Positions 1 through 64,000 of a stretch of DNA of 64,000 nt are shown piece after piece (the stretch's first letter is position 1; the number at the start of each line of letters is the position of its first letter). The notes under the pieces are model-generated. The model ran no database searches, was not told where the DNA came from, and worked only from the letters and a program-made list of their open reading frames with translations. The translations under genes and the position numbers were made by a program. Origin of the DNA: Styela clava (lineage: Eukaryota); NCBI RefSeq assembly GCF_964204865.1, contig NC_135258.1, positions 6,386,001-6,450,000 on the forward strand, read 5' to 3'.

Positions 1-1915
1 CGACCAGTTACGGTCATCTGAGTCAGTTACCACCCAATACAACACATGAATAAATACATAAATTGACACAGGTTCTTTTTTTTTAACTCTCAGTTTATAG
101 AGAAATATTTACACTATTTACAAAACGAGGATAAATTTTGGATTCATCTAATCAGGGTTGGGAATTTATTGTGAAAAATGACACATTTATAACAGTAAAC
201 ATAATGTGGTTTTTGTTTTAAGTTAATTTAATGGTAGAAAAAGAGGAGTGGATTTCCAAAATAGATACTTAATTCTAAATGAGCCTATATATGAGAATTA
301 ATTAGTACATCATTTTAACACTATGAAAAAATAAAAAAAATAATACTACAATAGTACATAAATAGACATATGCAAATTTAAGCAGATATGATTTATTAAA
401 GACAAAGATGAGACAGTTACAATAGTCCAAAAACCATTTCAAATCTTACAAAAATTCATAGTCTACCCCAAACGAAAACTTTGGTAGTAGTAGTATAAGA
501 AAATGGTTAAATTTATTAAGATATCGCATATCGATAAATTTTAATTACACTCACAGTTAATTAAATAATCCATAACAACCGCTTAACAGTAATTGACAAT
601 GTAATTATATTGAGGAGCATCACATGAATTTAAAAAGTCACTTAGCGGAGCAGTTTTGGGTTACTAGGGTGGTATAACACCAGACCTAATGTTGTGCATA
701 GATAGGATAGCAGAAAATGAATGGAAATGTTTGCAGAATGATAATGCATGAGATATATATAAAACAGTGGATTAATTTGGTTACTCCCAAACGTAAACTT
801 TGGTGGTAGGGGTATCAAAAAATTGCCAAATTTAATAATTTATTGCAATATCGATAAATGTGATTAAATAAACCATAACAACCACATAATGGTAATTGAA
901 ACAGTAATTATATAATATCAAACCTATTGTTGAGCATAGGTGGGATATCAGAAAATGATTAGAATTGTTTGCAGAATAATAAATGACAGGAATGAAATAT
1001 ACATAAAACGATGAATTAATTTGGCAGGATAGACCAAGAATAATACATACAAGTACACTATAATCTAATTGTAGGGCCAAAAGAGGCCAGTTTCCAGCCA
1101 TTGTAGCATGAACCGCAATTAAGGAGTGGAGGAATATATTAGAATGTAGCAAGTGAGTTTTATGATTGGAGAATAAAGAATTTATAAAACAATTATATTA
1201 ATGCAATTAAACAAGTTATGAATATCAATTTTAGACAAACCATGAATTTTTGAATCGTCAAAAGTAAACTGGTTGTTATAATGAAATGGTATTGTGATTC
1301 ACATTCAACAGTGCATGCTTTTTTAACTATAACATATGAGATTTAATATGAAATTCTGATTACACTACACATCTAATTATTAAAATGAATTAGGAATACT
1401 GGATTGTATAATGAAATTCATTTAGGTTCTCACCTTCAGATTTACCCAGTTAGCCCAGGTCATTGACTACTGAAAAGCATAATAACCACATATTTAAAAA
1501 TTGCACATGTATGTGTACATATGTCTAAGCCACTATGTAAATATATATGATGCCGTACATGAAGAGCATGTAGCAAGTATTGATAAATCTTGAACCTTGG
1601 TTTGGAAAGAAGAATAGAGTGAATAAATATCACAAAATGCTACAAAAATGTATCCTACATAATTCCAAGATCTAGCTAGGTTTCAGAACATATTGACTTG
1701 CAATTTGTTAGCCATATAGTTGGACTATACAATGACACATACAGGGTGGCCCAAAAGTAGGTATACAGTTATTAAATTAATAACTATGAACTATCAGGCA
1801 CTAGTCATATGTGTAAATCCACTAAACCAATACATGGAGAACAAGTTAAAATAAGCATATTATACACATGTCCACATCAGTATCCCATTGAAATTGGAGG
1901 ACTTAAACTTTGCAT

Positions 1916-4900
1916 TTAATATTTGGATATGATGTATTTCATGAACTCAAATTTAAATTTTTTGTACGAGAATGTTTTTAGAATGTCTGGGATATCATTC
2001 CAAATTTTAGGGCCTATGAATTTGATAGAATTTTGAGCAAATTTTGAATTTGTTCGTGAAATAAAAAATGCTCCCTTAGAAGCGGAACGAGTACCATAAG
2101 AATGCACAGAACTACAATCACTAAAATACAAGTCAAAGGCCTCTGGCAACATACTATGCCTGAATTGAAACATTAATTTAGCAATTTCATAGATATAAAC
2201 ATCATTTAATTTTAGGAGGTTCATACGCTTGTAAATGGGGCTCATACTATGATGCAAAGGAGTATTGGTCATAACCCGAAGAGCTCTATTTTGTAATACA
2301 GTTATAGCATTAAGTCTAGTTTTATCAGCGGAACCCCATGCCACAATTCCATACTGTAAGTGCGAATAAAAGAGAGAAAAGTAAACAGTTCGCATGATTT
2401 TTTTAGGAATCAAATTTTTTATCCTTGTCATTATTCCTACAGACCTAGATAGTTTCAATTTCAGGGAGTTGATGTGTCGGTCCCATTTGAGCTTGTTATC
2501 TATGAATATTCCAAGGTATTTAACTGCGTCATGCACGTTTAGTCTAACACCACTTAGAGTAAAATCAGGACAATGTGGATACTTGATATTTTTATTATAA
2601 GGATGATTTATTAGTAGTACCTGTGTTTTCTCAGGATTTATAGTTAACTTATTAGATTTCATCCATTTAGAAATATTTTGTAAGTTTATTTTGACTAGAT
2701 TGGACAAATCAAAGATACTGGAAGATATTGACGTTATGCTTGTGTCATCAGCGAAAAGTTTGAATATTCCTGAACTACAATTAACTACATCATTTATATA
2801 AACAAGAAAAAGGGTTGGGCCGAGAACTGAGCCCTGGGGCACGCCAACAGAAACAAGTTCATGAGTTGATTCATTGGCAGAGACAGTGACAAATTGATTT
2901 CGACCGTGCAGGTAACTAGAAAATAGTTTACTCACAGTACCGCGGATCCCATAATGTTTCAATTTGCTTATAAGTATTTTGTGATCAACTGTGTCAAACG
3001 CCTTTTTTAAATCCAAAAATATACTACAGCCAACCAAACCCTTATCAACGATTTCATAATATTTACTAATTATATCTAAAATTGCATGTGTAGTCGAGTG
3101 ATGATTTCGAAAGCCAAATTGATCGCTATTAATAATAGAGTGTTTATTAAGGAAATTTTGGAGGCGACCAAGCATCAACTTTTCAAAAACAATAGAGAAG
3201 CATGAAAGTATAGAGATGGGTCGATAATTGGATACATTATTTTTTTTTCCAGATTTATAAACGGGAACAACTCTGGCAACCTTAAGATGATCTGGAAACA
3301 TACCAAAAGAAACAGAGTAATTGAAGAGTTTGCAGAGAACTGGACTAATTGTACTGCACAAAAGTTTCAGGAGATAAGCTGGAATATGGTCATACCCGGT
3401 TGCTTTGTTAGTTTTTAAAGACTTGATTATATTTACTACTTCATTCAATGAAGCATCTTCCATAAACATAGACAATTTGTTTGGAGCGCTCATGAATTTT
3501 AGATGCTCATTATTGCACACATCCTGAAAAGCCAAAGACAACGTTTGCCCAATCTGTGAAAAATACCTATTGAACATTCTTGATATTATGCCACTATCAT
3601 GAACTACTCCCCTGAATGCTGATCAATTAGTTTTTGAGGAACGTTATTGCTTGATTTAGAATTTATTAAGGAATTTATTGTGCTCCAAGTCTTTTTTGGA
3701 TCATTTATATCATTTTCAAAGCGCTTTGCAAAATATATCTCCTTAGCTTTCTTTTTCAAGTGGCACAATTTGTTGGCGTATTTCTTATAGTGCAGTTTTT
3801 GTTCAGATGATCCGTTAATAAAACAAGAGAGCTATGCTCAAATATATGGACACGTAGCGCCACCCAATGGCAATAATTTTGATCACGTCATAGCGAAAAA
3901 AAAAGTAATAGCCTTCTGGAGAAAAATTTTATCTTCAACCACTGAAAATTTCAAAGCAATTGGTCCAGTATTCGAAGAGAAAAGCGACTTTTTAAAAACG
4001 TGTCAAAGAACAAGAACAACAACAAGGACAACAAGAACAAGAACAACAACAACATAATATTGAAACGATCGTTATGTCCACTACGTGTCCAATGAGTCTT
4101 ATGCAATTTGTCTCTGACTTTAGTCGAACGCATAATGCCACTTGTTATCCAAGGTTTTTTCTCTAGATTACGTTCTTTTCTAGTAAGTTTTCTTAATGGT
4201 GCATGCTTATCACACACGTTTAGGACTTTAGAAATAAAATCGTTAAAACATGAATTGAAATTATCAGCATTAACATTAGAAAATGGATTAGAGTTAAAAA
4301 GATTTTGGGCGTCTTGAATAAAGTTAACATCAACAAAGTTTCTCATGTCACGTTTCATTTTTTGGTGAGAGTGGGAAGATGCATGACTAAGTTGAATCTG
4401 ACAAAAAATAGGGTAATGGTCTGTCATGCAATTTTGCCAAACAATAGAGGAAACACATTTTTCAGATATATTGCAATAAATATGATCTATTAAAGTAGCG
4501 GTTGAACTGGTTACTCGAGTCGGTTGGGTTATAACTGGAATTGTGGCGTGAGACATCAACATTTCAAGAAAACTTCTTGTAAATGTTGAGGAGCTTAACA
4601 AGTTAATATTAATATCACCTAATATAATAAATTTCTTTTTGTCAATTGCCAATTGGTACAGAGTATGGCTAAGCGCAGCCATAAAGTCAGATTCGCTGGA
4701 TCTTGGGTGTCGATACACCACACCAAGAACTATCGAAGAAAAATTTTCAAAGTGAATAGGTATTTCAACCCAGAGATCTTCGCATGCGTTAACATTCAGA
4801 GTATATTTATGCAACACTGAAGGATTTAGATGTGACCTAACATATAATCCAACTCCACCAGCTTGCGTTTTTGTTGGAGTATGTAAAAAATCATAACCTT

Positions 4901-5291
4901 GAATATCTACATTAACAATTGGGTCAGTTTTAAGTTTTGTTTCAGAGAGAGCTATTACAGTTGGGAATGAATTTAGATTAAGTACAATGTTGGACAATTC
5001 ATCTATATGCTTTTGTAGTGAGCGAATATTAAAATGAGCCAGAGTAAATTGATTTTTAGGTGCACCAGAACAGCCTAAGGTATCATATACATTGTCAAAA
5101 GTCTCGAACGACAAACATTGTTCAACATTTTCAAAGTTAAAATTAGATGTATCAAGTGGTTCTAATTTTTTGTCAAATACATAGGGGCAAGTATAAAATG
5201 GAAAAGTACATTTTAAACAAGTAGAGCAAAGACAATCACAGCTTGTAAGCAAATTATCAGAACAATTAAAGCAAAATCGCTGAGTAGCCAT
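1916..5291 (-). pseudogene. LINE ORF2 (endonuclease-reverse transcriptase), disrupted
   Basis: The frame reads ...KLHKTH|FINGSSEQKLHYKKYANKL... once the 3822-4091 insert is removed. A further frameshift near 3610 precedes the 553-aa RT portion. Confidence 0.9.
3822..4091. mobile_element. ~270 bp Helentron-associated non-autonomous element (HINE/DINE-1-like)
   Basis: Starts AACAAGAGAG. 11-bp inverted repeats TGGACACGTAG (3847-3857) and CTACGTGTCCA (4081-4091). Internal (GAACAA/CAA)n microsatellite. Inserted in an A/T run with no long TSD, splitting LINE ORF2. Confidence 0.7.
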
Positions 5292-5329
5292 TTTACTGAC
5301 CTAATATACAAAAGATATCAACAGACTAT

Positions 5330-6269
5330 TTAGGATAGTTTTTCAAGATCTGAGAGCTCTGATATTGGAATTCTGGGACTATCTTTAGATTTGCGCATGA
5401 AAATTTTGCCATTGGTTGTCCACAGCCTCTCATACATTTTAGATTTTTTCACCAGTCTTGAGTTATATAAAAGATTATTCCTAAAAGGTGTGAGATTTTC
5501 ATTTATGTAAAGTGAGACCATACCTGGTATACCAAAGTCCTTGATTTGAGAAGCACCAAACTTTTTAGCTATGAATTCATTTTTTTTATTTCTGTTAGTG
5601 AATCGAACAATGATCGGTCCAGTTTTAGAACTATCTCTCCTTGGAAGACGATGCGATACCGAAATGTCCAGTCTTTCCACAGTGATGCCCAGTTTTTTTC
5701 CCAATTTCTACAACTATGTTATCTGTGTTTTCGCCTTCCCTGAAGGGAATCCCATGAAATTCAATATTTTCCCTTCTCACGTACTGTGCAAGGTCCTCAA
5801 AATCATGGTCGAATCGGTGCTGGAGAGAATTAAACATACTTAGTAAGTATTCATTTTTGGCAGACAGATCCCTCACCACCTGGTCCAGCTTAACAATGTA
5901 ATCTTTCTGGATCTCAAACTCTGCATTAATAAACTCCTGGCTGGCTTTTACTGTGCAGAGATCAGTGGCAAGATTACAGTTTTTGAGACGCAAACCATCT
6001 AGTTCTTCAGTTACTTTTGAAAATTTCTCTACCAGCTGGTCACTTTAAAGAAACATAGCCTCCAATTTCTCAGTCATCTGCTGCGTGTTATTCAGGACTG
6101 ATTCATTAATATGAGTTGAAATCTTTTTGTCATGTTCACTTATTGAGTCATCTAGTAGGTCCCTTATGCTTTCTTCCACTATTGCTTTTATTTCTATTTT
6201 TAAATTTTTTGTAATTCGCGATTCCAACAACTCCATCTTTGTATTCAATTGATCAATTTTCCCCTCCAT
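5330..6269 (-). pseudogene. LINE ORF1 (coiled coil plus L1/Tnp22-like RRM-CTD), disrupted
   Basis: Motifs RRENIEFHGIP, ISVSHRLP, GPIIVRF, LYINENLT, LWTTNGKIFMRK. In-frame stop at 6045-6047 and a frameshift in the T-run near 5700. Confidence 0.88.
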
Positions 6270-7589
6270 TTAATCAGATGAAATTATCAAGTAGTCTAAG
6301 TTAGTTTTAAGTATATACAAGAACCTGTGAAACCTTAATCAAAACAGCAATAGGTAAGCTGAGGTATCTCCACTCAATAGCTCAAAAGCAGTCTATTTGA
6401 TTTTGATTTTGATCGTGATATCGTAAAATTTCGTTTATCGTCATTATTTTGATTTGTTGTTTAACTATTGTATCATAATTGATAAATTCCTATTTTGTAA
6501 AACGTCCATAGCTCCCTTATCTCAAAATTGATCGCCCATTCGACACAAATTTGTGAGTGATAACTTTATTGAGATATTAAAATAAATGTAATCCGTAACC
6601 TATGACGTCGTTTGTAAATTGCAATATCATATTTAACAGACCCTATATGCTGTATATGTTCGATTTACTCTAAATAGTGTAAACAGCAAAAACCAATTTT
6701 GGCCACGATAATGATTTTAAAACTTCTTCACTTTCGAATATTCAACATATTTACATGACTTACGATTTCTATGTATAGTTTTGTTCTGACATTCTAATGA
6801 AACAATACTTCAATAAAACTGGCATTTGGCTATGAACATGTTGTTACAAAAATGGCATAGTTTCATTATCTTAATTTCATATTTTCTTAGAAACGAAGAA
6901 TCTGTGAGTTTATTTATTTATATACAGACAATAGTATTCAATTTATAGATTGATTTTAGGAAAATTGGCAAAACCTGATTTGAGACAACACTCATTTTCA
7001 ACAGTAAAGCGTGGTCGTGTATGCATACATATAACAATTTTGTAAACATGCTAGCAAGAAAACATGAAGTGGCCACAGAGCTCCCAAATCTCATGCTGGG
7101 CGGGATATCATAGTAGGCGTTTTCGGTGCAATAATTTCAGAACAAATTTATAGGAGTTGACCACTAAAAATATTACTGTAAAGCTAGTTTTAGTAAGACC
7201 CTCATTTAAGACTTCATTGGTCTGTGAGATATTTGTTCCGTATTAGCCCTGGTTTCAGGTATTTCAACGAAATACCGCTTTCTAGGTCATCGTCATTTTG
7301 GAGATCGCAGCTAACGAATGAGATAAGGTTTTACAAATGTCAATGTAAAAAAACAGCAAAAGAAAAAAGACCTTGGCAGAACAATGTTGTTTATATCGTT
7401 AAGAGACGTTTATCCCTCGGACTACAATGACACTCAAAAATGTTTGCTTCGTAGAAGCGGGTAAATGCATATACACCAAAACTAACTACAAGTGAAACAG
7501 TGTTGAAATTTAGAATATTGAGCTTGCGCCTGTAACATGAAAATTATTTGCGACTGGAAATTGCCGTTGGGGCAAACATTTTTTGTGAA

Positions 7590-8150
7590 AATGTACGTGG
7601 GTTCAAATGTACGCGGGTTCAAATGTACGCGAGTTCAAATATAATATACGTTGGTTCAAATATACGCGGGTTCAAATGTCCGTGGGTTCAAATGTACGCG
7701 GGTTCAAATATACGTGGGTTCAAATATACGTGGGTTCAAATGTCCGTGGGTTCAAATGTACGCGGGTTCAAATATACGTGGGTTCAAATGTCTGTGGGTG
7801 GAAATATACATGGGTTCAAATGTCCGCGGGTGCAAATGTTCGTGGGTTCAAATGTCCGCGGGTGCAAATGTACATGGGTTCAAATGTACGCGGGTGCAAA
7901 CGTACACGGGTTCAAATGTCCGCGGGTGCAAATGTACATGGGTTCAAATGTACGCGGGTGCAAACGTACACGGGTTCGAATGTCCGCGGGTTCAATCTAT
8001 ATGCGGGTGCTAAAATCCATGGGTGGAAATGTATGGGTTCAAATGTCCGTAGGTGCAAATGTCCATAGGTGCAATAGTATACAGGTGCAATTGTTCTGGG
8101 TTCAAATTACGGGTTCAGATGTACGGGTTCAAATGTACGCGGGTTCAAAG
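7590..8150. repeat. Minisatellite, 16-bp unit ATGTACGCGGGTTCAA, about 35 copies
   Basis: Directly visible tandem units with Y/R variation. Confidence 0.95.
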
Positions 8151-9792
8151 ATAATGGAACCGTTATTTGTAGCTTATTGTTAGGTAGGTATTTTTGAGGT
8201 AGGGCGCGAGACAAATTCTAAAAAAGGGGGCGCAGTTTAAAAAGTTTGAGAATCATTGCAATAAATAATATTGGCTGTAATGAGCGCATATACATAATAT
8301 AGAAAATACTGTATAAATAACTAGAACAACGTCTCCGCCCAGGGGAGGGTTATTCGCTGTAGTATTAAGCTACCAACAATTTTAAGATTTTTACTGTCAC
8401 TATAAACACACAATAAACTACTATAACTGCACAAAAGCGGAGGTGTGTCTTACGCATCCCACTAGCAATGAATTCTTTATTAAAAATTGAACAAATAAAG
8501 TAGTGTAATTCATAGGGACGGAGGAATTGGAAGTTTCAAAATCGAAAATGGGAGGAATTCAACAAAAAGGTTGGGAAATGCTGAACTAGAACAAACTTGT
8601 ACATTCTAGTATAACCTAGTTATAATATCCATCATGTCAGAAATGGTTGTATAAATGCAAAACATAGAATATCTTATAAAATTAGCTAAAAACAATGATT
8701 CTCTCTCGTATAGTTGAAAGGAAACCAAAATGTCGGCAATTGTTCTCATATGGGAATGTATTCGTCCGTCTTTAAAAACTATTGAAATAAATACGCGGGT
8801 GCAAATATAAAAATTATTGAAGATTTAATAAATAAATCGAAATACTGAATGAGTTTTTTGATATAATAAACTATAATTATTTGAAAGGACTCCAAGCAGG
8901 ATATTGTGCCATTTGATAAGACATTTCCTGAATTGGCGGCCATTGTGGTCAATAGAAATCGATTCATTAAATCATACATGCATCATTATTAAAGTATTGT
9001 AATACTACAGATTTATTTACTATTTTCCACTATTGAATTCTTTGTTAATGAGCAGGATACTGAATATGCAGGTAGAAGATGTAAAGCCATGCTTTGGAGG
9101 CAGGACAACACAACACGCCGAAGAGCAACGACCTGTTTTAAAGAAACAAGGTATTTATTTATATTCATTCATCTGGCCAAAAGCTATGATTATTGGGATT
9201 AAAACCCAAGTTATATAATTTGTTGCGAATTTCGGGTCGGGCTCGGGCTTCAGATCTTAGCTCTAACTGTAGCCATTATTTTGCTGGATTCTTTTACTTC
9301 GCAATGTTTTACTGAGTTTTAAGTAACATGATTACGGATATAGGTTTATGATATATGATTTTTTGTTATCTTGTTCCGCACATTTATCAGAGCGCTTTCT
9401 ATTCGATATAATCTACCTTTGTAATATAGTTGGCCTGGGACACAAATCAAAAATATTACGACATTAACATTGCTAGCTCCTACAGCAAATATTTAGTCCC
9501 GCACCAACATTTTACCAAAGAAAGTTCGTTATATCGTACAAATATCAACGTGTCTCATTTTGCATTGATGGATTCCTGATCATTAAGCCTTAAGAGTTAT
9601 TATTATTCTCTTTATCATTAAGATTGATGACCGCCTGACCGTAACACTCCCTCATGTCTATACCAAACTAATTTATTATTTTTTATTATTACGATGACTG
9701 TTATTTTATTTCGGTTGATGAAGAAAAATAAAATCTCTGGCTCTCACTCTCTATTTATATACGTTTCAGAATAAACAAAATCTTCAAAGAAA

Positions 9793-12609
9793 ATGCGTAT
9801 GAAAGTTGCAGCTATTCTCTGTTTCGCATTTTTTTTCCTGCTGGTGGAGGAGACTCATGGTTGGGGGATCAGAAGACTTTTTGTAACACCAGGAAGGATA
9901 TTTAAGCAGTCTGCGAACTCCTACAAATACGTTAGAAATCGGTAAGTTTATTCTCACCGCTTCAATATACTCAATTTATCAAAACTGAACAGTTTTTTTG
10001 AACTTTGCGACTAATTTTTGATATTACAGTTTAATTTTTAAATTGTGTTAATCTTGTATAAAGTTTCTAGGATAAGATAGGTAGGTAACGTGTTGCATAC
10101 TCCGCCGTGGTACCACAAATGCCAACGCAGAAGACAAATACACAACACAAAAGTGTAAATACACTGGTATTTACTTTTCTATGTAGCAAGCGACGTTCAA
10201 ATTATATTCAAGCTCAAGTTATTTTCATTAATAATTTAAATGGAAAATTAGATGGATGAGTACTACAGTCTGATTTTCAGCATGCACAAGCGGGCCCTAT
10301 GAAATACTTTGATGGGCCGGATCAAGACCTCGGGCCATAATTTTTCCATCCGATTTAAGCGATCAAAAGAACAAAATTACTTGAATGTTTTGTCTCCTTT
10401 AAACCATAGGGGGGGGGGGGTAACATACGGCCCGCGACGAGATTTTGACCGACCCGCTGACTGTACATCAGTACATTATGTTATTACATTATTACACTTT
10501 TAGTACATTATGATAAATTCATTATGTGTTGTTTGGTCTCCATTTTTTGTAAAATTTAAACTTTACTTTAAACACGATTCATAATTTTCTTTCTTGCATT
10601 AGCTAACAAATATGTGATTAAGATAATGAATACTATTCATGTTATAATCCGGCCCACCGAGAACTTCATTTTCCCACAACCGCCCGCCTACTAGAGAAGT
10701 TGCCCACCCCTTCTTTAAACCGATGAACCCTTCATATAGTTTTTATTTCTTTGAATACTTACGACACTTTACTTTTATAGCCCAGGCAAGTATTATCGCA
10801 GAGGTTTATGGGACAACAAAGTAGAAATCAGTAAGCTGAGAGAGCTCAAAGAGAAGGTAATCTACTATAATTTGATTAAGATAAAGCTAGCGTTTTAAGA
10901 CTTTGGCATCGCAGGTTATACATCGCTGGTTCAAATCCCATGCCCATCACCGTAACCAGAGTGAAATAAATTGGGTATTCATTGCCGAAGCAGAAAGATC
11001 GCCATATTTTGAAGAAAGTTCTCAGATATCATTGACTACTTGTATAGAGCCTAGTTTGTAGCGAAATCCGAGAAAAAGTGTCCTTAAAAATCATAACAAA
11101 AATTCAAGTTTTCTTTTCTGAGGCGCGGTGGCGTTGCGACGTGTGCTAAGCGTTAGAATTACGCTCGCCACCGTACCTCTTATTACCATACGTCGTCGTA
11201 AGGTGGGTCGCGTAACCGGCGGTTGGTTGCGGCTTTCCTCCATCATTAAGTCCATGCTGAAAACAAATAGCTGGCTAACTAATCTCAACTAATCTGGTAC
11301 GCCAAACATTTAAGCCTTCTGATTGACTTTTCTCTCACGCTGGATATATAAATGCGTAAACCCTATTCTATTTGCATCGCCATTGTCGTATAAATTCTTC
11401 GCTTTACCACGAATGCCTGTGACGAAATATTATTGAAACAATCCTTCATGACTTGAACTTTTCGATATTAACTGATAAAGCAGAGTGTCGCCTAGTTAGT
11501 AGTCAATATTTAAATACTTAACTAGTGATTCGTCTCAGATACAAGTACTTGATAGCTGGGGAAGTCCTAACTCTTGCAGAAATCATCCCATGACGGCAAG
11601 TAGTACAGCAATCCTGTTGCACATATAATTATTAACGTTAAAAATTCGCGTAGAATAATCAAATGGCGATAGAAACCGCGTCCCCACCGTCCAGCACAAC
11701 ACGAGAATTGTGGAACCTGGTTCGTCTGTAGCTTTCAAATTTCAGCACAACATTATTTTTGTTCAGGACGAAGAAGCCTATAAGAACGCAATGTTTAAGA
11801 TTGCTAATGAAACTGCGGAAAAATCGGGAGATGGTAAAGCTCAGATTATGACGGAAATGTTGGATGAACTTGTCAGCATGCCAGACGGTAAGTTTGTATT
11901 CGATATAATTGTTATGAATGAGAAGAATTGATGTGTAAGATGTTAAAATGTCTGAAAATAGACCAGAACTCTCTGATTCGGTATTTAGTCAAGTCACTAT
12001 ATTTTACACGTTGTAAGTTCAAAGGTTTGATCATACTCCTATTTCTATCTGGACGCTTAATTAACCTAGAATGTTGCAACTTGCAAATATCACTGAATCG
12101 CGTGAAGAAACTTTAAATTATTTGAATAGCATTTGCAGGTTAGCCATTTTTTTTAAAGTTTGAAATATGGCGCCATTTTCTCATTATGAAGTCATTTCCC
12201 CACATTTTTCAAGATTAAATCAAAAGATGATATATATTACTAATACATCGTAGTGTTACTAACCTTCAATCGTCTGATCCCCAAGATCATTTTACATGGG
12301 TCACTTTCAAATGTTTTTTTTTTATCAACTATCAGGTCCTAGACATTCAGTCACGACTTTTTACAAGCGTATGCTAGGGTCTATCTGGCTATATAACTTT
12401 AACAAGATTCTGTCAAAAATATCCGATTCAATTTCTCTCTGTTATAACATACAGTATGAACGCCTTTTTTCTCTATTTTAGAGGAATTCAACCAATTCAT
12501 GACTGAACAAGAACTTGAACAAATTGCAGACTCTGACGAGCTGCTGTTAAGAATCAGTGAAAAGGAGTTTCCTGACGGACAGACCGACGAACCGACACCC
12601 AGTTATTAA
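9793..12609 (+). CDS. Styelin-like antimicrobial peptide precursor, copy 1 (157 aa, 4 coding exons)
   Basis: Exons 9793-9941, 10781-10856, 11767-11887, 12482-12609; all GT-AG, phases 2/0/1, 474 nt. Protein: MRMKVAAILCFAFFFLLVEETHG-WGIRRLFVTPGRIFKQSANSYKYVRNRPGKYYRRGLW-DNKVEISKLRELKEKDEEAYKNAMFKIANETAEKSGDGKAQIMTEMLDELVSMPDEEFNQFMTEQELEQIADSDELLLRISEKEFPDGQTDEPTPSY*. AATAAA at 12654. Confidence 0.88.
10405..10712. mobile_element. hAT (Buster-type) MITE in intron 1 of copy 1
   Basis: 8-bp TSD CTTTAAAC at 10397-10404 and 10713-10720. Degenerate G-rich TIRs and GGCCC subterminal motifs. Confidence 0.75.
11122..11372 (+). mobile_element. tRNA-derived SINE family A (internally deleted copy)
   Basis: Homologous to 34583-34895, 45263-45575, the split copy at 52510/57430, and 59278-59629 (minus). 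Confidence 0.7.
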
Positions 12610-12734
12610 TTTTATGCTTCCGTTTTTTTTATTGTTTCACAAACATATTGCAGAATAAAAAAATAATAATAGAAGAAGCGCCACCATAAATTACAATTTT
12701 ATTTTATCTTTTCCTACCACAGTATTAGTCAAGA

Positions 12735-13027
12735 CAGTGGTTTCTAAAGTTAATTTACCGGGGTCAAAATTAGATGCGGGACAATATTTGCGGGCCGGGA
12801 CAGAGGAGCGCCGGCAAAGGGCAGATGGTACGCATTTTCAAGATACGGGTATAATTGAAATAATTCGAATATACACGTGCCTAAACTGTGGTAATTACGT
12901 GACAATCGGGGATACCTAGATCGATAAAAGGTGAAAAAATAAAGAGTTAAACTTTAAGTTCAGCGGGCCATATTATCTCTTTACGTGAGCCGTAATTGGC
13001 CCGCGGGTCGCGGTTTTGAAACCACCG
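12735..13027. mobile_element. hAT MITE in the 3' flank of copy 1
   Basis: Termini CAGTGGTTTCTAAA ... TTTTGAAACCACCG; GCGGGCC motifs; TSD degenerate. A homologous copy at the same position lies at 25670-25976. Confidence 0.65.
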
Positions 13028-13534
13028 ACCTGAACATAACGTCGTTCTAGGGACAGCTTGGAAGCGTGCTTAATAGGTGTTGGTTGAAATTTCTTAAGTA
13101 ACGAGTCAAATCTCGAACCCCAATACATTTACCAAACTTTAAGTTACTAAGTCGAGTTACCATTGTTCCAAGTCAAACCGTTGCTAACTCAATCTTTCGA
13201 GTTCTGAAGCAAGTATAAAATGCGAGGTTGCTGCCCTGGAATTCCGTGCCTGCCGAGACTGGGCTCTCATAAAAGTCCGCCACAAAGTCGTTGATAAAAA
13301 TGTGTAAAATCCCTGTTCTGTTTGTATATTATAATGTTCAGTCAAAAGCGACGTAATGACGATGAAATGGAATATACGAATCAAAATAAAACGATAAATA
13401 ACTCAACCTCAAGTAAGATTAAAGCTTCAGAAATCGGAAGAATCTTGCGATTGAGATATGTGCCATGCGGCCCGCTGGTCAGGGTTTGGACCACCCTGAA
13501 TTACATGTTGGTACACAATGTGTGCTTTTTCTGT

Positions 13535-13877
13535 CTAACTTCCAGCAGTTTTATTTTTCTTCCTAAATTTCATTTCGGTGAATTTCAGAGGTCGATTACT
13601 ATTCTTCCACGAGTACCAAGAAGCACTGGTATAGTCATGTATTTCAATGCTGTTACAAATTCCGTTCAGATTCGATTTACCACAGTTGTTGTACCACCAT
13701 GCTCCCCTGCGTTGTATTGCACATTTCCCCTCCAACCATTCGTCGTTATCAGAATATTTTGTTGTAAACTGCATGTTGTTAAGACTCTCAATACCGGCCA
13801 TGGAATCTTTCTTAGTTCCAGAATAACCTCCAATTGATAATCGATATTTGTCGCTGGCGGATGAAATAGAGAAAGTC
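13535..13877 (-). CDS. Terminal exon of a fibrinogen-related domain (FReD; ficolin/tenascin/angiopoietin-like) gene, probably a relic
   Basis: Acceptor ttacag at 13878. Reads TFSISSASDKYRLSIGGYSGTKKDSMAGIESLNNMQFTTKYSDNDEWLEGKCAIQRRGAWWYNNCGKSNLNG...WYSWK...LKFTEMKFRK*, which are canonical FReD C-terminal motifs. Confidence 0.85.
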
Positions 13878-15952
13878 CTGTAACATGAAATAAATAGGAT
13901 ATACGCTGGTGTGCTTGGAAATGTTTTTGACTAATAAATTTATTTATAGGCTATCACCACCACTCCATGGTACAAATGTTAGTTTTTTCAAGTACGATCC
14001 TCAGCCGAGCCTTTTGCACCAAAGGTGTCTTATATTGATATCTGGCGATATGCGAGAAGCTTTCTATATTTTCGAATGATTGGAATCCTTTTTGTTTCGG
14101 CATTGCCTACGAATTTATTACACCTTGGGTGACGGCGTGGAATTGAACCCGAGTTGTGTATCTGCAATGCCAGCACAGTTAAGTCTATGCTGAACCCTTC
14201 TACAGCCGGAACGCCCATAGGTTTACTTTCCTATAGTTTTTAAATTTCGGTACTTATTGGGTCAATATCGCTCTTAGCTGTTTATCGACATAATGCCCTG
14301 ATATGAGAGAAGCGATAAAACCTTCCAGCCGTGACGCAAAGTGCGAATCGTATAGATAGCCTGGATTTCAAAATCACCTGTCAGACGTCTAAAAAATGTG
14401 ACTCAGCTCAGACAGGAAATACTCCTTTATAACGACTTATTATTGTTTTAACAAGTATTTTCAGTCATACTAACTATCCCTGACCATCCCTTGCGCTGTG
14501 TTGTTTTGATAAATATGATTTCGAATGCTCCATAGTTGGCAGAGGTATGGAGATTTTTTGTATGTAAAAAAAACGTAAAATTAATAGTAATTTTAACGCG
14601 TAAATGCGCGTATGAGATTGTTTACGCCGTTCTACGCGCATTTACGTCGAAAATATTTAATTTTTTTGCATTGGGGGTGGTCTGTGCAGTAATAATAAGA
14701 GCTGTGACGTCATCAGTATCGGTAATTTGACCTTAAACTTGACAATACTGTAAATACAATTGTGAATTTCAGAGTAATAATCATTTATGCTATAATAGTC
14801 GTTTTGGTATTGTTATTTTTTTCGAGGGGTGTGTTTTAAAGATATATTGCTGAATAGAACTCTAGCAGGCGCTTTTAAAAACCCATGGGTAAAGCTTTAG
14901 GGCTTAATGGTTGACATAAAAAAATAAGTTTAAAAATACCCATAAAATGGGCAGGGCTTGAGGCTTGTATTGGGTTCCGCTGGTAGGCACTCTCGTCTTG
15001 CTACTATATGACTTTACATATCATACTATATATATAATTATATTAATTGGACATGAAATAGACCTATAGATCGTTTTGGTATTATGTTGTTGTTGAACTT
15101 GATAACATTTTCCCTCTTGTTTTTCTTTATCAATTTCCTTGATTTTTCAGTAGTTATAGATTGTATTTTTATCTAGAAGGCTTTTCATTTTATTTAGGCC
15201 TGAATACTATATACATCCTATGAGATCTAATATTTTATTTAAACTTTCGCCATATTTTTATTTTTTATGAAAACACGGTTTTTAATCCACCAAGCTTGGC
15301 GACTGTTTTCGATTTGACGCGACGCTACGGAAAACTCGGAGATTAATTGATGTCGACAGGATAGGATATGATTTTCATATTCATCCAGTGGAAAGGAGAA
15401 CCTCTAAGACAATTTAATTATACTGAGAATACACGGTCTCTCGTCCTATTCCCAAGGTTTAGCACGCTTCGCAACACCGCTTTATTTTGGACCTCTTGGA
15501 CTTGTTACTTGCCTGCCTTCCTGCCTGTTTGCCTGTCTGTCTGTCTGTCTGACATTCAGAAATATAGAGATAATGATACAATTTTACTGAGGAAGGGAAG
15601 TCGCGAGTAACCAAAGCTGGTTATCGAGCAGCGACACCCAAGGTTTCTAATTTCTAATTATATTATAGTTTCATTACCTAAATATAGTTGAAGCCAATAC
15701 AGGGCCAAGAAAATCACCCATAAATAATCCGACATAGTACATTTAAGACATCCTTTACCTTATAGTTTAGATAAACACACATGAAGGAAATTTACAGGCT
15801 GGTCCATGCGACATATTTTTCTTGCCCATCTTATCAAATAGCAGTTTATGCATGTCCCATCCCATGAGAATCCCATTTCCATGGACAAGCCTGGAAATGT
15901 CTCCTCATGGTTACAATTTATATCGAAGCTAAAAAGCGGGACCTAAACTTAC

Positions 15953-16049
15953 ACAACCAAAATTCTTTATCAGTTTCTCCGAATCCGTTCAAGTAATCTT
16001 CCCAGTTTCTTTCAAAGTCTACGAAGCCATCGAGTCTTCGCTGGAAAAC
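15953..16049 (-). CDS. Internal FReD exon (97 nt)
   Basis: tttgaag|[32 protein letters not shown]+T|gtaagt. Matches the FReD VFQRR.DGS.DF.R.W.Y..GFG....EFWLG motif. Confidence 0.85.
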
Positions 16050-16098
16050 CTTCAAAATACACAAACTATTGTGAAAACTAAATGAGTTCGATCTAGAG

Positions 16099-16837
16099 CA
16101 GTGGTTCTCAACCGGGGGCCGGTGGCCCCCCAAGGGGGCCACGAAGCAGTTCAAGGGGGGCCACGACACAAGGCTAATAATTTATTATAAAACGACTTCG
16201 TTTGCATTCTTTTCATTTAAAAGAAAATTCCCCGTTCACCTCAGTTTTATTACTTCAGTCACTAGGTGTATTCACTTTTTTTCACGTTATAACTGCAGAA
16301 GCCTAATATGTAAATTCCCAATCCCCAAATGGAACGACAGTTATGTTGGTTTTGACTTCATTGATGACATGGCTGCCGATGTATGCTAACAAGTTTGCTT
16401 TGAAATCAAGCAAAGAAGATTTCGATTTTCTGGGTATTCCTTTGCGATTCTTACCTACTACTTAGTAAGAAAGCTTCTTCATTGCTAGTTCAATTTACCA
16501 CAACCTATCTGTGCGAATCTATTTTTTCTGATCTTGTTACCAACAAAGCAAAATCTAGTAACCGTCCTGATGTTGACAGTACAATCACCTGACTATATCA
16601 AAGGCGGTGCCTAATATAAGGAACCTAGTCAGACAGACCCAAGTGCAAGATTTCCAATGATCGTTCACTAATTTAAAAAGCATTGACTTTTTACCCATGG
16701 TATGTTTTTGCATTCTATAAAAGGTCGCAAATACATAATACAATCTAACACGTCAATTTTTTTAGAATGGCGAACAGGGGCGAGTGCAAAAAGCCTCCGG
16801 AAGGGGGCCACGAGCCGTAAAAGGTTGAGAACCATTG
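16099..16837. mobile_element. hAT (Buster/Charlie-type) non-autonomous element, 739 bp
   Basis: TIRs CAGTGGTTCTCAACC and GGTTGAGAACCATTG. Perfect 8-bp TSD ATCTAGAG (16091-16098, 16838-16845) with central TA. Confidence 0.92.
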
Positions 16838-17814
16838 ATCTAGAGTTTGCTGAGGGTCAAGGTTTCAGTAAACAATTCAATGTCAATGTAGAAGTTTTCG
16901 TATTTATTACTCAAAATACCTCAATGTAAAATACCTAGCGTGAAATATATTCGAAAGAATTAAATATGGGAAGATAGATTGCATAAGTCTTTACAACTGA
17001 AACTAAATATTGCAATAGCTGTATCAGATAGTAGATCAATTCATGAAACGGTCTTTAATAATATTTTTTAAATATAAATTGATTGAATCTGAGGATTCAG
17101 GCAAACAAACAAACGCGCTAAGGAAATCAAGATGTCGTCAACGGTTATCACATAATAATGCATTCAGTTCAGAGATGTACCGATACCACTTTTGTCGCCG
17201 ATATCGATACCGATCCGATACCAGCTAAAAACGCCGATACCGATACGCCGATACTTCAAAAGAGCCGATATTACCGATATTCCGATACCGATACTATGTA
17301 ATTATTATTTAATTAGGGGTGCTGTGTATGGCAGACGGGTTAAAACAATGGTCTTTGAGCGTTGTTCATAGTACACATTATTTCAGATCGAAAAAAAATA
17401 TATATCACATAATATGAAATTAATGTTTGGTGTTTGCTCCAACTGATTGAGATACATTATACAGTAACGCTAGTAATCTCGGTGTTAAATTAGAACTCAT
17501 AAGCCGGGACGTCCAATTTGAATTTAATGTTAATATCGCGACTTTCGAATATCGTTATTCGTGTTTAAAAGAATATCGAATATCACCCACACATTCTAGA
17601 GCCGCCGTCCTACGTTCAAATTAAAAGCATTTTACAAATATTTTATTTCGTGGCTAATCGTAATCGTCGACGCAATAAGTCAAAGACAACATGAAAGAAT
17701 ATCAATTAGCACCGACAAAAAGAAGGCCTATCTATAACCGTCGAGGATGTTTTTTTACTTTACTAGTTTATAATATTTTACAATTGCTATCATATATTTT
17801 GAGACAGTCTAGGG

Positions 17815-20313
17815 CAGGGATGTCCAACCTGCGGCCCGTGGGCCGCATTGCGGCCCACTTAATGTTTGGATGCGGCCCACTAACGAATCATTAAAAAAAT
17901 TTTTTTTAGCAAATTTATGAAGTAATGAGCACGAGAGTCTTCAATTTAGTCAAAATATATTTATTGTAATTTAGTCAAAAAATACTTTATATTTAATAAA
18001 TAAAATAATTGTAGCGACCAAATTGAAACTCCCGTATGTATTTTTTCTCGCGCTCTGGTGCGCCGCCACCAGCTACTCGCCATGCCGTTCGCAAGTCTTT
18101 GTTCTCGACAGTGTTGTTTTGGCTGTGGCGGTGTGCAGACTATATCTCTCAAAAGTGCTTAATCATTTAAATTTTCTTTATTGTTGAAATAAATGCATTT
18201 TCAGTAAACTACGGCTCAGTACACCTATTAATGGTTAATTTCTTTTTCAGAGAACTATAATCTTAAGTAATGAAAATTTTATATTTATATGGCCATGGAA
18301 TCTATTACTAAAAAAAGGAAAATAGCAGAAGAAAAGAGGAAATTTAATATCCAATGGACGGAAAAATATTTTGTGACCGAGTTATTTGGCAATATAACAT
18401 GTCTTATATGTAATGATAAGATTAGCGTATGCAAGGAATACAATGTCAGACGTCATTATGTTTCGAAACATGAGTCAGAATATCAGACATTTAATGAAGA
18501 AAGAAGAAAAACGAAAATTGAAGAATTGACAAAGGCAATTAGCTCACAACAAGCTAATCTTCAAAAACATATTGTTAAAAGTGGAACATGTACAAAAGTT
18601 AGTTACCTTATAGCTGAGAAATTAGCTAAGAAAGGAAAACCTCTTATTGATGGAGAATTAATAAAAGAATGCATTGTTATTGCTTTTAATGAGTACTGTC
18701 CAGACAAGGTGAATTTAGTAAAGGAAGCATGTCTATCACATCAGACAATTGGCAGAAGAATTGATGACTTGGGTGATAATATTGAAGGCATACTGAAGGA
18801 CAAATTATCTGCATGCGTTCTTTACAGTTTAGCGTTGGATGAAAGTATTGACCAAAGTGATACTGCACAATTAGTTATTTTCATTAGAGGAATTGATGAA
18901 AATTTCAATATTATTGAAGAAATGTTGGACTTGTGTCACATAAAGGGCACAACAAGAGGCAAGGACATATATGAGATTGTTAATTTGTCATTAGATAAAT
19001 TCAATATTGATAGGAAAAACATTTATTCAATTACAACTGATGGTGCTCCTGCCCTGACTGGTCAACACAATGGTTTTAGTAGTTTATTTAAAGAATCTGT
19101 TGATCATGAGATTCTCAGTTACCATTGCTTGATACATCAACAACAATTATGTGCTCAAAAGCTAAATATGAAACATTTGATGACTGATCTTGTCAAGGCT
19201 GTTAATTTCATCAGATCACGGGGTTTAAATCATCGCGAATTTAAAGCATTCTTGGACGAAGTTGGCAGTGAATATGAAGACGTAGTATATTTCTCAAAAG
19301 TTAGATGGCTCAGTAAAGCAGCAACCTTAAAAAGATTTCAGTTATTGTTGCCTGAAATAAAAGTGTTCTTGGAAAAAAAGAAGCAAAATGTGGATTTTTT
19401 AGAAAATGAAGAATGGTTGAATGATTTATCTTTCTTTGTAGACATCACCGAAGTATTAGCTGAACTTAATTTGCATTTACAAGGAAAGGACCAATTATGT
19501 TCCTCAATGTTTGAGCGAATAACTAGTTTCACAAAGAAATTGGAACTTTTTATAGCACAGCTAAAAGCTGGTAAAATTGTACACTTCCGTAGTCTATCTG
19601 AAAGAGAAAAAAAGTTTTCTGTAAACTATGAAAAATATACTAAATTATGTGAGGATTTGCTTGGAGAGTTTACGATTAGATTTTCTGACCTTAGAAAGAT
19701 TGAAATTGAGTTAAAATTGTTTAGTGATCCATTTTCATTTGAATATGATAAAGCACCAGTGGAGTACCAACTTGAACTGGTTGAGCTGCAAAGTCGGGAA
19801 GGTTTAAAAACTTTTCACAGGGAGAACACACTTCCTTCATTTTATAAGAAATTGCATTCTCTCAAAAATGAATTCAATCAAATTCTAAATTTATCCAGAA
19901 AATTATTATGTATGTGGGGAAGTACATACTCTTGCGAGCAGTTTTTTTCAAGCATGAAAAACATTAAAACTGCAGAAAGAAACAGGTTGACTGATAGACA
20001 TTTAGCAAACATTCTTAGAATTAAGAATGCATCCTTCGATGCAAATATTGAAAACATTATGGCTGGAAGACAAAGTCAAAAGTCTCATTGATTTAATATT
20101 GATTAATTAAATTTAATGTGTTTTTTTATGTATAGCTACATATAAACATTACAATATTTACAACGTTGTAATAATGTAAATAAACTGTATTCACGTGGTT
20201 TTGTTTTATATTGTAATTTTTCCATTAAATTGTATTAAGAAGTGGTTTTGCGGCCCAGTTAAATATTTAAGTTTGCAATGCGGCCCATTGAATTAAAAGG
20301 TTGGACATCCCTG
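17815..20313 (+). mobile_element. Apparently intact autonomous hAT transposon (Buster/Charlie/SPIN group), 2499 bp
   Basis: Perfect 16-bp TIR CAGGGATGTCCAACCT. Perfect TSD GTCTAGGG (17807-17814, 20314-20321). GCGGCCC subterminal repeats. Confidence 0.96.
18289..20091 (+). CDS. hAT transposase, 600 aa (GTF2IRD2/SPIN/Buster-like)
   Basis: Uninterrupted ORF with a BED-like CLIC...RRHY..KH motif, catalytic D (ALDES), D (TTDGA), CxxH (CLIH), RW (VRWLS), E (SCEQFFS), and a C-terminal RNRLTD.HL motif. Confidence 0.96.
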   Translation: MAMESITKKRKIAEEKRKFNIQWTEKYFVTELFGNITCLICNDKISVCKEYNVRRHYVSKHESEYQTFNEERRKTKIEELTKAISSQQANLQKHIVKSGTCTKVSYLIAEKLAKKGKPLIDGELIKECIVIAFNEYCPDKVNLVKEACLSHQTIGRRIDDLGDNIEGILKDKLSACVLYSLALDESIDQSDTAQLVIFIRGIDENFNIIEEMLDLCHIKGTTRGKDIYEIVNLSLDKFNIDRKNIYSITTDGAPALTGQHNGFSSLFKESVDHEILSYHCLIHQQQLCAQKLNMKHLMTDLVKAVNFIRSRGLNHREFKAFLDEVGSEYEDVVYFSKVRWLSKAATLKRFQLLLPEIKVFLEKKKQNVDFLENEEWLNDLSFFVDITEVLAELNLHLQGKDQLCSSMFERITSFTKKLELFIAQLKAGKIVHFRSLSEREKKFSVNYEKYTKLCEDLLGEFTIRFSDLRKIEIELKLFSDPFSFEYDKAPVEYQLELVELQSREGLKTFHRENTLPSFYKKLHSLKNEFNQILNLSRKLLCMWGSTYSCEQFFSSMKNIKTAERNRLTDRHLANILRIKNASFDANIENIMAGRQSQKSH

Positions 20314-22846
20314 GTCTAGGGCTAGGCGGTCATGTCAATATGTATATCTATAAAGTAATTGTGTAGTTAAATAAAATTAAAATTAATACCTGCGTAGAGG
20401 AATAATTTTTGTTATGTGCTGTGTTGATACATTTCTTCATTATTACTATGTAATATTAAAATGGCAATATAAAAATTTGACAACGAAAATAGCCAAATTA
20501 GTTGAGCTAGTTTGGCTGATAAATAGTTAAAAACACGTGAATCCGATTCTTTCGCGGGGGTGGGGACATGTATGGCTCATAGCTCACGATCACTCTGGTT
20601 AAAAAATAAATTGAGAAGTAGTATTCCAACTAATCTTTTAAAACATTCTGAGCCATAGCAAAAAAGGTAAATATATCGGAAATATCGGCCCCAATCTACC
20701 CGATACCGATACATGGCCGATACCGAAAAAATGGCTGATTCCGATACCCGATACCGATACATCTCTAATTCAGTCTCCGCCATATTTACTATTAAAACAG
20801 ACACAGTTTGAAAATATGAAAATTATAATATAAATTAGAGATAACCATTGTTTGAGTGGAATTCCTGATTTAATACAATATGTTTTCAATTGAGAATACT
20901 TTAAGCATTCAATTATGGAGTGAATCTAATTTATTAATTGAAATGAAACCAGATGTCGGCAATTGTGTTCATGAGAATGCATTAAAATGACTCTATGAAT
21001 TTAAATTGTGGTATTTTAAAAAGAAACGGGAATCGCCACCACTGTGCTGTTTTAAATTTTTTTTTTTTGCAAAGATTAGGATTCGATTTGAAATAATTGA
21101 GCGCGGACACTTTTAGTATTCAGGTATTAAATTGCACTCACAAGGGCGTATTGGCAACAATTTGAGAGTGATATACCTATTATAATGTTTAACTGAAAGG
21201 ACTCAAAGAAGGCAATCGTGCCATTGGAGAAAAAAGCATCGTTTGAATCGGCACAATTGTTTTGTTTAAAAAAAAAAGATTTTTTATGTTCACAGTTTGG
21301 GATTTGATATGCAATAATTGAGTGCGTGCGGAAAAGTTTAGGATTCAGGTATTAAATTGCACTGCTTCACAATAGCGTACTAGCTGTCAATCATGGTAAA
21401 CACATTGCACATATAATTTGTATAACACTTTGTGTTTAATTGAAGGGAAACCAAGATGTCGGCAATTGTCTCATATGTTAATGCATTCATTCGCCTTTAT
21501 TCACTATTGAAATAGATACACAGATGAAAATATAAAAACTAATGAAGACTTAAAGAAAACGAAGTACAGAATAAGATTTTTGAAAAAATAAATTATAATC
21601 AATTAGAAGGGCTCTGAGAATGCTATTGTGCCATTTAATAAGATATTGCCTGAATTGGCGCCATTGTAGTCAATAGAATTAGAATCATACATACACCATT
21701 ATTGTAGTATTGTAATGTAGATATCATATTCACTATTGTCCACTATTAATTTATTTGTAAATGCGCAGGACATTGAAAACGCAGATGAAAGATATAACGT
21801 CACGCTTTGGAGGGCAAGACAACACAACAAGCCGAAAGAGAAGAACAACGGTTGAAAGAAACGAGGTATTTATATTCATTCATTTCCCACGAGCTATGGT
21901 CATTGGGATTTTTATCGTTTATTCTGTGCTCCTCATTTTAACTGTAGCCATTGCGTTGTTGGATCATTTTACTTCGTTTTACTGGATATAAGCGTATACT
22001 GATTCGGCGGTTTTGAGCATCGTGCTAAAATTAGAACATTTTCTAAATGGGTAGCCTATCACTAATCCTTTCTCCGCACGGAAAACTTCATTTTGGTTCG
22101 GTAATTGAAAACAAAAGCGATTTTTTGATAACGACGGGGGAAAGAATTAATAATGAAGAACAAGAAAAACACAATATCGATCAGTAGGTTTCAGTTTTAG
22201 TGAAGCATTGCGGGCCGGATTCAGGGTTGCCATAGGCATCTGAAACAAATAGCTGGCTAACTAATCCCATACCCGACACGGACTGGTAACCGGACGAGAT
22301 GCCGTGGTTCACCATATGATTGAGCCGTCTTGCCCGCTTTCCTCTTCCTCGGGATAAATATGTAAATCCTATCCTGTCCACTATGTGTGAGATTTTGCCT
22401 TGTTTCGTAACTTCTCCTCGAACAAGGCTCAGTGAAGCAATCATTTATTATAGCGCTTTCTGTTTGATATAATCTACCTTGTTATTAGAACTGGCATGAG
22501 GCACAAATCACAAATCTTACGACGTCAACATTGCTAGGTCTTACCAGCAAACATTAGCCCCGCACCAACATTTTAACAAAGCGAGATCGTTATATTGTAC
22601 AAATATCCACGCGTCTCATTTTGCATTGATAAATTCCTGATTATTATGCTTGAATGTTCTATTCATCATTGATATTGATGACCACCTGACCGTATCATTT
22701 CCGCATGTCTATACCAAACTAATTTATTACTTGTTACTATTTTTTATTATTACGATGACTGTTATTTTATTTTGGTTGTCGAAAAAAATAAAATCTCTTT
22801 CTTTATATATAATTAATTTGCTTACATTATAGGTTTCAGAATAAAC

Positions 22847-25553
22847 ATGCGCCTGAAAGCAACTATTCTCTTTTTTGCACTCTCTCTCCTATTGGTGGAG
22901 AAATCTCACGGTTGGGGGAGCAGAGGACTCCTTGGAACACCAGGAAGGGTTAATAGGGAGGCTGTGAACCTCTACAGAAAAATTAGGAAACATCCGTAAG
23001 TTTATTCTGACTGCTTATATATTCAATTTATAGAACTGAACAGTTTTTTACTTTGCGACTAATTTTTGAATATTACAGTTAAATTCTTAAATTTCATTTT
23101 GTGTAAAGTTATTACAATAAGATAGGTAACGTGTTTTAAACTCCGCCGTGGTATAAAATATGGCAACCCAGAAGACAAACACACAACTCCACGGTCTCGA
23201 CTGATAGCGTGTCCGATTAATTAAAGACTAAGATAAAATTTTGATGCTGAAATTTAAAAGATCAATATAAAAAAAAAAGTTTGCCTGAACGTTTGATTTT
23301 TGTTGTAAGCGTGGTCAAAAAAAAAAACACCTCCCACAGTGCGACAATTCGAATATCAATTTTCTCCGATGATTAGTTTTGTAACGAGTCAAATTTAATC
23401 TTTTCTTTAAATACTTACGACACTTTCATTTTATAGTTTGGGCAACTATGTAATTGAAAAGGGCAAAAAATATTTCTAACGTTTCTGGGACAACAAAGAA
23501 AAAATCAGTGAGCTGGGAGAGCTCAGAGAGAAGGTAATCCACTATAATTTGTTTAAAATAAAGCTAGTGGTTGTTAAAGTGTTGAGACTCAACTATATTG
23601 GCATCGCAGATTACACATCTCGGGTCCAAATCCCATGGCCCCCACTTTTACGGAAGGTGTAATAAATTAGGTATTCTATGCCTAACCAAAAAGATTGCCA
23701 TCCTTTCAAAAAAGTCCACAGATATCATTGACGACATCGACTAATAACAGGGCAAGATTCCGTGGTTCGCTAAATGATTAAGCCGTCTTATCGGCTTTCT
23801 TCTTACCCTGGACGAATAAATTCGTAAATCCCATCTTGTTTGCATCGCCATTGTTGTATAATTACTTTGCTTTACCATGAACAGTCGTGACGAAATAATA
23901 GAATATTGAAAAAATTCTACATGGCTCGAACTTTTTCGCTATCAACTGATAAAGCAGAGTGTTGAACAGCAACCTCCTGCCTATCGCCTAGTTTCAAGTC
24001 AATATTTGAATAGTTAACTAGGTATTCGTATTAGATACGTGCATTTGATGGTTAAGAAAATCGTAACTGTTACGCGAATCACTCCACGACGGCAAGAGGT
24101 ACGGCAATCCTGTCACACATAATTATGCCCGCGGAGTTTTCACGTTCAAACTAGCATAGGGTAATCAAAGGGCGATAGCAGGCGTGTTCCTACCGATGAG
24201 CACAACACGACAACTGTTGATCCTGCTTCGTTCTGTAGCAAATACCTTTCTCTTTGTTCAGGACGAAAAAGCCTACAAAAACGCAATGACCATGATCGCT
24301 GATGAAATTGCGGCAGAATCTGGAGATGGTGAAGCTCAGATTATGGTGGAAATGTTGAACGAACTTGCCAGCATGCCTGACGGTAAGTTTTCTAAACGAA
24401 ATGTTTGTTCTGAATAGGAAAGGAACTGACATGTAAAGTGCCACAGCGTTCGGAAATAAGCAAAATTTTTTCTCTGATTTTCTTTGTTAAAAATCAACAT
24501 TTATATTGAATGAGAGCTATGAATTAAAATGATCCAAACAAAGATTGTCATATGATAAAAATAAAATTCTAGCTATAGAAAACAGAAATTGAATGAAAAA
24601 TAAAAATATTACTAATAGAACGTATAAAATAGCGAATAGGGTGAACAAGCGTCGTATTATTGACCTGTAACTAACTATAATAGCGTTGTTTTTATTGATA
24701 ATTATTATTCTCGGATATCAGTGACTGTTTTTGCAGAGACTTGTACAGAGTAAATGACCCTCTGGAAAATTGTAAACATGGCATGTGTTCAGTACATACT
24801 TCGTTGGACCAGATAGTCTGATAGAAAAATTTTCTGATTTAACAGCGCGTGACAAGATCTTAAGATCTCAAGGATATCCAGTTCAATTTGTGGCTCTCTC
24901 CTATATCATAAAGCAGGAGTCGGCAACCTTTTGTCTCTCGCGGGCTAAAATTAAGGGTTGCAAGTCATTGGCGGGCCGCACATATTTTTAGAAAGTTGAA
25001 GACCGAACGGATGATACTTTTTATAATAAAAATCAAGCAGTGATACATCTCTCGAATAGAATATAGATTTATTTTCGCATTGCATCTCAAAAAATCCCAT
25101 TTGAATATTTTCGGCGCCATGAACCCTTTGCGCTTAGCATCAACTTTTCTGCGTTTTGTTGCCATTTGCTTAATTGTAATTAAATTATAGGCATATTAAA
25201 CGAGTAATTGTGAATTTTATATCTGTTAGAATATAATATAATTTAGACTACACGTGTATCACAATAAATTCTGTTACGTAAAGAATGTAATCTTCAAAAC
25301 AGTTGATTTGTTACTATAATTCAGTGAAGCGTCGCAGGCCGGATTATATTACCCCGCAGGCAATATCCGGCCCGCAGGCCGTAGGTTGCGATCCCTGACA
25401 TAAACGTCTTTTTTTTCTATTTCAGAGGAATTCAACCAATTCATGACTGAGCAAGAACTTGAACAAATTGCAGACTCTGACGAGCAGCTGTTAAGGATCA
25501 GTGAAAAGGAGTTTCCTGACGGACAGACCGACGAACCGACACCCAGTTTTTAA
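22847..25553 (+). pseudogene. Styelin-like precursor copy 2 with an in-frame TAA in exon 2 (63-aa product or pseudogene)
   Basis: Exons 22847-22995, 23437-23533, 24262-24382, 25426-25553 with intact splice sites. Reads MRLKATILFFALSLLLVEKSHG-WGSRGLLGTPGRVNREAVNLYRKIRKHPLGNYVIEKGKKYF*(23477-23479)RFWDNKEKISELGELREK...; the downstream frame is otherwise open. Confidence 0.82.
24914..25397. mobile_element. hAT MITE in the last intron of copy 2
   Basis: Termini CAGGAGTCGGCAACC and GGTTGCGATCCCTG; imperfect TSD TCATAAAG/ACATAAAC. Absent at this site in copies 1, 3 and 4. Related truncated copies at ~32000-32287 and ~42675-42965. Confidence 0.75.
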
Positions 25554-28167
25554 TTTTATGCTTCCGTTTTTTTATTGTTTCCCAAACATATTGCAGAATA
25601 AAAAAATAATAATAAAAGAAGAAAATTGCAATTGCATTTTATCTTTTATTACCACAGTATTATTCAAAACAGTGGCTTCTAAAGTTAAATTACTGGTGGG
25701 CAAATGTAAAAGCGTGACAATATTCGCGGGCCGAGAGAGGGGAGCGCCGGCAAGGGGCCATTGCTTATACCGGTACATATTATCAAGATACAGGTATAAT
25801 TGAATTGTGTCAAATATACACGTGCTTAAACTGTGGTAATGACGTACGGTTAGGGATATCTAGATCGCTAAAAGGTAAAAGTATAAAGTGTAAACTATTT
25901 CACGTAAGTACGGCGGGCCCTATTGAATCGTTACGCGGCCCGAAATTGGCCGCGGGCCACGGTTTGGGACCCACTGAACTAAACATAATGTCGTTTTAGA
26001 GACAGCATGGAGGTGTGTTTCACATGTGTTGGGTAAAAGTTCTGAACTAACGAGCCAAATCTTGATCCCTGATACTGAGTCGAGTTACTATTGTTTAATG
26101 TCAAACCGTTGCCGACTCTTTTGAGTTCTAAGTCAGTATAAAGTGCGAGGTTGCTAGCGTAGAACTGCGGTACCTGCCGAGACCGGCCCCTGTGAGGTCC
26201 TTGATGAAAACGCGTAAAATTCCGGTTTTTTGTATATTATAATGTTCAGTCAAAAACTTGTCCAGTTCATTTTGCTTTCGTCGTTACATCGTTTCCAAAA
26301 ATGTTTGAATCATCTTACATCCTAAGCTTATTACTTACAGCTTACAGGAAATTGAATTGGTCCGGAGTAGAACGTTACTAGAAATTCGTAGAAGTATAGT
26401 AGTTTGAGCGCAACTTTCTAGCAATTAAAATTTGAAATTATTGTTACTGCACTCGTTGCTGTAGGCTTCGTCGAGTATGGTAAATTACCAAAGTCAACAA
26501 CTTTATAAATGCATTGTGGTAATTTGTGTCCTAAAATATAACATCGCGTTATACATCCACGTCATTGGGCCTTGATGACGTATAGTATTCGTCCTTTAAT
26601 AGCATGTTATTTTGATTTGAAAGTCATTTTTTGATTTGTGCTGCTTTGAGACTTTGATTATTTTTCTGTCAGGTTCATCACATACATACCAATCACAAAT
26701 GGCCGTATTTAGCGGCCGTATTAAATATGTTCCCTATACTCTCCTGGCTTTCAATTATGCGTACCGATTTTTCAATAATATATAAATATTAATGTATATA
26801 CAATGTGTTTGAATGTGGATAGACTAATTCTCAAAAATTAAAGTCTTGAGAATGTTCTTGCTGAATTCGGCTTTTGCTTATGGCATGTCTTTGCCCAATA
26901 CAAACGTAAAAATTGGCGCGCACCCTGCCAAACATGTGAAGTCAACGCAAATGTAGAATTTTGATCGCTCCAGGAGTGTATGTATCAATATGAAGGGAGC
27001 TAATTTTGTTCGTCTACTATACATCACGTTAGGTGGTAAAGGGACTGATTACTATGGGCAGGGGGTATATTCACTTGGCTAATATAGACAGTCTCCGAAC
27101 TCATAATAAAACTAAAAAGGGAAAATCGGAATAAAATTAAAGCCTAACCTCAACCTGGTACACACACTACGGAAGTACCAAATTCTGTGTACAGGAGTGC
27201 AGGTTTAATAAATGTTTATCTACTTTTATGCGGTCAAAATCAAGATTCACACTTAACGGCGCACGACAGAAATAATGGATGTTTTCAGAATGCATTGGCC
27301 AGAGTTAATACATATCCGTGGTATATCTTTATTTATGAACCAGTTTCCTCATTTAAGCTACTGGGAATCACATAATCGGAGAGTAATCGGAAATAATTCG
27401 GTAACCTACATCCTGCCTATTGCGTGTAACTAGTTCAACAGAATAAAACAATGGAAAGATATATAGGAGGAGTCTCTACGATGCAAATCAAATAACACAA
27501 TATATATTTTATATTAGACAGTAGATCAATTGGATACAGGGTCTTTTCTCCTGTTTTTTTTTTTGAAATATATTAGTAGCGCAAAATGAAATGATTAAAG
27601 CTGAAGTTTCCTTAGAACAAACAATTTCTCTATGGTGTAATTGAAGGCGCTCCAGAAGTAAATGTACCAATTACCAAAATGTAATTAATTTTTTTCGCCT
27701 ACTTTTGTTGTGTAAAGGGACGGAAGCATATGGGCAGGGGGTATATGACCTAAATTATGACCTAACCCTAACTTGTTACAAACACTATGGAGGTACCAAG
27801 TATTGTGCTTAACTGTGTTGCCATCGCGGATTTGAGATCTCGAGTTAAATCATATGCTCACCCACCTGTAAATGATCTTGTTAAAAGGTGTAACCACGTC
27901 GATTGAAAATTCCCTATTATTTATTTTACTAATAATCTGCTTCACACGTAAGCAACCCTCGCATATTTCCGTCCAACTGAAAGTCTGGCTAAAGATTGAC
28001 CACAAGATTTCAACATGTTTCTATATGTTTAAATTTATTCTGGTTCAAATTTTTTTGATTGTACAAGATATTTTTTCTGTGGGTTTCAAAAATGAATGGT
28101 ACAGTAGAAGTGATAATTAAACGAATACACATTAATGACTTCTATAATTATCTTTCTTCTGACAAGT

Positions 28168-28362
28168 TCATCCTCGACCCGATACTGGCCTTCGCGTGGT
28201 GGTTGGCAAGCCACAAGCAAGCTTCGGTGGTGGTTGGTTATTATCCAAAATCACCAATTCTACTTCTTTATAGTTCCCATCGTTCGCCGACACCATCATT
28301 ATTCTTGGTGAAATAACCAGAGTGAAGGCTGCAGTCAGAAGCAATACACTCCCCCAGTTCAT
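28168..28362 (-). CDS. Small ORF with a signal-peptide-like N-terminus (64 aa); possible first exon or relic of a secreted-protein gene
   Basis: MNWGSVLLLTAAFTLVISPRIMMVSA-NDGNYKEVELVILDNNQPPPKLACGLPTTTRRPVSGRG*. ATG in an A-rich context. A diverged remnant (ATGAACTGG plus upstream DNA) lies at ~26253-26540. Confidence 0.35.
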   Translation of the reverse strand: MNWGSVLLLTAAFTLVISPRIMMVSANDGNYKEVELVILDNNQPPPKLACGLPTTTRRPVSGRG

Positions 28363-31300
28363 TCTGCTTTTCGTCGTAACTTCGTTTCCAGAAATACCTC
28401 AATAATATCACATTCAAAGCATATAACTTACAGCTTACAGAAAATTGAATCGGTCCGGAGTAGAACGTTACTAGAAATTCGTAGAATTATAGTATTTTGA
28501 GCGCATCTTTGTAGCAATTAATATTTGAAATTATGGGTATTGGGCTGTTTTCTAATGGCTTCGTTGTGAATATCAGATTAACAATACTAAACAACTGTAT
28601 AAATCATTGGTAATTTGTGTCCTAAAACCTAGCAATGCAATATACAGCCACGTGTGTGTGTGTAGTACAGCGTTTCCCAACCTTTTTGGTCGCGGACTAT
28701 TTTCTTAACGGTGAAACCCTTTGCGGACTCAAGGTGCGTTTATTGCAACCGTATACTCTGTGTGAACAGGCAATAAAACCGAACACAACAGAATTTTAAC
28801 GAATTTCAACAATGGCCTTTTCTGTCGCACAATATTCAATCCATGACAACGACGAGAATTTAGGATGTATTCCTATTTTAACTTAATTGTGTTCATGATA
28901 ATTCGCGGTTGCGTCGAATTACGACAAGATGAAAGTATTACTTCTTTAAAATACAATGGCGATCTGTGAACATAATAATGTGAGAATATATTGTTCGATT
29001 ATACTTAGTTTTGATACATATTTTTGCGATCTTGCTAATTTGTTATCACCGTTAGAAAAATCCTACTATCTGCTATAAATTTTTAGAAAGTACAACTTGA
29101 TTTAGACTTATTAAAATATATTTGAAGTATATATATTAGTAAATCAAAAATACATATTCATCGCCATGGTTTATTATTAATTTCATTGTGAGCTTTTTAA
29201 TCTGCGGTTGTGTTGACGAAATAAAAGCAATACTACTCTGAAAATATGATGACAATCCGTGGACACAAAGATGCGTGGTAAAGTGCCCGATTATATAATC
29301 TGAGCTGTTCGTACAACACCTACGGCAATATTCGGAAAGTAATCGGGAATAATTCTGTAACCTACATCCTGCCTATAGCGTGTAACTAGTTCGACAGAAT
29401 AAAACAATGGAAAGATATATAGAAAGAGTCTCTACGATTCAAATCAAATACCACAATATATATTTTATATTAGACAGTAGATCAATTCATGAGAGGATCT
29501 TTTCTCCTGTTTTTTTTTTTACAAAATATATTAGTAGCGCAAAATGAAATGATTAAAGCTGAAGTTTTCTTAGAACAAACAATTTCTCTTTGGTGTAATT
29601 GAAGGCGCTCCAGAAATAAATGTACCAATTACCAAAATGTAATTGATTTTTTCGGCCTACTTTTGTTGTGTAAAGGGACGGAAGCATATGGGCAGGGATA
29701 TATTCACTTGGCTAACACAAGAAGTCCCCGAACTCGTAATAGAACTAAAATAAGGAAAATCGAAATAAAGTTATGGCCGAACCCTAACCTACCGGAGTAC
29801 TGATTAAAAGGAAACCAATTGTTCTTTTATGATAATACATTCATTCCCCATTATTTACTATTGAAATTGATGTAAAATAAAATAGGTTCCACGTATATCC
29901 AATTTATGGCCTAATTATCTCTGCCAAGCAAGCAGGAACCGCAGAATCGTGACAAATTTAAAATTCTCCAATATCCTGCATCCTATCTAGCGTGAAATAA
30001 TTTCGACAGGTTTAAAAGTTTACAAATGGTAGATAGAAGAAGTCTTTGCGATTCAAATCAAATAACACAATATCTATATTATATTAGACAGCAGATCAAT
30101 TGATGGAAGGGCCTTTATTTTTATTTTTTTCGAATATATATTACTAGTAAAAAATAAATTGATTGAATCTGAAAATTCCGGCAAACAAACCAACGCGCGC
30201 GCTCTGGTAGAGGGAAACCGAGATGTCGCCAATCACATGAGAATGCATTCATTCTCCTTCATATTCACTATTAAAACAGTTACACAGTTACAGATAACCA
30301 CTATTGGGGTGAACCCGATTTAATACAATATATTTAATTTAAAGTATACTCTCAGGCACTCAATTGTGAAAGGAATCAAAGGTAATTGAAATAAAAACAA
30401 GATGTCCGCAATTGTGTCCATGAGAATGCATTAAAATGACTCGAAGCACCTAATTGGGTACTCCCTTAGTATGTGTACCAGTTTAGGGTTAGGTCATATT
30501 ATTATTCCGATTTTCTTATTTTAGTTCTAATACGAGTTCGTCCATAGGTTTCATTCCCTTTTAACACAACTTGATGTGAAATAGGTGAACAAAATTAGTT
30601 GCCTACATATTGGTATACATACTTCTGGAGCGACCTAAATTGTGCTATTTGAAAAAATAACGTGAATAGTCATCATTGTGCTGTTTTAAAAATGAGTTTT
30701 TTTTGTTACAGTTTGGGATTCGATTTGAAATAATTAAGCGCAGAAACTTTTAGGATTCGAATATTAAATTGCAATGTCTCACAATGACGTATTATCAGCA
30801 ATTTGTGAGTGATATAGGTATTATAATGTTTACCTGAAAGAACTCAAAGCAGGCAATCGTGCCATTAGAGAAAAAAGCATCGTGTGGATAGGTACAATTG
30901 TGTTGTTTTAATAAATGAGTTTTTTGTATTCACTGATCAAGATTCGATATGAAATAATTGAGTGCGGAAACGTTCAGGATTCAGGTATTCAATTGCATCG
31001 TTTCACAATAGCGTACTAGCTGTCAATCATGGTAAACATATTGTACATATATTACATTAATACAATTAATATATAATTACATTAATACACGTTACATATG
31101 AATTATTGAGACTAATTCAATCTCTGAAGAATTTGAATTGAAAAATGAATAAAATGAAAGTGAAATTGAAGATTCGAAAGTCGGAAATTGTGTTCAGATG
31201 ACAATACATTTAATAAATATTGTTGAGTGCACATACATATTATAAAAACTCTTCGATATATAACTAGAATAACGTCTCCTCCCCCATTTTTGGTCGACTA

Positions 31301-31705
31301 CCAAATTGTACGAGTATCGAGTCGTTCGACTACCGAGTTAATGTATAATTGAAAGGAAACCAAGATGTCGGCAATTGTTCTTATGTGAGATTCATGCGCC
31401 TTTATTCACTATTGAAATAGATACACAGATGCAAATTTAAAAATTAATGAAGATTTAATCGAAGAAAACAAAATACTAATAAGATTCTTGATGAATTAAA
31501 CTAAAATTATTTGAAAGGACTATAAGCAGGCTATTGTGCCATTTGATAAGACATTGTCTGAATTGGCGGGCATTGTGGTCAATAGAAATCCATTCATTAA
31601 ATCATACATGCATCATTATTGTGGCATTTTAATATAGATTTATTAACTATTGTCACTATTGATTTTGTCGTAAATGCGCAGGATACTGATCATGCAGGTA
31701 GAAGA

Positions 31706-31786
31706 TATAAAGCCACACTTTGTAGGGCAGGACAACACAACAAGCCGAAGAGCAAAGACAAACTGTTTGAAAGAAACGAGGTATTT
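31706..31786 (+). promoter_or_regulatory. Putative TATA box and short non-coding first exon of copy 3
   Basis: TATAAA at 31706-31711 and donor GAG|GTATTT at 31781. Matching acceptor TTTCAG lies ~24 nt before the ATG. The block is conserved upstream of all four copies. Confidence 0.5.
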
Positions 31787-32547
31787 ATTTTCATTTATTT
31801 GGTCAATAGCTATGATCATCGGGATTCGAAACTAGGTCATATAATCTGCGGCTTAACTGAGATTAAATAAGCGAGGTTGCTTCAAATTAGATTCATTCAA
31901 TTCTCTATGTTTCGCTGACTTTTGGCAAATAGTTCTTGTCCATCGGTATTCAAACTCAAGTCAAATAATCTGCGGTAAAATTGAGATTAACTATTTTGTT
32001 ACTCGCGGGCCAAAATCAAGGGTTGCAAGTCTTGACGGGCCGAACATATTTTTTGAAAGTTGAAAACCGAACGGCTGAAGAAACTTCTTCATAAACACCA
32101 AGAAATGATACATCTCTCAAATAGAATAAAAATTTATTTCCTCATTGAATTTCATCTCAGATAATTCCATTTGACTATTTTCTGCGTGATTGAACACTTT
32201 GCACTCGTCATCAACGGGTTTCGCGGGCCGGATTATTTTACTTCGCGGGCCGGATCTAACCCGCGGGGCGTGGGTTGCCGACCCCTGCTATAAGGAATTA
32301 TGTTAAATACTCGATCTTTCGAACTCTCTATTTTGTTGATTTTTAGTATCATGATTAAGGATGGATATTACACTCAAGTCGCTTTAACTCATCTAAAGAA
32401 TTTTGTCCAAACATGTGCGAATCAATATTCTACTGTTTTTTTATCGTTTATTTTTCCTTTCTCATTCTTCTGGTATTAACCGTGACCATTTATGAGCGCC
32501 TGATCGTATCAGTCCCTCCTGTCTATACAAAACTAATTTATTATTTT

Positions 32548-32657
32548 GGACCTCCTGAAGTATGCGCACCAAGATGGCGCACAACCTGAACTCAGGTTGT
32601 GTACCAGGTTAGGGTTCATGTTATGCGACATCTTGGTGGACATACCTCAGGAGTACC
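32548..32657. mobile_element. 110-bp palindromic MITE (GG termini; Merlin/Mutator-like)
   Basis: ~33-bp imperfect TIRs and TSD ATTATTTT. Empty site in copy 1 (~9670-9690). Duplicate at 43225-43334; related copy at ~48990-49110. Confidence 0.75.
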
Positions 32658-32782
32658 ATTATTTTTTATTATTACGATGACTGTTATTTTATTTTGGTTG
32701 ACGAAAAAAATAAAAATCTCTCTCTCTATGTGTTAATTTCCTTACATTATACGTTTCAGAAAACACAAAATCTTCAAAGAAA

Positions 32783-35700
32783 ATGCGTCTGAAAATTGCA
32801 GCTACCCTCTTTGTCGCGCTCTCTCTCCTACTGGTGGAGGAGTCTCATGGTTGGGGGGTCAGAAGACTCGTTCGACGAGTAGGAAGTATAGCTAGGAAGG
32901 CTGTGAAAGTCTATAAAAACGTTAGAAGGCATCCGTAAGTTTATCCTCACTGCTCCTATAAATATTTAGTTAATTACACTGAACATTTTATTACCTTTGC
33001 GAGCGCTCGCTCCAGAAGTGTGTGTTCCAATAAGGAGGTAACTAATTTTGTTCGCCTATTTTACATCAAATTGTGTAAAGAGGTTTGAAACCTAATGGTT
33101 TATTAATTTGGCTAACACAGACAGTCCCCGAACTCGTAACCGAACTGAAATAAGAAAAATTGGAATGAAATCATGGCCTAACGCTAACCTGGTACACACA
33201 ATACGGGAGTACCCCTTTGTGTATAATTTATAATATTATAAAATCTTGAATGTTTTAATTTTTTACAAAGTTTTTAGAATAAGATAGATAGTAACGTGTT
33301 TTATACTCCGCCGTGGTACAAAAAAATAGTAACACAGAGGATAAACACACAACTACAAGGAACAAATACTCCACTGATAGTGTGTTTATTCAAGACTATT
33401 CTTAAGATAAAAATAGAATTTGATGCCGACATTTTAAAGTCCAAGGGTGGGCATTTACTTTCCTAAGTCAGGGGTGTGCTGCGGCCCGCGGGCCAAATGC
33501 AGCCCGGAAGGAAAAATTGTGCGGCCCACGGAATAGTGCCAATTTTGAATGATGTGCCCACGAAACAAGTTATTAGTTTAGATAATTTGGTACGTGCGCA
33601 CAATTCCAATCTATTCGCATCGCAAAGCCTATACCAGTACCGGAGTGGCACCAGGTACTAACTCACCATTTCTGCAAAGCCCCCTAACAATGCCGTAAGA
33701 TCAATAACAAAAAGAAACAATTTTTGGTGCCTGCAACTACTAGAACGGCTATATTAAAAAAAAGCGCGGCCAGCGGTTTCACCCAGTTATTTGTATCCGG
33801 CCCTCCTGTAATAAAAGTTGCACACCTTTATTCTGAGTGGCAATGGACGTCCAAGTTATTTTCAAGCCAAAGTTATTTTCAACAGAAATTTATACGAATA
33901 AAAACTACAGTCTAAATTTGTAGCAAGCACAAGTGGGCCGGATGAAACACTTTGATGGGCTGGATCCGGCCCGCGGGCCTAATTTGTCCACCCGATTCAA
34001 ACGATAAAAGGAACAAATTTACTTGGACGTTTAGTTTTTGTTGGGTTTGTGGTAAAAATAAAAAACACCTTCCCCTCAGTGCGACGATATAAAATTCGAA
34101 TATCAAATTTTTTCAGACACTTGGTTTTAGGGATGCAAGGAGTCAAATTGAAAAAATAATGAAACCGACGAACCCTGTATATATTCTTCATTTATTTTAA
34201 AGCTTGGGCCACATTGCCATAGAAGCGGCCAAAAATTATGTTAAAAGTCGTTGGGACAACAAAGAAGAAATCAGTAGGCTGAGAGAGCTCAGAGAGAAGG
34301 TAATCTACTATATTAATCTGTTTTAGACAAAGCCAGCGGTTATTAAAGTGTCAAGACTTAACAGTTTCGGCATGGCCGGTTACACATCTCGTGTTCGAAT
34401 CCCATGCCCCTCACCTTAACCAGAATGTAATGAATTGGGTATTCAAGGCTGAACCAGAAAAATTGCCATTCTTTTAAAAAAGTCGTCAGATATCATTGAC
34501 TACTCGTAAAGAATCTCGTTTAAAGCAAAAGCACCAAATAAGCGTATGCGGATCATAGCAAAAATTCAAGTTTTCTATTTTGAGGCGCGACGGTGTGGCG
34601 CATCGTGCTAAGCGTTAGGAATACGCTCGCCATCGCACCTCTGATTATCATGCGTGAATGTGCGAAAGGATTCCTAAACTCTTTGCCGTCGTAAGGTGGT
34701 TCACCTAACCGCTGGTCGGTTACGGCTTCTTCCACCATCAAGTCCATACATCTAAAAACAAATAACTGGCTAACTAATTCCATACCCAATATTGACTGGT
34801 AACCGGTCGAGATGCCGTGGTTCGCCATATGATTAAGCCAACATTTCGGCATTTCTCTCACCCTGGACAACTAAATACGTAAATCTCATCCTATTTACAT
34901 CACCATTGTCGTATAAATACTTCGCTTCACCATGAATGCCCGTGACGAAATAATATTGGAACAATCCTACATGGCGAGAAATCTGTCGCTATTAACTGAT
35001 AATCTGAGTGTTGAATAACAATCTCCTGCCTATCGCCTAGTTACGAGTCAATATTTGAACAGTTAACTGGTTATTCGTCCTTAATATGTGTAGGCTACTT
35101 GATGGTTAAGAAAGTCGTAGCTGCTGCGTGAATCACCCCACGACAGCAATTCTGTCGCACAAATTATGCCCGCGGAATTTCAACCTTCTGACTTACGTAG
35201 AGCAATCAAATGTGGCGATAGCAAGCGTGTTCCTATCGCCAAGCACAACACCCCAACCTTTGACCCTGGTTCGTTCTGTGGCTTCCAAATTTCAGCACAA
35301 CTTTCTATTTGTTCAGGACGAAGAAGCCTATAAGAACGCAATGTCCATGATCGCTGATGAAATTGCGGCAGAATCTGGAGATGGTGAAGCTCAGATTATG
35401 GTGGAAATGTTGGACGAACTTGCCAGCATGCCTGACGGTAAGTCGCAGCCTTTAAAACTACCCTTTTTATCTTTTTATTTCATAATAAAAACGACAGATC
35501 TTAACAACGTCACAATGTTTCACTCAATAGTGTTGTTTTATTGCTAATTCACATCCCTGAATATTAGTGGTGCTTGCCTGTACAGGGCTTGTCCGGAGCG
35601 AAGGGCATTAATGAACGTCATTTTATAAAAAAAAAAATGAGAAACATGGCATTTGTTCAGTACATACTCCCGGTGGACTAGATAGTCTGATGCAGTGGTT

Positions 35701-36210
35701 CTCAAATTTTTTAGGCCCCGCCCCTTTTATAGAGTTTGTCAAGTCACGCGCACTACCTCAAAAATACCCAGATAACGATAATCTACAAATAACAGATAGT
35801 AAGGCGAAAGTATGTTTAGTTCAAAATCACGTTAAAAAAACATGAATGGAAAGAAAATAATAAAATAAACAAAAAGTTTTGAAATGTAAATATCCGAATT
35901 AGGTGGGGCAAGATAAAATCTGATAAGAATTTTTATTTTTAATTAGCTTCACGCCCTCTCAAAAAACTGCGCCGGCCGTTTGATAACCACTAATCTGATG
36001 GGAATATTTTCTGATTAACTGCACGTGACAAGATTTCGTGATTCTCTCCTATAACATACAGTATAAACGTCTTTTTCTTCTATTTCAGAGGAATTCAACC
36101 GATTCATGACTGAGCAAGAACTCGAACAAATTGCAGACTCTGATGAGCTGCTGTTATCATTTCAGTCAATTCCTGACGGACAGACCGACGAACCGACACC
36201 CAGTTATTAA
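32783..36210 (+). CDS. Styelin-like antimicrobial peptide precursor, copy 3 (163 aa)
   Basis: Exons 32783-32934, 34203-34299, 35317-35437, 36089-36210 (492 nt). Protein: MRLKIAATLFVALSLLLVEESHG-WGVRRLVRRVGSIARKAVKVYKNVRRHPLGHIAIEAAKNYVKSRW-DNKEEISRLRELREKDEEAYKNAMSMIADEIAAESGDGEAQIMVEMLDELASMPDEEFNRFMTEQELEQIADSDELLLSFQSIPDGQTDEPTPSY*. Confidence 0.9.
33469..33830. mobile_element. hAT MITE in intron 1 of copy 3 (duplicate at ~44145-44510)
   Basis: CAGGGGTGTGC(AAACT) ... AGTTGCACACCTTTA; imperfect TSD TCCTAAGT/TTCTGAGT. Confidence 0.7.
34583..34895 (+). mobile_element. SINE family A copy (duplicate at 45263-45575)
   Basis: Same sequence family as 59278-59629. Confidence 0.7.
35693..35992. 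mobile_element. hAT MITE, 300 bp, last intron of copy 3 (duplicate at 46506-46807)
   Basis: CAGTGGTTCTCAAA and TTTGATAACCACTA; TSD GTCTGATG/ATCTGATG. Empty site in copy 2 at ~24811-24840. Confidence 0.82.
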
Positions 36211-38856
36211 TTTTATGCTTCAGTTTTTTTATTGTTTCATACAGATATCGCAGATTTAAAAACAAAAAAATAAAAAATAAAAGTGGCGCCATCGTAAATT
36301 GTAACTGTATTTTATCTTTTCTTGCTTGAGTATTAATCGAGATACCTTTAACACAAGGGGGTGCAAATGCGGATCAGACAGAAGTGGAAAATGTGCAGCC
36401 GCGAAGAAATGCTAATTTTGAGTGGTGTGCAGTGTGCATTGCGCAGCCCGAGAAACGAGATTTTAATTTAGTTAAATCTAGTAATTCCAATCCCTTTACG
36501 TTCAAAGCCCATGCCCGAGTTCAACGTAATATCTATGCTTATAACATGGGCCTTCAGTAATATAGATTGCACATTCCTACTTTAACAGAGCGTAAATTTA
36601 CCAAACTCTTAACCAGTGTTCCCCATAAGGAAATGTTACACTGAGAAAATGTTTGTTTTACTGAGCAAGAATATTCTAAAGTTGAGCAGAGTTTTTCATG
36701 ATTTACAAACTATGTGAAATATTACAACAGTCTAATATATTGTCGTACAAAGTAGGCTTCATATTTTACTTGAAAATGTGGATTGGACATTCTAACTAGG
36801 TGTTAGAAAATATAACGAGCCACGCTTCGAAAACGTAATGTTTCAAGTGAGCCAGAATGTGATTTTATTGCACAAATGGTCTGGTGTTACCGCGCAATGG
36901 CGCAGTTGCGAAAAGAAATATACGAGTCGGAATATAACGATAAATAACTCAACTTCAAGTAAGATTGAAGATTCAGATGTCAGGCAGAATCTTGCGTCTG
37001 AGATCTGTGACTTGTCGCAGTTAAAAGAAAAGTAGCGCCCATAATGTAAACCTGGTCAACGTGACGACACGGTCAATCACCTGGAGGCACAAAGTGAGAC
37101 GTCGATATACCCTTATAATTAATAGCAGATTTTGTATATATAATTGAAATATTTATTCTTGAACAAAATGAGTTCCATAAATATCAAAAATCGACCGATT
37201 TTTTTTTGCTGAAGGAAATTTTTGGTTGTTCGTTTTGTTGTTGGGTAAAAACTGGCCTACAGCGACAATAAATATTTAATTTAGTTAGCATTATCTCTTG
37301 TTTTCATTTTTTCAAATTTGTTTGTTGACTAGCTGAATTTTATTAAGCGGAAACCCCAGATATTATTCCGTGAAAACCAAGAATACATGAGTTTTGACCA
37401 GCTTCATTTTAGCGGCCGTATTAAATATGTTCCCTATACTCTCCTGGCTTTCAATTATGCGTCCCGATTTTTCAATAATATATAAATATTAATGTATATA
37501 CAATGTTTTTGAATGTGCATAGACTAATTCTCAAGAATTCAAGTCTTGAGAATGTTCTTGCTGAATTCGGCTTTTGCTTATGGCATGTCTTTGCCCAATT
37601 CAAATGTAAAAATAGGCGCGCACCCTGCCAAACATGTGAAGTCAACGCAAATGTAGAATTTTGATCGCTCCGGGAGTGTGTGTATCAATGTGAAGGGACC
37701 TAATTTTGTTCGCCTACTATACATCACGTTATGTGGTAAATGGACTGATTACTATGGGCAGGGGGTATCTTCACTCGGCTAACATAGACAGTCCCCGAAC
37801 TCGTAATATAACTAAAAAGGGAAAATCGGAATAAAATGGTACACACACTACGGAAGTACCGAATTCTGTGTACAGGAGTGCAGGTTTAATAAATGTTTAC
37901 CTACTTTTATGCGGTCATAAGCAAGATTCACACTTAACGGCGCACGACAGAAATAATGGATGTTTTCAGAATGCATTGGCCAGAGTTAATACATATCCGT
38001 GGTATATCTTTATTTATGAACCAGTTTCCTCATTTAAGCTACTGGGAATCACATAATCGGAGAGTAATCGGAAATTATTCTGTACCTACATCCTGCCTAT
38101 AGCGTGTAACTAGTTCGACAGAAGAAAACAATGGAAAGATATATAGAAGGAGTCTCTACGATTCAAATCAAATAACACAATATATATTTTATATTAGACA
38201 GTAGATTAATTGGACAGAGAGTCTTTTCTTCTGTTTTTTTTTTTTTTGAAATATATTAGTAGCGCAAAATGAAATGATTAAAGCTGAAGTTTCCTTAGAA
38301 CAAACAATTTCTCTATGGTGCAATTGAAGGCGCTCCAGAAGTAAATGTACCAATTACCAAAATGTAATTAATTTTGTTCGCCTACTTTTGTGGTGTAAAG
38401 GGACTGAAGCATATGGGCAGGGGGTATATGACCTAAATTATGACCTAACCCTAACTTGTTACAAACACTATGGAGGTACCAAGTATTGTGCTTAATTGTG
38501 TTGCCATCGCAGATTTGAGATCTCGAGTTAAATCATATGCTCACCCACCTGTAAATGATCTTGTTAAAAGGTGTAACCACGTCGATTGAAAATTCGTTAT
38601 TATTTATTTTACTAATAATTTGCTTCACACGTAAGCAACTCTCGCATTTTTCCGTCCAACTCAAAGTCTGGCTAAAGATTCACCACAAGATTTCAACATG
38701 TTTCTATATGTTTGAATTTATTCTGGTTCAAATTTTTTTGATTGTACAAGATATTTTTTCTGTGGGTTTCAAAAATGAATGGTACAGTAGAAGTGATAAT
38801 TAAACGAATACACATTAATGACTTCTATAATTATCTTTCTTCTGACAAGTTCATCC

Positions 38857-39045
38857 TCAACCCGATACTGGCCTTCGCGTGGTGGTTGGCAAGCCACAAG
38901 CAAGCTTCGGTGGTGGTTGGCTATTATCCAAAATCACCAATTCTACTTCTTTATAATTCCTATCGTTCGCCGACACCATCATTAGTCTTGGTGAAATAAC
39001 CAGAGTGAAGGCTGCAGTCAGAAGCAATACACTCCCCCAGTTCAT
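38857..39045 (-). CDS. Duplicate of the small signal-peptide ORF (62 aa)
   Basis: Paralog of 28168-28362. A CGA/TGA difference makes it 2 aa shorter. Confidence 0.3.
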   Translation of the reverse strand: MNWGSVLLLTAAFTLVISPRLMMVSANDRNYKEVELVILDNSQPPPKLACGLPTTTRRPVSG

Positions 39046-42000
39046 TCTGCTTTTCGTCGTAACTTCGTTTGTAGAAATACCTCAATAATATCACATTCAA
39101 AGCATATAACTTACAGCTTACAGGAAATTGAATCGGTCCGGAGTAGAACGTTACTAGAAATTCGTAGAATTATAGTATTTTGAGCGCAACCTTGTAGCAA
39201 TTACTATTTGAAATTATTGATATTGGGCTATTTTCTGATGGCTTCGTTGTGAATATCAAATTAACAATACTAAACAACTGTATAAATCATTGGTAATTTG
39301 TGTCCTAAAACCTAGCAATGCAATATACAGCCACGTGTGTGTGTGTAGTACAGCGTTTCCCAACATTTTTTGGTCGCGGACTATTTTCTTAACGGTGAAA
39401 CCCTTTGCGGACTCAAGGTGCGTTTATTGCAACCGTATACTCTGTGTGAACAGGCAATAAAACCGAACACAACAGAATTTTAACGAATTTCAACAATGGC
39501 CTTTTCTGTCGCACAATATTCAATCCATGACAACGACGAGAATTTAAGATGTATTCCTATTTTAACTTAATTGTGTTCATGATAATTCGCGGTTGCGTCG
39601 AATTACGACAAGATGAAAGTATTACTTCTCCCAAAATACAATGGCAATCTGTGAACATAATAATGTGAGAATATATTGTCCGATTATACTTAGTTTTGAT
39701 ACATATTTTTGCGATCTTGCTAATTTGTTATCGCCGTTAGAAAAATCCTACTATCTGCTATAAATTTTTAGAAAGTTCAACTTGATTTAGACTTATTAAA
39801 ATATATTTAAAGTATATATATTAGTAAATCAAAAATACATATTCATCGCCATGGTTTATTATTAATTTTATTGTGATCATTTTAATCTGAGGTTGTGTTG
39901 ACGAAATAAAAGCAATACTACTCAGAAAATATGATGACAATCCGTGGACACAAAGATGCGTGGTAAAGTGCCCGATTATATATTTTTTTGATTCGTATTT
40001 TTGTGAATTCGTCAAATCTGAGCTGTTCGTACAACACCTACGGCAATAATCGGAAAGTAATCGGGAATAATTCTGTAACCTACATCCTGCCTATAGCGTG
40101 TAACTAGTTCGACAGAATAAAACAATGGAAAGATATATAGAAAGAGTCTCTACGATTCAAATCAAATACCACAATATATATTTTATATTAGACAGTAGAT
40201 CAATTCATGAGAGGATCTTTTCTCCTGTTTTTTTTTTCCAAAATATATTAGTAGCGCAAAATGAAATGATTAATGCTGAAGTTTCCTTAGAACAAACAAT
40301 TTCTCTCTGGAGTAATTGAAGGCGCTCCAGAAGTAAATGTACCAATTACCAAAATGTAATTAATTTTTTTCGCCTACTTTTGTTGGTAAAGGGACGGAAG
40401 CATATGGGCAGGGGTATATTCACTTGCTATCACAAGAAGTACCCGAACTCGTAATAGAACTAAAATAAGAAAAATCGAAATAAAATTATGGCCGAACCCT
40501 AACCTACCGGAGTACTGATTAAAAGGAAACCAATTGTTCTTTTATGATAATACATTCATTCGTCATTATTTACTATTGAAATTGATGTAAAATAAAATAG
40601 GTTCCACGTATATCCAATTTATGGACTAATTATCTCTGCCAAGCAAACAGGAACCGCAGAATCGTGACAAATTTATAATTCTTCAGTATCCTACATCCTA
40701 TCAAGCGTGAAATAATTTCGACAGGTTTAAAAGTTTACAAATGGTAGATAGAAGAAGTCTTTGAAATTCAAATCAAATAACACCTTATCTATATTATATT
40801 AGACAGCAGATCAATTGATGGAAGGACCTTTATTCTTTTTTTTCGAATATAAATTACTGGTACAAAATAAAATGATTGAATCAGAAATTCCGGAAAACAA
40901 AACAACGCGCTGTGGTATAAGGAAACCGAGATGTCGCCAATTGTTATCACATGAGAATGCATTCATTCTCCTCCATATTCACTATTAAAACAGTTACAAA
41001 GTTACAGATAACCATTATTATGTGTTACCCAATTTAACAAAATATATTTAATTAAAAGTATACTCTGAGGCACAATTGTGAAAGGAATTAAAGTTAATTG
41101 GAATAAAAACAAGATGTCGGCAATTGTGTCCATGAGAATGCATTGAAATGACTCGAAGCACCTAATTGGGTACTCCCTTAGTATGTGTACCAGTTTAGGG
41201 TTAGGTCATATTATTATTCCGATTTTCTTATTTTAGTTCTAATACGAGTTCGCCCATAGGTTTCATTCCCTTAACACAACTTGATGTAAAATAGGTGAAC
41301 AAAATTAGTTGCCTCCATATTGGTATACATACTTCTGGAGCGCCCTAAATTGTGCTATTTGAAAAAGCAACGTGAATTGCCATCATTGTGCTGTTTTAAA
41401 AATGAGTTGTTTTGTTACAGTTTGAAATTCGATTTGAAATAATTTAGCGCAGAAACCTTTAGGTTCTTCAGATATTAAATTGCACTGTTTCACAATGACG
41501 TATTATCAGCAATTTGTGGGTGATATAGATATTATAATGGTTAACTGAAAGAACTCAAAGCAGGCAATCGTGCCATTAGAGAAAAAAGCATCGTGTGAAT
41601 AGGTACAATTGTGTTGTTTTAAAAAATGAGTTATTTGTATTCACAGATCCGGATTCGATTGGAAATAATTGAGTGCGGAAACGTTCAGGATTCAGGTATT
41701 CAATTGCATCGTTTTACAATAGCGTACTAGCTGTCAATCATGGTGAACATATTGCACATATAATACATAAAACAATATATAACACGTTATATATGGATTA
41801 TTGCGACTAATTCAATCTCTGAATAATTTGAATTGAGGAATGAATGAAATGAAAGTGAAATTGAAGATTCGAAAGTCGGAAATTGTGTTCAGATGACAAT
41901 ACATTTAATAAATAATGTTGAGCGCACATACATATTATAAAACCTCTTCGATATATAACTAGAATAACGTCTCCTCCCCCATTTTTGGTCGACTACCAAA

Positions 42001-42382
42001 TTGTACGAGTATCGAGCCGTTCGACTACCGAGTTATCATTGTATAATTGGAAGAAAACCAAGATGTCGGCAATTGTTCTTATGTGAGAATGCATTCATGC
42101 GCCTTTTTTCACTATTGAAATAGATACACAGATGCAAATATAAAAATTAATACTAATAAGATTTTTGATGAATTAAACTAAAATTATTTGAAAGGACTAT
42201 AAGCAGGCTATTGTGCCCTTTGATAAGACATCGCCTGAATTGGCGGGCATTGTGGTCAATAGAAACCCATTCATTAAATCATACATGCATCATTATTGTA
42301 GCATTTTAATATAGATTTATTAACTATTGTCATTATTAATTTTGTCGTAAATGCGCAGGATACTGATCATACAGGTAGAAGA

Positions 42383-42463
42383 TATAAAGCCACTCTTTGT
42401 AGGGCAGGACAACACAACAAGCCGAAGAGCAAAGGCAAACTGTTTGAAAGAAACGAGGTATTT
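42383..42463 (+). promoter_or_regulatory. Putative TATA box and non-coding first exon of copy 4
   Basis: TATAAA at 42383-42388 and donor GAG|GTATTT at 42458. Confidence 0.5.
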
Positions 42464-43459
42464 ATTTTCATTTATTTGGTCAATAGCTATGATCATCGGG
42501 ATTCGAAACTAGGTCATATAATCTGCGGCTTAACTGAGATTAAATAAGCGAGGTTGCTTCAAATTAAATTCATTCAATTCTCTATGTTTCACTGACTTTT
42601 GGCAAATAGGTCTTGTCCGTCGGTATTCGAACTCAAGTCAAATAATCTGCGGTAAAATTGAGATTAACTATTTTGTCACTCGCGGGCCAAAATTAAGGGT
42701 TGCAAGTCTTGACGGGCCGAACATATTTTTTGAAAGTTGAAAACCGAACGGCTGAAGAAACTTCTTCATAAACACCAAGAAATGATACATCTCTCAAATA
42801 GAATATAAATTTATTTCCTCATTGAATTTCATCTCAGATAATTCCATTTGACTATTTTCTGCGTGATTGAACACTTTGCACTTGTCATCAACGGGTTTCG
42901 CGGGCCGGATTATTTTACTTCGCGGGCCGGATCTGACCCGCGGGGCGTGGGTTGCCGACCCCTGCTATAAGGAATTATGTTAAATACTCGATCTTTCGAA
43001 CTCTCTATTTTGTTGATTTTTAGTATCATGATTAAGGATGGATATTACACTCAAGTCGCTTTAACTCATCTAAAGAATTTTGTCCAAACATGTGCGAATC
43101 AATATTCTACTGTTTTTTTATCGTTTATTTTTCCTTTCTTATTCTTCTGGCATTAACTGTGACCATTTATGAGCGCCTGATCGTATCAGTCCCTCCTGTC
43201 TATACAAAACTAATTTATTATTTTGGACCTCCTGAAGTATGCGCACCAAGATGGCCCACAACCTGAACTGAGGTTGTGTACCAGGTTAGGGTTCAGGTTA
43301 TGCGACATCTTGGTGGACATACCTCAGGAGTACCATTATTTTTTATTATTACGATGACTGTTATTTTATTTTGGTTGACGGAAAAAATAAAAATCTCTCT
43401 CTCTATGTGTTAATTTCCTTACATTATACGTTTCAGAAAAAACAAAATCTTCAAAGAAA

Positions 43460-46400
43460 ATGCGTCTGAAAATTGCAGCTACCCTCTTTGTCGCGCTCTC
43501 TCTCCTACTGGTGGAGGAGTCTCATGGTTGGGGGGTCAGAAGACTCGTTCGACGAGTAGGAAGTATAGCTAGGAAGGCTGTGAAAGTCTATAAAAACGTT
43601 AGAAGGCATCCGTAAGTTTATTCTCACTGCTCCTATAAATATTTAGTTAATTACACTGAACATTTTATTACCTTTGCGAGCGCTCGCTCCAGAAGTGTGT
43701 GTTCCAATAAGGAGGTAACTAATTTTGTTCGCCTATTTTACATCAAATTGTGTAAAGAGGTTTGAAACCTAATGGTTTATTAATTTGGCTAACACAGACA
43801 GTCCCCGAACTCGTAACAGAACTGAAATAAGAAAAATTGCAATGAAATTATGGCCTAACGCTAACCTGGTACACACAATACGGGAGTACCCCTTTGTGTA
43901 TAATTTATAATATTATAAAATCTTGAATGTTTTAATTTTTTACAAAGTTTTTAGAATAAGATAGATAGTAACGTGTTTTATACTCCGCCGTGGTACAAAA
44001 AATAGTAACACAGAGGATAAACACACAACTACAAGGAACAAATACTCCACTGATAGTGTGTTTATTCAAGACTATTTTTAAGATAAAAATAGAATTTGAT
44101 GCCGACATTTTAAAGTCCAAGGGTGGGCATTTACTTTCCTAAGTCAGGGGTGTGCAAACTGCGGCCCGCGGGCCAAATGCAGCCCGGAAGGAAAAATTCT
44201 GCGGCCCACAGAATAGTGCCAATTTTGAATGATGTGCCCACGAAACAAGTTATTAGTTTAGATAATTTGGTACGTGCGCACAATTCCAATCTATTCGCAT
44301 CGCAAAGCCTATACCAGTACCTGAGTGGCACCAGGTACTAACTCACCATTTCTGCAAAGCCCCCTAACAATGCCGTAAGATCAATAACAAAAAGAAACAA
44401 TTTTTGGTGCCTGCAACTACTAGAACGGCTATATTAAAAAAAAGCGCGGCCAGCGGTTTCACCTAGTTATTTGTATCCGGCCCTCCTGTAATAAAAGTTG
44501 CACACCTTTATTCTGAGTGGCAATGGACGTCCAAGTTATTTTCAAGCCAAAGTTATTTTCAACAGAAATTTATACGAATAAAAACTACAGTCTAAATTTG
44601 TAGCAAGCACAAGTGGGCCGGATGAAACACTTTGATGGGCTGGATCCGGCCCGCGGGCCTAATTTGTCCACCCGATTTAAACGATAAAAAGAACAAATTT
44701 GATTGGACGTTTAGTTTTTGTTGGGTTTGTGGTAAAAATAAAAAACACCTTCCCCTCAGTGCGACGATATAAAATTCGAATATCAAATTTTTTCAGACAC
44801 TTGGTTTTAGGGGTGCAAGGAGTCAAATTGAAAAAATAATGAAACCGACGAACCCTGTATATATTCTTCATTTATTTTAAAGCTTGGGCCACATTGCCAT
44901 AGAAGCGGCCAAAAATTATGTTAGAAGACGTTGGGACAACAAAGAAGAAATCAGTAGGCTGAGAGAGCTCAGAGAGAAGGTAATCTACTATATTAATCTG
45001 TTTTAGACAAAGCCAGCGGTTATTAAAGTGTCAAGACTTAACAGTTTCGGCATGGCCGGTTACACATCTCGTGTTCAAATCCCATGCCCCTCACCTTAAC
45101 CAGAATGTAATGAATTGGGTATTCAAGGCTGAACCAGAAAAATTGCCATTCTTTTAAAAAAGTCGTCAGATATCATTGACTACTCGTAAAGAATCTCGTT
45201 TAAAGCAAAAGCACTAAATAAGCGTATGCGGATCATAGCAAAAATTCAAGTTTTCTATTTTGAGGCGCGACGGTGTGGCGCATCGTGCTAAGCGTTAGGA
45301 ATACGCTCGCCATCGCACCTCTGATTATCATGCGTGAATGTGCGAAAGGATTCCTAAACTCTTTGCCGTCGTAAGGTGGTTCACCTAACCGCTGGTCGGT
45401 TACGGCTTCTTCCACCATCAAGTCCATACATCTAAAAACAAATAACTGGCTAACTAATTCCATACCCAATATTGACTGGTAACCGATCGAGATGCCGTGG
45501 TTCGCCATATGATTAAGCCAACATTTCGGCATTTCTCTCACCCTGGACAACTAAATACGTGAATCTCATCCTATTTACATCACCATTGTCGTATAAATAC
45601 TTCGCTTCACCATGAATGCCCGTGACGAAATAATATTGGAACAATCCTACATGGCGAGAAATCTGTCGCTATTAACTGATAATCTGAGTGTTGAATAACA
45701 ATCTCCTGCCTATCGCCTAGTTACGAGTCAATATTTCAACAGTTAACTGGTTATTCGTCCTCAATATGTGTAGGCTACTTGATGGTTAAGAAAGTCGTAG
45801 CTGCTGCGTGAATCACCCTACGACAGCAATTCGGTCGCACAAATTATGCCCGCGGAATTTCAACCTTCTATTTCACGTAGAGCAATCAAATGTGGCAATA
45901 GCAAGCGTGTTCCTATCGCCAAGCACAACACCCCAACCTTTGACCTTTAGTTGCAGTCTTTTAATATCTGTTAAATCTTCTTGTGGTTGCACAATCTTGC
46001 ATTATTTCGACAACATCTTGCCTTTTCCAGCGAGATCTTCAAATAGTTGTTCTAGCCAATGCCTCCTGCACTTTTGTGAGCGTGTCAACTCCATAGATGA
46101 ATTATAGGCTTTGACCTTTGACCTTTGACCTTTGACTTCCAAATTTCAGCACAACTTTCTTATTGTTCAGGACGAAGAAGCCTATAAAAACGCAATGTCC
46201 ATGATCGCTAATGAAATTGCGGCAGAATCTGGAGATGGTGAAGCTCAGATCATGATGGAAATGTTGGACGAACTTGCCAGCATGCCTGACGGTAAGTCGC
46301 GTGTTATGTGTTTTATAAAATAAACGATGGATCTTAACAACGTCACACTGTTTTACTCGAATAGTGTTGTTTTATTGCTAATTCACATCCCTGAATATCA

Positions 46401-47025
46401 GTGGTGCTTGCCTGTATAGGGCTTGATGAACGTCATTTTATAAAAAAAAATGAGAAACATGGCATTTGTTCAGTACATACTCCCGGTGGACTAGATAGTC
46501 TGACGCAGTGGTTCTCCAATTGTTTAGGCCCCGCCCCTTTTATAGAGTTTGTCAAGTCACGCGCACTACCTCAAAAATACCCAGCTAACGATAATCTACA
46601 AGTAACAGATAGTAAGGCGAAAGTATGTTTAGTTCAAAATCACGTTAAAAAAAAACATGAATGGAAAGAAAATAATAAAATAAACAAAAAGTTTTGAAAT
46701 GTAAATATCCGAATTAGGTGGGGCAAGATAAAATCTGATAAGTATTTTTATTTTTAATTAGCTTCACGCCCTCTCAAAAAACTGCGCCGGCCGTTTGATA
46801 ACCACTAATCTGATGGGAATATTTTCTGATTAACTGCACGTGACAAGATTTCGTGATTCTCTCCTATAACATACAGTATAAACGTCTTTTTCTTCTATTT
46901 CAGAGGAATTCAACCAATTCATGACTGAGCAAGAACTCGAACAAATTGCAGACTCTGATGAGCTGCTGTTATCAGTTCAGTCAATTCCTGACGGACAGAC
47001 CGACGAACCGACACCCAGTTATTAA
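43460..47025 (+). CDS. Styelin-like antimicrobial peptide precursor, copy 4 (163 aa)
   Basis: Exons 43460-43611, 44883-44979, 46171-46291, 46904-47025. Exon 1 is identical to copy 3. The cationic domain ends ...KNYVRRRW. 6 replacement and 2 silent differences from copy 3. Confidence 0.9.
45946..46136 (-). mobile_element. ~190 bp insertion specific to copy 4, probably a 5'-truncated RTE-like LINE 3' end
   Basis: Absent from copy 3 (35260-35285). Flanked by (TTTGACC)n. The minus strand reads ..QKCRRHWLEQLFEDL.., resembling an RTE ORF2 C-terminus. Confidence 0.5.
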
Positions 47026-49194
47026 TTTTATGCTTCAGTTTTTTCATTGTTTCATACAGATATCGCAGATTTGAAAAAAAAATAAAAATAAAAGTGGCGC
47101 CATCGTAAATTGTAACTGTATTTCATCTGTTCCTGCTAGAGTATTAATTGAGATACATTTAACACAAGGGTGTGCAACCTGCGCCCGGGGGCCAAATGCG
47201 GATCAGAAGTGGAAAATGTGCAGCCGCGAAGAAATGCTAATTTTGAATGGTGTGCAGTGTGCATTGCGTGGCCCGCTAAACCAGTTTTTAATTTAGTTAA
47301 ATCTAGTAATTCCAATCCCTTTACGTTCAAAGCCCATGCCCGAGTTCAACGTAATATCTATGCTTATAACATGGGCCTTCAGTATTATAGATTGCACATT
47401 CCTACTTTAACAGAGCGTAAATTTACCAAACTCCTAACCAGTGTTACCTATAAGGAAATGTTTCACTGAGAAAATGTTTGTTTTACTGAGAAAGAATATT
47501 CTAAAGCTGAGCAGAGTTTTTCACGGTTTATAAACTATGTGAAATATTACAACAGTCTAATATATTGTCGAACAAAGTAGGCTACATATTTAACTTGAAA
47601 AAACGGATTGGGCATTCTAGCTAGGTGTTAGAAAATATAACGAGCCACGCTTCGAAAACGTAATGTTTCAAGTGAGCAAGAATGTGATTTTATTGCACAA
47701 ATGGTCTGGTGTTACCGCGCAGTGGCGAAAAGAAATATACGAGTCGAAATAAAACGATAAATAACTCAACTTCAAGTAAGATTGAAGATTCAGATGTCAG
47801 GCAGAATCTTGCGTCTGAAATCTGTGACTTGTGACACTTGTCGCAGTTAAAAGAAGAGTAGCGCACATAATGTAAACCTGGTCAACGTGACGACACGGTC
47901 AATCACCTGGAGACACAAAGTGAGACGTCGCTATACCCTTATAATTAATAGCAGATTTTGTATATATATATATATATATATAATTGAAATAATTATTCTT
48001 GAACAAAATGAGTTCAATAAATATCAAAAATCAACCGATTTTTTTTGATGAAGGAAATTTTTGGTTGTTCGTTTTATTGTTGGGTAAAAACTGGCCTACA
48101 GCGACAATAAATATTTAATTTAGTTAGAATTATCTCTTGTTTTCATTTTTTCGAATTTGTTTGTTGACCTATTATTTAAATTTTGAACAACTCAACTGCC
48201 GGTAATGTTGTATTTGAGATTACTCTTTAGACTGTCAAGTATTTTGATCGTGAAGAATAACAAAATTCCCGGCATGCAAAGTTGATTTCGCCCGATTGCA
48301 TTTTCAGGAAGCGCTCGTCCTGCACTTGGCACGTAATCCAGACAGACCGAGATGGACAACAAAGTTCCTTTTTATCAGGGGTTCTGAGGGTTTCTTCGTT
48401 ACCGGAATGTCGTTGGAAATTTTCTTTTTCTTGCAATTTCGTTCTTATTTGTTGATTCAGACCGGCTGTTCTCTCCCACTTGGGGAGATAGACAATTTTT
48501 AGGAGGCGTGAAGTTAAATAAATATAAGAGTATGTGTTAGATTTGATCTTGTCCGCATTATTTTAGATATTTACATTTTAAAACTTTTCATTTATTTCTT
48601 TATTTACGTTCTATCCAACGTGTTTTTCGAATAAAACATAGTTTCGCCTTACTATCTTCTTCTCTTCTGTTGTTCATTCACGTTTAATAATAAATAAAGC
48701 AAAGAATCCAAACATAAAGTGGTGATTGAAAGCCTGAGCTAAAATATCAAAATGCTTCGGATACACAAAAAATATGAAACGAACGTTGCAAATAAAACGA
48801 TTGAAAAAGGAAAAACTTTCAAATACTGATCATGACTTTATGGAATCTTTATGTTGTTATCCACCACAAGGAAAGGGCGTTGAGCATCATCGATGCTATT
48901 TGTTTTTCTATTTCATGCAATTGCTTCCTTAATTCGTCCTAAAACAAAATTGGATGTCAGTTATCTCAGCAATATACCAAACATACTTTACTCGGCGCAT
49001 AGTATGTGAACATAGATTGTGCACCAAAATGGCGCACAATCTGAACATAGTATTGTACCTGGTTAGGATTCAGGCTTTGCGCCATCGTGGTGCACATACT
49101 TCCGTAGCGCCCTTTTCTCGGCGCGTCTAATTCATTTTTATACCACGCTGATTCCACGCCTTTCGTCCCGAACATGACTGTGGACATGAAGCCA

Positions 49195-49410
49195 CCGAAG
49201 TCTGTGTACTAATATGAAGGTAACTAATTTTGTTCGCCTACTTTACATCAAGTAGTGTAAAGAGACTGAAACCTATGGGCGGGGGGATATTCACTTGGCT
49301 TACACAGACAGTTCGTAAACTCGTACGTGACAGTAATAGAACTAAAATAGGGAAAATCGGAAGAATATTAGGACCTAACCCTAACCTGGTACACACACTA
49401 CGAATAGGCT
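49195..49410. repeat. Dispersed ~210-bp MITE-like repeat containing CCTAACCCTAACC
   Basis: Homologous copies at ~26965-27180, 27647-27800, 29603-29800, 30457-30635 (reverse), 33006-33213, and their duplicates in unit B. Confidence 0.7.
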
Positions 49411-50286
49411 AGTGAGTATTTCTCGGACACTTAATAAGCGGCGGATAATGCTGTTCTTCTATTTTTGATAATATTTCAAATATCGAGTATTGGCATTGGT
49501 TTGAGCGAACTTGTGAATAATGGAACGGGCATGCAAAGTTTTCTTTCCAATTTGTAATAAATTGTTTTTCATCGAAACGTCAATGCCCAATTTAAATGTA
49601 AGCCTCCAACCAATTTCTTTTACGCGGAAGCAGCAGGTCCTTGCATCAATGCAGCTCGTCTAGTGCCTGGTTGACTGCCGGTAAATAAGAAAGTTATTAA
49701 GATATACCAGTATTGCTGACGTAGTTTCCAACCATTTACCGCTACTTTGTTCAACAGGCCCATCAATCTTCGAACCGAGGCGTGCTATGTAAATAATAAA
49801 CTAATCTGTGCTCCGCTGCGAGAGAAATTTCAATCATGTAGCACTTTTTATTGCAAAACGACAAGATTTATAACATGAGAGCGCTTTTACAATAAGTGTT
49901 AGTTTTGGTGTAAAATTTCGACATCGATTTCCGACTTTGACCCGGTAATTTGTTTAGTTTTAACTATAATTTTCAGGCATCTATATACAGCACAGCTTTG
50001 ACTCAAATAGTATTGAATACGACAAACTTCTTGTTACAAATCTGAACCCCAATATGCTTTACTTACTCTTCAATTGCGTAGTCATTTCATTCTGGAAAAC
50101 AATGTAATATCGGATAAATGGATAAAATATAGACAAATAGTCGTAAATTGGTTACAGTGTATAGTTATATTTGAAATTTAATATCTGCTCTCGAGTTTAT
50201 ACTGCATTCCGGAGAATATGCAGCGTATGGGTATACGGGCGTACATCGTATAGGTATATAATATTTAAAATTTAATTTTTGCCCTC

Positions 50287-51600
50287 GAGTTTATACTGCA
50301 TTCCGAAAAATATGCTGCGAATGGGTATACAGACGTAAAGCGTTACAGCGTATAGGTAATCAATATTTAAAATTTGATATTTGCCCTCGTGTTCATACTG
50401 CATTCTGAAGAATATGCCACACCGACCGCTACCAATAAAATAACAGTGATCGAGCGTTTACCTATTTCTTTTATATACGTGTTTCCGTGGTTCGTATCCG
50501 AAAGTAATGATAATCCAAGTATGGGTTACCTCACAGGATGTCTGTACATGAGATGACAGCTATGTCCAAACTGGTTTATTGTCACAGAACATTGGTACCT
50601 GGCAACACTCTAAACAAAAATCAAAAATTACTGAAGAAATGATTCGGCATAAGTCATACGTCAAAATATTGACATAAGATATAATTTGTTTGTTATGAAA
50701 GCTGAACAGCGTAAGAAATATAATTATGTGAAACAAAAGATATATCGTTCTCATATATATTAGGTCAATGAACCATTGGCGAACGATATAAAATTTTGAC
50801 ACTGTTGTATACAAATACATTTCGATGTCCAATAAATAAGAACAAGACCTACTACTCTTATTTACAAGGAGCGGCCAAAGTAAGGCCGGAGAGTTAATAT
50901 TAACGAAACATCACAAGAGAGATGAGGATATACAAATAATATGAGTTTATACTGCATTCCGAAAAATATGCAGCGAATGGGTATACAGACGTAAAGCGTT
51001 ACAGCGTATAGGTAATCAATATTTCAAATTTGATATTTGCCCTCGTGTTCATACTGCATTCTGAAGAATATGCCACACCGACCGCTACCAATAAAATAAC
51101 AGTGATCGAGCGTTTACCTATTTCTTTTATATACGTGTTTCCGTGGTTCGTATCCGAAAGTAATGATAATCCAAGTATGGGTTACCTCACAGGATGTCTG
51201 TACATGAGATGACAGCTATGTCCAAACTGGTTTATTGTCACAGAACATTGGTACCTGGCAACACTCTAAACAAAAATCAAAAATTACTGAAGAAATGATT
51301 CGACATAAGTCATACGTTAAAATATTAACATAAGATATAATTTGTTTGTTATGAAAGCTGAACAGCGTAAGAAATATAATTATGTGAAACAAAAGATATA
51401 TCGCTCTCATATATATTAGGTCAATGAACCATTGGCGAACGATATAAAATGTTGACACTGTTGTATACAAATACATTTCGATGTCCAATAAATAAGAACA
51501 AGACCTACTACTCTTATTTACAAGGAGCGGCCAAAGTAAGGCCGGAGAGTTAATATTAACGAAACATCACAAGGGAGATGAGGATATACAAATAATATGA
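50287..51600. repeat. 656-bp direct tandem duplication, preceded by ~96-bp sub-repeats
   Basis: 50287-50942 matches 50943-51600; the same short ORFs recur at offset 656. Confidence 0.95.
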
Positions 51601-52649
51601 CTGTTTTATTGGATGTTTATATGGAATTAGGTGTGAATATGGTTCCAGTTCTCATTTATAATGATCTCATTCGTATATGGCATATTGGGGTAACATACAG
51701 CTGGTTTATGGTAGCTACGCAAGACATTTAGCCTATGCTGCTGATAAAGTGCAGTATTCAATTCTCGCTATGAATTAACAGATGTTTGTAGAAAAAGACC
51801 TTATCTACTGTGAGTTGGCCTCTTATCGTCAGTAGGACAATAAAATAAACCAATAGTTTCATTGCCTTCTTCATAAATTTTTACTATTTATAATAAACTG
51901 GAAACAAAGCACTAGTTAAGAATCGAAGAAAAGTAAAAACAAACGGATATATACATATATTACTTATCATTTTACAATCAGGTCAGTTCTAGTACGTTAT
52001 TTATATTAATTATAGCAATCTTTTCTGCATTCGTAGATTTCATTCTCCACGCGCAGAAAGGAGTTTTTACGCATAAAAGACAATGGGCGCCGAGGCTTGG
52101 TGGTTGGAGCGTGCTAGACTTAAATCCTTCCTGAATAATAGTTCCTTACACATCGTTAAATATCAGTGTCATGTTCAAGACGAAAGAAGTGAAATCAGCG
52201 TGATATAAAAATGAATTAGTAGAGTCATATAACATTCATTTCACGGGATGAACACTTGTCGTCCACTCCTATGCTGGCATTATTGATAGGTTGGTGACCT
52301 ACGAACACGGCTATAAACCCGGATATGACTCTGCCTTTTTGTGGTTGCAAACTTTCGGATGTTCATGTAAGGTTTATCAATTAAAGTCATAGATAGAAGT
52401 ACTTAGGAGGTTGTTAAATTCTTGTAGCTATTGGCTTACATTGTTTTTATTGCAAAGAAATCAAAACTACTGTTTTAGTTGATTTCAAATTGTGATCATT
52501 GCTTCGGCTCGGCGGTGTGGCGAATCGTGGCAAGCGATAGCAACACGCTCGCCACCGCACCTTTGATTACTTTGCGTGGGTTCACAGGTGCGAATCCCAT
52601 GGGGGATAATTATGTGTGAGAAGATTGCTGGACTCCTCGCCGCGGTAAG

Positions 52650-55600
52650 TGTAATAATATTTCTACCCTCGATTTCGGTTCTTGCTTGATCGGGGTCTTA
52701 GCTGGAATTTTCAAACTTCCCTCAGACTGATTGCTGCTGAGTGGCTGATCAGCAATCTCTGCTTTGTTGGCCGAGTTTGAATGTTCTCTAGTAGTTGGTG
52801 GTTTAGGTGAGTTCCATTTGAACACATTCTTCTCTCTTCCCATCAAAGGTGTTTCTGGTACTTTGTTCTCAACATTGGTTGTGGTGGAAGGTTCCACATA
52901 TGGTAAGGCTGGCAAGCTTTCACGCAAATGAATTCGGTCGCGTTTCACCTGATGTTGCTCATTTCGATGTTATATGAACGATCATTCTTCTTTGAGATCA
53001 CTTTCGCAGGAATCCCCATATCTTTTGCTTTATCAAACATTTTCACATCTTGTCCATTGTGAAAAGGCGGTAAACTTTTTGTGTGTTCATCAGCATATTG
53101 CTTTTGTACATCAGTACTATGTTTCACTCTGTATTTGTAGATTTGTGGAACAGTATTGTCTGAATGACAAGGCAATAATGTTGAAATTCGTCTTCCGAAC
53201 AGAAGTTCTGCTGGGCTTGGTAATACATTGTCAATCGGTGTTGCACGGACATTTAGAAGTGCTGCATCTGTATCTCCTCTGGATTTGATGCACTTTTTGA
53301 TAATGGGTTTAATATATTGAATTTGTCGTTCGATAAAACCATTGCTCTGTGGGTTTCTAGCTGTACTGGTTGTATGAGTCATTCCCCAGGCTTCACAAAA
53401 TTTATCATATTTGCTTAAAAAGCACGGTCCATTGTCTGTGACAATCTCTCTCACAGTTCCAAACATGGACAATATTTCTTTGGTTTTAGAAACCACATAT
53501 TCCGCTTTCATTGAATTTAATTCTTTTACAACAGGGTACCTGCTGTAGTAATCAGATATTATCAAGAAAATTCTACCTTGAATTTCGAACAAGTCTGAAC
53601 CAAGCTTGACCCATGGATGTGATGGTCGTTCATGCATAATCATTGGTTCTTTTGTTTGCTGTGGTTGTAGTTCTTGACAATATTCACATGACTTGCAAAT
53701 ATTTTCAATATCTTTGTATATTCTTGGCCAATATACGCAATCTCGTGCAAGTCTACGAGTTTTTTCGATACCTTGATGACCATGGTGCAATTGTTGTAGA
53801 ATTGTTAATCGGATATGTTCTGGAATAAGTACTTGCTTACCCTTAAATATTATTCCATTTTCAATAGCTAATTCATCTCTGAAGTTCCAAAAGTCTCTTA
53901 TTGCAATTGGTACTTCTTTTATCTCATCAGGCCATCCTTCATAAATCATCTGACTCAAAGATTTTAAAGCAGGATCACGAAGAGTTTCTTCCCTGATCTG
54001 AGCTTGTTTGTTGAAGGAAAAATTCAACATATCAATTTCCACATTTAAAGATTCGCATATGATAGTCTCTATTCGACTGTCTAGTTCAATGTCATCACTT
54101 TTATCAGTGTTTGGCAACCTTGATAGTGTATCTGCAAGTATCATCTCTTTACCTGGACGATATTTTACCACAAAATCATATCTTTGAATTTTTGTTATCA
54201 TCCTTTGCAGTCATGGTGGTGCAGAATGAATAGGCTTTTTAAAAATCATTTCCAACGGCTTATGGTCAGTTATTACAGTAAAATCTTTGCCATAAAGATA
54301 GTGGTGAAATCTCTGGATACCATGAACAACTGCTAATTATTCACGTTCAATATTGCAGTAACTAGATTGAGTATTTGACAAAGATTTGCTTGCAAATGCT
54401 ACAGCTCCATGCTTCTATACAAATGCTGCTCCAAGTCCTCTCATGGATCCATCAACTTTCAAATTCACTGGCAATTTCGGATCGTAGTATTGCAATCCAA
54501 AGTTAGACGCGACCATTTCTTTTACTTCATCAAATACTTTTTGATGGTCTCTGTCCCATTGAAACGAAATATCTTTCTTTAATAAGTCTCCGAGTATTTC
54601 AGATTTCTCAGATAAATTTGGCAAATGACATGCCAGAAATGTTGCCATTCCCATGAATTTTGTAGCTCTTGTTTATCTCGGGGCGTTGGCATTTTTATAA
54701 TGTCCTCCACTTTTTTAGGATCTGGCAAAACTCCTTTATCGGTGTATATTCCTCCGAAAAATGAAATTTTGTTTGTTTTGAACACACATTTTTGTGAATT
54801 CAACATAAGACCTTCTTTTCGTGCCACTTCCATGAAGTGCGATAGTCGTTTGTCATGTTCGGCCTCAGTTGAACCATGAATAACAATATCATCAGATATT
54901 CCAACACATCCTTCACATTGTTCAATTATTGCATCCATTCTTTTCTGGAAAAAATCTTGGCTTACATTCAAACCAAATGGTAGTCGAAGAAAGCAAAATC
55001 GTCCACACATTGTTCTGAATGTGGTTAATTCCTGCGAACTAGGCGCAAGTGTGATGCTCCAGTATCCAGCTTTTGCATCCAGTTTTGTAAAATATTTCGA
55101 TTTTGTGAATTCAGGAGTAACTTTCTCTATCGTTGGAATTTTGTGTGGGAATCTTTTTAAAGCCTGGTTAAGCTTTCTGGGGTCCAAGCACATTCTCAGA
55201 CTTCCATCTTGTTTCACTGCATAAGTGAGTGATGAACACCAGTCTGTGTACTGGGTGACTTTTCTGATGATTCCGATATTTTCCATTTCATCAAGTTCTG
55301 CTCTTATTTTGTCACGCAGATGTATTGCCACTCTTCTTGGAGGATCAATGAATGGTTCAGCATCTTTTTTCAAATGCAATGTTTCTTCTCCATGGAAACA
55401 TCCATTTTTATCAAGCAATCAGGATACACTCGCTTCAAATCTTCGACTGTATTAATTTTTGTTTGCATCAGCATATTTTTGCTCGATGGGTTCTGTCTGC
55501 ATCATATTTTCGCAGATATCAATTTTGGCATCCTTTGTATTTGATTTAATTTGGTCAATATTTAGTCTCACAAGATCAAACAACTTGCATGTTGGAAGAC

Positions 55601-55886
55601 CTAATATCGCTGGTCCTGATACATCAACAATATAGAATTTTTGTTTTCTGTAAGCGTCTTGTTTTGCTTTTTTGATTTTCAGTAATATCGACCCATGGCA
55701 CTTTATGTTTGCGCCAGGATATCCTGAAAGTTTTACCTTTGGTTCTGGTGTTAAAACTTGTCTGGTAGGACGTGTCCCAAACATTTGTTTATATACTCTC
55801 ATTGGTAAAGTATTTCCACCAGCACCTGTATCGACCTTCAATCTTAGTGGTCCTTCAACATACGGGTTATCATACAGAACATGCAT
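52650..55886 (-). pseudogene. pol (PR-RT-RH-IN), frameshifted
   Basis: ORF pieces 55886-55452, 55418-54579, 54654-54415, 54201-52945, 52948 onward. Confidence 0.92.
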
Positions 55887-55982
55887 TGTTGTGTAGGCTT
55901 CATTCGAATTTAATTTTTAAAGGATAAATCACTTATTTTGATATGGCTGAATTGATTTGTCTGGCAATCATCATTGTTGTCA

Positions 55983-56815
55983 TCATTGCACTGTAATTTC
56001 AGTTCGTCTTGTTTTCTTTTTGTAATCTCGTTTCCAGCTTTGTTTTGACGATTTCTGGTATTGATGACTTACACCTTTATTTTTGTTTTGTTTAGCAAAT
56101 CGATTTGTATGCTGTTTTTTGTTGCGGCACATTCTCTTCCAATTGCCCTTTTTACCACATGCATTACATATGTCATTATAAGCAGGGCAATCCCGTGGTA
56201 GATGCTTCAATCACAGCGAAAGCAATCTTTCGACCCAAACCTTATTCTGTCCATTCTTGTTTCTGATGTCCCCATTCTTGAGATTGATGTTTGAGATGAT
56301 TGAACAGCTTCGTATTCTCTTCCTTTTTCAAGAACATCTTTAATTGAATGACCTTTAGGTTTAGACAATAATTCTTTGCGAAAATCATCTATTGGCGTCG
56401 ACAATAGTATTAATTCTATCAAGCGTTCATTTAATTCATCAACTGTGAATTCACACCTAGAAGCTTTGTCCCGCATTCTTGTTATAAATTCGGTTATAGT
56501 TTCCTCCGGCTTTTGTCGTAGTTGTGCAAATTCTAGTCTGTGCACACGATAGCTTATTTTGACAGTGGCGTCAACCTGGCTTTCAAGAAGGTTCCAGATT
56601 TCGACTGGATTTTTCCTTTCTTCTTCAGTGAGTCCAGAATTCAGCACACGTCTCATTCCTTCGTCTCCTATAGCAATACATATTTTAACAGCTTTTTTGG
56701 CATTTGATGTGACTTCATTATCTTCAAGGAAAAGATTCATTCTAGCTTTAAATGCTTTGAAAGATTCGGCAAGTGGCTTGTAATGCCAGTCCATCATGGG
56801 CATTTTGCTCGACAT
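55983..56815 (-). pseudogene. gag with Cys/His knuckles, frameshifted near 56208
   Basis: MSSKMPMMDW...LRQKPEETITEFITRMRDKASRCEF...CFRCD/KHLPRDCPAYNDICNACGKKGNWKRMC. Confidence 0.88.
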
Positions 56816-56990
56816 GTTAGTTTCTTTCCAAAATTGACATCTACCCTCAGGCACACTTAGTCACACAAAGTTTTTTTATTATTGCTATTTTTGTAACTAC
56901 CGGCAGGCTCCAGTACCGGTAACGGTATCCGCATATGCAGCTATCAGACTACGAGTTTCTTTTTGTTTCTTTGTTGGTTTTAGTTTATCA

Positions 56991-57006
56991 CCAACCGCTG
57001 CCACCA
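56991..57006 (-). promoter_or_regulatory. Primer-binding site, tRNA-Leu-like
   Basis: Minus strand TGGTGGCAGCGGTTGG immediately inside the 5' LTR; complementary to the recalled tRNA-Leu 3' end ...ACCGCUGCCACCA. Confidence 0.8.
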
Positions 57007-57221
57007 TGTAATAATATTTCTACCCTTGATTTCTATACCGGAGTGTAGAATATTATTCAGAATAAACTCGATATTTTAGAGTACTGTGTTTACTTCATGA
57101 ACCAAAAAAACAAGATACATTGTATACACTAGGGGCAGGCCAGAGCAAGATATTAACTGCATGAAAGGTCATGAACTCAGGCACTGAATTAAATCAACAT
57201 AAAATATGCAATATCACTACA
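57007..57221 (-). repeat. 5' LTR, 215 bp
   Basis: TG...CA ends with imperfect terminal inverted repeats TGTAATAATATT/TGTAGTGATATT. Only 27 bp of the 3' LTR remain (52650-52676). Confidence 0.9.
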
Positions 57222-58454
57222 GTAAGGTGGTTTACGTCACTGCTTGTCGGTTACGGCTTCCTATACGATTAACTCCATGCATTCTGAAACAATTACAACT
57301 GGCTAACTGATCCCATACCCGACGTCGACCGGCAACCAGACGAGAGTCCATGGTTCGCCATATGATTAATCCGTATAATCGGCTTTGCCCCCTCCCCCTC
57401 TCGGCATGAATATGTAAATCCTATTCTTACCCAGGGTAGTTATGAAATGTCTACGTTCTAATGTCCTTACTAAATATGCAAGGCCCGTCCGACCCTAATA
57501 AATGGCGATGTCCGCAATATCCTTATTAAAATGGCTATGCCACAAATAAAATGTTGATGTCGACCATGACCCTGCTAAAATGGCTATGCCCTGTGATTCT
57601 ATGTGACTCCTTTTTGTATTTTTTATTGGTTGATTGTAAAATAAGGGAGAATTTTTTCGGGGTCAAGGGTCGAGTTGTGAGGTTTTTTTCCGCGTTTTAA
57701 AAATTAATTCGCAAATGAAATACAGTCAACTCATAAACTGGCAAAACCATCGGTACGTTTTAATAAATGAAAAATGAGTAAATATGCATGAAGATGTATA
57801 CTGAGGTCAAAACTTAAAGGTCGGGGTCGAAGGGTAAAAAATCTATATATACCATATTTTTCATTTCCAAGCGCAGCTTCAATCTAATATTAATATTAGT
57901 ATAACAGTATAAATATGTATTTCTGTAGAATAGATGCCTATCACACTTTTTCAAGAACTTTGTATACGGTACTTACAAATACCAATGTTTATAATAAATC
58001 TATATAAGTCTATAATAAATATTAAATTTTAAGCACAGATTGTAAAAAAACTAAAACTGTGGCGGGAAACTCGCCATGCGACGGCGGTTAACGGGCCGGT
58101 TAATGAACTGCACGAAGGCTCTTCTTGTAATGGGAGATGGAAAGGTGGCTGTTTCACATTCAACTTCAATAGCGAGGATAAATATATCAAATTAAATGTG
58201 TTTGGTTAGAATACTGTGCAGGGGATAACAAAGTGACAGGAAAAGGTGACAGGTACGGTACCGAAAGGCATACCGGTACCGTACGGTACTCGACACGCAA
58301 AGGATGTCTCAACTTATCATTTTCATCTAAGCATGCTATCATATTAATCGATTGTGTGAGCACTAAATCAATAGTATACAATCTAACCTAGTTAGTTACG
58401 AAGTTTTATCCCGCTACCGGCAGTCTCATTTATTCTAAACAGCCGTTGGATGCG

Positions 58455-58910
58455 AGCTCGAGAGAGAGAGAGAGAGCTAACTCGCTATGTCTATTTTTTT
58501 ATATTTGTTGATCGACATCGCGAGAAAGAGAGAGAGGGCTAACTCGCCATGTCTATTTTCTTTATATTTGTTGATCGGCATCGCGAGAGAGAGAGAGGGC
58601 TAACTTGCGATATCTTTTTTTTATATTCGTTGATTGACATCGCGAGTTCGGGAGAGAGAGAGGGCTAACTTGCGATATCTTTTTTTTATATTCGTTGATT
58701 GACATCGCGAGTTCGAGAGAGAGAGAGAGGGCTAACTCGCCATTGGCCATGTCTATTTTCCTGATATTTGTTGATCGACCTCTCGACTTAGAGAGAGAGG
58801 GCTAACTTGCCATGTCTATTTTCCTTATATTTGTTGATCGACATCGCGAGTTCGGGAGAGAGTTACTCGACAATCGCCATGTCTATTTTCTTTATATTTG
58901 TTGATCGACA
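58455..58910. repeat. Tandem repeat, ~55-65 bp unit containing (GA)n, about 8 copies
   Basis: Unit GCTAACTCGCCATGTCTATTTTCTTTATATTTGTTGATCGACATCGCGAG(TTCG)(GA)n. Confidence 0.9.
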
Positions 58911-59277
58911 AGGTTTCAGCCTTCGAGTCAGAATTTCTTTTTATCAGAAGTACCGGTACGGTACAGTATATAAGTATAACCGGTACACGAGTACCGTACC
59001 GGTACTGTCCGCAAGTTGTGAACGATGTAAATTTGACTGGCGGTACTAGTGTTATAGGGAGAAGAGACCCAATAGTGACAACCTTATAGAAGAGACCTTA
59101 TAGTATAAGACCCAACGGGAATACGGTACTGTCCAAAGTAAATCAAGCGTCGTGCATGGTAGCCGATATCGAAACTTAGACACAACACATGCCTTCATTA
59201 ACCAGTTATCTATAAATTTGTGATGTAACAATGTGCATGTGCTCAAGTCTGCAAGTCGGTTCTTTGCGTAAATAAAA

Positions 59278-59629
59278 GGATAACATTTAAGATTTACATA
59301 TTTATCCCGGGGGAGAGGAAAGACGATAACACGACTTAACCATATAGCGAACCACAGCCTCTCGTCCGGTTACCATACCATTCCAAGTCGGGTATGGGAT
59401 TAGTTAGTTATTCGCTTTTCGGAAGCATGGACTTGATGGTGTAGGAAGCCGTAACCGACCAGCGGTTACGTGAACCACCCTACAGGCTACAGCAGCGAGG
59501 AGTCCAGCAATCCTCTCGCACCTAACCATCCCGCATGAGATTCGAACCTGTGAACCCACGCAGAGTAATTAGAGGTGCGGTGGGGAGCGTATTCCTAACG
59601 CTTAGCATGATGAGCCACACCACCGCGCC
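59278..59629 (-). mobile_element. tRNA-derived SINE family A, near full-length
   Basis: Minus strand GGCGCGGTGGTGTGGCTCATCATGCTAAGCG...GGTTCGAATC (pol III A/B boxes) ... GGATAAATATGTAAATC; several copies in the window. Confidence 0.8.
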
Positions 59630-60424
59630 AAATGACATTTATATTTCATGTTCCGGTGTGTGTGTTTGCATTGCATCTCCAGTTGAATGTTTATAATTTA
59701 TTATATTAGAGCTTAGAATCTCTGACTTAGGCTGTGCACCACTCGTATAGCATTTCATCAATTGTATACCCTACTTGTTGTCCGGTAGGTAGCCTATACA
59801 CTTGGGTACCGTATACTGTAGCTATCTATACCGGTACCTGGTTAAAGAACACTGCTCTAAGCGATTCTGTTATTGCTGTGTCACCCAGTTCAGCAGTTAT
59901 ATTACAGTGCGCCACACTATACAGATCGAGGGACATTGTCTCGTTTCCAAAAATTCCATTTTGCTGATGAACAAACACCCCTCCTTTGAGAGACATTGTT
60001 GTCCCTCAATATCTGTAAAAATCGGCAATCATGGCGTGATATGGCGCATCTGCCATCGTGCCAGACGGTAGACGCCCCTCGTTTGTGAGACACTTGGAGT
60101 GTTTGTTTTATTGAACCAAATGACGAGACATTAGTAGTTTATTTTTAAAACTCCATAACACACACAAATTAAAAATGGAGAATTCTGGAAAGCAAGCAAA
60201 ACCTTTAAAGAAGTTCTTGAATTTTGGGTAGTGTGCCCTACTGTATTTAGATATTGGTTGAGGGTAGCCTAACGTTAAACAAACATAGAGTAACCAAAGA
60301 GAAAAAATAAAGTTAGTGCCCATAGACTCACCAGATTCTATTAATGCAGTAATGACCATTTCTCTGTTTCTAACCTTTACTCTTATTTCAGTACGATATA
60401 TTAGTTTACTTTAAATTTTTGATA

Positions 60425-61870
60425 ATGGCTGTTGCCAAATTAGAAGCAGTGGAGTGCATACTCGAATCACCAGACAAAAGCATGAAAACAGAAAATCTTT
60501 TCATCGAAGAAGAAATGAAATATTATTTTAGTGAAAAAAACAAAGTGAACACTTTAAATCCACAGAAAGGTAAAATTTATGGAAAAATCTTCTCTGAGTC
60601 ACAGTATCTTGAAACCTATATGTTAACCCACAGCAAAGAAAAAAAGAATTACGAATGTGGGAATACCTACAGGCATATAAGTTATCATAACTCTGAATTT
60701 CATGGAAGGAATAGAACTGAAGCTAATACAGACTGTCACCATGAATGTTGTTATTGCAAGGAGAGGTTCAAAAGTCATATATTTTTGGCACAACATCTGA
60801 AAATGCATATGAAACCACGCAAATGTAAAATATGTGGGAAAATTTATTCAAAGTTAGAGAATTTTAAAGTTCATATGATCATGCATGGTGGTGGACAACA
60901 GAACAATATTGGGAAAAGAAAAATTATTGAAGATACAAATCTTTCCAACTCCAGCAAAAAGTCAAATTTTATTGCCGAGCCCGCACTAATTTTCACAAAT
61001 GAAAAAGTAGCTGGTTTGCATAGTAAAAATTCTGCAATTGAATCTAATACCGACTTCTGGCATGAGTGTTGTTTCTGTGGTATGAGTTTCGAGAGTCCTC
61101 ACTTTTTAACTCAGCATTTAAGAGTGCATACAACACCACATAAGTGTGACGTATGTGGGAAAATGTACGAGGGACCGCTACAACTCAAATTGCATATGCT
61201 TGTTCATAAAGGTAAAGATAGGAAGACGTACTGGGATGAAATTTTCCAAAAAGTAAGGAATAGGAGGCTATTGATCTTGAAACAAAAGGTTGCTATTCCC
61301 CGAACTACCGTTGCGAATGAGAAATGTTTTCAGAATGACCCGCATGGTAGAGAATTAATTGAAGGTAGTGCTGACTGTCGACATAGATGCTGCTACTGTG
61401 AAAAGATGTTCCATAGTCATTTGCTTCTTGCACAACATTTAAGAACACATACAAAACCACGGAAGTGTGAAGTTTGTGGGAAAACATTTGCCAAACTACA
61501 AAATCTAAAAGATCATATGCTCATTCATACTGGTAAAAATATTGACGCACGAGTTCTGCATAATATGAGTGATTCGGCCACTGATGGAATCTCACAAGAA
61601 TGTGCAGGGTTGAATAGATTTTCTACTGGGACAAATATTCCAATTCAGAAAGCTTGTGAATTACATGGTGAAAACCATTCAACTGATTCTAATAATGGAC
61701 GTTTTCATGATTGTTGTTTGTGTGCTAAGAAGTTCACAAGCCCTTACCTTTTGGCAAAGCATTTAAGGGAACATACGAGACAAAAAAAATGTAAAATTTG
61801 TGGGAAGATATTCAGGCGTCCAGATTATCTTAAATCTCATTTGCTTACTCACAGCGGTGAAAAGCCGTAA
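60425..61870 (+). CDS. C2H2 zinc-finger protein exon (481 aa from ATG 60425; 8 fingers in 4 pairs)
   Basis: Polypyrimidine tract and CAG acceptor at 60389-60391. Eight C-x2-C-x12-H-x3-H motifs. Ends at HSGEKP*. Confidence 0.88.
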   Translation: MAVAKLEAVECILESPDKSMKTENLFIEEEMKYYFSEKNKVNTLNPQKGKIYGKIFSESQYLETYMLTHSKEKKNYECGNTYRHISYHNSEFHGRNRTEANTDCHHECCYCKERFKSHIFLAQHLKMHMKPRKCKICGKIYSKLENFKVHMIMHGGGQQNNIGKRKIIEDTNLSNSSKKSNFIAEPALIFTNEKVAGLHSKNSAIESNTDFWHECCFCGMSFESPHFLTQHLRVHTTPHKCDVCGKMYEGPLQLKLHMLVHKGKDRKTYWDEIFQKVRNRRLLILKQKVAIPRTTVANEKCFQNDPHGRELIEGSADCRHRCCYCEKMFHSHLLLAQHLRTHTKPRKCEVCGKTFAKLQNLKDHMLIHTGKNIDARVLHNMSDSATDGISQECAGLNRFSTGTNIPIQKACELHGENHSTDSNNGRFHDCCLCAKKFTSPYLLAKHLREHTRQKKCKICGKIFRRPDYLKSHLLTHSGEKP

Positions 61871-62752
61871 AAATGTGATTGATGTGACAAGATATTTTTT
61901 GCATACCAGTGTAGTAAACCAGTAAAAGTGAACTTGGTAGTTCATTTAAGAAGTGTTATCATTGTCAATAAATGACCCAGATAGGCAGCCACTTAAAGAT
62001 GCACACTCACAATGGTGGAAAGCCATAAAAATGTGATTGATGTGACAAGAGATTATTTGCATACCAGTAATAAAAGTGAACTTGATATTTTATTTAAGAA
62101 GTGTTTTCATTGTAAATTTTCATTGCAATGGAGGTGCTTTGACTCCCATACTAAGTTGAAAATACTTTTAAAAAACAACATTGGCACTGTGGCAGTTTGA
62201 TAAGACGAAGTACAGTATTCATCTGTTATTTTTTTCTCTTATAAGCTTTGAATAAATTTTTTTCTTTGTTATTGTATGCCAAGCTCATTTCAATATTTGA
62301 ATATATTTTAATTTCGAAAACATTTATCAAATAAATTTGACTCCTTGACATTAAAAAATGTCTCTGTTGAAGAAGAAACAAGTAGGTATATGTTGGGTAT
62401 TCAATAGTGAAGTAACTTTAACTTTTAACTTTATTTCGACTGAGTATCAAATTATTTTGTTTTGGCCATTATTAGTATCATCTCGAGGAAAGCTCAAAAC
62501 CTGCTTGTCACATTCTGTGCTGTGTTTGTTTCTAGTTCTAGTTGATAATAAAATAATTTTTATATTAGTGTATCATATTTTCCCAAATATTGAAATGGAT
62601 GATAATTCACTACACCATAATGCCAAACAAGAAGAATTATTTGATGCTTTTTTCATGCCTTTTTGCTCTGAACAAGGCCTTATATAAGCAGCACTGGTAT
62701 CTGACAATATGTAAGCAGCTACCATCATTCGGTAGAACAAGAGTCTTTTGGG

Positions 62753-62859
62753 TTCAGCATTGCCCTTCTGTTTCAGCATTGCCTTTCTGTTTCAGCATTG
62801 CCTTCCTGTTTCAGCAATGCCCTTCTGTTTCAGCATTGCCTTTCTGTTTCAGCATTGCC
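62753..62859. repeat. 19-bp tandem repeat TTCAGCATTGCCYTYCTGT, about 5.5 copies
   Basis: Directly visible. Confidence 0.9.
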
Positions 62860-63786
62860 TGCCCAATTTATAACGCCTATGTGGGAATTGTGGACATGGG
62901 ATTCGAATTATTCATTTTTATTTCCATACTTGGCAAGAAAGTTTGAAAGTAATCCTAACAAAATTGATAATGTTAAAAACTGTGTTTGTACATACATGCT
63001 TGTCATATGCATGTGCTTCAGTCAATGTACCCCTACTATGATGTACTACTATTATTTGGAAAGAATAGAATCTTTCCAGTTCAGCAATTCCTACCCAATT
63101 TATTACACCCGGCAGGTTGGCTTGGGATTTGAAAATAATCTTAACATTATGGCAGACTTGATAATGTTAAAATTTTTGTACTGCACATACATGTACCTGT
63201 TTGTGTTTCAATCAATATACAAATGTACTGAACATGCAAAAGTGTTTTGGCTATTATGGTGTTTGAGAATATTTTTAATGCGAACATCTTTTTCTTTCTT
63301 CATAATTGTCATATTTTGCGGGGACGGTCTGTGTTAGCTAGGTGAATATATGGCCGCACGCAGGTGAATCATTCAGATTACTGGAAAAATATTAGTAAAA
63401 ATTCATGAACCAGACGGTAAAAATTTTGGTGATCTCGTGTTATTTGCGGCGCATGAAATAAGAATATGGATAAGGTAACAACTACTATATAATAAAATTC
63501 ATGAACTAGACGGTATCCGCAAAATTTCTAGTAACGCTTCGTTCTTAACTTTAATTTCCCGCGCGTGAAGGCTGCCGTTAGAGTAAATTATAACATTATT
63601 AAATATTTATGGAAGCGAAGCGCCGGAATGAGACGGAATAAGCTGATTTAAATATTACTTATCTATATCATCAAACAATGTTGCACAGAGGCCATTTTAT
63701 AATCTTAGCAGTTAAATCCTCAAGCTTCTCAAATTACATATATCGCATCCAACCCCACTGTAACGTGTAATCGATTCAACAGGAAA

Positions 63787-63990
63787 TGCCGAAGCGGTTC
63801 AATCGTTAGACCCAGCCGTGTTGGCATCGCAGATTCCACATCACTGGTTCAATTCCTATGACCTCGGCCAGAGTGTATTAAATTGAGTGAGCAATGCGAA
63901 ACTAGAAAGATTCCGGTTCTGCAAAGTGATGGCAACTGGTTTAATATCAGGGCTGCTTGTATATGACCTTGTTTAGTGGGAACGGCGTGA
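63787..63990 (+). mobile_element. Second tRNA-derived SINE-like family (B)
   Basis: A-box-like GCCGAAGCGGTT and B-box GGTTCAATTCC. The core TTGGCATCGCAGATTxCACATC is shared with intron-2 copies (~10890, 23565, 34335, 45015) and 14130-14210 (minus). Confidence 0.5.
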
Positions 63991-64000
63991 ATAAGTGTCG

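What the first reader, a model, noticed from the sequence alone, without database searches (positions are those of the whole stretch)
8700..47100. Hidden four-gene cluster of styelin-like antimicrobial peptide precursors
Seen: four paralogous genes with conserved GT-AG junctions (phases 2, 0, 1; exon 3 always 121 nt). Each encodes a 22-23 aa signal ending (S/T)HG, a Trp-initial cationic amphipathic region (hand-counted net about +10, +8, +12, +13), and a ~95-aa acidic tail (about -16 to -21). Recalled, not searched: Styela styelin precursors begin MQMKATIL...SEA-GW and have a propiece MTDEEFQEFM. Here the equivalents are MRLKATIL...SHG-WG and MPDEEFNQFM. The cationic sequences match no styelin or clavanin I recall. 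Inference: an undescribed or unannotated ascidian host-defence peptide subfamily. No exon appears as a meaningful ORF, so ORF-based annotation would miss it.
Basis: partly seen in the sequence, partly recalled or inferred. Interest (0 to 1): 0.92.

Follow-up and report, generated by a model that had tools for sequence, protein, structure and literature searches.

The report
Botryllin-like antimicrobial peptide gene cluster
Four tandem copies (three intact, one cut by a stop codon) of a sea-squirt (Styela clava) gene encode a secreted precursor with a strongly cationic peptide and an acidic tail; they are relatives of the tested antimicrobial peptide botryllin and distant kin of styelins, already sit in RefSeq as 'uncharacterized proteins', and have not been tested for function.

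Summary
The window is Styela clava chromosome piece C10:6386001-6450000. It holds four + strand, four-exon paralogues. All 12 introns are GT-AG with phases 2, 0, 1, and exon 3 is 121 nt in every copy. Copies 1, 3 and 4 encode 157-163 aa prepropeptides: a 23-aa signal, a Trp-initial cationic segment (+10, +12, +13) and an acidic tail (-16 to -21).

The genes are not hidden. RefSeq proteins XP_077972654.1 and XP_077972740.1 equal my models of copies 3 and 4 exactly. Copy 2 has only a partial 104-aa model. All are named 'uncharacterized protein'.

A profile of the family finds botryllin (Botryllus schlosseri, a tested antimicrobial peptide) at E = 1.5e-4 in 1.84 billion proteins. Kinship with canonical styelins is distant. 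The match to Pfam Styelin is below threshold, but profile-profile probability is 97.9% over the signal and the N-terminal cationic part. The true styelin genes lie 10 Mb away.

The cationic part evolves 4-5 times faster than the tail.

Verdict: new, untested members of the known styelin/botryllin kind, within a family of at least about 20 loci. Antimicrobial function is inferred. No RNA reads could be examined.

The parts
9793..9941 (+). copy 1 exon 1: 23-aa signal ending ETHG, plus the first 26 residues of the cationic part; ends in phase 2, donor GT
10781..10856 (+). copy 1 exon 2 (76 nt, 21 nt shorter than in the other copies): end of the cationic part (...RRGLW) and start of the acidic tail (DNKVEISKLRELKEK); phase 0
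11767..11887 (+). copy 1 exon 3, 121 nt, acidic propiece (DEEAYKNAM...SMPD); phase 1
12482..12609 (+). copy 1 exon 4: EEFNQFM... acidic tail and stop codon. Whole model is 157 aa. No protein of this copy was found in the databases searched.
22847..22995 (+). copy 2 exon 1: 22-aa signal (MRLKATIL...KSHG) plus cationic part; phase 2
23437..23533 (+). copy 2 exon 2, holding the in-frame stop
23477..23479 (+). in-frame TAA (codon 64) of copy 2, three codons before the cationic/acidic boundary. It leaves a 63-aa product without propiece, or marks a dying gene.
   Evidence: the RefSeq model P0002 avoids it by starting at 24196
24262..24382 (+). copy 2 exon 3, 121 nt
25426..25553 (+). copy 2 exon 4 and stop codon
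32783..32934 (+). copy 3 exon 1 (LOC120339777, XP_077972654.1): signal ending ESHG plus cationic helix 1; phase 2
34203..34299 (+). copy 3 exon 2: hinge (P-L-G-H), cationic helix 2, start of acidic tail; phase 0
35317..35437 (+). copy 3 exon 3, 121 nt, acidic propiece; phase 1
36089..36210 (+). copy 3 exon 4 and stop codon; 163-aa product identical to P0001
43460..43611 (+). copy 4 exon 1 (LOC144411699, XP_077972740.1)
44883..44979 (+). copy 4 exon 2; differs from copy 3 by KSR to RRR at the end of the cationic part
46171..46291 (+). copy 4 exon 3, 121 nt
46904..47025 (+). copy 4 exon 4 and stop codon; 163-aa product identical to P0012
29297..48168 (.). recent tandem duplication, about 10.7 kb per unit (29297-37329 against 40015-48168, 92-96% identical), that made copies 3 and 4
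   Evidence: introns of copies 3 and 4 differ by 1-4%

Best explanation
The region is a tandem cluster of Styela clava genes for secreted prepropeptides of the botryllin/styelin kind. Three are intact (copies 1, 3, 4) and one is interrupted by a nonsense codon (copy 2).

Shown: gene structure, product sequences, homology to botryllin, and region-specific evolutionary rates.

Inferred mechanism:
1. The 23-aa signal is removed after (S/T)-H-G. This leaves a pro-form whose N-terminal Trp-initial segment of 37-45 aa (+10 to +13) is offset by a 95-97-aa acidic helical propiece (-16 to -21).
2. The pro-form is net negative, so it can be stored harmlessly, by analogy with botryllin in granules of cytotoxic haemocytes.
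3. Proteolysis near the W/D boundary frees the cationic peptide.
4. In copies 3 and 4 that peptide is an amphipathic helix, a Pro-Leu-Gly hinge (the Pro codon spans the exon 1/exon 2 junction), and a second helix. It would permeabilise microbial membranes.
5. Duplication plus fast change confined to the cationic part diversifies the arsenal.
For: 1. Structure: four copies with identical GT-AG phase pattern 2-0-1. The copy 3 and 4 models equal RefSeq proteins exactly.
2. Homology to a tested antimicrobial peptide: an HMM of six family members, searched against 1.84 billion representatives, returns only S. clava paralogues and botryllin WCR67982.1, at E = 1.5e-4 over profile positions 1-136 of 149. 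The full-length alignment shares the signal, the W start, a cationic block and acidic helices. Synthetic botryllin kills bacteria and yeast, and the protein is stored in morula-cell granules (PMC9966394).
3. Styelin kinship: hhalign gives probability 97.9% over the signal plus the N-terminal cationic part. Pfam Styelin is the commonest weak hit (6 of 11 members, best E 0.0083), and it falls on the M-x-D-E-E-F-x-x-F-M propiece.
4. The same four-exon, phase 2-0-1 structure at homologous boundaries is found in distant paralogues on other chromosomes: P0008, P0010, P0005 and P0007. Styelin genes share the phase-2 intron inside the cationic peptide.
5. Rates: dN of the cationic part is 0.38-0.46, against 0.09-0.11 for the tail. 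dN/dS is about 0.8-1.2 against 0.3-0.7. Introns 1-2 differ by 0.24-0.55. Net charge nevertheless stays at +8 to +13.
6. Amphipathicity: the best 18-residue hydrophobic moment of copies 3 and 4 is 0.88, against 0.50-0.53 +/- 0.12 for shuffles; 0.3% of shuffles reach it. AlphaFold2 draws helices 24-49 and 51-67.
Against: - No expression evidence could be obtained.
- No activity, cell type or processing site is known for these proteins.
- No conserved dibasic or Gly-acidic cleavage motif marks the end of the cationic part in the window copies.
- Copies 1 and 2 have helix breakers (T-P-G) and only marginal amphipathicity (shuffle fractions 0.07 and 0.03).
- The AlphaFold2 model is of low confidence (mean pLDDT 54.6; 47-53 in the cationic part).
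- The Pfam Styelin match is far below the cut-off (11.5 against 27 bits).
- hhalign values from alignments this shallow (Neff 1.3-2.7), and partly over a signal peptide, are optimistic.
- dN/dS near 1 does not prove positive selection.
Confidence: 0.72

Rival explanations
1. The genes are expressed secreted granule proteins of the same family, but their main role is not killing microbes. Possible roles include cytotoxic or allorecognition effectors of morula-like cells, components of extracellular traps or clots, or signalling peptides.
For: Botryllin itself sits in extracellular traps and is linked to cytotoxic morula cells (PMC9966394). The conserved part of the family is the acidic propiece, not the cationic peptide, so the propiece may have a function of its own.
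Against: The cationic, amphipathic, fast-evolving, charge-preserving segment is the usual signature of membrane-active defence peptides. The only tested relative is microbicidal at 3-50 ug/mL.
Confidence: 0.15
2. They are canonical styelins, that is, new isoforms of the Pfam Styelin family.
For: The same signal-peptide type, a G/A-W start, a phase-2 intron inside the cationic peptide, and the M-x-D-E-E-F-x-x-F-M motif.
Against: The PF17562 score is 11.5-12 bits against a cut-off of 27. The precursors are 157-163 aa, not 80-81 aa, with about 55-60 extra acidic residues (exon 3 and part of exon 2). Later intron phases differ: 2-0-0 in styelin genes and 2-0-1 here, and the intron before the EEF motif is shifted by 7 nt. 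The HMM search did not reach styelins at E <= 0.001. The three canonical styelin genes lie at C10:16.31-16.34 Mb, 10 Mb away.
Confidence: 0.03
3. The cluster is largely decaying or silent DNA: duplicated gene copies kept by recent duplication rather than by function.
For: Copy 2 has a nonsense codon and a 16-nt loss before its ATG. There is a frameshifted exon-1 relic at C10:6252923-6253060. Transposons lie between the copies. No protein of copy 1 was found in the databases. No RNA data were seen.
Against: Copies 1, 3 and 4 keep open frames, all splice sites and signal peptides. Tail dN is 3-5 times lower than intron divergence. Copies 3 and 4 have RefSeq protein models that match exactly.
Confidence: 0.07

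Closest known systems
Botryllin (Botryllus schlosseri, WCR67982.1; Franchi, Ballarin and Cima 2023, PMC9966394)
   Same: Same animal family (Styelidae). A 158-aa prepropeptide against 157-163 aa here. A 23-aa signal followed by W, a cationic segment (net about +11) and then a long acidic helical propiece. It aligns over the full length and is found by the family HMM at E = 1.5e-4.
   Different: Only 26% identical to P0001. Botryllin and its closer S. clava kin (LOC120342944, on C3) carry a W-G-R-R-R-R-R stretch and a K-H-K motif that the window genes lack. The cationic sequences are unrelated in detail. Botryllin has activity, antibody and in situ data; the window genes have none.
Styelins C, D, E (Styela clava; Pfam PF17562; P0013-P0015)
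   Same: Same species and same chromosome. Similar signal peptide, a Trp at or next to the mature N-terminus, a phase-2 intron inside the cationic peptide, and the M-(T/P)-D-E-E-F-x-x-F-M motif in the propiece.
   Different: Styelin precursors are 80-81 aa, with a 32-aa mature peptide and a propiece of about 25 aa. The window genes have an extra acidic stretch of about 55-60 aa. They score below the Pfam cut-off, and intron phases are 2-0-0 against 2-0-1. Styelin D carries bromo-Trp, DOPA and hydroxylated Lys/Arg (Taylor et al. 2000, cited in PMC9966394). Nothing is known about modifications here.
Ciona Ci-MAM-A / Ci-PAP-A and other linear cationic helical peptides with an anionic C-terminal propiece (own knowledge; Ciona screen PMC7387483 listed, not read)
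   Same: Works alike: signal, cationic amphipathic helix and anionic extension, with haemocyte expression.
   Different: No sequence similarity was detected by any search here. These are analogues, not shown to be relatives.

Membership tests
Styelin (Pfam PF17562) | Score at or above the curated gathering cut-off (27 bits) | tested here: not met
   P0001 11.5 bits, P0006 12 bits. 6 of 11 superfamily members match weakly, best E 0.0083.
Styelin (Pfam PF17562) | Precursor of about 80 aa: signal, 32-aa mature peptide, short acidic propiece | tested here: not met
   157-163 aa, with a 95-97-aa tail, against 80-81 aa for P0013-P0015.
Styelin (Pfam PF17562) | Homologous signal peptide and N-terminal half of the cationic peptide | tested here: met
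   hhalign A2 against A3: probability 97.9%, 37 columns, 30% identity. With the narrower alignment A1: 78.6%.
Styelin (Pfam PF17562) | Same exon-intron plan | tested here: inconclusive
   Intron 1 is phase 2 inside the cationic peptide in both, offset by 2-5 codons depending on the alignment. Intron 2 is phase 0 in both but at different places. The intron next to the EEF motif is phase 0 in styelin genes and phase 1 here, 7 nt apart.
Botryllin-like prepropeptides (no curated model; defined by botryllin, PMC9966394) | Significant full-length sequence similarity to botryllin | tested here: met
   Family HMM against botryllin: E = 1.5e-4 and 38 bits in a library of 1.84 billion, covering profile positions 1-136.
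Botryllin-like prepropeptides (no curated model; defined by botryllin, PMC9966394) | About 160 aa: 23-aa signal, cationic peptide starting at or near Trp, long acidic C-terminal propiece | tested here: met
   botryllin figures.
Botryllin-like prepropeptides (no curated model; defined by botryllin, PMC9966394) | Four coding exons with phases 2-0-1 at homologous boundaries | tested here: met
   True of the window copies and of the S. clava paralogues P0005, P0007, P0008 and P0010. The botryllin gene plan itself is only a figure and could not be read.
Botryllin-like prepropeptides (no curated model; defined by botryllin, PMC9966394) | Microbicidal activity of the freed peptide; storage in cytotoxic haemocyte granules | not testable with these tools
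   Needs synthesis and MIC assays, in situ hybridisation or antibodies.
Linear cationic amphipathic alpha-helical antimicrobial peptides (functional class) | Net positive charge and amphipathic helix above chance | tested here: met
   This verdict holds for copies 3 and 4 only: +12 and +13, hydrophobic moment 0.88, reached by 0.3% of shuffles. Copies 1 and 2 are inconclusive: +10 and +8, shuffle fractions 0.07 and 0.03, with T-P-G breakers. The AlphaFold2 helices are of low confidence.

The most novel reading that the evidence does not exclude
The four genes are one arm of a large, unrecognised S. clava defence-peptide superfamily that joins styelins and botryllin.

- It has at least about 20 loci in seven places: C10 6.25-6.43 Mb, C19 2.03 Mb, C3 7.75-7.77, 16.14-16.22 and 22.99-23.06 Mb, C18 11.43-11.44 Mb and C6 17.3 Mb.
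- The members checked (window copies, P0005, P0007, P0008, P0010) share a 2-0-1 exon plan and a conserved acidic propiece, while the cationic 'warheads' are hypervariable.
- The family varies between individuals. The older RefSeq protein of LOC120339777 (P0004) has a cationic part that exists nowhere in this assembly.
- Several of the encoded peptides would be new, salt-tolerant antimicrobials. On this reading the short styelins would be a derived branch that lost the exon 3 region.
Probability: 0.45. Interest if true: 0.5.

Novelty: new member of a known kind. Interest (0 to 1): 0.4.

Why it matters
Styela clava gave the classical tunicate antimicrobial peptides (styelins, clavanins) by biochemical purification in the 1990s. 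This cluster shows that its genome holds further, unstudied relatives of a longer precursor type whose only characterised member is botryllin. If the peptides are active, they add new cationic sequences from a marine, high-salt setting. The conserved propiece and exon plan give a handle for finding the whole family in tunicate genomes. The differences between assemblies suggest that the locus varies between individuals, as immune gene clusters often do. It is not a new kind of system, and the genes are already in RefSeq, so the value is in annotation and peptide discovery rather than in a new concept.

Tried and rejected
I did not resend it or any part of it.
Exons were searched by reference. 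Full-length searches used the database proteins P0001 and P0012, which equal the copy 3 and copy 4 models.
- The joined models of copies 1 and 2 have no reference and were only translated inside scripts. Whether copy 1 has an exact database entry was therefore not looked up. It did not appear among relatives, but one search also failed to list P0009, so absence there is weak evidence.
- Complex prediction (acidic tail 69-163 against cationic part 24-68 of P0001) gave no verdict: score 0.02, mark 0.34. It is no evidence either way for the propiece-neutralisation step.
- PDB sequence search with the family profile: nothing below E = 0.05, and only unrelated proteins.
- ESM Atlas: the best hit is an amphibian bombinin antimicrobial-precursor cluster at 0.77, below the level where a hit means anything.
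- Rfam: no RNA family in the window.
- A 35-nt block invariant in all four copies, 75-123 nt upstream of the ATG, looked like a family promoter element. It is part of a dispersed repeat of about 70 nt, with at least 181 candidate copies on all chromosomes. I rejected it as a family-specific signal.
- Membership in Pfam Styelin was rejected (see membership test).
- The botryllin primers and epitopes in PMC9966394 were read but not searched. None of the three epitope peptides occurs in the window products as translated.
Full report
WHAT IS THERE.
The window is Styela clava, assembly piece C10:6386001-6450000. Six-frame motif scans and a self-BLAST show four + strand repeat units. I fixed the exon boundaries in two ways. 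For copies 3 and 4 I required GT-AG introns and an exact match to database proteins. For copies 1 and 2 I used the homologous sites.

The coordinates are:
- Copy 1: 9793-9941, 10781-10856, 11767-11887, 12482-12609 (157 aa).
- Copy 2: 22847-22995, 23437-23533, 24262-24382, 25426-25553.
- Copy 3: 32783-32934, 34203-34299, 35317-35437, 36089-36210 (163 aa).
- Copy 4: 43460-43611, 44883-44979, 46171-46291, 46904-47025 (163 aa).

All 12 introns are GT-AG. Copies 3 and 4 lie in a recent tandem duplication of about 10.7 kb (92-96% identity; introns 1-4% apart). Copies 1, 2 and 3 are older, with introns 1-2 differing by 0.24-0.55 substitutions per site.

THE PRODUCTS.
Copies 1, 3 and 4 encode three parts:
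- a 23-aa signal (n-region MR(L/M)K, a hydrophobic core, and E-(T/S)-H-G at the end);
- a Trp-initial cationic segment of 37-45 aa, with net charge +10, +12 and +13;
- an acidic tail of 95-97 aa, with net charge -16, -21 and -21.

Copy 2 is different. Exon 2 holds an in-frame TAA at 23477-23479 (codon 64), three codons before the cationic/acidic boundary. Copy 2 also lacks 16 nt directly upstream of its ATG. Read as it stands, it would give a 22-aa signal plus a 41-aa peptide (+8) with no propiece. Its downstream exons are still well kept, so the break is probably recent.

ALREADY ANNOTATED.
I searched exon 3 of copy 3 by reference, inside its stop-free 139-aa frame so that proteins of full length were eligible. 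This returned seven S. clava RefSeq/UniRef proteins, all named 'uncharacterized protein'.
- P0001 (XP_077972654.1, LOC120339777) maps on the window with exactly my copy 3 exons.
- P0012 (XP_077972740.1, LOC144411699) maps with exactly my copy 4 exons.
- P0002 (LOC144427128, 104 aa) maps to 24196-24382 + 25426-25553. It is a model of copy 2 that starts at an ATG inside intron 2, downstream of the nonsense codon.
- No protein of copy 1 turned up. That is weak evidence, because one search also missed a known member.

So the cluster is not hidden from a eukaryotic annotation pipeline. It is unnamed and, as far as the searchable literature goes, undescribed. No paper holds any of the five LOC identifiers, and none describes S. 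clava relatives of botryllin.

WHAT FAMILY.
I aligned six full-length paralogues (A1). The signal and the tail are conserved and the cationic part is hypervariable. As an HMM against 1.84 billion representative proteins, A1 found six proteins at E <= 0.001: five from S. clava, and botryllin of Botryllus schlosseri (P0011 = WCR67982.1, E = 1.5e-4, profile positions 1-136 of 149).

Botryllin is a 158-aa prepropeptide with a 23-aa signal. Its synthetic cationic peptide kills bacteria and yeast (MIC 3-50 ug/mL), and the protein sits in granules of cytotoxic morula cells and in extracellular traps (PMC9966394).

The 11-sequence alignment A2 runs from end to end. A word-indexed search with A2 again gave only S. 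clava proteins and botryllin.

RELATION TO STYELINS.
- Pfam has a Styelin model (PF17562). The window proteins hit it only weakly: 11.5 bits against a cut-off of 27, on residues 118-144, the M-P-D-E-E-F-N-x-F-M region. It is nevertheless the Pfam family that most members of A2 touch (6 of 11, best E 0.0083).
- Profile-profile comparison of A2 with the styelin precursors gives 97.9% probability over the signal and the first half of the cationic peptide. With A1 alone it gives 78.6%. These alignments are shallow and partly cover a signal peptide, so I read this as probable distant kinship, not membership.
- The three canonical styelin genes lie on the same chromosome piece but 10 Mb away, at C10:16.31-16.34 Mb.
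- Their introns have phases 2, 0, 0. The first is a phase-2 intron inside the cationic peptide, as here. The one beside the EEF motif is 7 nt away from ours and in another phase.
- Styelin precursors lack the equivalent of the end of exon 2 and of exon 3.

FAMILY SIZE AND EXON PLAN.
In the same genome the close subfamily has:
- two more genes just upstream of the window on the minus strand (C10:6372710-6374777 = P0007, exon lengths 149/97/121/80, phases 2-0-1; and C10:6364.9-6366 kb);
- one on C19 (P0005, phases 2-0-1);
- a frameshifted exon-1 relic at C10:6252923-6253060.

More distant members form arrays on C3 at 16.14-16.22 Mb (at least ten exon-1 matches to the botryllin-like P0010), on C3 at 22.99-23.06 Mb (P0008 group), on C3 at 7.75-7.77 Mb, on C18 at 11.43-11.44 Mb and on C6 at 17.3 Mb. 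P0008 (32% identical) and P0010 (25%) have introns of phases 2, 0, 1 at the boundaries homologous to ours. In P0010 the third intron has a GC donor. The shared exon plan supports common descent of the long-propiece genes.

HOW IT PROBABLY WORKS.
Rates. Between copies 1, 2 and 3/4:
- cationic part: dN 0.38-0.46, dN/dS 0.8-1.2;
- tail: dN 0.09-0.11, dN/dS 0.3-0.7;
- signal: dN 0.09-0.20.

The cationic dN is about as high as intron divergence, and the tail dN is 3-5 times lower. Net charge is kept throughout. This is the usual pattern of antimicrobial peptide genes: constraint on the signal and propiece, and free or diversifying change in the active peptide. The counts are too small to prove positive selection.

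Shape. The cationic part of copies 3 and 4 is strongly amphipathic. The best 18-residue moment is 0.88, against 0.50-0.53 +/- 0.12 in shuffles, and 0.3% of shuffles reach it. Copies 1 and 2 are marginal. AlphaFold2 with A2 gives an all-helical model with helices 24-49 and 51-67 split at Pro51, but at low confidence (mean pLDDT 54.6).

From this and from botryllin I infer the following steps:
1. Signal cleavage after H-G.
2. Storage as a net-negative pro-form in which the acidic tail offsets the cationic part.
3. Proteolytic release near the W/D boundary.
4. Membrane attack by a helix-hinge-helix peptide.

The cleavage site is not marked by a conserved dibasic or Gly-acidic motif in the window copies, so the C-terminus of the active peptide is unknown. 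A test of tail-to-peptide binding gave no verdict.

WHAT COULD NOT BE DONE.
The joined step was left out for copies 1 and 2, and was replaced by the identical database proteins for copies 3 and 4.
- SignalP is not available here. The signal is judged from its n/h/c layout and from alignment to styelin and botryllin signals.

VERDICT.
These are new, untested members of a known kind, and interest is moderate. The wider point is that S. clava holds a multi-cluster superfamily linking styelins and botryllin, with signs of variation between assemblies: P0004 has no exact locus here, and P0003 and P0007 of one LOC differ by indels in the cationic part. That is the most interesting lead.

Noticed in passing
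G000 C10:6372710-6374777 (-) and C10:6364881-6366000 (-); loci L005, L006, L008, L009, L022, L023: Two more members of the same subfamily lie 11-21 kb upstream of the window on the opposite strand (LOC120340133 = P0007, which maps exactly, and LOC120339839). They have a shorter tail ending ...LLLSDH or ...SNH.
   Followed up: partly
G000 C10:6252923-6253060 (-), locus L017: An isolated exon-1 relic 133 kb upstream. The signal is 85% identical, but the cationic part is split between two reading frames and has a stop before the donor site. It is probably a pseudogene.
   Followed up: partly
G000 C3:16142285-16218770 (+): An array of at least ten exon-1 matches to the botryllin-like protein LOC120342944 (P0010, W-G-R-R-R-R-R type). 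It is probably the true botryllin counterpart cluster of S. clava. The third intron of P0010 has a GC-AG boundary.
   Followed up: partly
G000 C10:16312499-16341809, loci L026-L034, L038: Three canonical styelin genes (D/E-like, C, and a further C-like one), each with four coding exons and intron phases 2, 0, 0.
   Followed up: partly
proteins P0004 and P0003 against this assembly: Older RefSeq/UniRef proteins of LOC120339777 and LOC120340133 have cationic parts that are not encoded anywhere in this assembly; the best exon-1 identity for P0004 is 67%. This suggests allelic or copy-number variation between the sequenced individuals.
   Followed up: partly
window 9677-9711, 22738-22772, 32660-32694, 43337-43371: A 35-nt block is identical in all four copies, 75-123 nt before the ATG. 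It is part of a dispersed repeat of about 70 nt with at least 181 candidate copies on all chromosomes (87-95% identity). Whether it has been taken over as a promoter element is unknown.
   Followed up: partly
window 9763-9769, 22833-22839, 32753-32759, 43430-43436: A conserved acceptor-like GTTTCAG lies 24 nt before the ATG (8 nt in copy 2, after a 16-nt loss). The P0010 gene has ttttcag directly before its ATG. This suggests a 5' UTR intron or spliced-leader trans-splicing; it was not tested.
   Followed up: no
window 1916-5291 (-): Two ORFs of a non-LTR retrotransposon: endonuclease/exonuclease/phosphatase (446 aa) and reverse transcriptase (553 aa).
   Followed up: partly
window 18289-20091 (+): A 600-aa ORF between copies 1 and 2, with a Spin-doc-type zinc finger and a hAT C-terminal dimerisation domain (a hAT transposase-like gene).
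   Followed up: partly
window 52945-56854 (-): ORFs of an LTR-type retroelement: integrase (H2C2 zinc finger and rve core) and reverse transcriptase, split over several frames. A 657-bp direct duplication (98.8% identical) lies beside it at 50287-51600.
   Followed up: partly
window 60419-61870 (+): A 483-aa ORF with multiple C2H2 zinc fingers.
   Followed up: partly
window 7589-8149; 58464-58910; 62753-62860: Tandem repeats: a 16/32-nt unit in about 35 (16-nt) or 18 (32-nt) copies, a 63-nt unit in about 7 copies, and a 19/57-nt unit.
   Followed up: no
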